Source: Moniliella sp. 'wahieum'
Lineage: Eukaryota
Assembly: GCA_003971905.1 (NCBI GenBank)
Contig: RSEE01000153.1
Location: 1 to 64,000 of the forward strand
Direction of reading: 5' to 3'
DNA: 64,000 nt
Under the pieces are notes generated by a model. That model saw nothing but the letters and a program-made list of their open reading frames with translations, made no database searches and had not been told where the DNA came from. Below, piece after piece: positions 1 to 64,000 of the stretch. Numbering within the stretch: the first letter of the stretch is position 1; each line of letters begins with the position of its first letter. Both the position numbers and the translations under genes were made by a program.

Positions 1-48
1 TGGCGAGCAGAAGCTGTCGATGCTGGGGCTGGGATGGAGTGCGGCCAT
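1..48 (-). CDS. Possible 5' end of a gene running off the left edge (MAALHPSPSIDSFCSP...)
   Basis: CACC-ATG-G start context on the minus strand at 48; the frame is open to the window edge and GC-rich promoter-like DNA lies upstream. Only 16 codons are visible. Confidence 0.25.
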   Translation of the reverse strand, partial: MAALHPSPSIDSFCSP

Positions 49-436
49 GGTGCGGCCAAGAAGGAGACAGCGTCAGAACGAGGCCCGCTGTACGTGGGGG
101 GCGCAGCAGGCCGTGGCGTGGCTAGGCTCTGGCTCGCGGGCTCTGGTCGGGCAGCGGCAGTCGCCCCGCCTCGGCGCGCCGACTCAGCGACTCAGCTCAG
201 CGCAGCACGCCCGCTCTCCGATCTCACCTCTCACATCGCCCGCTGCCAAGCCGCCGCCGCCCGCCGCACACTGCCCTCATGCTGCGTCAGCGCGAAGCCC
301 AGCCGCCCAGCCAGCACGGGGCCACTCGCCGTGCCAAAGATCACCAATCACCGATCGCACTCGTCATGCGTCATGCCAGCCACCGTCCAGAGCCTCCGCC
401 TGTCCACGCCCGAACGTCGACACGTAATGTCTTTCG

Positions 437-570
437 TGAAGCGTGAAGCTTGAAGCTTGAAGCCTGCGGAGGCGCCATCCCCCCTGAAGCTTGAAGCTTG
501 ACTTGAAGCCTCACATGAAGCTTGAAGCTTAAAGGGGCTCAGCTTCAAGGCGCTCAAGCTTGGGCTCAAG
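437..570. repeat. Patch of tandem symmetric heptamers, CTTGAAG type
   Basis: CTTGAAG twice at 449-462; further tgaagcttgaagcttga runs at 485-533; ctcaag/ctcagc variants to about 570. Confidence 0.85.
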
Positions 571-2442
571 CGGCCAAGTGACGCGGAGGGCGTGACCCGT
601 GGCCTGGCGTGACTACAAGACCAAGACGCTGCGCGTTGTTGCGTATCCATATGATTCAGCATGGTATCCTTTCGCTACGATGGTGTTCTGCTCAGTGTCA
701 GAGGGGAGCTCGGGCAGTTTTGTTACAGAGGGACTCGCGAAATATAGATCCAGCCCCAAGAGCCTGGGGTGAGATCTGAGAACGAACGGGCACAAAAGCC
801 CGTCCAGACCCTCCGAGGTAGGAGCCGCGTACGTAGGTCGTCAGACCAGCTGAAGGCGTCCAGGAGGCTCTGGAGTAAACGCGGTTTCCCGGTGGCGTTA
901 CCACACTCGACGTTGTGCTGTAGTAGGCGAATCAGACGGAATCCTAACGAAGACAAGCGCTACTGGAGTAACCATGCATAGTCGACGTAAGTTGGACATC
1001 GTGAGGCTGGTAGAAGGTGAATAGAGGTAAATGTAACAGGGCGAACAGTGTGAACGGGACAGGCTGTCGATAAGGACCACACACAGCCTTAGACAATGGC
1101 TGCTTATATACCTCATGACAGGTATAAGCAAAACGTGGGGATCTTTCCAGAGAGGGAAAGACTACACAGCCCGTGCTCTCAAAGGCGCTGACGCTACGCA
1201 ATCGGGCACAGTAGCAAGGGTTCGACCATCTGGGCGCGATGGGCACACAGCATCGTACCGATGAGCCTTGCGGCCACATGGCAGGCCGCGGACGATATGC
1301 GCAGCATGGATAAGGGTCCGCCGGCTCCCTCGCTAGTCTAGCGGGACTGACGCATGTTTGGGTAAGGTGTCTACGACATACGGGGCTCCGAGTCTGGAGA
1401 TAACCTGAGCGCCCCGGAACAATGTGGGAGGTTGGGCATGCTTCATTCGTTTCTCGAATTCGCTTGCTCGAGCACAAGAACAACTTGATGCCCCCCCAGG
1501 CCCCATCCCTGTATACGTTCCATATATATAGTATGAACGTATCCTCTCTTGTTTTGCATGTACCGCCCTCCAGAATAACGCACCTGTCTGGTGACTTCCT
1601 CTCGTCCCTGAGTCCCTCCAGTTGTGGGGTTAACATCCCCATTCAAGTGTTACCACCAAACGCTACCATACCTCGCATATCAACCAACAGTATACTGATC
1701 TCTACGCCCTTGGACTTCCATCTTGCCGTATATGATGGAACGAGCGGGAGCCACTGCAGGGATCCATTTGTCCACTCTTTTACCTTCAGAGTTCCCCCCC
1801 AAAGCATCATCAGAGGTATGGATCACGTGCGCGAGCCCTTGTACAGGGGAGCTTCATACCCTATAGTCAGCCGAGTGATTGCAAATGACGGTTAACGGGT
1901 CGAGAAGAAACGCCAGGCGCTCCGCGCTCAGTGGGTGAGCGCTCGGTGCTCAGGTTAGTCCCGTCCAAGTCTCCTACTATGCCTACTGCGGTTTCTATTA
2001 CCCCCCGCTAGCATCTCAGTCGATTCCTCCCTCCCTCCCTCCATCGATCCATCTACTCTTCGTATAACATGGAGTGTGCAACAATGTGCAAGTCCCAGTC
2101 GAGGGGGTCGCATCCTAGGAGTCCCAGTAAACCCGCAACAGTCTGTGAGTTATAGAGCGAGGAGGGAATGATAACCATACTGATGTGGGGGCGACAAGAC
2201 CAAAAAGACAATAACTTAGACCACAAACAAGGTCAAACCGGTTCCGCTTCACGGGGGGGAGAGGAAGCATGAACCAACCGGAAGGGGGGAGGAAGAAGAC
2301 GAGGAGAGGAGGAGGAGAAAAGGAAACGAAAAGGAGAAAGAGAAAAAGAGGCAGGGTACGTCCCATCTTCCCATACGCTCGCCTCTCGAAAGCCATCCAT
2401 TCACGGTGGCAACCAGAGGGGGGGAAGGGAGAAGCGGCCGGC

Positions 2443-4247
2443 TCAGCTGGCCAAGCCTTCGAGCGTGAACACGTCCCTTGGGTCCAAGTCGTTGTTTGGG
2501 CCGAGCCGCACGCCTCATCGTACGGCAAGGCAAACTCGTTCCCCCAAAGAGCAGCCAGATCGCTAGTCTCGGCACTGCGCATTTCCCTTGTAGAAACGTC
2601 GGCCGAGGCGGGGGCGAGCGCCCCAGCTGGCTCTGAGAGAGCGATTGCGGGACCTTGCAGAGTGCCGGGCGCGGAGGAGGCGTGAGAGGCTGCAACCGCG
2701 TGGGGCGACGCGGTGCGGGAGGTGGGTGACTTGGTGGGCACGACGTGATGCACCATTGGGATGGACTACAGGCCGGAGCTTGCGTTGGGCATGGGTGCAA
2801 GTGGGGGCAGGAGGCGGGGCGGAAAGGGCTTGGGAGGGAGACGGCGAGAAAGACTGTCAACCATTTTGGTTTGCATAAAGGTACGAATGCTAGCCATCTG
2901 CTGTTGCATCTGCAGGTACGTGTGGAGGAGAAGTCCTTGCTGGGCCAGAGCCGCCGGGTCCGCAAGGCCGACTGGGTCGAGCCATTCTTGCGGTGGCGAA
3001 ATGTGCGCTTCGGGCGGGGGGAAGTGACAAGAAGTGGGACCAAAGCTTAATGGCTTGGCCGTATCTCCTTCGCCCAACGAGCTACTCATCTGGTATCCCC
3101 TCAAGCGCGACTGGAGTTGAGGGTCAAACCCAGTGCAGGAGGCATTAGTCGCGGGGCTGGGGGTCAAAGGAAGAGCTTCGTCCGAAACGCTTGAGTGGGA
3201 CGAAGGACTCAGAACCGGTACAGGTTCCACTGCCGTTGCAACCGAAGAGGAAAACGAGGCTCGAGGTGGGGCCGAAGCCAAGGAGGATGTTGAAGGCATC
3301 CGTTGAAGGGTGCTCCCTTCCGAGGTGGGCCCAGAGGAGGCAAATGCACCGCCTCGGTAGGGCATAGAGTAGGTTTACAGGGGGTAGCCCAGACACTGAG
3401 TGCACCAATTGGGCGGCCAAGGGTGAGGGTCCTTGCCCCCTGCACGTGGTTTGCCACTTGGTTAGATGGGAAGAAAAGGCTGGGAAGCAAATTTCAGCTC
3501 CTCGAAGCGGGTGTACTGCTTGAAGTTGGGAAATGCGAAAGCAAGTCTCCTGGCATAGAGGATCCGTCAAGGCCTGGAGACACATTTGTAGAGGACCGTG
3601 TGTCGTCTGACGAGGCACTATTGACCACGTTGGCCACGTGCGTCGCAGGCGTATCCGTGGTCGTGGTAGTGGTAGAGATAGAGTTGGCTGTAACAGCCAG
3701 CGCAGCCTTCTTGCCTGTTTTGGCACCGGATGCACGACGGGCAAACTGGGCGCAACGCGCGCACTTGTTCTCTCTCTTCGGTGCACGACATGCAGGCTGT
3801 GAGGCGCATCCAGCATGACGAGGGGTAGAGAGAGGGAATAAGGGTCAATTCCAGGTCAAGGAGGGATGGTTTGAGGACCGAGGAAGCAAACGACATACCT
3901 TTGTTGTGCTTGCGGAGCTGGGCTGTAGCGAGACTGCCCTCAGGCAGCCCATCCTTGTGCAAACGAGCGTGGCGAACAAGTGAATCATGGCGACTGAACG
4001 ACTTGAGGCAGCACGGGCACTCGAAGGGGCGGTAGTCTACGTGGCGGTATTCATGGCGTTGGAGGTGGAGGAGAAGCCCAAACGAGCGGCCACAGTGTCC
4101 ACACACAAATTGGCGCTGCGCCGACGCTTTGCCAAGCATCGCACCTGTGGTGTCCAGCGGGTCAGCGCTGCTGCGCCGGCGGGGGCCGGGCAGGTGAGCG
4201 GCGATGTTGAGCACCGGGCTGGAAATGCGTCCGCTGTGGGCATCCAT
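2443..4247 (-). CDS. C2H2 zinc-finger transcription factor (two N-terminal fingers, Ser/Pro-rich C-terminus); intron-containing and frameshifted as assembled
   Basis: FVCGHCGRSFGLLLHLQRHEYRHVDYRPFECPCCLKSFSRHDSLVRHARLH in ORF 3618..4280; ATG at 4247; GTATGT donor at 3898; low-complexity ORFs continue to a plausible stop at 2443. Confidence 0.8.
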
Positions 4248-5619
4248 GGCGGGGGGGAGTGAAAGTGGTGGGAGAAGCAAGACTGCGCCGGAGAGGGAAT
4301 AAAAGGCGTGGAAGGAAACGCGTGAGGCCTGAGAGGGTATATATGAACCCGTCCTGTCTGTGGTGGCCTGCGCCGGCCCGGCCGCGGTGACGGGTGAGCG
4401 GGAGGCGGGAGGCGGGAGATGTGGCCTCAGGCCGAGGCGTCGGCGCCTCAGCGCTCAACGGGCCTCAGTCTGCGGTCTGAGACTCAGATCCGAGGGGGCG
4501 GAGGCACGGAAGCGGACATAGCCACACGGCCCCTGTGCCCAGACGGCGTGGTTGCGGACGCTTCCCCCCGTGGCGCATGATACAGCACTCGCGTTAGGCC
4601 CGTTAGCCGCTCCCACCGTCCGCCACTGGCCCTGTGTCGGGGACGACTGGCTGCTGCCACGCCGTTTGGGCGCTTTCTTGCGTTGCTCGCGGTCGGCACG
4701 GGGGCAGGAGGCACGGGTCTGCACGCTTAAGCCCGCACCCCACGGGGGCAGTAGCCGGCCGTGGCAGCGGCAAGGGGCACATGCACTGCACGTGTGCCCG
4801 GGCTGGCTGGGTCTGGGGCTGTGTGACATGGGATGTGTGATGTGTGATGCATGATGGGGCACTGCACCCTGCGCTGTGCTGCCGTGCCTTGCCACCCCCG
4901 GCCTAGAATCCAAGGTGAAGCTTACGCGCTTGACGCGTGAGGGCGCCTGAGCGCCGACAACGCGCTCGTTCGGCAGGGCAGCCAGCGCAAGCGAGGCCAA
5001 CGAAACCCGTTGGCAGACCGCATCGTGGCCAGCTCCGCTCCAGCAGTCCCAGTCGCGCTGAGCCGCTGAGCCGCGAACCTGAGCGTTCGCTCGGCGTCCT
5101 GGGTGCGTTGCGCGATGCATGATCCCCGACGGTTGCGATATGCCAGCATGAGGTAGCTGGTTACCCGTTACCACCTTCGGTACCATCGGTAATCCGTACC
5201 CTTGTAACATGCAACATGCAACCACGCAACATGTAACCCTCCTGGCCCTCGCAACGCCACCATGCTAATACAGAGGGCAGCACCATGCCCATGTAACGCT
5301 CTTGCAAAGCGGCCGCAGCCTCTCCGCCGCGGCGCGGCGGCGCCGCAGGCCTGCATCTCGCGAGCGTGCATAGTATGCCACCCGCGCCCGTTAGTGCGCA
5401 GGGCACCCGCAACAGTACACTCAGGGAAGGTCCGGGAGCGGAGGCATTGGCACGCTGTGCCTTTCCCCCCCGCACTCCCTAAGGTCTAGGCGTGCCGTCC
5501 AGGTCGGTAGACGAGAGCAGACCACATGGATGTGCTGCTTTCAGCTTATGCCGGTTTGATCGAAACCAAAGTGCGCACAATACTATCGCCCGGCCTGATC
5601 GCCCGATTTGGGCTCAAGC

Positions 5620-6560
5620 GCTCAAGTCGAGCAAGCTAGCGCCCAAACTGATAATCGATGATCGATGATCGATGATCTGACAAAAACGAGCAACTTGCGC
5701 CGGAGGCGGCCCAATGCTTCCCTAAAGCTTATTGGAGCTTGAAGCATGAAGCTTGAAGCTTGAAGCTTGTTGAACGTCTGACTCCACATAGCGCGCCAAA
5801 GCAGCTGCCATCGTCACGCTCAAGCTAGCTCTCTGCAGACCTAAACTTTACAACAAGCTCCTGAGGACGCAGCAGTGCGGATGCACTCGGCAGACGCTCG
5901 GCTCCGAAAGGGGTGTGGTCCTATGGGCAGGAATTTGGTTGCCGGCTAGATACTTCCGCGGAGCACCAACGTCCAACCCTTGGGTCTTGGGCCCCTACCA
6001 CGACCGAAACGTTTCTGTGGCAAATCAGTATATCATTGCTAGGCGTTCATCCGATCATCAATGTTCGATGTACTCAATCAACGTTGACGTTTAACGTTTG
6101 ACCGTAAAAAACGTTAAAAGTTCGGTACGCTCAGCACATTCTAAACGTTCAAGCTTCAAGCTCAAAGCTTGGCGCGGTGCTCTTGTGCGCAAGCACAAGC
6201 GGAGGGCCGGGATAGTGCCTGAGCTCCTGCGGAGCAAAGCGACCCACGAGACAGAGGCCACACCATGCATCATGCATCATGGCGGCAGTCGGTGAATGTG
6301 GCAAATATGTGCCTGCGGAGGGATGCAATTCTGAAGGTGTGTGTGACGGAGACAGGCGAAACACGTCCAACGGCCAACTCCGAGTATAAAACGCTAGGCG
6401 CTAGCAACGCGTAACGTGTAACGCAACGCGCATAACGCGCAACGCGCAACGAACCGATACATGTGCCAAATCATTTGTGCGCCCCCAGGCTAAGCGCTGT
6501 GCGCGGGCGACTCTTCGCTCAGGCGCTCAGGCCTCCCTCAGGCCTCAGGCCTCAGGCTGA
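5620..6560. repeat. Several patches of tandem symmetric heptamers (GATGATC, CTTGAAG, AACGTT-centred, CATCATG, CCTCAGG)
   Basis: (GATGATC)3 at 5657-5677; aagctt runs at 5736-5768 and 6145-6170; (CATCATG)2 at 6268-6281; (CCTCAGG)3 at 6536-6556. Confidence 0.85.
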
Positions 6561-9500
6561 GTCCACAGGGAAACATCCTCTCGAATTTCAAAGGCCTCGA
6601 GAGCCATACCGCGCAGTCTCGCCGTGAACCATACATAGTAGCCAGCGCCCACATATGGGTTGCACATTGCACGTTACGTTACACCACCGCCAACCTGGAG
6701 GGAAAGGAGCCGAAGGCGGAAGCGACGGTATCCGTACTACTGTTCACAAATTATCGTCAACATCCTCGACATCATCTCACATGAACAAAACAAATGTCAA
6801 GTGTGGGAGTCGATGGCCAGAGAAGCGACTGCGGCAGAGAGGATCCCCACAGTTCACAAACACGTATAATACCAGCGAAAGGTATATCCGGTCTAGTAGC
6901 CGGTAATCGCTAAAACTAGTGATCGTCTCATGTAGCCCCACAAGCGGAGCCCCTAATAATACTTGCGGTGCCTGCATCTGTGCATCAGCTAGGTGCATCC
7001 CTCGCCATACCTGCTTGCCACCGCATTTTTCACTCAAACAAAAACGGGTGAAACCTGGGTGTTCAAACCCACTGATGACGCTGCATTGCGTGCATAACCT
7101 GAGGCCTGAGTGCCTGAGGTGAGGGCCAAACCGCCCAAAGGCTAATCTACAGGTGTCTACGGTCCAGTCATATATCATATCGCAAGTTACAACAAACCCT
7201 TCTGCGGCATGAGATCCCTCCTCAGATCTCAGGGCCTCATCGCCTCTTCCATCAACCTCATCGATCCCAGCCTGCACCATCAGACTTGGGCCTCATCGAT
7301 TGGAGGAATCGAGGTAATTAACCCTTCAGGCTCTCATATCAAGGATCAGGATCAGGCATCAGGGATGTATCAGGCCTCATGCTGAGGGGCAACATATGGA
7401 TCATTTTCCGGTGGTGCATGCCAACCACGAGACCGGCATTGCGTGTGTTACTGAGAGGATTATATGCAGTGTTGTGCAACACTGTAAGTCCACATGGCCG
7501 TGGCGTATTCCTGTCCATTACGGCACGTTTTAAACACTGGCATGAACATGTAAAAAAACCCACGGTTCGTTACTGATCCCATCGCCTTGATATATGATAG
7601 TTGGCATGCAGTGGCATATCGCCTTGAAGTCAGACCTGAGGCCGGCCTGAGGCAGGCCTGAGGCCTACAAAGCCATAAGCATCACTAGTATGTAACACTC
7701 GAAACGTCCCTCACTCGGCGGCTATACGTCCCCCTGTAAGTGAAGCACAGCAATGGTTTAATCGTCTGTTCTAGTTCACCTCCTCTTTGGTTTTTTCTTT
7801 ATCCCGTAACCATATATCAACTCTCTTTTCCTTCGACACATATAGCTGTGGCTGGATCTTTTGTCGGCGAACCGGCTTGTGCATGTCATCACCACAGAGG
7901 GTTCATGACAGTGACGAACGGGCTCATATAGAGCCCCCATTCATATATTGTTGAGGGTTACCCTCAGAGGAAATGAGCGGCTCCCGACAAAAAACAGTAT
8001 TCATGTATGCAGACGGCGGATCCGACCCGAAGCGAAACCGGCGGTTGGGGCGATATTGGCTTTATTCAGTAAAGAGGGCAATTAGGGCTGGTGTGGCAAT
8101 GATAACACCGCAGTGTGGATCTTTGCTTTGTTACTGCCAACTCGTCCCTATACTGGCTTTGGGACAGATAAGTGAGTAACTGTCACGGTCCTCTTAGCTA
8201 ATCAGGGGAATCTTCTCACCACTCTCCCCGCCGATCCTGTTCTCCCTTCTCCACCAGTGCATCCTTGGCTTCCCTTGGTACTTGGTCTCACTCGTATCGC
8301 CCGACTCTTACATAGTAACTACCGTAATTACCGCGATAATCTATGTCTTCTATTAGGCGACCTTTCTTTCCAGTTTTCTTTCCAATATCTATGAAAAAGA
8401 AGCAGAGAATGAACGAGCATGGTGAATGTAATGAATAGTTCCCACTGTAATCACGTAGGGATGAATATATAACTTGCAATGATCGCGTCGGGAGATCCTG
8501 TGAAACAACTGTGATAAATCGGAGGCGTTGTGTGGGTTCCGAAAACTTATGGGAGCGTTGCGTGGGCGTTATACGTACCCGTGGGACACAGCGCTGCAAA
8601 AGTGTCTCTGTTTTTCCTTCCGGTATGTTCGAGTGTAACACATGTACAACCGACTGCAAACAATAATCTCACTCTCTCCTGAGGCTCAGGACTCGGCCTG
8701 AATACTGAGTACCACATGAGCCCCTCTTTGACATGTCTCCTCGAGCCCAAGGCCTAAGGCCTCATTCATTACCATGTGCTTTCCTACAAGACCAATCATA
8801 TCCTTTTATTAATCTCTACACACTGTGGGTTGTCTTGTCCCCCTGGTGTCACTCTCTCGCCAACCCACTTCGTTGATACATACTCGGGCTTGAGATATCT
8901 GAATCCGCGGCCAACGGCCTGGCCTTTTCTTCCCACCAAACGCTCGCAAGTAGTCTGATTATGCTTTGTGGTTCAGAACGCATGGCCTCTCGGAAACATT
9001 TTGGTCCCACCAAAAGGACATATACCACGTCTCACCCATAATGTACAGCATGGTGGCCCAATACTCCTCTGAAAATGATATCTGGGAGGGGGGAAAGAGG
9101 GTCTATCCCCTTGCCGTTGTAGTCGCCTCTGTAGGAAACGATCAGGCTAACGCACTTCTTCTCTTTCACGCACTTTCCGACAAACTCCATGTCGTGAGTG
9201 GCTCGATTGTCCATCACAGGCAGAAACGTGCCCATTCCCCCATCGTACGGATCCCGGATCAACCACATCGACTTTTGCTATAGGATGTACCGAAGAGTCC
9301 CCAACATTAGACCGAGCTGCCACCGATCGGCGCCGCTCGTCTGGGCCGCGCCGTACTAACAGCTGAAAGCTTCTTAACAACGCGGAACCTTCGATTGGAT
9401 GAAGAAGGAGGTTGGCCGCCATCACATCATCTTCACTGCAGCATCGATTTTGATGTCATGCCTTGTCCATCCAAGGGAGCCACACACCTGCGATAGGTTT

Positions 9501-9989
9501 TCCTGGCCACAACTCCTGCACTTTCCTTTCTCGCTTTTACACCACCATCTTATAAAGCTGTGTGCTTATGACCAAAGAAAAGGCTCTCAAAAACAGCAGA
9601 GATGCACGTTAGAAACCTCTGTAAAGAGAAGCCCAAGTAGCCAAGCTGACATGTAGCAGGCCCTTATCCACACAAAAGGAATGCAAACGGAATAGATACC
9701 CTCCCCAAAGTCCCTCATAACAGTAGCAGGAGAGGGGTTATATATAGCATAGTATGCGATATATGTTTTGGCCATTCTCCACCGTGAATATATGCCTCAC
9801 ACAAAAGAACGCACAGGCCGACCACGTAGATCATGCCACCTTTCCTTTGCCTACGTCAAATCCTGACGCTCCCCCATCCTTATTAAGGACACACAGATGG
9901 AGGGAGAGAGGCGGTGCACGATGCTGATTCGGCATCTTTGGCAGGCCGCTGCTAGTTCGTGTCAATCAACCAAAGAGGAGGCCAATTGT

Positions 9990-10230
9990 TGAGTCGCCAG
10001 CAGGTCAGGATTCCCACGCCCCTCTGGCTCTCGCCATTCGCTTCCATAGGGGATATAGCTCGAGTGGATACGAATGATCGTGGTAGACCTTATTGCGACT
10101 CTTGAGTGTAAGACCTTTCGTCCAATGCTCAAATATGTTGTTGGCAGTCTTGGTGATATGTGTGCCCTTGTCGTCATGACGAAGGGGAGAGGAAAGTTTC
10201 TTCATGGTGGGTGCCACTCGACTTTGTTGC
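9990..10230 (-). mobile_element. Degenerate 3' fragment of a probable RLE-type (CRE/Cnl1-like) non-LTR retrotransposon; homologous to 19467-20035
   Basis: Frameshifted minus-strand translation LPFVMTTR/GTHITKTANNIFEHW...STTIIRIHSSYIPYGSEWREPEG aligns by eye with FSPLVLTTRGYYGTKTAGKMFAHW...STTFIRVHTRFLGYGTGWREPEG. Confidence 0.6.
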
Positions 10231-12949
10231 GCCGTGACCAACTGGCCGGACTCATATTCCCCCTACTGCCCGTTCAGTCCAAACACGAGGAGGCATACCA
10301 AGTATCGAGTGGAAGGGATGTCGGTTGTGAAGAGAAGAGCGGAGCGGAAGCCAACACAGGAGAACAAAGGAAAAGGCGCACAAGCGCGCAGATATAGCAG
10401 TGGCCTAGTGCCGCTGTCGCGCACGGTCTGTCTAGCCAAGCTACCAATCTCCACACGTCACGAGAGTGGAGGGTCTATAACATTGCTGTGCGTGTGTGTC
10501 AACCGTGTCAGTAAAACGTTTCGAGGTACCGGCGCAAAGTACAGCCTATGGCATAGCCAGCCCTACTGGCACTCCATCCTCAGGCATGAACCGGTCTTGA
10601 TCGTTGAATACAGACATGGTGGTCATTTAGTCTTACGAGACGGGATTTTCCTCTCCGTACAACGGAGGTGGAGGAGAGGGGGGAATACGATGTTATCTCA
10701 GATCTCACTCGCTATCCCCTCTGCGAATGCAAAAAGTGTTTAACGATGCTTCTTTTCTGGTCTGACATATAGGTGTACAGGTGCCGCTGGTTTGTAGGCA
10801 TGAGCTGCTAGCGACGACGGGCGCCTCCTACCCGTCCTTTTCGGGACAATGGCCGAACTAATGAATTACCGGAGAGAAGTTGTTACGTCAAACTCAAGGC
10901 ACAGAGACGAGACCTCTCATCGTCGGGTGTCCGATAAGAGTTTTGCCCCCGCCACTTTGATCACACCCAAGGTATTGACTATTAGGGATCGATTTTGGCG
11001 CTTTCACGGGTGGATTGTCCTTGTATATACTCTCACTCCTTCTCCCCACATTCTTCTTATTACTCAGTAAATTGTTCACTAGGAATGGCATTCAGTTCAC
11101 GGCCAAAGACCACCCCGAAATAATCGACATGGACAGCGAGACACTCGAAATGAGAAAGATCAGAGGTGAGGTGCGGGTGTAGAGGGCGAAATGCGACGGT
11201 GACAAAGAGTGGTCAATATCAGCAAAGAGAGAGAAATGGTGACAAAATTGGGGCTAGGCTCTCTACTGTTTTTGTTCCGTGGAGGCCGTCTGTTTAGTGA
11301 CTCTATCTGCCTCCCATCTTATTTTGCCCTTGATGGTCTCGGGCCTGAAGCTAAAAAGTTAGTTACTCGCGTGTGTCAATCGCACTCTCGTTCTCACATC
11401 CTCGTGTGGACTTTTTGTTTCTCGGTGTACTCACCGAACTCACCGAGGAGCGTATATCGCAAAAGCATTCGTCACAACAAATGGAGTCACTAGTGGCCGG
11501 AAGATTGCTGTGCGAGACGTTTTGGTTAAAGTCGGGCATTTGCTGCAGATCGCGCTCAGCGCTGTTATGGCCGCGTCGATCCGTCAGGCAGCGTCAGGTC
11601 CTTCTGTGACTCTTCCCGCGGGCCATCTTCAAATCGGATGTATGTCCTCCACAGTTTTCTGTTTCCACCGCTGATTCATGTTGTCGCAGAAGCTTGGGAA
11701 TGCATCACAAGTCGATGAAAGCACTATACATTTGGGCAGTAGTAGTAGGGACCGCAGTGGTTCGCGCGATTGATGCAACGGTTATGGGGAAAAGTGACAA
11801 CAAGAGTCCGTTCAATGATACACGTCATGTGGCATGCGACATGTGACGTGATCGCAACTAACGTGCATCCCGAACAGTCTCTGTCTACCATGGTCACTAA
11901 ACCACTGAACGGTGCGGGGGGAACTTTGGGAAGCACACACAAAACACATGAAGTGTGTGAAGTCTTCTCCTCGTCGACCGTCAACGCGTCCGGCCCGGTC
12001 GATCGATCAGACCTCCTCAGGTGCCGAAGTTGTGTCTATGATACAGAAGTTCTCCAAGATCTCGATCTCGATGTCCATAATACCATCTCCGAACCAGCGT
12101 GTGTGCTATATGTGTTAGTGTTAGCGTGATAGAGGAGAAGGGTGGATATTTCCTCTCGATCGTATCTATAGATGTGTTTTTTTTGTATGCTTTGTCCCTC
12201 ATGATGCGGGTTTGGGCTGGTTGGCTCCTCTGCGAAGCAACGTGGCCTCTAAAATCGGATGTACCTGAGACGATCAGTTAACAACGCATAAGCACTCAGT
12301 ACCCATGGCGCATGAGTCCATGAGTCGCATGGTTGCCATGATGATGCCAGCGAAAACCCATTCTTATACGAACGTCTGCCTCTTTTCTCAAGCAACGCCT
12401 TGTCGATCGGCAAAAGTGGTTTTGACGCGCCAGAGCCTTTGTTGTGATGGCGGGGGGGTTGGCGATGGTGGGTACCAGGAACATTTCTCATCGTCTTCGA
12501 TCATTGACGGGTACAGGAATTGAGAGTCTTCAAGCTTCAAGCTTCATCAGCGCTCAGCGGGCTTTTTGCACGGTGCAAAAGATGTTGCGTGCACCCGTCG
12601 GAATACTTTTTCACGATCCTAATCGAGTCCCTCTTCTAAATCCATCCCGCCAACACAATTAAGAAAGCGCAAATTGCAGTGCCAAGAACAATCCCGACGA
12701 GGCTGTTTCTGGCCTACGCCTGCTATTATGGGTGGCCGGTGGCGGTGCGGCCAAACCTTGTCTAGCCACGGTCTGCGGTGCCTGAAGAAAATGCTTGGCG
12801 AAAATGGGCCTTTCGGGGAAGGGGCATGTGCACTTCGTTTTTGAGGTACGCTGCATTGTCGTATGACATGACGAGTACTATTAATGGGTCGCGAACACGT
12901 TCCATTATATTTCCCTGAGCCTTCCATGAACGTGTACTATCACCACACC

Positions 12950-15900
12950 AAGGCTGGGCCTCTTAGGCCTCAGCCTTAGCCCTCAGCGAGGCCGGTGACC
13001 GGTGAGGTCTGTTGTTGGGCTTCAAACTAGCTGTTCAAGCTTCAAGAGCTTCAACGTTCAACGTTCAACGTAGTAGAGTAGCGCGATATACTGGCCCTCT
13101 AGTTACTAGTTGCTATTTACTATCACACATCACTTGCATCATGCATCGGCAGTCACAGTCACTTGCTTCCCAGACTCCGTGGACCCGACGAAGGCGGGTG
13201 GCACACACGCGCAGCTTGTAACATGTAACGAGATACAAAAAGCCAGCGACTACACCAATAGCCTCCTTCTGTGGCACCTCTTTTCAAATTTCAGCATCCA
13301 TCGCGACCTCCATCGCCGGGTAGATCAAGCTGATCAAGAGAGCGCCAACTCGTGGAGGACTCGAGAGTCTGTCTGGCAGCGTCCGAGGCGATAGGGTCTT
13401 TCAAAATGCCATGTTGGCCAAACTGAGTTGGCCAAGGCTCTCACCGGTCACCAATCACCGGTCACCCCCACAGTTTATAGAACGTTTTCAGGTACATCGA
13501 GATTTAAAGCGGTTGGCGACACCTGTCATGCGTCATGCTCATGCGTCACATGTCACGCGCCACGCGTCACATGTCACCTGCACAAGCCATGCATCCGTAA
13601 CACATGCCATCATGCATCAGTATCACACAACACCAGGGACAGGTCACATGCCACATGTCACCTGTCGCCGAGTATCGGGTACCCGGTATCGCCACAGGTG
13701 ATGTTGATTTGAGCTGGCGCTGACCCGGTCATCGGTGGAAGTCACTAGTCACTAGCTAGTCACTGATCAACGTCAACTACCACCGGTCACCGGTCACCTT
13801 CATGTTCCAAGTGCGTCACGCGTCGGAGCATGCCCGAACCCTGTTTACTACCTAAATCGGCCCAAGGGCTCAGTACTAGGCCCAGCGTTTCCCTGTCTTA
13901 CCTTTATGAAATTTCCCAATGTCCTGTGATGGACCCGGAAGCCTCCGGTAGTTCAGTCGTGTGGATAGGATGGGCAACGACTCACGTTTAGCCTTTGAAA
14001 ACCTGAGTGCTTGAGCCGGTGAAGCCGGTTGTGGGCAGCGGAGGAAAAGAAATATCGGTGGGCCTGTTGACAAGAACCCGATCCCCGGGCCGTATTTGCC
14101 CGGCGGCACTCGAGTGAAAACGTAGGTGTGTGGGCTTTCAATTCGTGCCACTGGGGAGGTCTGAGATCTGACATGCACCGACATGTGACATTCGTCTGAT
14201 ATATAGATATCGGACGGATGCATGGCCAGCTTTTGAGGGCCCTGTGTACGCTGGTTGAGCGCAACGCCTGAAGGGGGGGCCTTGCCGCCACGACGAAGGC
14301 ACAACGCACACCGTTGAACGTACCGAAAGTGTTGAACGTTTAACACTTTGAACGCTGAGCCACTGAGTATGCTCAAAACTTAAAGCTTAAAGCTTAATGC
14401 CACAAGTGTAAGTGCCAAACGACAAATATATCCCCGTTCAGAAAAAGTTCAATTAAGGCGGTTATTACGAGTCTGGCTGCTTCTGATCACGTTCATTAAC
14501 GTTGGGCCGCTGAGCCCGAGCCTCAGCCAACGTACTCAACGTACTCAACCCGCGCTCAGGCTGAGCGCAGCTGGAGGGTGGCAACTTTTTGCTTCGCATT
14601 CCCAGCTCCTTAATAATAAGGGCCTAGCCCTCGGCTGTCTCTAGCTCGTCTATCCTCGCTAACACAAAGAGTCACCGGAGTCACCTAGTCACCGGTCACC
14701 AATGTCGGTCAGATCAACAACTCCACCCTACTATACTTAGCACATTTTAAGGGCATCGCGCGTCCTTTTCTGGGTTCATTTTAAGGTTGTTATTGTCAGC
14801 AAGGGTTGGCTCCAGATCCTCAGACCTGTTTTGCATTTCTCCAGGGTATGTCCGGGTGTGGCTGTGGGCCAACGTCGAGAGAGCGCGCTGCAGGCCACAG
14901 CAATACAACAGCAATAATCTGACGGAGAGGTGCCGTTGCTGGACATATCATTCCGGGGGTATAATGATGACAAAAGCCAACAAAAAGTGACTCCGCAGGG
15001 ACTCGTAGATAGATCACACAACAGGTACCACCTGCCCGCACCATATCGTATTTCTGGGGAATCACTCAAACGGACCAGGCCTCAAGTGGTGGGAACAAAC
15101 CATGCCATCTCAGGGCTACTGGCGTACAGGGCATGCAATGGGCGCATATCCACCACGTACGGTCGCGGTCAGCTTCACCGGCCACGATATCCGGAGGTTC
15201 TAGGCACACACCACAGCCGAAACAGGCATCATCAACATCATCAATGATCGATGATCGGCAGCTGCGAATACACACGAAGCGCTAATAAGCGCTGCTAAGC
15301 GCTAAGCGCTAATAATTTGCAAACGCTGGCTAAGCGCTAGCGCTAATACCAAGTAAACTAGCACCTAGCAGGGGCACGTAACCACCGCAACAGCAGCCAA
15401 CGGCAACAGCGCCCCTCCGGGTCGGCTGGTGCCGGTGATTGATGATCGGTCACCGGTCATGGTCACCTGTGGGCCTGATCGTTCCATCGCGTTAGTCATT
15501 AAACCATTCCGCAGCGATGCCAGTGCGATGCCCTGCGATGCCCATAGTAGCGACGCCCATTTCAGCAGCTCCTATGCCAGGCACCGCGGGCACCGCCCAT
15601 AGGCGTCCCTCGCGCAGTTGCAGGGCAAGGGGCGCTGGTGAGCCACCTGCGGAGCTTCGCTTGGCCCATGCTGGCCACCGTGTCCAGCTAGAGCGGGGGC
15701 AAGCAGTAGAGGGCACTGGGCGGGGGTTGGGCGGTATGCGCTGCGCGGTTAGCTATAGTTGCCCGCAGCCTGAGTATCGAGTACCCTGGGGCCGGAGGCT
15801 CCGGTCTGAGTGCCGGAGATGGGCGTTGGTCCGCCATGGCCACGCCACCCCAGAGGTGACCGAGGCGCCATGGGCGCTGGGCACGCTCTCGGTCGGCCGA

Positions 15901-16640
15901 TATATAGAGCTGCCAAGTTTGCCTTAGACCCCGCATCGGAAAGCCCAACCCCCTATCCTTCCTGGAGTGGCGTATGTCCTTCCCAGCACAGTTCGTCACG
16001 CTCATCCCCGTTTGCGCTGAAAAAGCGTCCAGCACCAAGGGCGACGCCACCACCCATCAGTATACACGTTTTGTTGCAAATTCACAGAATGCACGCCAGA
16101 TCGGAGAATGCAATGATACTAGTCATTCATTATTCACATCTCAAATCTCAAACGCGTGGATGCAGTGACATGTGGCAGTCCCTACTAGTCACTAGTCACA
16201 TGTCACAAGACACATGATGTGACTATAGGGACGTATAGAAAGTCAAAAGATGCAAGTCAAGATCGCCTTCCCTGTCCAGCCCTCCCGGCTCAGGTGCCGA
16301 CGCCCAAGCGGAGCACCTCTGCGCCTGAGCCTCAGGCCTGAGTTTCTGGCCGTCTCAAGGTAGCCGCTGTGCTGCCTCCCAGTAGCTGCCGGGTCACGGA
16401 TGCCGCGTATGTCCCGGTCCCCCCCAATCACATGGCGGGGCGCCCTACGAATGAGTCTGCGAGCCGAGCAGTAGTAGTGCCTTTGGCAAACTGCATCAGT
16501 CATCGGACATCATCCATGCTGTGTCTCAATCCATCTGCCCAGGACCTGATCCAGATCCTGAGCTTGAGAGCTTGAAGCTTGAAGCTTGAGCGGTTGACCG
16601 GTGACCGTTGAACTTCAACGTTCGTTGAGCGTTGAGCATC
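12950..16640. repeat. Dense multi-type field of tandem symmetric heptamers
   Basis: (GTTCAAC)2 at 13056-13069, (AGTCACT)2 at 13740-13753, (GGTCACC)2 at 13785-13798, (CTTAAAG)2 at 14379-14392, (GCTAAGC)2 at 15294-15307, and aagctt/accggt/aacgtt runs at 16560-16632. Confidence 0.85.
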
Positions 16641-16860
16641 ACGCGGGGGCACCAGAGAAACCATACATATACAAACGCTCTATATCCAGCCGTTGGCCTC
16701 CTTCTGCGCCCCCCCTACCCCCGCAGCATTCCGACCCACCCCCTTAATCCTCAGAGCCGCCCACCAGAGTCATTCTCTTCCATCGCTCTTCTTCCACTCT
16801 TCTTCCATCGCGCGTCTCCCATCGTCCCCTCCCGCCCCTTGCTCCGTGTTGTGCGACTAT

Positions 16861-18039
16861 ATGCCAGCGTCCAGCTCGTCCCTCCGCACGCAGTCCTCCT
16901 CTGGTAGGAACTGCCGCCGACAGCCCTCCCGCCCGGCAAGCGACGAAGGAGAGCATCGCATCTTTACCTGCACCGTCTGCTCCCGCGAGTTTCATCGTCT
17001 CCTCCACCTCCAGCGGCACGAGTATATCCACTCTGACAAAAAACCATTTCAGTGCCCTTGGTGCCCCAAGGTGTGTTCCCCTCTGCCTCTGACCCTCCAT
17101 CACGGCATCCGTTGTGCTCACCAGCAACCCTGAGTTGTAGTCCTTTACCCGTCAAGACTCTCTCGTCCGCCATGCCAGGCTGCACGTCAAAAAAGAAGGA
17201 GACAAAAAACGGTATCGCTCTCGCTCAATAAGCACAAGGGTATGTCCCTCTCCTGCAAAGCCGTTTCTTGTCTGGTATAAAAGTGAGAGCCGTCACACAC
17301 TAACCTTGCCCTCCTTTCGGTTAGCATGCATGAGCTGGACCAAAGGCAGTGCGAACGGTGCGCGGCATACAATCGACGCTTGCTCAAGCGGAAGAGCAAG
17401 GATGACGCACCCCCTCCTCCCCCACACCAATACACGCCGAAAATATCCACGACGGAGCAAGCAGGCTCACCTTCCACTTCCCCCGTTCGCAAAGGAGAAA
17501 GCCTCTCCCTCTTTCATCACTTGTTCGACCGAGGAAGAAGGGATACCACAACGGATCGGAAGATCGTTTGTACCCGGACGCATGGAGGGCTTGTGAGTAC
17601 CTCACGATCCACATGAGAATACACCAGATCTGACCCCCTTCTTTGTCATATTAGACGCCTTGTCCCCTACTACTACCCCTGAACTGCTTCCACCCGGCCC
17701 AATGCGGAACCGAGATCCGAGCATCTCTTCATCAGAGTGTGGGTCCTACTGAACGGTGGCGATGTATTACCCGGGTACTTCGCTCCGTCCATTTTCCCTT
17801 CCAACAACGTGATAACTCATCCATTGGTGCACTCTTCTGCCGCTAGCAGTCACATCATTTCGCCCTCATGCGTTGCTCCCACACCCGACTTGCTTTCCCC
17901 CTTCACCATGCCCCATTACGAACCCGGACCGCTCTTTGTTCCCACTGCATCTGTAGCGGGATACTTTGATTCTACCCTTCAACCTGCTGTGCAGCCCCCT
18001 CGATCTTTCCTTCCCCTGCGCCCTCCATTGAAGGCGTGA
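16861..18039 (+). CDS. C2H2 zinc-finger transcription factor, paralog of 2443-4247; may be partly degenerate
   Basis: FTCTVCSREFHRLLHLQRHEYIHSDKKPFQCPWCPK, intron 17071-17140 (GTGTGT...gctcac...TAG), then SFTRQDSLVRHARLH; second intron about 17240-17324; 3' end approximate. Confidence 0.7.
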
Positions 18040-19466
18040 AAGATCAGTTCCTCGATATGCTCCAGGCATGCGAAGCAATGGAGCTCAGTCTCTGCTTATC
18101 TCAGGCCCCATGACCGACCGTTATTATTGTTGATTCCCTTACCGGCCCCTCTCTTCGTTCCGTCTATTTCTCGTCCGTCTTCGCACAGTCGCTTCTCCAT
18201 GCTTCCTGTTTCGGTTCTAAGATTTGCTGTGGGCTCAGTCCTCGTACGTTTTTGTTATTCATATGTTTATTCAACCTCAGTGTAGCTTGTACGATTGGTT
18301 TAACATACCAGAAAAAGCTGTTCTCCTTGGTCATATTCGTTAACTCCACGGGGCCGGATTCATACTCATTAGTACGCACAGTGCAAAAGAACAATGGATT
18401 CTGACTGGCATCGTTTCGCTCATCTCGCTCCCATTTGAAGTTACTTCGTCCCGAGCATCTCGCTCCTTCTTCTCTGCCCTTCTGCTTCGCACCTTGTCCT
18501 CTCTCTGTTCTTGCTTCCTCCCCACGAACGAGTGCTACATCCCATCGTCTTAGTCCCGACTGTGACAACGACGGGCCAAGTAACAGAGTCTCGGCACATT
18601 ATCGACGAATTATCGCTGCACATGTATTCTCCATGGCATATCGGGCATGGGGCAACGACGAGAGGGAAGGGTTGCGAGGCAGTTGTCCAGACCTACTCGC
18701 TGCACTCGGCATCACATCCATCTGCATCATCTGCGTCATTTGAATTGCGCACATGGTGGTGTCGTTCGGACACGGCGGTGGCAATATTAGTAAGTAACAA
18801 CCACTGCAGTCAGTCAGACTTCCCCAACCTGAGTTTGACGAGAGAGGCGCATCTAAGTTGGGGCTACTAAAAGACCCCCACATATGCGTCTCAAACTCAG
18901 TTGCACACCGATAGTACACCTTTTATATGAGGGCAGTTCCATATGCACCTTCCCGGTTTGGTTAGTATACCAGATGGCAAATTGATTTCCATAGTACTGA
19001 CTGATGAATCGGGTGCTACTACACCGCGGACTCTGGAGTGGCTAAGCCCTCTCTGGGTTACTGACAATGCTAACTGCACTACGGAGGCCCAGTCGTACAA
19101 AAAAATCGATGGCGAGGTGATTGGCGGAGTAACTACTATAGTAACAGCTGCCAGCGCACACCGCAAAGACTGTGTGGATGAATGCATTCCGCACAAGTTG
19201 CCCTCGATCGAGTGGGTCCTTGCAGTGCTTTTATTACCAGTCCCGGGTATACTTTGGCGTGAAAACACAGGCCAGTTCGTTGCATTTGAGGATCAGATAT
19301 CTATATGGGCACTGGACAACGACCCCGGGGTCCTCGGCTTACTATACTAAGTGAGCAAGATGCCGCAAGCAGCCGAGGTAGGCCGAGGCCCGAAGGAGAG
19401 GTGATGCATGTGATTTGACAGTTAGTTATATTGCACCCGCTCCGGCCAAGTTTGGTGCGTTAGTTG

Positions 19467-20035
19467 CATGAGGCAGTGCGGGAGCCCATTCTCTGGCAAC
19501 TCGTGCGCTCCATCCCCGACACCCACGTCCGCAGCGAACCTACTGTGGAGGAAGAGGATGGGACGAGGCGCGGACGGAGGGCACAGCGCACCGCCCATCG
19601 CGTGATGGGGCCCGGAGCACTCGGAGGATCTGGAATGGAGGTAACCACACGCTGTGCGACACGGGATCGCAGGAGGCGCAGAGCGCGTACCGGAGGGTGG
19701 TGCATGAGAGCACCGCGACGCCCTTGGAACGCCGGGAGAAGGAGCTGCTTCGGCTGCTTGAACAAGCAGAATGCGACAAGAATGCCAAGTACCAGGGACG
19801 CACTCAAGAGCCGTTTTCCCCCCTGGTTTTGACGACGCGAGGATACTACGGCACCAAGACAGCGGGCAAGATGTTTGCGCATTGGATGGATTTGGCTTCT
19901 AAGTCTCAATGGAAATGGTTCCTCGCTCGGATGTCAACCACGTTCATCCGTGTCCACACGCGCTTCCTAGGGTACGGGACCGGATGGCGAGAACCAGAGG
20001 GTCCTGATATCCTGGCGATCCCCCTGGTTCCTTAA
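19467..20035 (+). mobile_element. Degenerate C-terminal restriction-like endonuclease region of a probable CRE/Cnl1/MoTeR-type non-LTR retrotransposon
   Basis: HEAVREPIL...VRSEPT...GP...EVT followed (after a frameshift) by K..KY......FSPLVLTTRG...W...RMSTTFIR. This matches the recalled RH-EP-D-K..KY-F.P.V..G layout of RLE domains. No RT domain is visible. Confidence 0.6.
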
Positions 20036-20098
20036 CCTTTTGGTGGCGCTTCCAAGTAACCCCCGCAAGATAAACGGTTCGGTTTAGATGTAGCGATT

Positions 20099-20128
20099 CC
20101 CCTGTCCCAGCCTTAAGCTCTGTCAATG
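20099..20128. repeat. 30-bp dispersed repeat, copy 1 (CCCCTGTCCCAGCCTTAAGCTCTGTCAATG)
   Basis: Identical to 29840-29869 and in the same orientation. Confidence 0.9.
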
Positions 20129-20320
20129 ATATGGACGCCACCTAGGCCTGACAAAAAATGGATGCAACTGTATGCTCAAGCCGTCTCCACGTTCTCCGGA
20201 ACTGGCACCTGCCGAATATGCCGCTTCCACCCCGACTTCCAACCTATGCGATTGACACCCAAATCCAAGTTCCACTGCATTGCACCAACAACGACGGCCC
20301 GTATCCAGATAGCCCGCTCT

Positions 20321-23300
20321 TTACATTCCGTTCCCCCGAGGCACAGCAGACGTGCCGGGGGTAAAGGTAGCAGCTGTTGGGTTCAGCCGGGCCGGTGAAC
20401 TCACACCCGCAGATGGGATCGAGGCAACCGACCCAACTGCGTCCCGCTTCTTGGCACCGGGTTTGACCGGCGGCCGGTTCTTGTCCCGTTTGGGTGTACG
20501 CTCCTTGGTTCCAGCAGGCGCAGTCGATCCATTGGCTGCTTTTGCTTTGCTGGATCCTGATGGCTCCCCTGCTGGAATTTGAGGGTTCGTTTTTGTTGGG
20601 GCCGGACGTGGGCCCCGGTCTGTCATAGCACCTGCAGGTGCACCAACACCTGCGCCTGAAGCTGGACCATTGGATCGTCTACCCCCGTTGGGGGCGGGCT
20701 TGTTCTTGCCCTTGCGCTTGGGCGTGCTGCGCTGCGCAGGACCATGCGAGGAGGACTGTTGCTCCTGTTGGATCCGGTGACTTTCTTGTTCAAACCAAAT
20801 TTCAAATGCGACGCGCTGCGCCTCTTCTTGCTCAGCTTCCTTGATCCGAGCCAGTCCTGTCGCGCTCGCTCTTCCTCCGCCTGGATCTCGGCAAAGGAGA
20901 GGGATTTCTCGACTTTGGGCTGTTGCTGCGCTTGTTCCACTCGGATCTCCTGCAGCGACAGCGGCTTGCGCTTCGGCCCGCCACGCCACCCCCACTCCCG
21001 ATCCCGATCCCGAGCCCGAGCCTGACGGTGGAGAAAGCGCAGGCCATATGCCCGACGACGAGGGAGAACCAATCGGTGCCATCGTAGTCGATGGGGCTGG
21101 GACCAGGATCGGTGTCCGATTCCCTGACCCAGATGGGCGCGCCCACTTGTCACCTTGGGAGGACCACCGAACCCAACCAGGACCGATTCCCTGCAGAAGC
21201 CTGTCGGATGGAGGGGGCACGTGCAGTGCTGTTAGAGGAAGGCGTTGGTTTGGACAGGGGGAGGGGCTTCGACCCAGCTTGGGCAGCTTGGGCAGCTTGG
21301 GCAGCCTGGGCAGCCTGGGCAGCTTGGGCAGCTTGGGCCGCTTGGCGCCGTGCTTGCGGCAGCCATGATGCTACGCAAGTCGGTAGGGGTCGAAGGGGAG
21401 TAGGCTTCCGGCCGGCTGGGAGGGTCAGTTCGTGACCGTGATGGGGGATGACAAGGGAGGAGGGGATGAAGGACGTGAGGGGCGCCGACCATACGCCAGC
21501 GCGTTCCTCGTCCATGGTAAACACCTCGTCAATCGACATCTCCATCCTTACTGCTTGGAGTAGGTTGGGATGGGGAAAGAGGTTGGGGTTGTGGTTGTGG
21601 TTTCGGTTGTGGTTGCGGCTGGGGCGCCAGGGTTGGACGTGCAGACGGGGCAACACGCTGTGGAGGGGAAACAATGTGCATAGGCGGACGCAATTTCCAC
21701 CCTTGGGCAGGGCACGGTCTTTCATTCCTCGTGCCACTGTGCAGAGAGATGGGGGAGGGATGTCCAGTGACTCGACCATTCCCAGTTGCGAGCCATGGCC
21801 GCATCCACCAAGGTTTGTAGTCCTTTGCGACCCAGGCGATCGTCTTGCAGTTCTTGCACCTTCTTCTCCAGCAACATTATAAGACCTGGCTCAAGATCTC
21901 GGATTGCCCCAGTGTGCAAAAGAGGCTCAAGCAGTGCGGCCATCATTTCAACGCACGCCGAGACCAAGAGAGGTGCATGGAACGTCACGGCATCGCTCAA
22001 CAGCGATGAGACAGTCGAGAGGGTAACGTGCTCGCGGAGAACAAGACTCGCGGCGTGCCCTAACCGAGGAAGAAGGAACCAATCGGCCACTGCCAGTACA
22101 TCCACCAACCGGTCCAGGAAAGCGTCGCGGGTATCTCTTCCTTTTCCTGCTGGGGCGGAGATAAGACACTGACCGCCTCACTGGCTGCGGGGCCCGAACT
22201 GGTTGCTCAGCTGGGTCGAGGGGGAACAGACCTCCCACCCGGGAGTGGGATCGGTGTAGAGGAATGCTAAAAGAACTCGAGCCGCCGCCAGGCCAGCCAG
22301 GAGAGATCGATGGTAAGCAGGCCTTGATCCCCATCGCTGCGCCGAGAAAGCAGGCTGAAGCGTGCCGGAAAAGAACGGGGAACGAGACAGGATGCAGGCG
22401 TGTGCTCCGACGATCCGGTCGGCCAGGACAAGGTGGACATCGTGCTCCCCTGATGTGTGGTGCCGATGAATCAACGGTCCGAACAAACAAATCGTAAGCA
22501 CTGGCAGATCAGCGTAAAGACAGGGAGGCGGGACCCGGGGTGCCGACGAAGTGGTGGCTTCAACCAAAGCCGGCAGCTGGAGACTCTGGGCGAGGGAATG
22601 AAGTTGTCTCCTGACCCGTCCGGATCCACATCCAGTTCGGGGGGCAGGCGCAACGAGAGGGAAGCAGACCAAATAGGAGGCAAGTCATCCGTGTAGAGGT
22701 AATAGACAAGCCAGATTGCCGTCAGCCAATCAACGGCGGGCAAATCAGCGCACCCACGGGCGCACCCCGCTGAGCATCCACATTGCTTGGCAGAGAGCGG
22801 AAGGAACCTTGGGGCAAGCGGCGGAGAGGATAAAGCGATGCACAGGGAGATACCGCCCCGGCGTCCCTGGCGAAGGGACACAGATCATGGCGTCGCAGCC
22901 CGTAGGCAAGCCACCCGGGGCTCCCCCTGAGCAACCGCCATACCTGTATCAGGGCCACCTGGTCCCACCGTCGGGCCATTTCACTAGTTGGACGGCCAAT
23001 GTCACATACCGATCCAGCACCGCCTCGGCCGCGTCAACAGTAGGCTCCTCATCTTCGCTCTTGTCCTCTGCGGGGGTATCCACCGGCTGGTCTACTTTGA
23101 CATCCGCTGGGGCCGAATTAACCCCAAGATTTTACGTGGGGCCCGGCGCAGTGGAAGAAGATCCAACAGGTGATCCGCAATCGAGGGACCAGGTGGTGGC
23201 TCGACCACCTCCTTGGGGGCATACGGCGCCGTCAGCACTGCCATCCCGCCGGGCATTGGCCCAGACCTTGACTGCACGGAATATGGTAGGTAACAAGACG

Positions 23301-25252
23301 AACGAAGATGGACGGCCTTGGTCCGCGCCTTCGGGAATGGGCAAGGGGATAGATAGTTTGGTCCACTCCGCACATAAACCGATCCCCTGGCCGTGCAGAG
23401 AAGCACACCTGCTCGGGCAACGTCGTGACTGCCGTGGCAGCCATCATGGTGGAGCGAGCGATCCATACCCTCTTGGGGCGAACAGGGACATCCGCCAGGC
23501 CAGGGACACGGTCCAGGGGAATGAGATAGACATTACCCTCTTCGTCGATCGCGCTCAGATCCTGCACCCCGCTTGCCGCTTTACCGAGCCGTGCGATCCG
23601 AGTTCTTCGTTCTGTCGGAGTCGAGAAGGCATGCTTGTGCCGGGACGCTAGTGGTGCAGGTGGCGATGGCCAGGTAAGCTTGTTCACCATGTCGTTTCGC
23701 ATCACCATGACCTCGCCCGACGAGATCAGGACGCACGAGGCAAAGTCTGTCGTAGCCGCATGGAGATCCGTTGTCCCTCTGGCACTGCAATGCCCGACAC
23801 TTTGCGTGGCAGAACTTGCACCGCTGCTGCGAACGCTGGGTTGGTTGGGCGGACCAAGGTGGGACGGGTCAAGGTAGGAGCGGCACTAGCGGAAGGTGTT
23901 CCCGATACAGGTCGTTCATAGCCCAGTTGACCTGCATGGGATCCCCAGGTGAAGACGGATGTGTCGGTCCAAACCAGGCTGTGGAGTCGGCTGGCAGCCA
24001 CTCCGCAGACGTGCTCTCTCTTTAGTGGGCCCAATACTTGTCTTGGAGTGACTTGAACGTCCAGTACGTCTTTGACAGCGGATGAAAGGGAGACAGTTGC
24101 AGCAGGCGCTGAAGAGAGAACCATGCCTTGTCCTCGGTCCAAAGTATAGCCCAGACACCAAACTTGTTGGACCCAAAGCTCCACACCTGGCCATGAGACA
24201 ATAGTAGTGTATGATCTGGCCCCACAGCCACCGAATGAACATGGCGATCGAAGTCAGCAAGGCGGGAGAAGGAGCGAACAGTAGGCGTTCCAGCCACATT
24301 GGTGGCTACGGGCACGCGTGGGTCAATCTGAGCCTTGTCCTTGCGCGCCAGTTGGTAGGCCTACCTACCAAGCGTGCCGGTGCCTGCAACCCAGACGTTG
24401 GGTCCGGGTTGGTCAGTGAGCAGGAGAGTGTGCATACGGCCATCGCTACCTCGCGCACGAGGGCGGGCAGAAGCGAGCGCCAGGCATGTGGTTGCGGAGG
24501 CAATATTGAGGCGCCGTGTCTGGGCCTGTGCTTTGCTTTCGCCCTCGTCGTCATCTTGATTATCCTGCTCCAGGTACATCTCCTCTTCATCCACGTCCCC
24601 CTCGTCCATGGAACGGTTACTGTCGCTGTCACATGGGAGGGTAATGGGGAGCGGCCATATGGTGCTAGGTGCATCAGGCAAACCGAGGGTGGCAGCGTGG
24701 TTCGACCCAAAGACGTAAAGTTCAGTCTGGGCGGGGCGATCCGGAGGGGCAGCAGAGGACATGGAAGTGGAATAGAGGTCGAATGGAACCAGGCCCTCTG
24801 CATCGCGGATGCGTGGATCGGTGGAAGAGGAGTGGAACAGGGAGCGTGCTGTACGGACGTGACCGGTGTACAGTGCGGTGGAGGGCCGTCCAACCTGCAG
24901 AAAAAAGTAACGTCAATACAAGGGGTGCACTGTGGCAGGAAATGGCGACGTACCGCTCTCCCTGTCTTGGGCGTTTGCATCGAGCAGCGGATGGGCCAAA
25001 GTGAGGCGCAGGTAAGCGTGGACGTCGGCTTCGTCCGAGACGGCAAGGTGGTGCAGAGGGTGCGCCCATGCGCATCGCGGGCATTGATATCACCGGCCGA
25101 GGAGGCGGTGCGTGCTGGAGAAAGCAGCGGGGAGGAGAGGCCACGAGTCAGCGGTCTGGGAGGTTGCCGCCAGTGGGCCACGTACCAAGCGCTCGGAACC
25201 TTGGATAGTCGCCTACCCGCCAGCAGTCGAGCAGTGTCGGAGCACGTTCCAT
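20321..25252 (-). CDS. Ankyrin + RCC1-like + BTB/POZ domain protein (IBTK / S. pombe Btb1-like cullin-3 adaptor); frameshifted as assembled
   Basis: DINARDAHGRT and GWTALHR ankyrin motifs; RCC1 repeats (ELYVFGSN..LG, VAVGPDHTLL, HSLVWTDTSVFTWGSHAGQLGY); BTB segments (HDVHLVLADRIVGAHACIL, YLYTDD, DVLAVADWFLLPRL); C-terminal SFAEIQAEEE and FEIWFEQES motifs. Confidence 0.85.
21275..21337. repeat. Coding 9-bp tandem repeat (CAGCYTGGG)x7, encoding an (AQA)n-type tract
   Basis: Seven consecutive units read directly from the sequence. Confidence 0.9.
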
Positions 25253-25707
25253 GCCCAGGCCAGCGAGCTGGGTGGTGGTGGTGGTCGGTCGCGATCGTGG
25301 TGGTGGGAGGCGGGTGCGGATGGTGAATGCTGGGGTGGGTGTGGCTGCGGCGCGGGGGCACGTGCCTCTCTGGCCAGCACTCGCCGCACCGAAAGCCCGA
25401 AGGCCTCAGGCAAAAATCCATTCCGCCCCGCTTTCCGCCCGCACGCGCCCCAGACGCAGAGGGCGGAGGGCAACCCTACTATGGGCTGGCTCGACGGGGG
25501 CATCGGAGGGCTCGCCTGAGTCTGCCTGAGATCGGCGGTCCTGAGGCCTGAGGCGGCCCAGGCCTCAGCCTGAGGCGCAGGGGCGCAAACGAGTGGATCA
25601 GCCATCGGCCCCATCATAGTCAGCGCTCATCCGCGCAAGGATCCGCGCCCAGCACCAATCTCGCCATCCACCCCACCCGCCCCGCCGCCGCCCTCCCACA
25701 CGCCTAC

Positions 25708-27468
25708 ATGCCCACCTCCGCACCCCGCCCGGCGCCCTCACGCGCCGCTCACATCACCCTCCAGCACTCGCTCCTGCCCCTCGCTGGCCTCCTTGTTCTT
25801 GCCGTCGGCCTCGCCTCGGCCTCGGCCACCACGATCGCTTCTGCTCCTCCTGGCGCCCCCGACCTCGACGACGCCACCTGGGCCCGCCCACTCCTCGCAG
25901 CTTGCAGCACCACCTGCTACCCTGAGCCGCCTCTTTCGCGCTCTTCCCGGATCGCCCATTGTTGTGCGCTATGTGACGAGCAGCTACCAAAATGACCCGT
26001 TCCGCACTTTGCTCGAGCTGCTCCTCATCGGCTTTGCCCTCCGCACCATCCTCCAGCAGCGCAAGTCCCAGGCCGGCTCTAACTTTGTCGAGCTCACCCC
26101 GGCCGAGATCGATGGGTTGGTGGACGAATTTAACCCTGAGCCCCTCTGCACCCCGCTCAATGACTTTGAAAAGTGGGATTTGGCTTCGGTTCCTCTCATT
26201 GTTGGCCCCAACGGCCCTCGCCCTACAGTCAAATCAGAAGCTGTGGGCGAGCGGACCAAGGTGCTGAACCTGGCTAGCTTCAACTTCACTGACCTCTCCT
26301 CCGAGCCCGAGATGAAGGAGCGTGCGATTCAGACGCTGCGCCAGTACGGTGTTGGGTCCTGCAGCCCTCCTGGCTTTTACGGCACGATCGGTGCGTTGCC
26401 TTGTTTGCCGTAATCTGCACTGTGCTTTCTTGCCGCTAACTTGTGCTCTTTTCCCCTTAGATGTACACATGGACCTTGAGGCCAACCTGGCGCGCTTCCT
26501 TGGCACCGAACGCGCCATCGTCTACGCCCAGGGTTTCACTACCATCTAGTGTTATTCCGGCCTTTTGCAAGCGCGGAGACGTGATCGTGGCTGACCGCGG
26601 GGTGAATTACTCCATCCAAAAGGGCATTCAGATCAGTCGGTCGAAAGTGCGGTGGTATGAACACAACAGCATGTCTTCATTGTCCCGCGTGCTCGAGTCG
26701 ATCACCCGCGACGATGTGCGCCGCAAACAGCCGCTCACTCGTCGCTTCATCATTACCGAGGGCATCTTTGAGAACGATGGTCAACTGAGCGATTTGGGCG
26801 CCATCGTCGCTTTGGCCAAGAAGCACAAGTTCCGCATTCTGCTTGATGAAGGCCTTTCTTTTGGTACAATTGGAAAGACAGGCAAGGGTGCAACTGAGTT
26901 GTTCGGAATTCCGGCTACCGATATTGACATTCTGACGGGTAACTTGGCCAACACCCTTGGCAGTGCTGGTGGCTTTGTTGCTGGCTCGGCGGTGGTCGAA
27001 TTCCACCAACGGATTAACTCGCCTGGATTTGTCTATTCAGCCGCCTTGCCTGCGCTCAATGCGGTGACCGCCTCCACTGCGATTGAGCGGCTGCAGACTG
27101 ACGCCTCGCTTCGCGTCTTGCAAGACAACATTCGTACTCTCCGCAGCGTCCTGGACACTATTCCTACAATTGACATTCCCTCGCACAGCCCCTCCCATCA
27201 TTCACATTCGTGTTCGTGCTGGAAATCGGAGCTGAGCGTGGAAGAGCAGGCGCGGTTGCTGCAAGCGATCGTCGACCGAGCCTTGGCCCAAGGTGTCCTT
27301 CTCGTTCGTTCCCGCCGTCTGCCCTCGATCAACCCGGCCGTGCTCGATACCAAACCTGACTCCGACCCCACGATCCGGATTGCCGTCTCGTCGGCTTTCA
27401 CTAAGTCCGAGATGCAGGTTGCAGCCCAGGTTCTGCGTCAAGCGATCGTTGATGTTTTGGGTCAGTAG
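25708..27468 (+). CDS. LCB1: Serine palmitoyltransferase subunit Lcb1/SPTLC1
   Basis: YVTSSYQNDPFRTLLELLL, EIDGLVDEFNPEPL, NLASFNF, YGVGSCSPPGFYGTI-[intron 26391-26460]-DVHMDLE, VIPAFCKRGDVIVADRGVN, RRFIITEGIFENDG, HQRINSPGFVYSAALP. Confidence 0.93.
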
Positions 27469-27510
27469 ACAGACCTTGACACCTTCCCTTGACCTACGCC
27501 CTACCCGCCT

Positions 27511-27620
27511 TCCTTGACCCTGCAAGATTGTTCCTCTATGGCATGTACCCTGGTTCCTACCTATGCCCGCCCTCCTTGACCCTGCAAGATAGTTCCTCTA
27601 TGGCATGTACCCTGGTTTCC
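27511..27620. repeat. Near-perfect ~47-bp direct duplication (period 62) in the LCB1/THR1 convergent gap
   Basis: tccttgaccctgcaagat(t/a)gttcctctatggcatgtaccctggtt at 27511 and 27573. Confidence 0.85.
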
Positions 27621-27678
27621 TCGTCCACAGAAAATTCAAAAACAAACGATGGCATGCGAAATACGGGCTCACAACACC

Positions 27679-28744
27679 CTAGTCTTCTAGGACCTGGACC
27701 CCATCGTAAGTGACAGAGAGAAACTGCACGTCGCACTCGATCTTCTCCTTGGCAAACTCTCCTGTGATTGTGTCAGAAATGTGCGACAGGTTGACCGTTG
27801 CCAAAGCCAGGATGGCAGGACTGGCACCATAAAGACAGATGCCCAAGAGCCCCGGGTGGGAAGAAGGCGTGACACTGGCCAGGATGCGCGGGAGGCCTGG
27901 GATGAGTTGAGAGCGGTAGGGCTGGTGGACCTTATCCTGCATAGCCTGGAAGACAAGGTTGACGTTCACAGGGCTACGGGCCAGTGCGCTGGTGAGGACA
28001 CTGCAAGCCGTTGCAGGTTGAAAACGAGATCGTGCCGGGAAACGGTGGTGGGCAAAACCGCACGCGCTTTGGCAGTCGGTACTTCAAATTGCGGATGATG
28101 GCAATCACCTGGATCTCGGGCGCCCAGCCAAACCGAATGTAGTGTCCAATCCCACGCGGCGGGGGGGGCGGATTGCGGCCCCAGCCGGGCGACGCATCGG
28201 GTGGATACTCGGGAAGGACTTCAGACAGGGGCACATCCTTCGCCTCTGTTTCTTCGGGCGACAGCTCGAGGAGATAGGAACCGACAAAGCCCCCCACCAG
28301 CGCGGCCGTCACGTTATCTGGATGACGCTCAATCATCAGAGCATGGTCCAACAGACGAGACGTGTCAAGCCCCAGCTTGCCCACAGCCGGTTGCCCAGCA
28401 CCACACCTGCCACCACAGCCGCACCCGATGAGCCTAGCCCACGACCAAACGGCACCTCATTGTGCACATCAATCGACACCCCTAACGGGAACGAGAAGAA
28501 ACACCGTTGGCACGCAGAACGTAGAGAGCGGTGCGGGTGGTCAAGTTCTTGTAGGGATCCAACGGCGCGTCTGCTGCACCCTGCCCCGTGTAATGCAACG
28601 TCGGCGCACTGCAGTATTCTTCGCGGTCGGGTCGACTTTGACACGCAATGTAAGGTAGAGGGACAGGGAGAGACCCACAACGACAAATCCAGGGCCAATG
28701 TTGGAGAAGGTGCAGGGCAGCTTGATCGTGAAGGAATCGGCCAT
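27679..28744 (-). CDS. THR1: Homoserine kinase (GHMP family); conserved motifs are altered, so possibly a decaying copy
   Basis: NIGPGF, NEVPFGRGLGSSGAAVVAGV, IERHPDNVTAALVGGF, AMQDKVHQPYRSQLIPGL. The expected ANIGPGFD reads SNIGPGFV and SGAGPT reads YGASPA. Confidence 0.88.
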
Positions 28745-29480
28745 ATTAAGATCTAAAAAATGTAGTTGACAAGCGCGGGGTCGGTGGTGGGGATGGAGAA
28801 ACACTTTATACTAGTAGACTATTATCCCCCGGAAAATGCCGAAATCGTTTTGTCCGCTCAGACGATCCAGGCAAGAGTGAGTTGTCGAACTAATGTTGCC
28901 AGTGTGACTGACTATGACTATTCACACTGACCAGTGGCGCCGGTGAAGCTAGTGAAGCTAGTGAAGTGACTAAGTATATTGTGGCTACTGTGACGATGCT
29001 TTGTTTATACTACTGACAAGACTGACAACCCTACTAGCACAGCTCCCAAAAGTACCCGCGTTTCAAAGCCATCGCTCTTCCCCAAGTTATTCTCGCATCC
29101 ACAGCGCCTTGCCTACGCTCGGTTAGTCGATGTGACCCGTACCGTTCCATTGGGAGCGCATAGCTTTGCGCTCACTGCTCGTCACTGCTCACTCGCTGGT
29201 GTAGTTTGTTCATCAGCCCCGGGTCACGTGCTCTTAGTCCTGATGGCAGCGCAAGTAGCGAACGCACTGTGGACTGATGCCGACTCCGGCGCTATGTTAC
29301 TGTGCAGCGTACTAATCAAGATGCCGTTACCCCAATGCCTCTCAGTTGAAAGGTGCTGTGTTTCTTCGTCGGGCCCGACTGTGGGAAGGGATCGTTGTAG
29401 ATCTGCATGTTATTCAAACGAGGAGGACCACCGGGCCTACGGCCCGGTCGGCTGGGGCTTCGCCCCAGCTTGGTGCTTCG

Positions 29481-29630
29481 TCGCCACCTTAGCCACCGTT
29501 CCCCCTTCGCCACCTTAGCCACCGTTCCCCCGTCGCCACCTTAGCCACCGTTCCCCCGGCCCACCATCGCCACCTTAGCCACCGGTCCCCTCCGCCACCT
29601 TAGCCACCGTTCCACCGTCGCTACCGTTCC
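29481..29630. repeat. Minisatellite, ~26-bp unit CGCCACCTTAGCCACCGTTCCCC, about five copies
   Basis: Units are read directly and degenerate towards 29630. Confidence 0.85.
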
Positions 29631-29673
29631 ACGCTGGAACCCTTCCACGCTGGAGAGGGCAAATAATATCACC

Positions 29674-29838
29674 GATACTCTGGCTGCGGGTGGCTGGGAA
29701 CGTGTCACGGGGCAGCTGATGTAAAAAGTGCAGGCCAACCAACCTATTTTATTACTTAGTGATACTCTGGCTGCGGGTGGCTGGGAACGTGTCACGGGGC
29801 AGCTGATGTAAAAAGTGCAGGCCAACCAACCTATTTTA
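29674..29838. repeat. Perfect 78-bp direct repeat pair separated by 9 bp
   Basis: 29674-29751 equals 29761-29838 (gatactctggctgcgg...aacctatttta); the spacer is ttacttagt. Confidence 0.9.
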
Positions 29839-29839
29839 C

Positions 29840-29869
29840 CCCCTGTCCCAGCCTTAAGCTCTGTCAATG
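29840..29869. repeat. 30-bp dispersed repeat, copy 2
   Basis: Identical to 20099-20128. Confidence 0.9.
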
Positions 29870-30082
29870 GAATGCACACAACTTAGTGATGACCAGTCGT
29901 AATCAGCAGTCCGCATGGGATTCAAATGTGGTAAAAAATCGTACTTGGTAGTAGATATGCGAGGAAAGGGCCATAAGAAGGCCACGAGAGGGCAAAACGA
30001 GTCTCGGGGGGAAAGTAGGAGAGGGGCGATGTAGCAGGGACGGTCTCGGGAAGGGCGGGGCAAGGGGACACAACAAGATGGG

Positions 30083-33000
30083 TTACTCCCACTCTTCTTC
30101 CTCACCGCGTTCGTCCAATTTATACTTGAGTCGTGTATCGCGCACGAGCGTAGGCTGCAACGTGGATTGAAGCCCCAATAAGGCACGGGACAGCGCCTCG
30201 CTCGCCCCGGCCGCAGAACGCAACAAGGCGAGGGAATGGCCTTGGCGCCTCCCTCGTCCGTCGATGGGCCGGGAGGGGAAGAAGCGGCCGCCTCATCCAC
30301 ATACCGCCGCTCGTACAGATCCATCGGCAGTGCCAACATGATCTGTGCCGCCGAGGTGAGGCCTTTGGAGAGGCCACGGTACGCTTGGTCCATGGCTTCA
30401 CGCATGTCGCTGGGTGGGGTGGCATAATGCGAGCCCGACGGAACTGTGGTCACGGCCACCGCAGGGCCTACCAGCACATTCTCTGCTCCCTCCAGCAGGG
30501 TTTGAGTGCCGGTTGCCAAACGGGCACCGAGACGAACGGCCTCGAGGGCGGCAGTGTGAGCAAAGTGACGGGCAGCAAGTTGAAACCCCTTGAGCGGGCG
30601 ACCATCCTTCTGGTACTGCTCGATCGGCAACAAGGCCAGCTCGGCCAAGCCGCCACCCAGGGTGGACACGGTGCGCAAAGGTGCGATCCCCGAAAGCACA
30701 TCCGTTAGTTGGTTTGCCGTCACGTCGGGGGCCCAAATGTCGTGGAGGCTGTCGAGCACGCGGCACCCCCTGGATACCATGCAGCGTCGTATGGCGTAAC
30801 GTCAGCCGGGCGCCGTCGAAATGGAAAAAGTTCATCATCTCTACCACCTGACCCTGCTTGAGCAAACCAAAGTTGACCGCTTGGGCTTGTAGTCAAGTTT
30901 GATGGGGATGGGCCAGATCTCGGCTTTGCGAATAAAGGCACCACCAGACGGAGGAGACACCGGCACGCCTTGGTCCAGATCGCGCTGCGCCGAGAAACCA
31001 AAAAATACTTTGAGGAAATCTAGGGCGTCTTGGTCAACATGAAGTCGCACTGGGGCCACTTGGGCTGTTACCTCATACTCTTCTCCCTCTTCTTGAGGGA
31101 ACCCATCGAGACGAAGAACGACTTGGGCCTTTTCCTCCTGTCGCACCCGCGGGTCTTCAGGCGCCATGGCCGTCATGAATGTCCGCCATGTCGAGGTCGG
31201 CATCTCGTCCACAATCTCCACGCGGTCCAGGTGCACCTCAGCACGCGAGCCTCGACCAGTCTGAGGATCGGGATGGCGGTAGGCACGAAAAGTGCCGCGA
31301 GCGCCACGTATGGAGATGCGCAAAGCGGGATGAACAGCGCGAGCGAGTTTGGACCGAACACTTTGGCGGTTGGCCTTGGTCTTGCCCTGGGCCTGGCCCT
31401 GCGGCGAAGGGTGCACCTTCCTCATCCCATCCCACGTTCTCGTGGACAATGTGCAAAAATCCATCGGCTTGCATACCACTCAAATCGGCAGGGAGTGGGA
31501 GGTGGATGGAGCGCATCAGGTCCTCGGCCGCGTCGGGCACCGCTTCGGGCGGCGTATAGCCTTGGGCCAGCAGCTGCTTGATCTTGAGCAGGCGGCGACG
31601 CACTCGTGAGGCCTTGGACCGCACATACTCCCGACTTGACACCCAATCGTATCCGCCAAACAGTTCAATGGTCACATTTACATCCTCCACATCGACACGG
31701 AGGTTACTGCAGCCAAACGTTAGTGCATGCCCACAAATTCATCGCACGCATACGCACCATTCCTGAGCATCTTCTTTGTCGGCACGTGCAAGAAGCAGGG
31801 AAGAGTACCCCACCTTGGGCCCAGACCAAGAAGGGTGGAATACTTTGACGGTCGTTGAGCCCGTTTGGTATGTTTTCTTCACGGGAGGGAGCATGTACAC
31901 AGTAGGGCGCGGGAGGGGTACTTGGACGGTGCGAGGAACAGCACGGGTATGACGTCCGGCCCCGAGCATCGCCTTCTCTGTTGTTGCGTCCCGTGGAGGC
32001 CGGAAGCGAACAGGTCGCGTCGAAGCAGTTCCCTCAACAGCCTCTTGAACATCCAAAAAGACACTTTGTCCCAGCAGAAGGGGAGGCTCGATCTCCACCT
32101 CTTCCATCGCCGGTCCTGGTGTCGGGTGGAGCTTGGAGGCGGCGCAAAGAACTCTTCCTCTTCTGTCCCGCTCATGCCTTGGAGACGAGAGAGGGCCGGC
32201 GAAGCCGATTGCGCCCTAAAGGTGCGAGGAGAGGAGGTTGTGGAGGAGCTGGATTCGTCGGAGCTGTTCGCCGAGCTAAGACCTGCCGCAAACTGCGTCA
32301 CCACGGCCAAGGTGTCGGCCGCTAACGTCAACCGGACACGGGCATGGGAGAGGATAATGTGCGCCGGAGAAAACGCGCCCTTCAGCACAATTTGAGCCAG
32401 GGGGGCAAAGCCAGTTTGGGTCCACAGACTGAGCGGTGTACCAGTATGAGCCAGCAAGGTGTGGAGCAGGTCTGGTCCGCCCTTGTCCAACACGAGTAGC
32501 CGGGCACAAGCTCGCTGTAGCTGCTTGGACTCCTAGTGGGGTCAGGTCCACTGCCGCTCGACCGAAGACGCTAGCACCCCCATCACAGCTTGGTCTGCAC
32601 CCGGTGTCAACCCCACTTGAAGATTGACCATCCGCACCCGTACCTCGGTCCGGTCCGAAGGTGTGACATGGACAAACGTATCTTCAGGCGTGTGGGCGAG
32701 CTGAGCCAGCTGAGCAATATAAGGCGCGTCTAGCCCACGTGCGCCAGAGCATCCCTTACCTCCAACGTTAGGCAAGTTGTCTTTCCTGTGTCTGTGGTCA
32801 AGGTACGGACTTGAACCGTGCCACAGGCCTGATCCACGGGCGAAGCAACAAGGAGCGGATGGGGGTGCCGCCATCGTCGCTCGGAAAGTAGGTCACACCC
32901 ACTTGAGACAGAGATGCATCTACGCCACCAGCCAACACAACGTTCACGCCCGACGCCAGAAGCACCACCTTCTCTTTGCTTGTCAAGCGAGGGAAATAGA

Positions 33001-34894
33001 GCTCGGTGCAAATGTGGTCAATCTTCACCTTCACCGGCCGTGCCCCTTCCTCACTTGGTTCGGAGTCCATCTGTCCTTGCTCCAAAGGACTAACCTCGGC
33101 AGCCCAGCAGGTCAAATCATCCAGCGCCATCTCGAGTTGGGCCCATCGCACCGGGTCAAGCCGGGCCTCCACTTGGGCCAGGTGAATGTCGGTCCCCTCT
33201 GGGTGAATCACAACCTCCACTGCTGGTTGAGGAAGACGCACGATCCCTTCCTCCTCTCCGCTAGGCGGAGTATGGTACATGACCATCTCCTGTACAGCCA
33301 ATGTCCAGTCAGCGGGGGTGACAGGCGCAAAGTGGGTCTTGCGTTTGTTTCCTTAGACTGGTGGTCCGGGTGAGAGGCCAACACAATAGAATTGAGGTGC
33401 AGGCGGTACGTTCCTGCGCGCGAGGGGAGCAATGTGCGTGGTGCATGGCTATGCCGCGGGATGGGGAGGGAGAGATCGAGGCTAGGGCAGGTAAGCTGGA
33501 TCTTAGCTGGCGGTGGCAGTTGGCGGTGGCGTGGAGATGACAAGGGGACCGAGGGAGGCAGGGCACTGCGGGAGAAACTGGAGAGTAGAGTTTGGAGGCT
33601 GCTGCCTACCTGTCCGAGGTAGGGATGAGCAGGGAACCAGTGATGGCAGCCAAGGCGATCGTCCAGCCCGCGTGTGGGCATCTTGGCCCGCCCTTAGTGC
33701 CGGTGTATCCCGCTCGCCAATGGAGAGGATTTGAGTCCCGTCGGTGTTGAGCGAAAGGGAGCCAAGTGACATGACAAGAATCCGAAAGCTCGGCACCCAG
33801 CTGCTGGAGAGTAAGGTGGAGTGGGGGGCATGTGGGCAGAGTGTAGGAAACCATGGCACGCTGCAGCGTGAAAGACCAGAAAGAAGCAGACGCAGGTGGC
33901 GAAGAGGATGCCGCGGGGCGAGGGGCGGTCCCAGGAGAGGCAGCGCAACGACAAAACAATATCAAGCCACGGGGCAACAGCAGTCGCGAGGGTGTCGGGT
34001 CGAGGTGGAGCACGATGGACGCTATCTGTGCTGTGCCAGATTGGGGAGATATGGTGCCAGAGCAAGCGGGAGCTACGCCGACTTTGCCTGTCGTGTCGGC
34101 AGTGATGGACAGGAGGTTGTGGGCTCTTGCCGGGGCAGAGGGTGTCGGGCATGGCGTCGTGGTAGACGCTTTGGCGCAGATCGAGCACCGCTGAGCTCAG
34201 AGCAAGGTAGTTCTCGTTGTCGTCGCCCTGGTCGGAGTCCGAGTCGGAGGCGGAAGCAGGATTGGGCGGCACCAGGGCGAGGTGGAGCGAGTCAAGGGCA
34301 AATGCATGGGAAAGGGGGTCGCCGCGGGGGTCGGGGCCGATGCGAAGGGGCCGAGAGTGAGGACGAGGGTAGGGGCGGCAGGTGCTGTGGGCGGCGGGGC
34401 GAGGTGGATGATGCAGCGTCGAGGTCGATCTGGATGCGGGCGAGGAGCGACTGGGTCCAGCGGGCGGCAAAGCCAGGCGGGGCGGCGGAGCAGACTCGGC
34501 AACAGCGGACTGGACGGCTTCGGTGGCTGCGGCATGGATGCTGGCGGCGAGATCGGCGGGGGTGGGGACAGAGGCGGAGGGCGAGGGTGGCGTGGAGCTC
34601 GAGCTGCTCGAGGACGATGCGGACGGGGCGTCGGCGGACCAGAGCTGGGCGAGGGGCGGCCTGGAGCTGGAGGGCGGCGAGGGTGGCGTGGGTGGGGACG
34701 AGGTGGGGGAGGGGGCAGCGGTGGCGAGCGGCTGGTCGAGGCGGACGCGGCGCACGTCGAGGCGGCCGGCGAGCAGCGCGGCGTCGATCTGGCGTCGTCG
34801 AGGGCGGGCGCGAGGGGCCCGAGAGGGTGCGGAGCATGTAGGCCACCGCGCGCCGCTGGACGGGGCCGGGCCAGTCCAGCGCCAGGCCGAGCAT
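30083..34894 (-). CDS. ATG2: Autophagy-related lipid transfer protein Atg2; frameshifted as assembled
   Basis: Chorein-like N-terminus (WPGPVQRRAVAYML..QIDAALLAG); ELFGGYDW; PVRLHVDQDALDFLKVFF; IKLDYKPKR; EMMNFFHFDGARLTLRH; WAPDVTANQL; EAVRLGARLATGTQ; C-terminal LLGLQSTL...KYK. Confidence 0.92.
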
Positions 34895-35185
34895 GGGACA
34901 AGCTGGGGGGGCTGTGTGGGGGGGCGGCGCTGGGGATGGCAGCTCCTATCTGGGAGTCTTAGCTGCCCTGGTCGATTGATCAGGAGGCCGCAGCCAATCA
35001 GCAATCATAATCACTCGCCACTAGTCAGTCCCTTGGCCAATCATTATCAGACGACTACTCGACGCGCCTGGTCACGTGCACCCCGCCCGCGCTGACGTCA
35101 GCCCTCCCGCCCTCCCACCCTCCCCGCCGCCTTACATCAGCCGCAATCCTTCCTGGGCGCTAGGGTTGGCAGTGGCCCCTGCTGC

Positions 35186-38100
35186 ATGCGCCGCAGCGCC
35201 GTGGCCATCGCCATCGCCATCGCCATCGCCATTGCCATTGCCATCGCCCTCTCCACCCTCCCCACCACCACACGCCCACCCCGCCCCGCTCCTCCCCCCC
35301 CGCCTCCTCCCCCCCCTACACCCCCACCGCCCTCCCCTTGCCGTCGTCTGGCCTGCTCGACGGCGGCGCCTCTCCCGCGAGTCGCCGCCGCTGGCGACTC
35401 GGCCGGCTCTCCTGACGAACGCTTGTTTGCCTCCGCCCTCGCCGCACTGCACCAGCAGGTCCCCCCTTTGTCCCTCGCCACCCCTCCCTCTCCCGACCAG
35501 GCCCAGCTCGCGCTCCGTGCACTCTCGCCCTCTTCACCAGCGTCCTCTCCGACTCTGCCCCCGACACCCCTGGCCTGCCCGTGTCTTCCAGCGCGCCCTC
35601 GTGCGCGCAGCCATCGAGCGCGTCGGCTCTGATCTCGCTGCCCAGGCCTTGGCCCAGCGGTTCCCCACCTGCGGTACGTTTCCCATTCCTCGCTCCTGCC
35701 CCTGCTCTGTCTCACCTATCCACAGCCTCATGCCTACCCGCACCGCCGCCGACGTCCTCGCCAGCATTGGGCCTCTCGCACTCAATCCGTCCCTGTCTTC
35801 CATGCTGCCCTCGCTCTCTTCCATATCACGCACACGTCCCCCCCCGACGACCATGCCGTCGCCCAGTTGCTCCTTGCGCTGCTCTGCGAACCCGTCGAGC
35901 CCTCCGTGTCGGCACATTGAGAGCAAGTACGCAGTCCACTGGCCCAGCATTGGCCCCTGCATCGGCAACCCTCAACGCCACATCAGCTGGCCCCCACTAG
36001 TCGCACTCTTTGATGAGATCGCCACTCCAGCACTCAGGCCTGACTCGGAGCAAACCTATGGCCTTGTGTCGTTGCCAGCCATGCACGCAGGCTTGCCCAT
36101 CCGACGGTGTTGGACGCATTGTGGGACCATGCTTGGCGCCACCCCTTGGCCCAGCTCATCTTATCCGCGGCCTCCTGTTGCTCGATCCGCACACATTCGA
36201 TATGTCCACGTGGGTCCTGCATCGCATTGTCGACCCGGGTACGCTGCGGTTGCCATCTGCCCAGCGAACGGGACGGCTTCTGTGGCAACGGAAGCGCTGT
36301 GGCCACCGTGCAAATCCCAATCCCGTCAAGTGGCCGGATCGCGCTGGACAACCAAGACGTGGCTAACCTGCTAGCCGCTGGTTTGAGCGTGGACAATGCG
36401 GTGCTGCGGTCTATTGTAGCCGACCTGGTCGACAAGGCCATCAATCAGAACGCCGACTTGATCCTCATTGGCTTTGGCCAAGTCCCGCCCCCTTGGCCGA
36501 TATTCACAACCACCAATTTTTGCCTTCAATTATCAGCGTGGTGCTCTCGCATTCCAGCCCAATGTCAGCTTGCGCTCTGGTGTCTGTTCCAGGCCAATCC
36601 CATGTTTGCCCTGCGTGCGCTGGCAACAAACGTGGCGACGCTGCCGGGCAAACCTCCTCGGATCTTCTCGTGCTTCAAGAGCTTGGGCTTTTGTCCCAGA
36701 CCACTGACCCGACTGCGATCACGCCATCCACCCCGGCGCAGAAGTGGCCTTTGTATTTGAGTTGGCCAACCTGGCTGATCGGAACAAGCAGTTCGATCTC
36801 CCGCAGTGGCTGGACCGTGGCATTGCAGCGCACCCTCACGCCTTTGTTCGTGCAGCACTCGACTTCCTTGAGCGCAAAGCCCAAGACGAATTGGCCGGTA
36901 ACACGTCCACCACGCAGGTCACCTCGCTCACCCGTCGACGGTGGCCGCCTTCCTCTACGCTTTGCGCTCCCATGGGGACGAGATGAGTGAGGACGAGATT
37001 GACTCGTTCAAATCTGTCCGCAACGTCTGCCTCCAAGTCCACCCACGGCTCATGAATCTCGTCCCAGGTAGCGAGAACATGGAGCCTGGGCTCCAAGTCG
37101 CCTCCTTCCCTCCTGAGATCCAAGCTGAAGCGGACGATTATTATCGCACCCTCTATTCGGGTTCGATGAAGGTAGAGGATATGATGGCGCTCCTCAAGCG
37201 AACCAAGGAGAGCGATGACCCTCTGCAAAAACGGTTGTTCGCTTGCCTGGTGCATACTCTATTTGACGAATACCGCTGCTTTGAACGCGATTACCCTCCG
37301 CGAACTGGGTATTGCTGCCACCGTCTTTGGCCAAATCATCAACGAGGAGTTCGTTGACTACATTCCGCTCGGTATTGCGATCCGGTATGTGCTGGATGCA
37401 TTGCGGAAGCCGCCGTCATCGCCGTTGTTTACGTTCGGGATTCAGGCGCTCCAGAACTTTGCTCGGCGCCTCTCAGAATGGCCCCCGTTGTCCCAAGCCC
37501 TGCTTGCAATCCCAGCTATTACACAGGGCCGGCCGACGTTGTTCGTATGATCCACGAAGCCCAGCAGCGCCCCCCTGGCCGTCCGAGTGGGGGCCAAGCG
37601 ATCCAACCGCGCCGGAGGAGGATGGAACGGTCCGCGCGGTGGCTCAGCTATCACCTCTGAACCGTTTACCGCCATTCATGCCGACGAGCTGGACGACAAG
37701 GAGGATCAGGAGGAGCCGACGGACGAAGTAAGCGACAAAATTCTCTTTTTGGTTAACAACTTGTCGAAGTCCAACTTGGAGTCCAAGCTGGGCGACGCCA
37801 AGTCCCTGGTTGCTCCCGAGCTGTACAATTGGTTTGCCCACTACCTTGTTCTCCAGCGTGTCTCCATCGAACCCAACAATCACTCCCTCTATGCTTCGTT
37901 GATTGATGGGATCGAAGGCGGTCCGCGCTTGATGCGGTACATCTTGCGGGAATCAATTATTAAGATCAAGGCATTGCTGAACAATGAGACGACACTGACG
38001 TCGTCGTCGGATCGGACGTTGCTCAAGAACTTGGCATCGTGGTTGGGTAGCTTGACCCTTGCTCGCAATATCCCCATCAAATATCGCAACATCGCCTTCA

Positions 38101-41100
38101 AGGAGCTGCTGCTACAAGGGTACAAGTCGGGTCGCCTCATCGCCGCCATTCCGTTCGTGTGTGCAAGGTGCTGGAGCAGTGCAAAACGAGCACAGTATTC
38201 AAACTGCCCAATCCGTGGTTGACGGCAGTGTTGGCCCTGCTGGTAGAACTCTACCATTATGCGGGTCTCAAGCTCAATCTTAAGTTTGAGATTGAGGTCA
38301 TGTGCAAGGCTCTCGAGATCAACATGGCCGAGCTCGAACCCACCTCACTGCTTGATAATGGTACTGAGGAAGAAGCCGTTGCCCCGACCTCGACCGGACC
38401 GGTCGAACCCATCCCGGAGCCTGTGCTGGAGCAGGACGCTATGTCCTACTCGGCATTGCTGCAAAGCATGTTGCTTCCCTGCCCGAGTTGATCATCATCC
38501 CGCCCACGCTGAACATGTTTGCGACCAACGCGACGTTGAAGCGAATGCTGTGTGTTGCGATCGAACGCGCTGTGCGGGACATTACTCCTCCCGTGGTGGA
38601 GCGCTCGGCCACGATTGGTAACTTATCAGCCAAGGAACTGGTCCTGAAGGACTTTGCCCTTGAGTCGGACCCGGCCAAGTTGTCCCACGCCGCGCACCAG
38701 ATGGCCAAAGATGTGGTGGGGTCGATCGCGTACGTGACGTCGAAGGATCCGCTTCGCACGTCGATGGTCCAGCATGCTCAGCGCATCTTCCTCAATGGCG
38801 GGTTTAATGAGACCTCGCTGCCTGTTGATGCCTTGGCGAGCATTATGAACGAAAATGTTGACATGGCGAGCAAGATGGTTGAGCGGGCGGCGCAATACAA
38901 GGCAGTGTCCGACTTGGATGCGATTCTTGCTCCGCATCTTGCGGCGCGTGCGGACCGGGACCGTATGCCGACCCAGACCAAAGTGTGCACATTGCCTATG
39001 CTTCGGCGCTGCCAGGACTCGCTTCGCCTTCAGCCCGACGGTCTCACTCCAGCGCAGCTGCGGGTGTACGATGACTTTGGTCGGTCTCTTGCCCCTCGCC
39101 CTCGTGCCGCCGACGGGTCATTTGCCTTGCAGCTGTTCAACCGGTTTGGATCCGACTTTGACCGCCTCCTCGTCTTGCCCGTACCGCCAACGGAGAGGAA
39201 GCCACTACACTGGCCCAGCTACCGCCGGACAATGAGCTGCCTACGCTGCTCCTGTCAGTCACGGAGCTTGTCCGGCAGCAGCCCCGCAAAGACGAAACGG
39301 CACCATGTTTGCCTCCAAAGTTGTGGTTCTTGTGGACAACAGTGGAAGACAGGACGCCCGCGCAGGAAAAGCTAGCGACCAATGCGCTGGTCACTCTTCT
39401 CCAGCGTTTGTGTGCCCTCTCGCGCTGCTCAAGGTGAGGTGGCCGCTTGGTTGGTCTACGGGGATGGACAGTGGGATGTGAGGCACGTGCCCTGCATGGT
39501 GGCCTTGATTGAGGATCAGCTGGTCCGTGTCGGCGAGGTGGATACCCAGTGGGCCCAATCGGGCATGGAGAAGGCGGATGTGAACGCTGCCCTGGTCCAG
39601 GCGGCCACCAAGACGGTCGCGACGCGCACCCAGTTGCGTCACATTGTTGCCATGCTTCGTGCCACCTCAGAGGCTGGAAGAGCGAGTGATTCGTAAGTTG
39701 TTCCCTTCCTCTTGTGGATTGTTGACCGACATGTGTCTTTGTAAGCGTTAAATCGGTTATCCACGATGGGCTCTGGCAGCAGATTGGCGAGGCAGCCACG
39801 TTGGACGATCCGGCAGTGCATGAGGTGATGTCAGATTGGTTTGGCCAGTGGGTACTTGCTACGAAGAGGCCGTCAACGTGGACAAGGCTTTTGTCGAATT
39901 TGTTGGCCGTGCGCAGGAAGCTGGGGTCCTCAAGGGTGAAGCCAACACGGCGCACTTCCTCCGCATTTGCACCTACGAGTGCGTCAAGGGCTATGCGCTT
40001 CAAACTATCTGGGTGCCGAACAGAGCCAGACCGTCTACACTCCGATCGACGCCTTGGCCCAGTTGGTGGTGCTGCTGACCACGTTCCATTCGCGCAACCA
40101 GGTGGGCTTGCTGCACAAGATGCTGCTGGTAATTGTATTGGTGTTTGTGGACGTGCATCCGCAGCCGGAGGCGGGCAAGGCTCTCTACCGCCTGTTCAGC
40201 TCCATTCTTCATCTGCTTCAGCAAGCCTCGCCCGGGCTGGGCAACCGCTACGTGTCCTGCCTGGTGGCGGTGGCACAGAGCCTGTTGGCCCTGCAGCCGA
40301 GTCTGTTTGTTGGGTACACTCACAGTTGGATGTCGCTCATCTCGCACCGTACCTTCCTTCCTCATCTTCTCTCTGCCCCTGATGGTCAGGGCTGGGATGC
40401 TTTTACCCGCTGCTGCAGGCCCAAGTTCGCCTCTTGGCCCTTGTCCGTCGTGTCGGCGCACGGGCAGAGACAATCCAGTCGATTTATCTCGGCGCGATCC
40501 GGATCTTTATGCTGCTCTTGCACGATTTCCCAGAGTTCTTGGCTTTCTATGCCATCCCGCTCTGCGATCTGATCCCGCGAGTTTGTCCAGCTGCGCAACG
40601 TGCTTCTCTGTGCCTACCCTCGCCAGCTTCGCCTCCCCGACCCGCTCGACCCAACTGTCGATCTGGCGTTACTGCCCGAGGCTAGGATGGAACCCGCCTC
40701 GGCGCCAGCGACGCTGGAGGCAAACGCAAGCCCCGTTTGGGCTACCGTCAAAGCCCTTCTCGACAAATGCTTTAGCGACGCTACCCCCCCCGCCCCGCTT
40801 GACACGTTGGTGGCCCATCTTGTCAGCATCACAACGATTGCCCCTATCGAGACTGAGGAGCAGGAAGAGGAACAGGCTCTGCTGGTTGTTCAGCCCATCC
40901 TCAATGCCCTGGTTGAAGCGCTGGGCCAACGGGTGGCGGCAGCTCAGGAGGAAGCGACAGCAACCAAGGCCGGGGAGGTCGTGAGCCTGCTCTTGTCCCA
41001 ACTCGACCCGCATCGCTCTACCTTTTGCTTTCGGCACTGGCCAACCAGCTGCGCTTCCCCTCGGCCTCAATGCAGTTTGCCTCGACGCTGTTCGTCCGTC

Positions 41101-41370
41101 TCTTTGCTGCCCCGCCTGCTGGCTCGACCCCGAGGCGTCCGACGTGCCTGCCCAAGTCCAAGGCCAGATCCTCCGCGTCCTGCTCGAGGGATTGTGGTCA
41201 TGCGCCACCCTTGGGGACGCTGTACACCATGGCGCGCCTGTTGCGCGCCCAGCCCCCGGCGCTACAGGTCCCGGTGCCGGGTGAGATTGCGCGGATCCTC
41301 GACAACATTAAGGGCACCCTCGCTGTGTCCTACCCCTCTCCGGCCCCGGCCGGCCCAGGCTTAGCTGCGT
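35186..41370 (+). CDS. NOT1: CCR4-NOT scaffold subunit Not1; start and stop approximate, frameshifted as assembled
   Basis: FVFELANLA, CLQVHPRLMNL, LGIAIRYVLDALRKPP, DKILFLVNNL, WFAHYLVLQRVSIEPNNH, LKNLASWLGSLTLARNIPI, LKLNLKFEIEV, PPVVERSATI, LLLHDFPEFL, HPWG. Confidence 0.92.
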
Positions 41371-41802
41371 TAGCTTCCCCCCACCCCCCACCCCTTCTCC
41401 CCCCACACCTTCCATGTCCGTATGAGAGCAAAGGTTGGCCCGACTGGGCTCTGTACTCTACCGGTCTTGTCCGCCCATGGCCGCGCCCTGTGCTCTGTAA
41501 ACCCCAGCATTTGCTGCCCCCTGCCTGGGTGAGTTGCATCGCAATCGATTCTGAGAAAGATTTGGCCGTCTCCATGCCTGGCTCACGCGGAGAGAGAGAG
41601 CCGCAGGGGAGACGAAAACTGAGCACTCACTAGTCCCTGAGCCCTCTGGCTCAAACCCAACGGAGACGCTGCTGGTAATGGGGTTGTAATTAACCAGCAT
41701 GAGCGCCTGAGCCCTGGGTCGGCATCGACGTGCCGATGCCACGCTTGACGGGTGACCCCTCTTCCCGACCACGACAGGAGCGAGCCGTGACTCATGTTAA
41801 TG

Positions 41803-41853
41803 AGCAGCGAATAGCGAACAGCGAGCAGCGAATCGCGAACAGCGAACGGCGAG
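41803..41853. repeat. Non-palindromic heptamer tandem array (AGCGAAY-like, about seven units)
   Basis: agcgaat agcgaac agcgagc agcgaat cgcgaac agcgaac ggcgagc. Confidence 0.8.
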
Positions 41854-42499
41854 CATGATGCACATGATCCATGACGGATGTATGACACGCGCGTGACGCG
41901 TGACGACGCCACCAGCCGATTCAATAACGGAGAGGGCCGTGCGATCGACGATCGCTGATGTCCAGTAGTGCCTCGCCTATGAAAACGAGAAATGATTAAT
42001 GATCGTGGATTGGGCTTGTACACCACAAAGACGTTCTCTCGTCCACGTAAACGAGAAGGCGCACTACTCATCAATTCGCGCTTAACCACCAACTCATCTT
42101 GAGGGTGCCGGGTGCCCGGATCACCGGGTCTTGAATACTGCGAGTCGACACGTGTCAAAAGAACCTTCCATGAGATTGTCCTCTGCAAGCTTCACACATT
42201 CTCCGCGGGGGGCAACAAACTACATTCGTATGGAAGTCTGCAATAAATAATGCCAAGGGCACTGCAGGGTTTTAGTGTCCATTAAAGAGGGATGCATGAT
42301 ACCGGGTTGAAGGAAGAACATGGTGATAAGGAATAGCACAGCAGGAAACGCAACTAGAGTAAATGGAAAAGCTAATGCAGCACAGTAGCACGCAGTAGCA
42401 CGCAGTAGCACAGAGAGAGGCAACGAGGGACTGAACCAGTTGGGGGAAACATTGCGAAACAAGGGAAAGGGATGAATGAGGGATGTTGGGTGTACATGA

Positions 42500-45246
42500 T
42501 TACTCTTGGTGATCCTGCTCATCGGCCTTGGGGATCCGAAGCAGAAGAATGGCGAGGAAGAAGGCAAGCAGAGAGGCAGCCAGGTCGAACCACCAAGCGC
42601 CATGAAGCGAAGAGAGCATCGTTCCCGTGCCATGCAGTTGGTGGTGGCCTGGACCCATCCAAGTTGAGCCCACCGCTCCGACATTGCGGATGTCGGGTGT
42701 GAGAGAGAGCATGTCATGTTCCTCTCCTTGATTTGGTCCGCCACCGTTTCGGTAAAGGCAGTGCCTGCACTTCCCGCCAAACTCTGCACCGTCAGCAGCA
42801 TCGAACCAGCAACGCCTTGGTACTTGCGGGACACGGCGCTGGTGATGAAGATGGAAGCCGAAGCAAAGCTCAAGTCGGGGAGAGGGTCCCAATGGCCACA
42901 GCAGGCATGCCGAGCGCCCAGTAGGTTGTCCATGGTTTGTTGGCGATAAACATGCCTGGGGCAATTGCAGATGCCAAACAGCCGGCTCCCATCATCCAAT
43001 GCCCAGGCACCATATGGAACAGGCGAGCGACAAAGAAAGTCGCTACCACCCCCACGGTAGAAGCCGGAATGAAGTAAAGGGCGACAATCAAGGCAGAGCG
43101 GCCTTGGATCCAAAGCCAAAACTGACATGCGTAGAACTGGTAAGCAGTAAAGCTACCGAAGCTGAGGCCGTAGGTCAAGATGACGTAGCCAAAGCCTTTC
43201 ACCTTCCAAAGTTCATTTGGTACAAGCGGCTGCTCGACCTTGCTCTCAACCCAAGGGAAAAGGGCCAAGAGGGCAATGCCGCCGATCAAGGTCCATAGGT
43301 GTCAGGAGCCCAGTTGGAACTGCTGCCTTGCGTCAAGCCAAAGATAACCAATGCTGACCCAGCAATGGCGATCGCCGATCCTAGGTAATCGAACTTGCGC
43401 TTTGGTTCGTTCTTCTCCTTCTCGACGTAAGAAGCGATAGTGTGGCCCTGGGTAATGGCCTCGTACTGGCGCAGTGTTGTGTCCGTCGGGGAGTACTTCC
43501 ACGCCAACGCAAAGACCAAGAAACAGAAGATCGCGTTCGACCCGAACCACCAATCGATCCTCTTGGCCAAGGCACCGCCCTCGATGGCCCCGATAAAGTA
43601 ACCAATGGGAGCTTGGGCGCCCATAAGGGAGAAGATACGATTCTTGCGCTGGCCCGAACGGTAAATCCGGCCGAGATAGCTGATCGAGCTACTGGTGAGG
43701 CCACCGGTGGCGAGGCCTTGGAATGCACGGATGAAAAGAAAGGCTATAGTGCCTTGGGTGTGCTTGCCCAACGCTGCACCAACGACATTGACCAAAGTGA
43801 GGAATGCAAGGGAAGATGTAATCACACTCCGAGGTCCAAAGATGTCAGCCAAAGCGCCCGAGATTGTGACGCTCAAGCCGTTGGCCAAAAGGTAAGAGCC
43901 GGTAAGCTGCCCAAGAGATGAAGAGTGGTCAGTACATCATGATCGTCAAGGGATGATGGGAAAACATACCCAAGGTGCTTGAGAGGGGGCCATGTTGAAC
44001 GTGTGCTCGACCAGCTCGCGTTGAAGAATGGTGATGGATCCCAACAAAGATTGGAACAGGAACTGGCCGCTCGAGCAAACCATTACAAACAAAATTTCAG
44101 CCGTAAGCGAAGGCAACAAGATGGGACGGCCTTGGGCTTGCGATGAACGCTTCGAGTCCAATTCTCCTTCCGATTTGCTCAGCACATCAACCGCCGATGT
44201 TTGAGCGGTGGAGGTCTCAGCCTCCAACACATCGACGGACAGAGACGGACCAGAAAGCTCGGACTTGGAGCGAATCAAGTTCTCTGCCGACTGAAACTCC
44301 TCAGGATGGAAGGTTACCGGTTCGAAGAACTCGACGAGACGCCTGAACCAACTGCGCTTGGGTGAATGGTAGCCAGCACGGGACAGGTCGGCGCTGTTGT
44401 GTCCCTCGTGTGCCCACGAATTGACAGAGATGGGAACGTCATGCTTGGACGAACGCCGTCGCATGGAAGATTGGACCTGGAAATCCGCAGCCCACGCATC
44501 GGCACCAGGAGCACCAGAGCGTGGGTGGTGCTCGTGGAGCTCAATGTGGTCCGGCACATAGTCTTCCAACTCGTCGGCATCGTCTTCGAACGCTGATTCG
44601 AGGTTGCTCGAGGAGAGTTTGGACGAGTTGGACAGACCCCGAATCATGTTGGGCCTGGTGTCCTTCGGCGGGATAACTGGCTCAACAAAGGCCAGGGTAC
44701 GCTCGCTCACTCCCCGACTGAAGGGGGGCGGGCACCAGAGTATCCGTCAAATGACGAGGCGCGGGAGCTGGGCGTCGACTTTTCCTTCTAACCTCGAGCT
44801 CGCCCACCACAGTGCGACCCGTGTTGGCCCGACTGAGTGGGGGGCGGCGGGGTAGATCCAACTTGACCATACTGGACGAAGGGGTGTTCAAGGCGCGGGA
44901 ACGGTCGTCGGGCAGAAAGAGGGTCGTCTCCGACGCAGCGCGGCTCATGGCTGGACGCCTCATATCGTACGACGGCCGTGGGGATGATGGGTTGGAGGAG
45001 GGATCAAACGTGATGACCCGGCGGCCAGCGCCAGTGCTAGTACCCAAGCTACTTCCACGGCTCATGAGCTGAGTAGAGTAAAGGTCAGCCCCTTCCGGGG
45101 GTGTGGGCGGACGCGAGGAAGCACCCAACGGGTCGTGGAGACCGGGGTGTTGCGGCCAGAAGAGGAATAGGCCAGTGCGCGACTTGGCGGGCGAGGGGAA
45201 GCATCATGTCCTTTGCCACGGGGCTGGGTGGAGTGGAGAACGACAT
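42500..45246 (-). CDS. MFS drug:H+ antiporter (DHA2/Atr1-like) with a long disordered N-terminus
   Basis: AEILFVMVCS, SGALADIFGPR, FIRAFQGL, YRSGQRKNRIFSLMGAQAPIG, FDYLGS, EQPLVPNELWK, ASIFITSAVSRKYQGVAG; an intron near 43910-43970. Confidence 0.87.
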
Positions 45247-45889
45247 TGCCCGTTGTTGACAGCAATTATCGAGCACTGGTGGTGGGAACGGATGGGAGGG
45301 GGGAAGAAAAAATTGGATTTGCCACGAGCCGTCGGTCCTTTTCAATCCCCGACGAGGGGGGAGGGGCATGTAGGCGCACAGATAGTTAGTAGACGGGTGT
45401 GTGGCGGCGACCAAGGAAAAGCGAGGCGTGAGGGGTCCAGAGCACAGATTCCAGCACCTGCCGAGTGTGTAAAGATGGGGCCCAATAGTGGCTTGTGCAT
45501 GGCTGCCGCGTGCGCTGTTCAACGTTCGACGTTGAACGCTCCCGTTCGGCGGCCAGGTGGAACCAACCGAACAAAAGCACTGAGCGCAGGATGCGGCTGT
45601 GAGGCGCTTGACGCGTGAGGAAGACTGAGGTGAGGGCACTGGGGGCACGTCGCAAGCGCTGCCCACCCCCGCCGTGCCGTCGGGAGTGGTGCAGTACAGT
45701 CATCGCTGCCGGCGGGATCAGAGCAGCCTGGGGGCCGGCGTGGAGGAAAAAACGGGGAAAAAAAATATGACTGTGCTACCCCGCTGGGCGGCGATGCACA
45801 GTTTGAAATGACAGGACAGCACGCTCGGCAGGCACGAGCGCAGTGCGGTGCAGCTGGTCGGCCCTCCTGCATCCTGCCGGGGCACCGCA

Positions 45890-46850
45890 AGTGGGTCGTC
45901 ACGCGTCATGCGCCATGTGTCATATAACATCATGCATCGAGCATCAGCATCACGTGTCATGCGTCACGCGTCACATGTGGCCATTGCATTACACATAATC
46001 ACACGTCATGTTCATACGTCACATGCACATGCGTCACGCGTCACGGACGCGTTCATCACCCGGTCACCTTCTCCAGCAAAATCCACGAAGGCATTGTCTC
46101 CACCCTTCTCCACCACAATCCAAGACTGCTGCCGTCGGCTGCCGTCGCTCGGTCTTGCTCCGTCCGCCTTGTACCCGGTGTTCGTTGCACGTTGTGCCCG
46201 CCGCTTGGAACAAACATCACCTCTCCGCAGGCATGCCGGGGCAGATATAGTAGCGTTAGTACTTACATGTTACAGTGGAGTGCAGCAACTAGTATTAAAA
46301 CGCCACACGAAGATGCCCACGGGGCAACACACTTCACCTGCACATGTCACACCGCACCTGATCGCCTGAGCGCCTGAGCGCACCAATAGTCTTGAAGGAC
46401 TTGAGCACAACCTTACTTCCCTTCTCTCTTTCAGTGGCCACTTGGCCACCCTCATAGCCTCGGCCTCATGCGTCAAGAATTACGAAGGTTGAACGTTGAA
46501 TTGAGACCGGCTAAGCGCTAATCGGGCTAACTAGTCGTCCAGCGTCCGACGCTTGATTTGCGTGACTGGGCGACAGATGCATGAAGGTTTGCGTGATCGT
46601 GACATCGATTGTCTCGATCATGCATCATGCCATCTATCATACATCAGTAATCGATCCCTATAGTCCTTTGACGCCCACCTACGGGATACTAACGGTGTAC
46701 TGATGCAGATGAGTACACGCTGAGTACTTGTCAGGCAGACAGCAGCCCACGTTAGACGCGTAAGTCCCTGAGGCTTGGGGCTCCGGCCTAAGGCCTATAC
46801 TAGTAACTAGTAATGCGTACTAACCCGAGCGTATCGCGTAATAACGCGCA
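45890..46850. repeat. Patches of symmetric heptamers (CGTCACG, CATCATG, TGTCACA, GTTGAAC, AGTAACT types) upstream of the MFS gene
   Basis: gcgtcacgcgtcac at 45961 and 46031; gttgaacgttgaa near 46490; actagtaactagt near 46800. Confidence 0.8.
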
Positions 46851-49800
46851 ATCAAAAATACCACGCAGACATCAGAAAGCAGCGAACGTCCGGGAGCGTC
46901 TACGTGGGGAATGCAGAGAACTTCTGCGCACCCGCGTTACCGGCGTTATCTACTGCGCAACGTCTGTGTGGATACTCATACTGTGATGCCCAGATGCATG
47001 AAAGAGCAGGCAAGAGTTCGTGGTACCATTAGTATTTGAAAGAATCTCGTTGAGATACGAGACCTGAGATCTGAGAGTACAACTTGTACGTACTTTGTGG
47101 GTACCGGATATACATATGTTTGTGGACATGGATGTTTCAAGAGCGGTGCGGAGAATGTGACACAGTTAATTGCTCCGAACAATGAAATTCATCTTCGGGA
47201 AATTGCCGCCAACGCAGTTCGCACGAGACTACCAACGTATCAAAACGCAATTCATGTCTCTTTCACATTGTCACAGCAAACAGCCCCTTTAAGCTTTATC
47301 GCCCTCCGGCAGCCTCGGCCACGGTGGTAATAAGTTTCGAGAACCCGTGCACTATCTCGCTCTCTGATATCTGAATCGTGTATAGGGTTATCTGACCGGT
47401 GAGGCCACCGATCACGTAATAATTGTCCTGAATATATCTGAGTCTCTCAGTATACCAACCTACCGGGGCTCGCCGTCGCCCTGTGGGGACCAGGGTGAGC
47501 CTGTTGGCTTAATCTGAGGCCTAGCAGGTCCTAGCAGTGACCTATTAGCTTCTTGAAGGTTCGGCATTCCAGCCTGCATTATAAATGAAGCTTGAGCGAC
47601 AAGCGTGGGACGATAGAACCTGTGATGAGACCTGGAGTCTTGATAGTCCTCGAAGGTGATGCAATCGCACTGGTGGTGGTGGTGTGGCAACCAGCAATGC
47701 CTACAGAGGAACATCAAGCAGCGAGTCCCCATCAGGGGCTAAGCTGCAGGACAATGAGAAAAAACAGGAGAGGGAAAACAGCGGAACTCCTAGGCCTGTG
47801 AGGAAGAACTGAAGGGGCATTGTTGGCCAAAGGCACGAGCCACCCAGCTCAACAGAACCTCCCCAAAGTACTACACGGCCAAGAGATGAGATCCGCTCGT
47901 TTTGGCTTTTCAAAGCTTGAATAATTTGGATTTATGGACGCAATACCTGAAGAAGTGAGATCTGACTTGAGCTTCCGGATCTGAGCATCAGATCAAGACC
48001 CGTCAACCCCCCCCACATCCGCCGCGGTGCTCCTCCGCACAGTGTGAATCACCGGCGGGCACTGTCAGGGGCCTGTTCGGGGGGAGGTTAGAGGTACAAT
48101 CCCTTGGAAGCCCTAAGGTCCTCAACTCATGGTGTATAGTTACGTCCTTGAGCTGATCAGATTGGTGTGTCCAAGCGGGGCTAGAGGAATGGCCTCTCGG
48201 CGTATAGATAGTAGAGGAGGCTGCAGGTCTGCAAAATGCTGCGTAGCACAGGCTTTTGCGCAGTAGCAGCGTTGTGTCTGAAGCATCCGGGGATAACGGA
48301 CAGGAAGTGGCAGCGGAGGACAAACACTGCCAGAGCTGGAGCTGGGCTGTGACTGGAGGTGGCGCGGCTGGAAAAGGGACCCATGCGGCGGATGGACTTG
48401 GTTTGGAGCGAAAATGGCACACGCGGCTTGGTTGGCTGAGAAACTAAGAGGGGAATAGGGGAGCTATAGGACAATTAAAGGTCGAGGGGCGGGAAGGAAC
48501 TAAGAGGAGAAGTTGCCTGCACTGTGGGTTGATCGATCATTGGCGAGAGACATAGTAGAGGGGGGGACACCCAAATGGACCGTGGCGAAATACCACGAAC
48601 CATTGCTTACAGGCGGGGACTAATAGGGAACAAGACAATAGAGGAAGAACGGGGGACAGGAGGAAAAAAGAGGAACGGTTTTTGCCGCACGGGCAACCTA
48701 GAGAGTCAAGGTAAACGGGAGGGCCCCCTTTCGTCGCAAGGAGACTGACAATTCGGTAACCATGCGGTGGCTATACTATCGATTTACTTGGGCAAAAGGA
48801 CTATTTTCGCACGGATAGGTAGGACTGGTGGTCTAGGTGATAGCACTGTTCTTGCGCAGGCCGCCGCGAGCTCGCATCCGATCCGGTCCGATTCGATCCT
48901 CACACGCCTTACTGAGCAGGCATTATCATATCGATCCACAATCTGCTCTCACCTTTTACTCCAACAAGGACGAGACGGCATAACTGTTGGCCATCCAACC
49001 AACTTGAGGTCGGAGCCAGAAACTTAGGCTCCGCTGGGCTTTTTCTACAGTCCGTTTTTGCCTGTGACGCAGTGGACCATCAGCGGAACCGAGAGAGTCG
49101 AGTATGCACAACAACTGACGCGTCGGTCGCGTGGGGGTTCAATGCGTCTCAGTGCCATCACACGCATATTGCTACTCATACAACACATTCGACGCTGTTC
49201 TGCCACTCTCGCCTTCATATTCTGCCTTGGACGAAGTCCTTCCTGGGTTCGACGATTCTTTGATTTGGGTTTCCTCATCCAAGGCCAACTCCCCCCCAAA
49301 AAAAGTGGGAAAAAAATGCCTCCTAGCCGAATCGAACGACTAATCTTCGCATTACGAGTGCGACGCCTTACCATTGAGCCAAAGAGGCGCATGCATCCAC
49401 ATATCAACAGTAGAATCCACTAATCCCCCCAACTCCCCTCACCGTAGACCATACCCCTCTTCCACTTCTCTTGCGCATGACATGGTGCGGTAGTATTCTT
49501 CGTTCACTGGAGAAGATACAGAGGGGGAGACAAAAAGCTAGTCTGAGACCGGAACTGGGGCGGGACCCTGGATTGATGGAGCTGAGACTGTGGAGTTGAG
49601 ACTGAAAGCTCTAGATATATAGGGCGTCACAGGCAAAAAGGGAGCGCGAGTAATAGGTTCAGCCAGGCTTTTGGTCGTTGGACATACTATCGACGTTAAG
49701 CTTCTGCCAGCACCGGCCAAGGTTAGAGCTCGATGTCAGGAAAAGTGAGATGGAGGAAAGGGAGCAGATGGATCGGATACATATATAGACGGAGGACTAG

Positions 49801-51225
49801 GGGTATATGTTGATATCAGAAGGAGACGAGGGCACAGTCGAGAGTGGACACAACAGGTTCTTCCAATTGATGAGAATCACGCCATATGTGGTTCCCATAC
49901 GGGCCTAATGGGCAAAGAACCCCCTAGCACGGCGTGAGCCTGACACAGGGACAGGACGCTTGGTACCCCCCTCCTTTCTTCGGTGATTGGGCATGCCATT
50001 GAAAGGGGCTCTCGCCGCATGCCCCTCCTTCCTTCGAGCGTCCCGACTACTAAGTCGAACAACCCTGGCATGTATTGGACGAGAGATGACGACGAGGTGA
50101 CTTGCGGAGCTCTTCATAAGTATCACGGGGCGACCATTGAATCGCCTTGCACATCCACCTCCACTTCCTTATCGTCGCTCTCGCTTTTCGGTTTCTCTCT
50201 CTATTATCACTACTCAAGTTCTCTATATCTTTCGCTATCGCTCGCTATCGTGACTCGGATTCTTCGCCCATCTACAAAACCCATAACAATTGTCTGTTCT
50301 TCACTCGCGCTCGTCTCAATTCCAAAACACTACACATGGTTTCAACTCGGTTTCTCGCCTCGTTTCTCGTCTCGGGTCCGCATTGCCATTGACCCATGCT
50401 TCTTCTCTCACCTCGTGCATCTCGTGCTTGGTCCCCACTTCTCCCTGTTGACTCGTTTCCCTGTTTAGCTGTTTCGCCGTAGACCTGTTGGTCTTTTCTT
50501 TGTCCCCATTCTCTTCTTTCAAACCTGCCTGTTCTTATATATTCAACTGTGATAGCCCAAGCCGCCCACACCATCATTCTTTTCCGCTCACTCTTCTTCT
50601 ATGCGAGCTCCACTCTAGAATAACCACCTTTTCGATCAGCTCGCTTGCTCCTACTCGCCCATCGGAGATCCACGCTTTCCCTCCCGGCCCCTAACGTGCG
50701 CCCTCCTTTGCAGACGCTGCGTGGATCTGCCCGACGAACGGAAACGCAGTATTCGCGACCGTCCTATACGTTCACGCCAGTATTCGTTGTGGACTTTGGA
50801 TATGAAACACATTCAGTCCTGGTGAGTCTATCTCCTTTGGGCAGGGAAGGTGAGTCTTATCTCCAATGGGCAGGGAAAGTCTCCGCCTGGGAAGTCAGCA
50901 ACCCCCCGTTACAATCAGGAGACATACTGTAGCCGCGGCTCCATTTGCCCGTAGTAACAGAGTCTGAATACGCGCTCTATTAATTGTGTGGCGGCAGGTC
51001 CGGTTGTGGCGCTTGTTGTAGTACACCATGCACATTGTAATCAACTCGTGTGTTTATGGGTTGTGCGAGAGTCTATGTTCCTATGAGAGCAGAGGTAAAG
51101 GTTACGCGGGAGTCAAAAGGGGGCTCTGTTAATTCACGAGAAAACAAAAGCCGGGTAATGTGTGCGTTTGTTTTAAGTAATACCGAAACAGCCGAACGCC
51201 ATCCAAAATGGTGCACCCGAATGTG

Positions 51226-52022
51226 CTACAGCTCGGTGCGGCACATGGGACAGGAACAGTTCTTCGCCAGCCATGGCATGATGCAGTCATGGTGAAATAT
51301 ATGCCCGCAGGGCAAAACGTGCCTTTAGTATCAACTTCCGAAGAGGGGGGCCGTGTTGGAGAAGCAGAGGTTGCCGTGTTAAGAATGGTGTTGAAAGCGG
51401 ACGGTTGAGGGGTAGGAGGAAGCGAGGCTTCATATTGGTCCTGCAATTGCTCCCATTCATCGGCTTCAAGCATTTGCACATCCCCCTGGTAATCGGTCCT
51501 TGGCTGTTGCGGAAATGAAAGTGTGTTGGATGGCTGCTTGGATGGGCTTATTACAGGGTTGGCCAGAACGTCGGTAACCGTGGGCCAATCCTCCAAGCAG
51601 ATCGAACATGATCCCGTGTTTTTGGTTCCACTAGGTTGGAATAATGGGAAGCGAAGGTCCACATTCGTTTTCAGGCGACAATGTGGCTCCCGTTGAAACC
51701 GGCGCCGTTCTCGTTTCTCCCAACAGCTTGCCCGCTGCCCAGCGGTTGAGAGCGCGTTGGGCCCACGAATAGTAATGCTCCCCAAGCCAACTTCTTCTTC
51801 TTCTTCGGCTTCTTCAAGCAGGTCCGAAATGATAGGCTGGCCTCGTAAAGCCCATAAGGCTCGGCGAGCGTAGTCACATGAGGGGGGCCAGTCAATAGGT
51901 TGGCCGAGCAGCATCGGCATAGGACGCCGACCGTGCCTCGTAAGTAGAAATAGACTTGGACAACTGCTGTGTGCTGGCACACGAAACACCATGGTGGGGT
52001 CTGGGAGGCGGGAGGGCTCCAT
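51226..52022 (-). CDS. RING-H2 finger protein (putative E3 ubiquitin ligase) with a long insertion inside the RING
   Basis: CSICLED near 51600, then (after about 95 codons and one frameshift) [33 protein letters not shown] at 51226. Confidence 0.7.
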
Positions 52023-53974
52023 TGGGGGGCGAGATGGTGGGGATGAAGAGGGATGCTAAGCGCCTTTCCCCGCAGGTCTGTGCTTTAAATACGAGTGTGG
52101 GGCTGGCGATGCGATGATCGATGATCGATGAGAGCCTGTTAAACATGAACGTGATGAGGTAAGGGCTGATAAGGGGCGCAGTGCCTGGCCCAGTTGTTAA
52201 TATTAAACCCGCGCACTTGCGAATCCACTCAGGCTTATTCAGGTTCACGGCGGGCTCAGCGCTCACTGAGCGCGCTCAGCGCCAGCTCAGCTAAGATGGC
52301 AGCAGCAACAGACACAGAGGTTGATTGGTCTGCGGATCCATCCCTACATTCGCCCCGATGAGGTCGATGTGGCCTGAGGCCCTGAGGCCTGATATATCTG
52401 AGCCAGCCTTAGGAGACGACTGTGATGACCAGATGGAGCACCTTATTGATGAGAATTGACCAACCACAAAGCGTGTGTACTCCCAGAGTTGCACACAGCC
52501 CCCCTACTTCTTAAACACCCTTCTCTGATCCTATCATGATAATCCCAAGAAAACAGCTCTTTGGGGCTACTTACTCGTCGACTGAACGCTCAGATCGTTA
52601 CGCGTTATATCGCTGCATGTTTTTGCCTCTGCCACAGTGAGACCTCATCTCGAGAGTGCGTGCGACAGTCATCAAGAAATGTATGACGCTCATTTCGTCT
52701 GCCGTCTCGAGTGTGTGGGGGCGTGGGGTCAGTTTTGAGTTCAATGATCAGAGATGCAGCCAAGTCTTTTGTCCAGTCATTTGTTGGACTGCCAAAGTTA
52801 ATCATTGAATAACTATAACAGAGACCGCCTGCTGTCATGAAACTGTTTCCGCTATCAGAAGACCCTATTTCCTCTAGGAGGGCAGAGGGGGGCAGCCTGG
52901 GACAGCGCAAAGAAGAAGCACAGTACCAGCTTTGATTGTCCGGGTTGTCCGCGTTGTTGGTTGTCCGCTTTGTTGGTTGCTGGGGCCACTATGCGACACA
53001 GTGTGGAAGAAAAGAGAGGTGCGGGCTGCTGTGGGGAGAAACAGTAGTAGTCAGGATTATGAGGGCGAAGCACTTTTGCTGGGTGGCACAGGGTGACAAA
53101 GGTAGTAGTTATTACTCTTGCACATTGTGCTGCCGGTTGAGGTGAGGAGGCGACCCTCCGGAGCTGCGGGTAATACATGTTTTCCAGAAGAGCACCGAGG
53201 CGCCTGAGGCCTACTGAAGCCAGTATTGAGTTGATTGAAAGCAGGAAGAGCAGGCCATAATGGTCGCTGGTGGCGCTGGACGGGATCCACAGGAGCGCTG
53301 GCACAACCGCACAGTCATCTCAAGCTCTAGAATGCACACATGCCATGTATTGGTATTTTAGGGCCGCCGTAGAGTGGCGACCTAATATACTGGTTGCAGT
53401 CTGTGTCGGGGGCAAGAGCTCGGCCGAGCCCAAGCGGGTGCAGGTGCAAGTATGGACCAAGCCGTAATCTGTAGCGGGCACGGTGCGACGGCCGGAGGTT
53501 GGTGCCGGGGGGGAGGGGGAGGGGGTGCGCCTCTCCAGACCGATGGGGGCGACCTGAGGCTGAGGTCTGGGCTACTGAGTATACGGAGGCCCTGAGGGAT
53601 CCTGGGATCTGAGATCGGACCAGGTGCCCAGGGCGCCGCTGAGCTCATCCACCACGTGACCGTTTCAAATTGCACAAGCCCCTTTTTCAAAGTTCAGCTC
53701 AGGCATCGTCGCGCAGGTGCCACTGCTGGGGCCAATTAGTAAGACTGGCGAGGTGCCCGTCAGTGGACTGCGCTGGCTGGGCACAGGCGCAGCGCCAGTG
53801 TGCGGAAAGGCCCGGGTGGGCGAGGCTGGCGCCGTGGCGCGGTGGCAGCAGCGCACGCCAGCACCCGGGCGGCACAGCGCGACACAGGCGGCACGCAGCA
53901 GCCGCACCTCGTGCGCCTCTGGGCTGCCTCGCCTGTCTTTTCTTCCCACCGCCTCTGCTGCCCGCCGAGCCGCC

Positions 53975-55639
53975 ATGTACGCTGCCCGCAACGCTCTGCG
54001 TCTGTCGCCCGCCCCCCCTCCGCGCGCTGCCCCCTGCCGGAAAGGCCTTCCTCACCACCGCCGCAAGGCCGCTGCGCCTGCGGCTGTCCGGGCCCAAGCG
54101 GTCGCTCCTGCCGCCGCCAAGCTCCAGAGTACGTGCCTTTTGTCCTTCCCTGCTGCCTCGGTCGTTCAATCGTTCCCGAAATACTCACCATGACTCCCGC
54201 TTAGCCCGTGGCCTGGCTACGCCCGCCGTGAGGCCCTTCAGGTCGGCGCGATCCGCACCGTCATTGGCCCCGTTGTCGACGTGCACTTTGACACGGACGC
54301 GCTTCCCCCCATTCTCAATGCCCTCGAGGTGGAGGGCACCGAGAACAAGCTGATTCTCGAGGTTGCTATGCACTTGGGTGAGAACACTGTTCGTGCTATT
54401 GCCATGGACGGTACCGAGGGTCTTGTCCGTGGCCAGAAGGTGAAGGACACTGGTGCCCCCATCACCATCCCCGTCGGCCCCGAGACGCTCGGCCGTATCA
54501 TCAACGTCATTGGTGAGCCCATCGACGAGCGTGGTCCGATCAGGCGGCCCACCACTCTCGATCCACCGCGAACCCCCTGAGTTTGTCGACCAGTCGACCG
54601 ACGCTGAGATTCTTGCCACGGGTATCAAGGTCGTCGACCTGCTTGCCCCCTATGCCCGTGGTGGTAAGATTGGTCTGTTCGGCGGTGCCGGTGTCGGCAA
54701 GACGGTGCTGATTCAGGAGCTGATCAACAACGTTGCTAAGGCCCCGGTGGTTACTCGGTCTTTACTGGTGTGGGTGAACGCACGCGTGAGGGCAATGACC
54801 TGTACCACGAAATGATTGAGACGGGTGTTATCCAGCTCGACGGAGAGTCCAAGGTGGCCCTCGTGTTCGGTCAGATGAACGAGCCCCCTGGCGCCCGTGC
54901 CCGTGTCGCCCTTACCGGCCTTACGATTGCCGAGTACTTCCGTGACATTGAGGGCCAGGATGTGCTTCTGTTTATCGACAACATTTTCCGTTTCACCCAG
55001 GCTGGTTCGGAGACCTCGGCTTTGCTCGGCCGTATTCCCTCGGCTGTGGGGTACCAGCCTACCCTGGCTACGGACATGGGTGCCATGCAGGAGCGGATTA
55101 CCACGACCAAGAAGGGTTCGATACCTCGGTGCAGGCCGTGTACGTGCCGGCTGACGACTTGACTGACCCTGCTCCGGCCACGACGTTTGCCACTTGGACG
55201 CGACGACTGTGCTGGCGCGTAACATTGCCGAGCTGGGTATCTACCCCGCGTCGACCCTCTGGCGTCCAAGTCGCGTAGCTCGACCCCCAGATTGTCGGCA
55301 AGGAGCACTACGACACGGCCAATGGCGTGCAGAAGCTGCTGCAGGCTACAAGTCGTCCAGGACATCATTGCCATTCTGGGTATGGACGAATTGTCCGAGG
55401 CGGACAAGCTTACGGTCGAGCGTGCGCGTAAGATGCAGCGTTTTATGTCGCAGCCCTTTGCTGTGGCCCAGGTGTTCACGGGTATCGAGGGCAAGCTGGT
55501 TCCCCTCCAAGACACGATCAAGGCGTGCAAGGAGATTCTCGCCGGTCTGCACGACGACAAGCCCGAGGGCGCCTTCTACATGGTGGGCTCCATTGAGGAC
55601 GTTGCAGCTAAGGCCGAGGAAGTGGCCAAGCAGGCTTAA
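53975..55639 (+). CDS. ATP2: Mitochondrial F1 ATP synthase beta subunit
   Basis: Arg/Ala-rich presequence; intron 54129-54204; [79 protein letters not shown]. Confidence 0.97.
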
Positions 55640-55787
55640 TTTGTCTGCCCTTTCTCGTTCTTCCCCGGATCTGCTCCGGGCATGGATATAGGTGCACAAT
55701 CCACAAATATCAATGCCTTCCTTGCCAACTTTGTCTTTCCGTCCTCTATAGCGCTCCGATGATTGATGATGATAATGAGGCCTGTTT

Positions 55788-56864
55788 TTAGCCATCTCCT
55801 TCATCATCCCCAAAGTCGGCCCCGCTCTGTACGCCACCCGTTTGAAAGGGAAAGCCAGAAAAGGAGACAGGTTCGAGCTCCGGGCTCGCCTTGATTTCCG
55901 GCTCTGACCCAGTCCATGATACACCCGCCACACTGAGTTGGATCTCTACCACCCCGACCTCCACCGTCCAGGGTCCCAGGTTGGGTCGTTGCTCTGGGCT
56001 GGTGGAGGCGTGGTGCCAATCATCATCTTCCAAGCGTTGGTCACCCGGTAAAGTCAGTGTCAGAGAGACAGTCCGATCTATTGCCGCCAAGAGAAAGAGG
56101 GTCAGGGGAAACAACGACAGTTGCGCATCGAGGGGAAGCGTACCTTGATCTGGTCCTGGTGGAGGGAACTGATCCAGGTGCAAAAGGTGGACAAGGAGGG
56201 ATCGAAAGTGTAGCTGCAGCGTCGCGCGAGACAGCGTAAGGTCGCTATGGGATCCGTGGGCAGTCAGTTGGTCGCCCGGCACACGTGCTGGGGGACACCA
56301 GCAAGCCCTCTTCATCAGCGGTTGGGCGGCTTCCACGTACCTCTCAACCGGGATGGTGCGGAAAGTGTAGCGTTCGTACACCTCATCCGATACCCGGTTG
56401 TGAATCTTTAGCCCAATCTCCCCCTCAAACTCCGATTGGAGTAGCTGTGCACGCATGGTGATGAGCGCTTCCCCAAAGTACTGGCTCACACCGGGGTGGC
56501 GCGTCTGCCAGACGGGCAGGTTGTACTTGCGCCGCTGGGCAAAGGATTCTGATGCCGAAAAGTCAGTAGGGTCGGAACGCCTCGCACTGGGTATCACACA
56601 CCTGCAGGATAGATCTGGCGGGTCTTGAGGATGCATTGGATCGCCACCTCGACTGCGTGAGAGAGGCGGGGGGGAGTTAGGGCGAGGAGCACATGGGCCA
56701 GGACAGACGTACCAAACTCGATCAGCTCTTGGGCCACATCTGGACCGACAGTTAGGAAAAGAAGCATATACCGCACGACATCGAGTAGGGAACATACCTT
56801 GCCTCGTCAATCCTGCAGGATGCGAACGCTGGTGTGCCCGCGTGCGCGGTGTTGGGCGAAGCAT
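55788..56864 (-). CDS. REV7: HORMA-domain protein Rev7/MAD2L2 (DNA polymerase zeta accessory subunit), multi-intron
   Basis: Spliced exons give DVAQELIEF (27-nt exon at 56713-56739), VEVAIQCILKTRQIYPA, ESFAQRRKYNLPVWQTRHPGVSQY and later YERYTF. Confidence 0.8.
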   Translation of the reverse strand: MLRPTPRTRAHQRSHPAGLTRQGMFPTRCRAVYASFPNCRSRCGPRADRVWYVCPGPCAPRPNSPPPLSRSRGGDPMHPQDPPDLSCRCVIPSARRSDPTDFSASESFAQRRKYNLPVWQTRHPGVSQYFGEALITMRAQLLQSEFEGEIGLKIHNRVSDEVYERYTFRTIPVERYVEAAQPLMKRACWCPPARVPGDQLTAHGSHSDLTLSRATLQLHFRSLLVHLLHLDQFPPPGPDQGTLPLDAQLSLFPLTLFLLAAIDRTVSLTLTLPGDQRLEDDDWHHASTSPEQRPNLGPWTVEVGVVEIQLSVAGVSWTGSEPEIKASPELEPVSFSGFPFQTGGVQSGADFGDDEGDG

Positions 56865-57645
56865 GGTGGAAGGCAATGGATGGACAGATAGACAGACACG
56901 ATGTCATGTACGCGGCTGCCCGCGGTCACTGAGAGGAGTCGCCCACCCAAGCGTCACCAGCTCGTGTCACGTGACTTGGAAAGGAATTTCAAGTTGCAAG
57001 CTTCGGCCGTGCAAGCTGCAAGCTGCAACAATTGCATCCTATAGACTGGCCTTCTTCGGCACCCCAAGGCTATCCAAATGAATGGTCCCAGCAGCTGGGC
57101 TAAAAGCAACAACCTCTCTTCAGGAGCGAGCCAGTCTCCGATGATCCACACACCTCCAAAACATATACTCTTTGTGAGAAACCGCATGTGTGGGGGGGCT
57201 ATAGAAAAGTAATATAGAGGGAGATATAAATATAGATGATGAAGCTTAAAAGCACACCCTCACTATAGAATGCCCGCACTATTCTTCCCTTGCATTTGCG
57301 CTTTCCCAATCCCGACCCAGCATGAACGCCGCGAAGAAGACTCATGCGATTGGGAAAGGCAGGATCCGTCTTTGGTCCAGCTCAAGCAACAAACCGTCGC
57401 AGATTGTGGCGAAGATGATGGTTTTGATGTTGCAATATTAAGACTTTTATCCTACCCTACTTCCGATTTCTATAATTTTCGTACACATGAGATCCGTGGT
57501 TCATTCACATCATCATTCGCATTGTCATGGGTGTGTGGATTCTCCCCAGCGTCTCGCTATTTGGCAGAAGAAGCTTCCACTTCAATTGTCCTCCAGCTCG
57601 GTCCGGATTGAAAGAGTGTTTCCCCCTTAACCGTGTCGTTCTCCC

Positions 57646-59214
57646 TCAATGAGCCCAAGTACCACCAGTTCTTCCAATCTTCACCTTTGCTGTGCTTGCG
57701 CTAACCTTTGCTCCGTTCTTCACCTTGTCCGTGCTTGTGCCCGCCTGTCCGTAAGTTGCAGCCCTCTGCTCCGGAATGGCTTCGTTCTCATTCGAAACGG
57801 AACGGTAATACCCGGTTAACGGAACCACATCCAATGTTGAGCTCATGGGGTCGCCTTCCTCGGACACGGTGGTATGTTCCTTTTTGGCTAGTTCTTCGAT
57901 CTGTTTGCACCACAGCTTCATATCGCTGTGGCTGTCAGCCCGAAATACATGCGTCTTGTCACTCCAGAAACTGAGCATAGAAGCGCAGTCGTCCGGTGTG
58001 CCCGTAGTGAGGTTAAACCTGTGACCCTTCTCTGAGGTGTAGGGAAGAGTGCTCAAGGTGCAGTGGGGAAGGAAGAGGAGAGTATCGGCTTAGAATGTTT
58101 AGACCTGTCGGAGGTATGGTACTGTTGGAGAAAGCCGGCCTTGGTGATAACAAAATATGATCGATTGTATGCCTTAGTAAAGCGGTTCTTACGCTTCAGC
58201 GTCCCCTCGAACCTTGGAACCACCAAGGCGTCCTCCTTGCCCGGGTATTTGACCGTATCGGGATTGAAAGGCTGACTGTCAGGGTCGATAAACTGGCCTG
58301 AGTGAGCCGAGGCAAGCGAATCCCACTCTACTGTGGGTGAGAGATCTTCCATCTGTTCACCAAGCGAAGCCCATCGTTGCTGCACATCGGTTGCCATGCG
58401 GCCAGACTCCCGGTCAAAGGAATGCCACGCTTCTTGGATGGTTCCGACAATTTGACCTTCAAGCTGTTCGGAGTTCCTCTGCATGTTAATCGTTGACTTT
58501 TGCAACTCATTCTCTTGCTTGATTTGTTGTTCCATCTGGAGCGTCACGGCTATGTTTCGCACCCACGGATCATCGCGCCCCGAGATGTTCGTGGGGTCCT
58601 GATGCTTGCAACGTGAAATGGCCTTGGAAAGTTCAGCCACTGCCTTGGCGGTGGCCTTGCGCTCCCTGTCCGCGCAGATAGCCAGCTGTGCCGTTTCCTC
58701 CCGAATGTTGGAGATGTGGTTGTTGATGTCCTTGCAACGGTCGTTGAGGTTCCGAACGATCAATCGCTCCACTGTCTGAGCTATGCTGTCATGCGCTTCG
58801 CTAATCGAGCGTGTCTGGTCACGAATGGCAGCAAGTACGCTTTGAAATCCCCCTTCGTTGAGGAGCTGGCTTCCTTCTGGAACTGGGACTTGGATCACGC
58901 TTCCCGCATCGTTGAGCTGACGGGCAGTGTCCCTCTCAAGTTTGGCGACACTCTGGAAGTACGTGAGGAGTTGTGTGGTGATGCTTTGCCATGCTGTACA
59001 TAGAGAGGAGGTGAATCCGATTAGTGTAAGATATAGGAATGATTAATGAGGGCCAATGTCAGAGAGAGAGGCAGAAGGAATGACATACCGGTAAAGCGTT
59101 TGATGTACAGGTCGCTAGCCTTGACCTGTTCAGCGCTCAGCGTTGGTGAAGACCAGCCCTCAGCGTCTTCGACGTGTGATGGGATACCTGTCCGTTCAGG
59201 CTCTGGGCTGGCAT
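57646..59214 (-). CDS. Slm1-like BAR + PH domain phosphoinositide-binding protein
   Basis: Coiled-coil region (IQVPVPEG..EGGFQSV..IRDQT, DDPWVRN, QIKQENELQ) followed by a PH domain (EGTLKRKNRFTKAYNRSYFVITKAGFLQQY, HVFRADSHSDMKLWCKQI); an intron near 59003-59090. Confidence 0.8.
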
Positions 59215-59250
59215 GGTGAGTATGAAGTCGTTGTGGATGCTGATGGGCAA

Positions 59251-59345
59251 GATGGAGGCAGAGAGGTGATGGTAGGAAAGATGGAGGCAGGGCAGATGGT
59301 GGACACGATGGAGGCAGGGGAGATGGTGGGCAAGATGGAGATAGA
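59251..59345. repeat. ~27-bp tandem repeat (gatggaggcagggNagatggtgg...), about three copies, just upstream of the Slm1-like ATG
   Basis: Read directly from the sequence. Confidence 0.75.
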
Positions 59346-60622
59346 CGGAAGGGGCGCAGCACGCGCACACTATATATATATGCTCTGTTTTTGTGTGGAC
59401 GTTGCCTTCATTGACCTCACATCGAAAACCGCGTATTATTGTACACTTGAGTAGAGGCGTGCTAGGCAGAGCCCCTGTGTTGGGTATATTGCAGGAGAGC
59501 GCCCAATGATTAGTTGTATAGCCAACGTTGTATAGCCGTATTCTACAACGGAGCTTGTTAGTACTGGAACAAAAAAGCACGCTGCGCCTAAACGGGCCTG
59601 CTCATCACCCCCTCACCGGTCACCCGGGGCGTGCTGCTTGTGGGCGCCAAAGCCCAATTAGGAAACAACAAGTGGAGTCTCCAGCAGGCTGTAAGGTGTT
59701 AGGCATATCAGGGCCCTCTAGCGGGCACTTTCTAGAGCGCGTGCATACGGGAGAGCGTGCGGTAGGATGTGAAGCTTGAAGAGCCATGTGAGCGGTGACT
59801 GATGAACGTGATGAACCATCTCCAACAAAATGTGTGATATCTTCGCGTCGTCATCGCGTCATAACCAAAAAGGGAAGAAAGGCTCTTGAGTATACCTCTT
59901 GGGCTGCCGTGTTTCTCCGGCTCTCACAGTCGGTAGACCAAGTTTGCCTCGGTTCCACAGTTTTCCACGCTGCGGGTATTGTCCCACCGTTGTGGCACTG
60001 GCCCTGTGGGCCTGGCAGTTTCTCCTGTATGCCTCACTGGTCCTGTGCCTAGTCGGGCCTCTCCGCATCCGGACCCAACTCTCTGGCTCCAATCCATCAC
60101 CTTCTCATCCTTCTGTTTATCCGGTCCTATATGCCAACAGCATCCATGGCACTTGGCGTTACTGTCGCAGTCTGCTTACCGGGACTAGACCGACGTGGTC
60201 CCACATACGGCCCCCAGATCGGCTGACTGAGCCCTGATCTCTTTAGAGAGTCTGTTTCCCCCCATTTTGTCTATGCTCTCTTCCTTCTCCATGTGACGCA
60301 ATCATGACCCCTTCATCTCCCAGCTCGCCTCCTTTCTACTTTTTGATTAATATGCTCTCCAACATTTCCCTGCCATCATCATCTCCTGATAGGCCGCGGT
60401 TACTAGGCCCTAGTACTTTTGGCCATAAAAAACCCATATGATAGTGAGGCTGTGCTGAATCAGCTCTCGCTCCCATATTTTCTTTTTCTTGCCTCTTACG
60501 CACGCACGCGGTTGCTTCATTCCCACTGTCGCTCCGCTCTGGTTTTCCTCGCCTTCAAGCGGAATGGCGGCATTATCACTGTTGTGCAATCTTACCGTCA
60601 ACAGACGAGAGCTGGACCAGAG

Positions 60623-61650
60623 ATGCCTGTTGTTAGCGCGCCGCCTAACTCCGGGCTGCGCACCCCGTGCGATGTCTCCCCGTCTGCTTTACCGGCGCCT
60701 GCCGCCGAGCGGCGCATCGAAGAGACCCGCCCGTTGCACCAGTACTTGGCGAGGGAGCCTCATCAGAACCAGGTCTGCCTTGCTGGAGGGGAAGACCAGC
60801 ACCACGTCTTTGACACGGCGCTCGATGGTGAGGAGGTCCGTCTGGCCGAGTCGGCGCGGAAGGCGCAGACTGGCAACGAGGCCCTCACCTGGGTCGATCA
60901 CTTTGGCTCGGAGGCCGCGCCATCGAAGGAGGCGCGCACCGCATCCTTCCTCCAGTCCCATACTATGTGCCATGCGGCCATGGTGGAGCAACGGGATAAG
61001 CAACACTCAGCGCAGGAGGCGTTCGAGCAGTTCCGCCAGCTCAGGCAGACGGGATCCGCAGCCGACTACTGTGCTATGTTCATGGCCCTGTTGGGTCGCT
61101 GGAACCCCTCAGCGACGGCCGAGTGCCGGTACTGGCACTTCATGTACGGTTTGAAGCCGCGGGTGCGCGAAGCCATTGCTGCCCACGGCACGTCGACCCA
61201 TTTGGACCAGATTTCTTTCGAGGAATTATGCACGGTAGCCATCGACATCGACCAGTCCCACTCGCTGGGCGCACATGGCACCGCGTTCCCCCGGCTTCGG
61301 TCGGTTTGAATTTGTCTCCTCGGCTCTCATCTCCCGAGCCTATGCAACTCAGAAGGGCTACCGATGCCAACGAAGCAGCAGCCCGGCGCGTCGAGCGCCG
61401 AGATATAGGGGTCTGTTTCTACTGCGGCACTCGCGGTCACTTTGTTGCCGAATGCCCCCGTCGTCCCCGCCACCTCCGGCAAAAGGCCCCCGCCGCTGAT
61501 TTAACTAGGTAGCTGGGGGTCACTCTCACACCGAATTCTGACGCTCTCGCCCACCCCCATTCTGGTCCCCTCATCAGTATCTGTGTGTTTTCCCCTACGA
61601 TCACGTATTACCGTAGCCTGGTCAACTCAGGTGCGCACAGTGTATTCATG
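60623..61650 (+). mobile_element. Ty3/Gypsy gag (capsid-like region + CCHC knuckle) followed by a degenerate aspartic-protease stub; no RT/IN visible
   Basis: LRQTGSAADY..F, FMYGLKPRVR, AIDID; then (frameshift) PEPMQL and CFYCGTRGHFVAECP; downstream SLVNSGAHSVF resembles the LxDSGA protease motif with D to N. Confidence 0.8.
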
Positions 61651-62139
61651 GGCCTTGGCAGGCGAGTGGCGAGCAAGTCTGCCAGCAGAAGTTGTGGGCT
61701 CAACCTGTTAAGGGGAAGTGAGAGATGGTGGTGTGTTCATTCAGAGAAGTCCGACGCAGACTGGTAGACATAGGAGGGGAGAGAAGACGGAGAGAATAAA
61801 GGGGGTGGGTACGTGATCTGATCATGTAGCCATGTGCCGGTCTGCTTTACGTGCCCACGCTGGCACCACTCCTCATCCAATTATGAGTTTCTGTTTCCCT
61901 CATCTCCGACCTCATAGTCACCCCTCTCTCCTCGGGCCCGCGGGACAGTTGGTGTTATACGCTCCACACGAACGTGCAAAGAAAAAGTCTTCTCGTATGC
62001 GGCCGAGAAGCGCTTCTCACATTCGACGCAGCTAATGAAAACGCACAACCCTCTCTCTGCCAGATGGTACACTCTATCAGTAGTTTAGACTGCGCCACCG
62101 GCGGTCAGACAGACGGTCAGAGGAGCGGGTCAGGGGCCA

Positions 62140-63880
62140 AGGCTACCATGCATGATGGGAGTTTGCAATTTCAGCACCGGTGCAACATATATGGTGCACT
62201 CCGCATGATGCATGTGACGTATGATAAGCGATAATCGATAAGAGATCGATAAGACCGATGATCGATGGGCTGTTAATTACTGGATGTGTGAGTGATGGAA
62301 CTGGATGAGTGTGTTGAGTCACTGGGTGACTCGTCGTGTGTTATGCATGTTATCATGCATGTTACCAGTTACTAGTTACTTCAGTCCCTCCTCAGGCTGA
62401 GGCCTCAGGCCACCTCAGGCGTAGGAATTCCATTGGCTTCTCGCCTCTGCTTCCTTATTCCGCATCAGCGCATCAGCCTGCCTGCCTATTATAGCTTCCG
62501 GGCAGCGACTGCTGGCTGCTTGCTGTACCTCTGTAGGTGTTTTGTTGCTTGGCTTTGGCCACCACCACAAATGCGATTGCATCACCGTCGAGGGCCATCA
62601 CATGTCACAGGATCCCAGGTCTCAACAGAGTGGGAAGTGAGCGAGTTCTCGGCCTCCGCCTTTGCCCCAGCAGTCTGAGGAGTGTAGGGGACACGACGAG
62701 GTAATCGTGTTCGGATGCAGACGCGGACAGAAGGTGAAAACAGATGGGGGTGACCGGTGACCGATCAAGCTTGAAGCTCTTGAAGAGAAGAAAAAGGGCA
62801 ACCCACACCGAACCAGGAACACCCGGAACACAGCGCAGCACCCGTGTCTCACAGCCGGGACTAAAAGGCGAGGGAGACCAGAGGCGGGACTAGGCCAGGG
62901 GATGTAGCAATTGTTCGTGGGGAAGAAGCAAGAGCAGAGGACATGGTGCGAAGCGAAGAACAGGCAAGGAGCGAGACGCTCGGGACGAAGAAATTGGAAA
63001 TTTGAACGAGACCAGCCAAACTAAGAGACCGTGCTCGTCTCCGCACAAATCGGTTGTACGGTATGCCTGTTGTGTTGTACAGTGCATCGGACAGCTGAGA
63101 CGTGACGCGTGATACTCCACGTGGTTTGTTTTGAGAGCGCGGAATTTGATCATTCTTGGCCCCCGTTCCTCTGAGATCTGAGCGCCTGAGCTCCGCGGTC
63201 TAGGTTTGAAATTGAGCAAGCTTAGAGTATCATGCATCACTAACCACAGGTCACCGGACAGAGGTAACCAGTAAGTAGCTTGCCATCATGGATCACGCCT
63301 CACGGCCTTCGACCGCCCGATCTTTTTTAGGGCCTGAGCCTGAGCCTGAGACCTGAGGCTCAGGTCTGGGGTAGTGGTGCTGTGCGGTGTGTATAGTGCT
63401 CAACAGCTGAGCCTGGGCCAGAGCGCTCACGCGCTCACGCGTCACGCGTCACGACGACCCATCCCGCGGTCCCGACGCTTCGATCTTTTTGCGGGGGGGG
63501 GAGGCCCAGGGCGTTGGCTGACGCGCTGACGTGCTTTGCAGTCCGCAGCGTTCAAACCCAAGTTGAGGCCGTTCTGAATTCTAGTTACTAGTTAGGGCTG
63601 TTAGGGCTTAGCTGAAAGCGCCGAAACCAGCTCGAAACTTTTCCAGGCACGACCGCCAACTTGTAAACACCAGCCAGCGGAAGAAAAACGGCGTAACCCC
63701 GACTGGAAAGCGCAAGGTGCGCAAGTGCTAACCAGCAAGAGGCTAACCAGCAAGAGCACGCCTTCCAACAGTGCTCATGCATCATGCATCCTGAACGCAT
63801 AGGCTGCTCTCCAGTGCCTGAGGAAACTTGGGTGGATCCATTGAATGTAGGCCTCAGCGCCTCAGCGCCTCAGGACCAAG
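62140..63880. repeat. Patches of symmetric heptamers at the right end
   Basis: (AGTTACT)2 at 62367-62380; cctcagg/ctgagg cluster at 62388-62420; gtgaccggtgacc near 62750; (CGTCACG)2 at 63440-63453; catgcatcatgcat near 63776. Confidence 0.85.
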
Positions 63881-64000
63881 GGAGCCTCTTGCGGCCGAGG
63901 CTCTTGGTCTTGGCAGCACAGGGTCGCAGCGGGGGATTCTGGCCACCATTTGGCCGCGCTCGCCTGATTCGCCGCCACCTCCGGATAGTCGTGTGTTGCA

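Follow-up and report, generated by a model that had tools for sequence, protein, structure and literature searches.

Palindromic heptamer repeats in intergenic DNA of a Moniliella contig: candidate excision scars of a flank-hairpin transposon

What process writes short tandem repeats whose sequence changes from array to array while their symmetry is retained? The question is raised by a 64,000-nt stretch of contig RSEE01000153.1 (the window, here always the whole stretch), in which a sequence-only reading had pointed out tandem 7-bp units with a T-N-A core and flanks of varying sequence. All 11 arrays cited in that reading are present, exactly or to within a few bases of where it placed them. 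The central base can indeed be C, G, A or T, all four being used in TNA chains; the flanks are as various as had been claimed, although the count of "at least nine" types proves too low, with 15 of the 16 tetramer palindromes used. A literature search of titles and abstract openings found no description of this 7-base pattern of TNA cores joined by tetramer palindromes (pal4).

Arrays of a single heptamer (all features are given without strand) include GATGATC in three copies (5654-5677, a TGA-TCGA chain whose two flanks agree), CTTGAAG (TGA-AGCT, 5732-5769, 5.4 copies by TRF), 2.6 copies of CATCATG (TCA-TGCA, 6264-6281), three of CCTCAGG (TCA-GGCC, 6536-6557), three of GTTCAAC (TCA-ACGT, 13050-13071), 2.6 of GGTCACC (TCA-CCGG, 13781-13798), 2.7 of CTTAAAG with central A (TAA-AGCT, 14379-14397), 2.7 of GCTAAGC (TAA-GCGC, 15294-15312) and three of CTTGAAG (16569-16589). 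Further along lie two arrays of two CGTCACG copies each (45961-45974 and 46031-46045, together 45961-46045) and two copies of AGTTACT, with central T (62367-62380).

There are 44 exact tandems of two or more copies with a 7-bp period in the window, against 12 with period 8 and 8 with period 9. A rotation of the form XYZ-N-Z'Y'X', which by our own arithmetic is expected by chance in about 7 of 64 units, exists for 31 of the 44 period-7 units, and Z is T in 31 of 31. The corresponding fractions at periods 4, 5, 6, 8 and 9 are 19/231, 23/86, 1/46, 0/12 and 0/8, so the enrichment of dyad units is limited to period 7. Microsatellite or minisatellite slippage is marked by an unconstrained unit that is independent of its flanks; here, unlike such slippage, 31 of 44 units obey one rule, the units are templated by their flanks (below) and period 7 alone is affected. 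Single dyad heptamers show the same preference: those with T in third position number 326, against 193 +/- 13 in 100 dinucleotide shuffles, and those with A, C or G third are not enriched over the same shuffles.

The junction TNA-pal4-TNA, with the same N in both cores, occurs 93 times against 2.1 +/- 1.6 in 60 shuffles. None of the other c1-N-c3 cores, 16 being tested in all, gave more than 16 pal4 junctions. As a natural-DNA control, uninformative on relatives, we used 80 metagenome-contig loci with 72-90% identity to the ORF at 54740-55159, which we took as unrelated and largely bacterial; they hold 54 such junctions in 887,757 bases, compared with 93 in the 64,000 bases of the window, and the N4 of TNA-N4-TNA is palindromic in 7.7% of cases, compared with 58%. 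(That ORF was considered as a vacuolar ATPase subunit; a search placed it with the ATP synthase beta type.) Among the cores, T-S-A is favoured beyond its availability, with 78 junctions to 15 where free sites stand at 1010 to 490. The view that a process directed at T-N-A left this pattern is supported.

Imperfect copies are in excess as well. We found 93 perfect sites (2.0 expected), 137 with one constraint broken (53.6 expected) and 581 with two broken (518 expected), an excess of about 83 one-off and 63 two-off sites, and where the T or the A is broken the change is usually a transition. Perfect junctions alone make up about 1.9% of the non-coding-like DNA of the window.

The original proposal held that the flanks co-vary with dyad symmetry preserved. 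Some units are symmetric, but most instances are one-sided. Among 79 chains, the palindrome matches the left flank only in 28, the right flank only in 25, both in 11 and neither in 15. It equals the adjoining 2 nt of at least one flank in 64 of 79 chains, where our arithmetic gives about 12% by chance. The palindrome copies one flank alone in 53 of 79 chains; therefore each unit is a flank-templated insertion of 7 nt. The elementary event takes ab-TNA-cd to ab-TNA-b'a'ab-TNA-cd or to ab-TNA-cdd'c'-TNA-cd, and the new tetramer palindrome is a direct plus an inverted copy of the two bases on one side. Right-flank-templated chains are seen at 444-460 and 516-525, in a cluster of TGA-AGCT chains with CGTGAAG and CTTGAAG units (435-534; CTTGAAG run 444-463), and a left-flank-templated one in CTTCAAG x2.7 at 12528-12546. 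At 16187-16207, AG-TCA-CTAG-TCA-CATG-TCA-CA holds two unlike palindromes, of which the left flank supplied the first and the right flank the second. Symmetry is a product of the process, not a requirement, and is complete only where events stack or the flanks happen to agree; the proposed keying on the TNA core stands, and keying on, or selection for, symmetry falls.

The same rule emerges when the pentamer abTNA is followed on both strands. It is repeated with a 2-nt spacer 129 times (5.3 expected), the spacer being b'a' in 92 cases, ambiguous in 7 more and TN' in 3. Even-centred palindromes of 2 nt number 99 against 0.3 expected; the five other forms together yield 21 (8 and 4 odd-centred, 8 of 1 nt and 1 of 3 nt).

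A possible objection is that hairpin-forming heptamers simply favour replication errors, by slippage or by fold-back template switching of the quasi-palindrome correction type, and so expand themselves. The arrays are nearly self-complementary, and their length of 2 to about 5 copies is one that slippage could produce once a duplication exists. We nevertheless consider this explanation improbable. Dyad enrichment is confined to period 7, to the exclusion of 4, 5, 6, 8 and 9, and to T..A cores, although G..C or C..G would pair better; one-sided templating and the by-products with periods 8, 9 and 11 described below follow the logic of end joining, not of slippage. Fold-back priming on the T..A pair was considered separately and dropped, G..C and C..G cores being without enrichment. 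The restriction to period 7 and to T..A, as opposed to A..T, C..G or G..C, likewise leaves selection for cruciforms or hairpins, and fold-back, both among the candidates first suggested, without support.

The junctions lie almost exclusively in non-coding DNA. The absence of arrays from long coding sequences, remarked on in the sequence-only reading, is borne out by two comparisons. By a crude period-3 measure that served as coding mask, 9 of the 93 junctions fall in the 47% of the window where the signal exceeds 1.5, and none of the 93 in the 23% where it exceeds 2.5. When lists of chains and of Pfam-supported ORFs were compared by eye, no chain lay wholly within such an ORF and two abutted ORF ends. 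Two copies of CCTGAGG (25540-25554) occupy the spacer upstream of a serine palmitoyltransferase-like gene, and 2.9 copies of GATGATC (52112-52131) lie upstream of an ATP synthase beta-like gene. Arrays also occur at 41.8-42.0 kb in a convergent spacer, where two copies of CGTGACG (41890-41905) lie between the 3' ends of NOT1-like and MFS-like genes.

This intergenic location, often upstream of genes, might be expected of binding-site arrays for dimeric transcription factors (bZIP-like TGAC/GTCA half-sites, MluI-box-like ACGCGT and others) kept by promoter selection, and some array units contain motifs that may resemble known fungal factor sites. We find this very improbable. There are 15 different tetramer palindromes, each dictated by whichever two bases flank the site; arrays are also found in the 3'-3' spacer, and the perfect, one-off and two-off copies form a decay series. 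No single consensus is shared, and the earlier argument that the units are not the site of one sequence-specific factor is upheld by the 15 palindromes and four central bases. An assembly or sequencing artefact is very unlikely, since avoidance of coding DNA, a flank-dependent rule and transition-rich decay are none of them expected of one.

Minor products fit one scheme: there are plain 7-bp duplications, 7+2 and 6+2 forms and pairs of palindromes side by side, and variants with periods 6, 8, 9 and 11 agree with the same end states. First, a full copy, 2 P nt and a second full copy (abTNAcd + 2 P nt + abTNAcd, period 9) occur at 6 loci, against 0.0 expected in shuffles and 5 independent loci for all 15 other cores together; instances are GATCAAG + CT + GATCAAG at 13323-13338 and CTTGAAG + CT + CTTGAAG at 62770-62785, the latter following two copies of GGTGACC (62749-62785 overall). 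Second, period-8 products occur at 11 TNA loci, as in GCTCACG-C-GCTCACG, which runs into 2.7 copies of CGTCACG (63425-63453, the CGTCACG run at 63435-63453). Third, double palindromes are found at 2 TNA loci and with no other core. In CC-TGA-GGCC-GGCC-TGA-GG (7635-7652) two adjacent flank-derived palindromes give a period of 11 and may be read as both hairpin overhangs kept; at 13740-13764 two copies of AGTCACT (run 13740-13755) are followed by the double palindrome AG-TCA-CTAG-CTAG-TCA-CT. Three product types meet at one spot, 14670-14698, with AGTCACC + GG + AGTCACC (period 9), AGTCACC-T-AGTCACC (period 8) and TCA-CCGG-TCA. Finally, the two copies of CG-TCA-TG at 362-376, a non-palindromic, TCA-centred 7-bp duplication, may represent retention of both target copies with no P nucleotides added.

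Since every exact tandem will score for one core or another in one of its phases, plain 7-bp tandems in TNA phase are not core-specific evidence. The length of the putative target duplication is addressed only by a test of their phase and by the products with periods 8, 9 and 11: among the 6 exact 7-bp tandems that contain TNA and lack a dyad, 5 include the TNA-centred phase (p about 0.012 by our arithmetic). From these small counts (6, 11 and 2 loci for periods 9, 8 and 11), we infer a duplication of 7 bp rather than 5 bp. A 5-bp duplication (abTNA) plus 2 P nt yields the main product, but not those of periods 9 and 11, and predicts TN' spacers, of which there are only 3 compared with 92 of b'a'. 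Were TNA alone duplicated (3 bp) with P nucleotides, joints of the form TNA-TN'..N'A-TNA would be expected, but the observed joints differ; TNATNA itself is only mildly enriched (66 versus 40).

Together these features suggest that the arrays are probably, with appreciable doubt, excision scars of a transposon that forms hairpins on flanking DNA and makes 7-bp target duplications at T-S-A. Among the candidates first put forward, the one that matches the fine structure is the transposon scar, with its duplication of 7 bp and its P nucleotides of hairpin origin. The arrays would then be piled-up repair scars of a cut-and-paste process and not functional repeats. The element would integrate through a 7-bp staggered cut centred on T-N-A, preferably T-S-A, duplicating abTNAcd. 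On excision each of the two flanks would be closed into a hairpin exactly where the duplication ends, and opening 2 nt from the tip would give 4-nt palindromic overhangs, cdd'c' and b'a'ab. End joining would usually retain one overhang and lose the other. Rarer outcomes would be both ends unaltered (the plain 7-bp duplication), a full copy with 2 P nt (period 9), loss of one base (period 8) and retention of both overhangs (period 11). Each scar would place a second TNA in the same context, and therefore repeated hits, or later slippage, could yield homogeneous palindromic heptamer arrays, which point mutation would then erode. Such scars would survive in non-coding DNA because an insertion of 7 nt shifts the frame and because TNA, read on one strand or its complement, is a stop codon. 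Observations against this transposon-scar reading include the 15 of 79 chains that obey neither flank rule, the high scar density, at about 1.9% of non-coding-like DNA for perfect junctions alone, a range of products far more stereotyped than that of Ac/Ds scars (PMC5873905), and the even centring of the palindromes.

Hairpins in V(D)J recombination open 2 nt from the tip, and transposition by Transib and RAG produces 5-bp duplications, which differs from the 7 bp that the by-products suggest here. RAG and the transposases of the hAT, Transib and MULE groups turn the DNA beside the element into hairpin ends, whose joining leaves a footprint (PMC5499845). V(D)J coding joints resemble our junctions in carrying an even palindrome, typically of 2 nt, derived from the terminal bases of a hairpin-capped end (PMC5499845 for the chemistry). 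Footprints fitting the hairpin model are reported for Ac/Ds and other hAT elements in plants, budding yeast and Candida albicans, and Ac/Ds scars in Candida comprise short deletions and palindromic P insertions, with two predominant types (PMC5873905).

The likeness to Ac/Ds, as far as the cited text goes, extends to both duplication copies remaining at the empty site, short deletions and flank-templated palindromic insertions, and the predominance of few products. Retention of both copies is suggested here by the products themselves (5 plain non-dyad duplications and 6 period-9 loci). Templating of P nucleotides by the flank ends is seen in 64 of 79 chains, 92 of 129 spacers and the 99 even palindromes against 0.3 expected. 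Small deletions and additions at the joint are also found, in a spectrum much narrower than the published ones. There are differences: the duplication is 8 bp in the Ac type and 7 bp as indicated by our by-products; in the text available, Ac/Ds palindromes are centred on the complement of the element-adjoining base (PMC5873905), whereas ours are even-centred in 99 cases and odd-centred in 12; one class, with one end minus 2 and the other plus 2, dominates far more strongly here; and our scars are genome-wide and build arrays, whereas those of Ac/Ds mark single reversion sites.

Elements with 7-bp duplications are described from basidiomycetes: rust fungi have hAT7, and Laccaria has Kyakuja (PMC12730594). 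The former resembles our case in its basidiomycete host and belongs to a superfamily known for flank hairpins; its 7-bp duplication may also correspond to the length deduced here from scars, not from an inserted element. It is, however, given for Pucciniales only, the consulted part of its description mentions neither a target consensus nor excision scars (PMC12730594), and no hAT domain was found in the window. Kyakuja, a KDZ element of Laccaria bicolor, also matches in its basidiomycete host and in the putative duplication length; it has CA..TG termini without inverted ends, the portion cited is silent on excision chemistry and scars (PMC12730594), and no KDZ domain was found in the window. 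Finally, T1 of Cryptococcus deneoformans is a basidiomycete cut-and-paste element with a strong intergenic bias, 41 of 46 new insertions lying between genes and 34 of those 41 within 200 bp of a transcription start. In contrast to our scars, no target motif emerged for T1, nor did any insertion between convergent genes, whereas one convergent spacer here carries scars; the passages cited describe no scars of T1 (PMC9942834).

None of the pairs from strict and lenient scans of the window is a candidate element bounded by inverted ends and copies of one 7-bp duplication, and this counts against the transposon-scar reading. The strict scan (exact 7-bp duplication, inverted-end match of at least 11/14) gave 3 pairs: two GATGATC arrays enclose the first, and the others combine poorly matching ends with non-TNA duplications. 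When one mismatch was allowed (lenient scan, TNA-centred, at least 10/12), 4 pairs came out, 3 of them artefacts of CTTGAAG arrays and the fourth a 10/12 end match spanning the NOT1-like and MFS-like genes. A candidate element-end motif, with 5 and 2 occurrences in the window, is about as frequent as chance predicts and its flanks do not match; none of the long repeats in the window is element-like. None of the 203 window ORFs of at least 110 aa matched a Pfam transposase family (E at most 1e-5), hAT and KDZ domains included, nor did the window show any gene resembling RAG or Transib.

This absence of element and transposase from 64 kb fits an alternative in which the same chemistry involves no mobile element: a host enzyme, perhaps a domesticated transposase or some other nuclease, would make 7-bp staggered breaks at T-S-A in open chromatin, cap the ends as hairpins and write the +7 scars directly. 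The extremely stereotyped outcome, with 99 even 2-nt palindromes to 21 of the five other forms, also speaks for such an enzyme, as does the high density, with numerous separate sites crowded into stretches of a few hundred bases. We regard it as unlikely, if a serious rival. A staggered break alone does not place the full 7 bp on both ends and would need fill-in or a prior duplicating insertion; elements with 7-bp duplications are known in basidiomycetes (PMC12730594, as above); and one copy-free 64-kb window says little about a low-copy cut-and-paste family. A broader proposal, which we advance only as a speculation with a small chance of being right, is that an enzyme acting at T-S-A in open chromatin, from a new kind of element family or a domesticated flank-hairpin transposase, is genome-wide the "writer" of 7-base flank-templated palindromic insertions. 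It would propagate itself, each scar being a new target, would account for a few per cent of the DNA between genes, and would be a hitherto unrecognised source of short tandem repeats and of new promoter sequence.

If the transposon-scar reading holds, this genome is a dense and readable record of transposon traffic, in which each scar would tell which site was targeted, how long the duplication was, where the hairpin opened and how the ends were joined. Excision scars could then account for a quantifiable part of the DNA between genes, since perfect junctions by themselves are about 1.9% of what is non-coding-like in the window, and where stacked they would supply new tandem repeats beside genes. 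Hairpins would be opened at one fixed position by the repair machinery of this fungus. The signature TNA-b'a'ab-TNA provides a simple sequence screen for other genomes.

All 11 of the dyad 7-bp arrays cited in the sequence-only reading are present in the window. Counting exact tandem repeats with two or more copies, the window has 46 of period 6, 44 of period 7, 12 of period 8 and 8 of period 9; 31 of the 44 period-7 units rotate to the dyad form XYZ-N-Z'Y'X', and Z is T in every one of these 31. We scored the pattern as junctions, each consisting of a 4-nt palindrome between two TNA trinucleotides (T, any base, A) that share the same central base. The window holds 93 junctions against 2.1 ± 1.6 in 60 dinucleotide shuffles, an excess over shuffled background that the sequence-only reading had implied. 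When the other 15 possible outer-base pairs (cores) were substituted for T..A in the same 10-mer, none gave more than 16 matches. Unrelated metagenome sequence (887,757 bases) yielded 54 such junctions, and 7.7% of all TNA-N4-TNA stretches there were palindromic, equal to chance; the 64,000 bases of the window hold 93, and the palindromic fraction is 58%. The array feature is real and strongly non-random. Slippage driven by hairpins, or correction of quasi-palindromes, could be imagined to build short symmetric repeats, but finds no support here, since the effect is confined to period 7 and to T..A.

The junctions use 15 of the 16 tetramer palindromes. AGCT is the most frequent of them (18/93). 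The central base is C in 40 junctions, G in 38, A in 9 and T in 6; since free TNA sites in non-coding-like DNA divide into 1010 with C or G and 490 with A or T, T-S-A (S being C or G) is favoured beyond its availability (chi-square ~11.6).

Joining the junctions that share TNAs gave 79 arrays; 65 of these contain two TNAs and 14 contain three. In 28 of the 79 the second half of the palindrome repeats the two bases to the left of the first TNA only, and in 25 its first half repeats the two bases to the right of the last TNA only; the match is on both sides in 11 and on neither in 15. A typical array thus reads ab-TNA-b'a'ab-TNA-cd (b'a' being the inverted complement of ab), with cd unrelated, as expected from a 7-nt insertion into ab-TNA-cd. 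The sequence-only reading had proposed a process keyed on a TNA core plus symmetry; the non-random TNA-core process stands, while the symmetry is not required, being written from one flank in the 53 one-sided arrays. The array AG-TCA-CTAG-TCA-CATG-TCA-CA (16187-16207) has one palindrome from each flank, which fits two separate events. Homogeneity of the three-TNA arrays (12/14) follows from the fact that a site within a scar, that is, within such a 7-nt insertion, has identical bases on either side.

Direct repeats of the pentamer abTNA, counted on both strands, number 129 at a 2-nt spacer against 5.3 expected, with weaker enrichment at 1-, 3- and 4-nt spacers (21, 35 and 44, against ~5 expected). 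Of the 2-nt spacers, 92 are b'a', 7 are ambiguous, 3 are TN' and 27 are none of these, so the inverted bases always derive from the TNA-distal end. The palindromes are even with 2 nt per arm in 99 cases, with 1 nt in 8 and with 3 nt in 1, and three odd-centred forms account for 8, 4 and 1. When the "ancestral" sites of the 53 one-sided arrays were reconstructed, they shared no strong consensus apart from T-S-A; A is seldom found at -3 (4/53) or +2 (7/53), and the most frequent left dinucleotide is CT (11/53). Arrays of binding sites, in which each unit would be kept for the factor it binds, do not explain the origin of the pattern, although single arrays may since have been co-opted: the flank templating and the use of 15 palindromes are left unexplained, and ordinary transcription-factor motifs fail as a full account on the same two points.

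We propose a four-step route. Integration through cuts staggered by 7 bp, with T-S-A at their centre, would duplicate abTNAcd; excision would then close each flank into a hairpin at the duplication's edge; opening of these hairpins 2 nt from the tip would yield the overhangs cdd'c' and b'a'ab; and end joining would retain one overhang and lose the other, producing a left- or right-type junction. Artemis usually opens hairpins 2 nt from the tip, and fill-in makes it possible to join a blunt end to a 3' overhang. Left and right types would then be equally frequent, matching the 28 and 25 observed.

The end states of junctions were scored against the duplication abTNAcd, from -2 (bases lost) to +2 (palindromic bases, P nucleotides, added). 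The state left -2/right +2 was found exclusively in 23 cases, with 7 others also fitting -1/+1, and left +2/right -2 exclusively in 19, with 8 more, each against 0.08 expected; 21 fully dyad 14-mers are compatible with all end-state classes. Minor products were also found. Period 9, in which 2 P nucleotides separate two full copies (e.g. GATCAAG-CT-GATCAAG), occurs at 6 loci (0.0 expected in shuffles), period 8, with one end at -1 and the other at +2, at 11, and period 11, with both palindromes retained, at 2 (CC-TGA-GGCC-GGCC-TGA-GG and AG-TCA-CTAG-CTAG-TCA-CT). In the 16-core control, most matches to non-TNA cores picked up the same loci again or reflected a coding 9-bp repeat at 21.3 kb, and the independent loci of all 15 cores pooled came to ~5 for period 9, ~4-5 for period 8 and 0 for period 11. 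The coding repeat, CAGCTTGGG in 7.9 copies at 21275-21345, has AGCT inside its unit, lies within coding-like DNA and gave false echoes in the period-9 control. Plain non-dyad 7-bp duplications number 5 and show no core specificity in the 16-core control; this class was judged by phase only: 6 non-dyad exact tandems have a TNA in them, and 5 of these include the TNA-centred phase (p ~0.012), where 4 of them allow only 2 of the 7 phases. Period-8 arrays at 5056-5074, 46357-46381 and 63851-63873 are nearly all C-T-S-A-G plus G or C (e.g. GCCTCAGC and CCTGAGCG), and fit the product in which one base is lost.

A 5-bp duplication with 2 P nucleotides was rejected: it yields the main product, but does not account for the by-products above. 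The templating and the by-products do fit transposon footprints with a 7-bp duplication and P nucleotides, a candidate named in the sequence-only reading. We therefore think it reasonably probable that the arrays, for which this is the best reading, are stacked excision scars of an element that forms flank hairpins and makes 7-bp duplications at T-S-A.

The window has ~57% G+C, is eukaryotic, and has genes interrupted by introns. Pfam-supported ORFs mark RCC1-like (minus strand), serine palmitoyltransferase-like (plus), GHMP-kinase-like (minus), ATG2 (minus), NOT1 (plus), MFS transporter (minus), F1-type ATP synthase beta-type (53643-55700, plus) and BAR/PH (minus) genes. Among named proteins, the nearest to the palmitoyltransferase fragment come from basidiomycetes (44-46% identity), so the source is taken as a fungus, probably a basidiomycete from a poorly sampled lineage judging by sequence; two unnamed proteins match the fragment at 81-87%. 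Metagenome loci resemble a 140-aa exon of the ATP synthase beta-type gene, with identities of up to 90%. The window has other repeats as well. Immediately beyond the ATG2-like gene, on its 3' side, an 87-nt unit is in exact tandem (29674-29838, 1.9 copies, 100% identical), adjoined by a complex 26/34-nt repeat block (29479-29632). Two 52-nt direct repeats, 96% identical and 62 nt apart, lie immediately 3' of the serine palmitoyltransferase-like ORF (27504-27617). Two 54-nt stretches 9.7 kb apart (20099-20152 and 29840-29893), 83% identical and perfect over the first 30 nt, could represent a short dispersed repeat or the end of an element.

Junction-rich blocks are at 0-1, 4-8, 12-17, 41.5-42, 45.5-48, 52-52.6, 59-60 and 62-64 kb. 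The earlier observation that arrays spare the long coding sequences held up: when coding was gauged crudely by period-3 signal, the coding-like 47% of the window held 9 of the 93 junctions and the most strongly coding 23% held none. Junctions lie upstream of genes (25.5, 45.6-48 and 52.1-52.6 kb) and also in the spacer that separates the convergent NOT1 and MFS genes, on the 3' side of both (41.8-42.0 kb), and some non-coding-like kilobases have none, e.g. 8-10, 17-19 and 48-52 kb. Most scars sit in two long blocks (5264-16636, ~11 kb, and 45700-53600, ~8 kb) where G+C is lower (~50%), long ORFs are few and nothing matches Pfam; the parts of these blocks at 8-12 and 48-52 kb are nearly scar-free. 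CTTGAAG arrays at 435-534 and 5732-5769 bracket a 5.2-kb gene-like block of minus-strand ORFs without Pfam match.

Sites satisfying all seven constraints of the junction number 93 (2.0 expected), those with one broken 137 (53.6 expected) and those with two broken 581 (518 expected), and where the T or the A is the broken position, the change is mostly a transition. We read this as a decay series averaging roughly one substitution per 10 constrained bases. An assembly or sequencing artefact is unlikely because of the coding avoidance, the flank dependence and this decay. Perfect junctions alone make up 651 nt, or 1.9% of the 33,870 non-coding-like bases; with decayed copies the scar share would be an estimated few per cent of non-coding-like DNA.

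Flank hairpins are documented for hAT, Transib and MULE transposases and for RAG, and host enzymes are believed to open them before end joining, leaving footprints (PMC5499845). Ac/Ds scars in Candida albicans are small deletions and insertions of palindromic sequence, and two types predominate among 28 (PMC5873905). Among basidiomycete elements, 7-bp duplications are made by hAT7 in rust fungi and by Kyakuja in Laccaria; the available portion of the text gives neither target consensus nor scars (PMC12730594). Duplication lengths differ in Cryptococcus: 3 bp for CNIRT6, TA for CNEST and 4-8 bp for KDZ2/3 (PMC12810828). The Cryptococcus element T1 is a basidiomycete cut-and-paste element that inserts almost exclusively between genes (PMC9942834). 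In the window itself we found no long element-like repeats, no transposase domain among 203 ORFs and no element with matching duplication and inverted ends, the pairs from two scans being array artefacts or poor matches. That a host enzyme with the same chemistry made the arrays, with no mobile element, we consider unlikely. A search of titles and abstract openings found no description of the pattern. Read as excision scars, the arrays are a known kind of trace, but one of unusual density and stereotypy, and tandem repeats are built by it.
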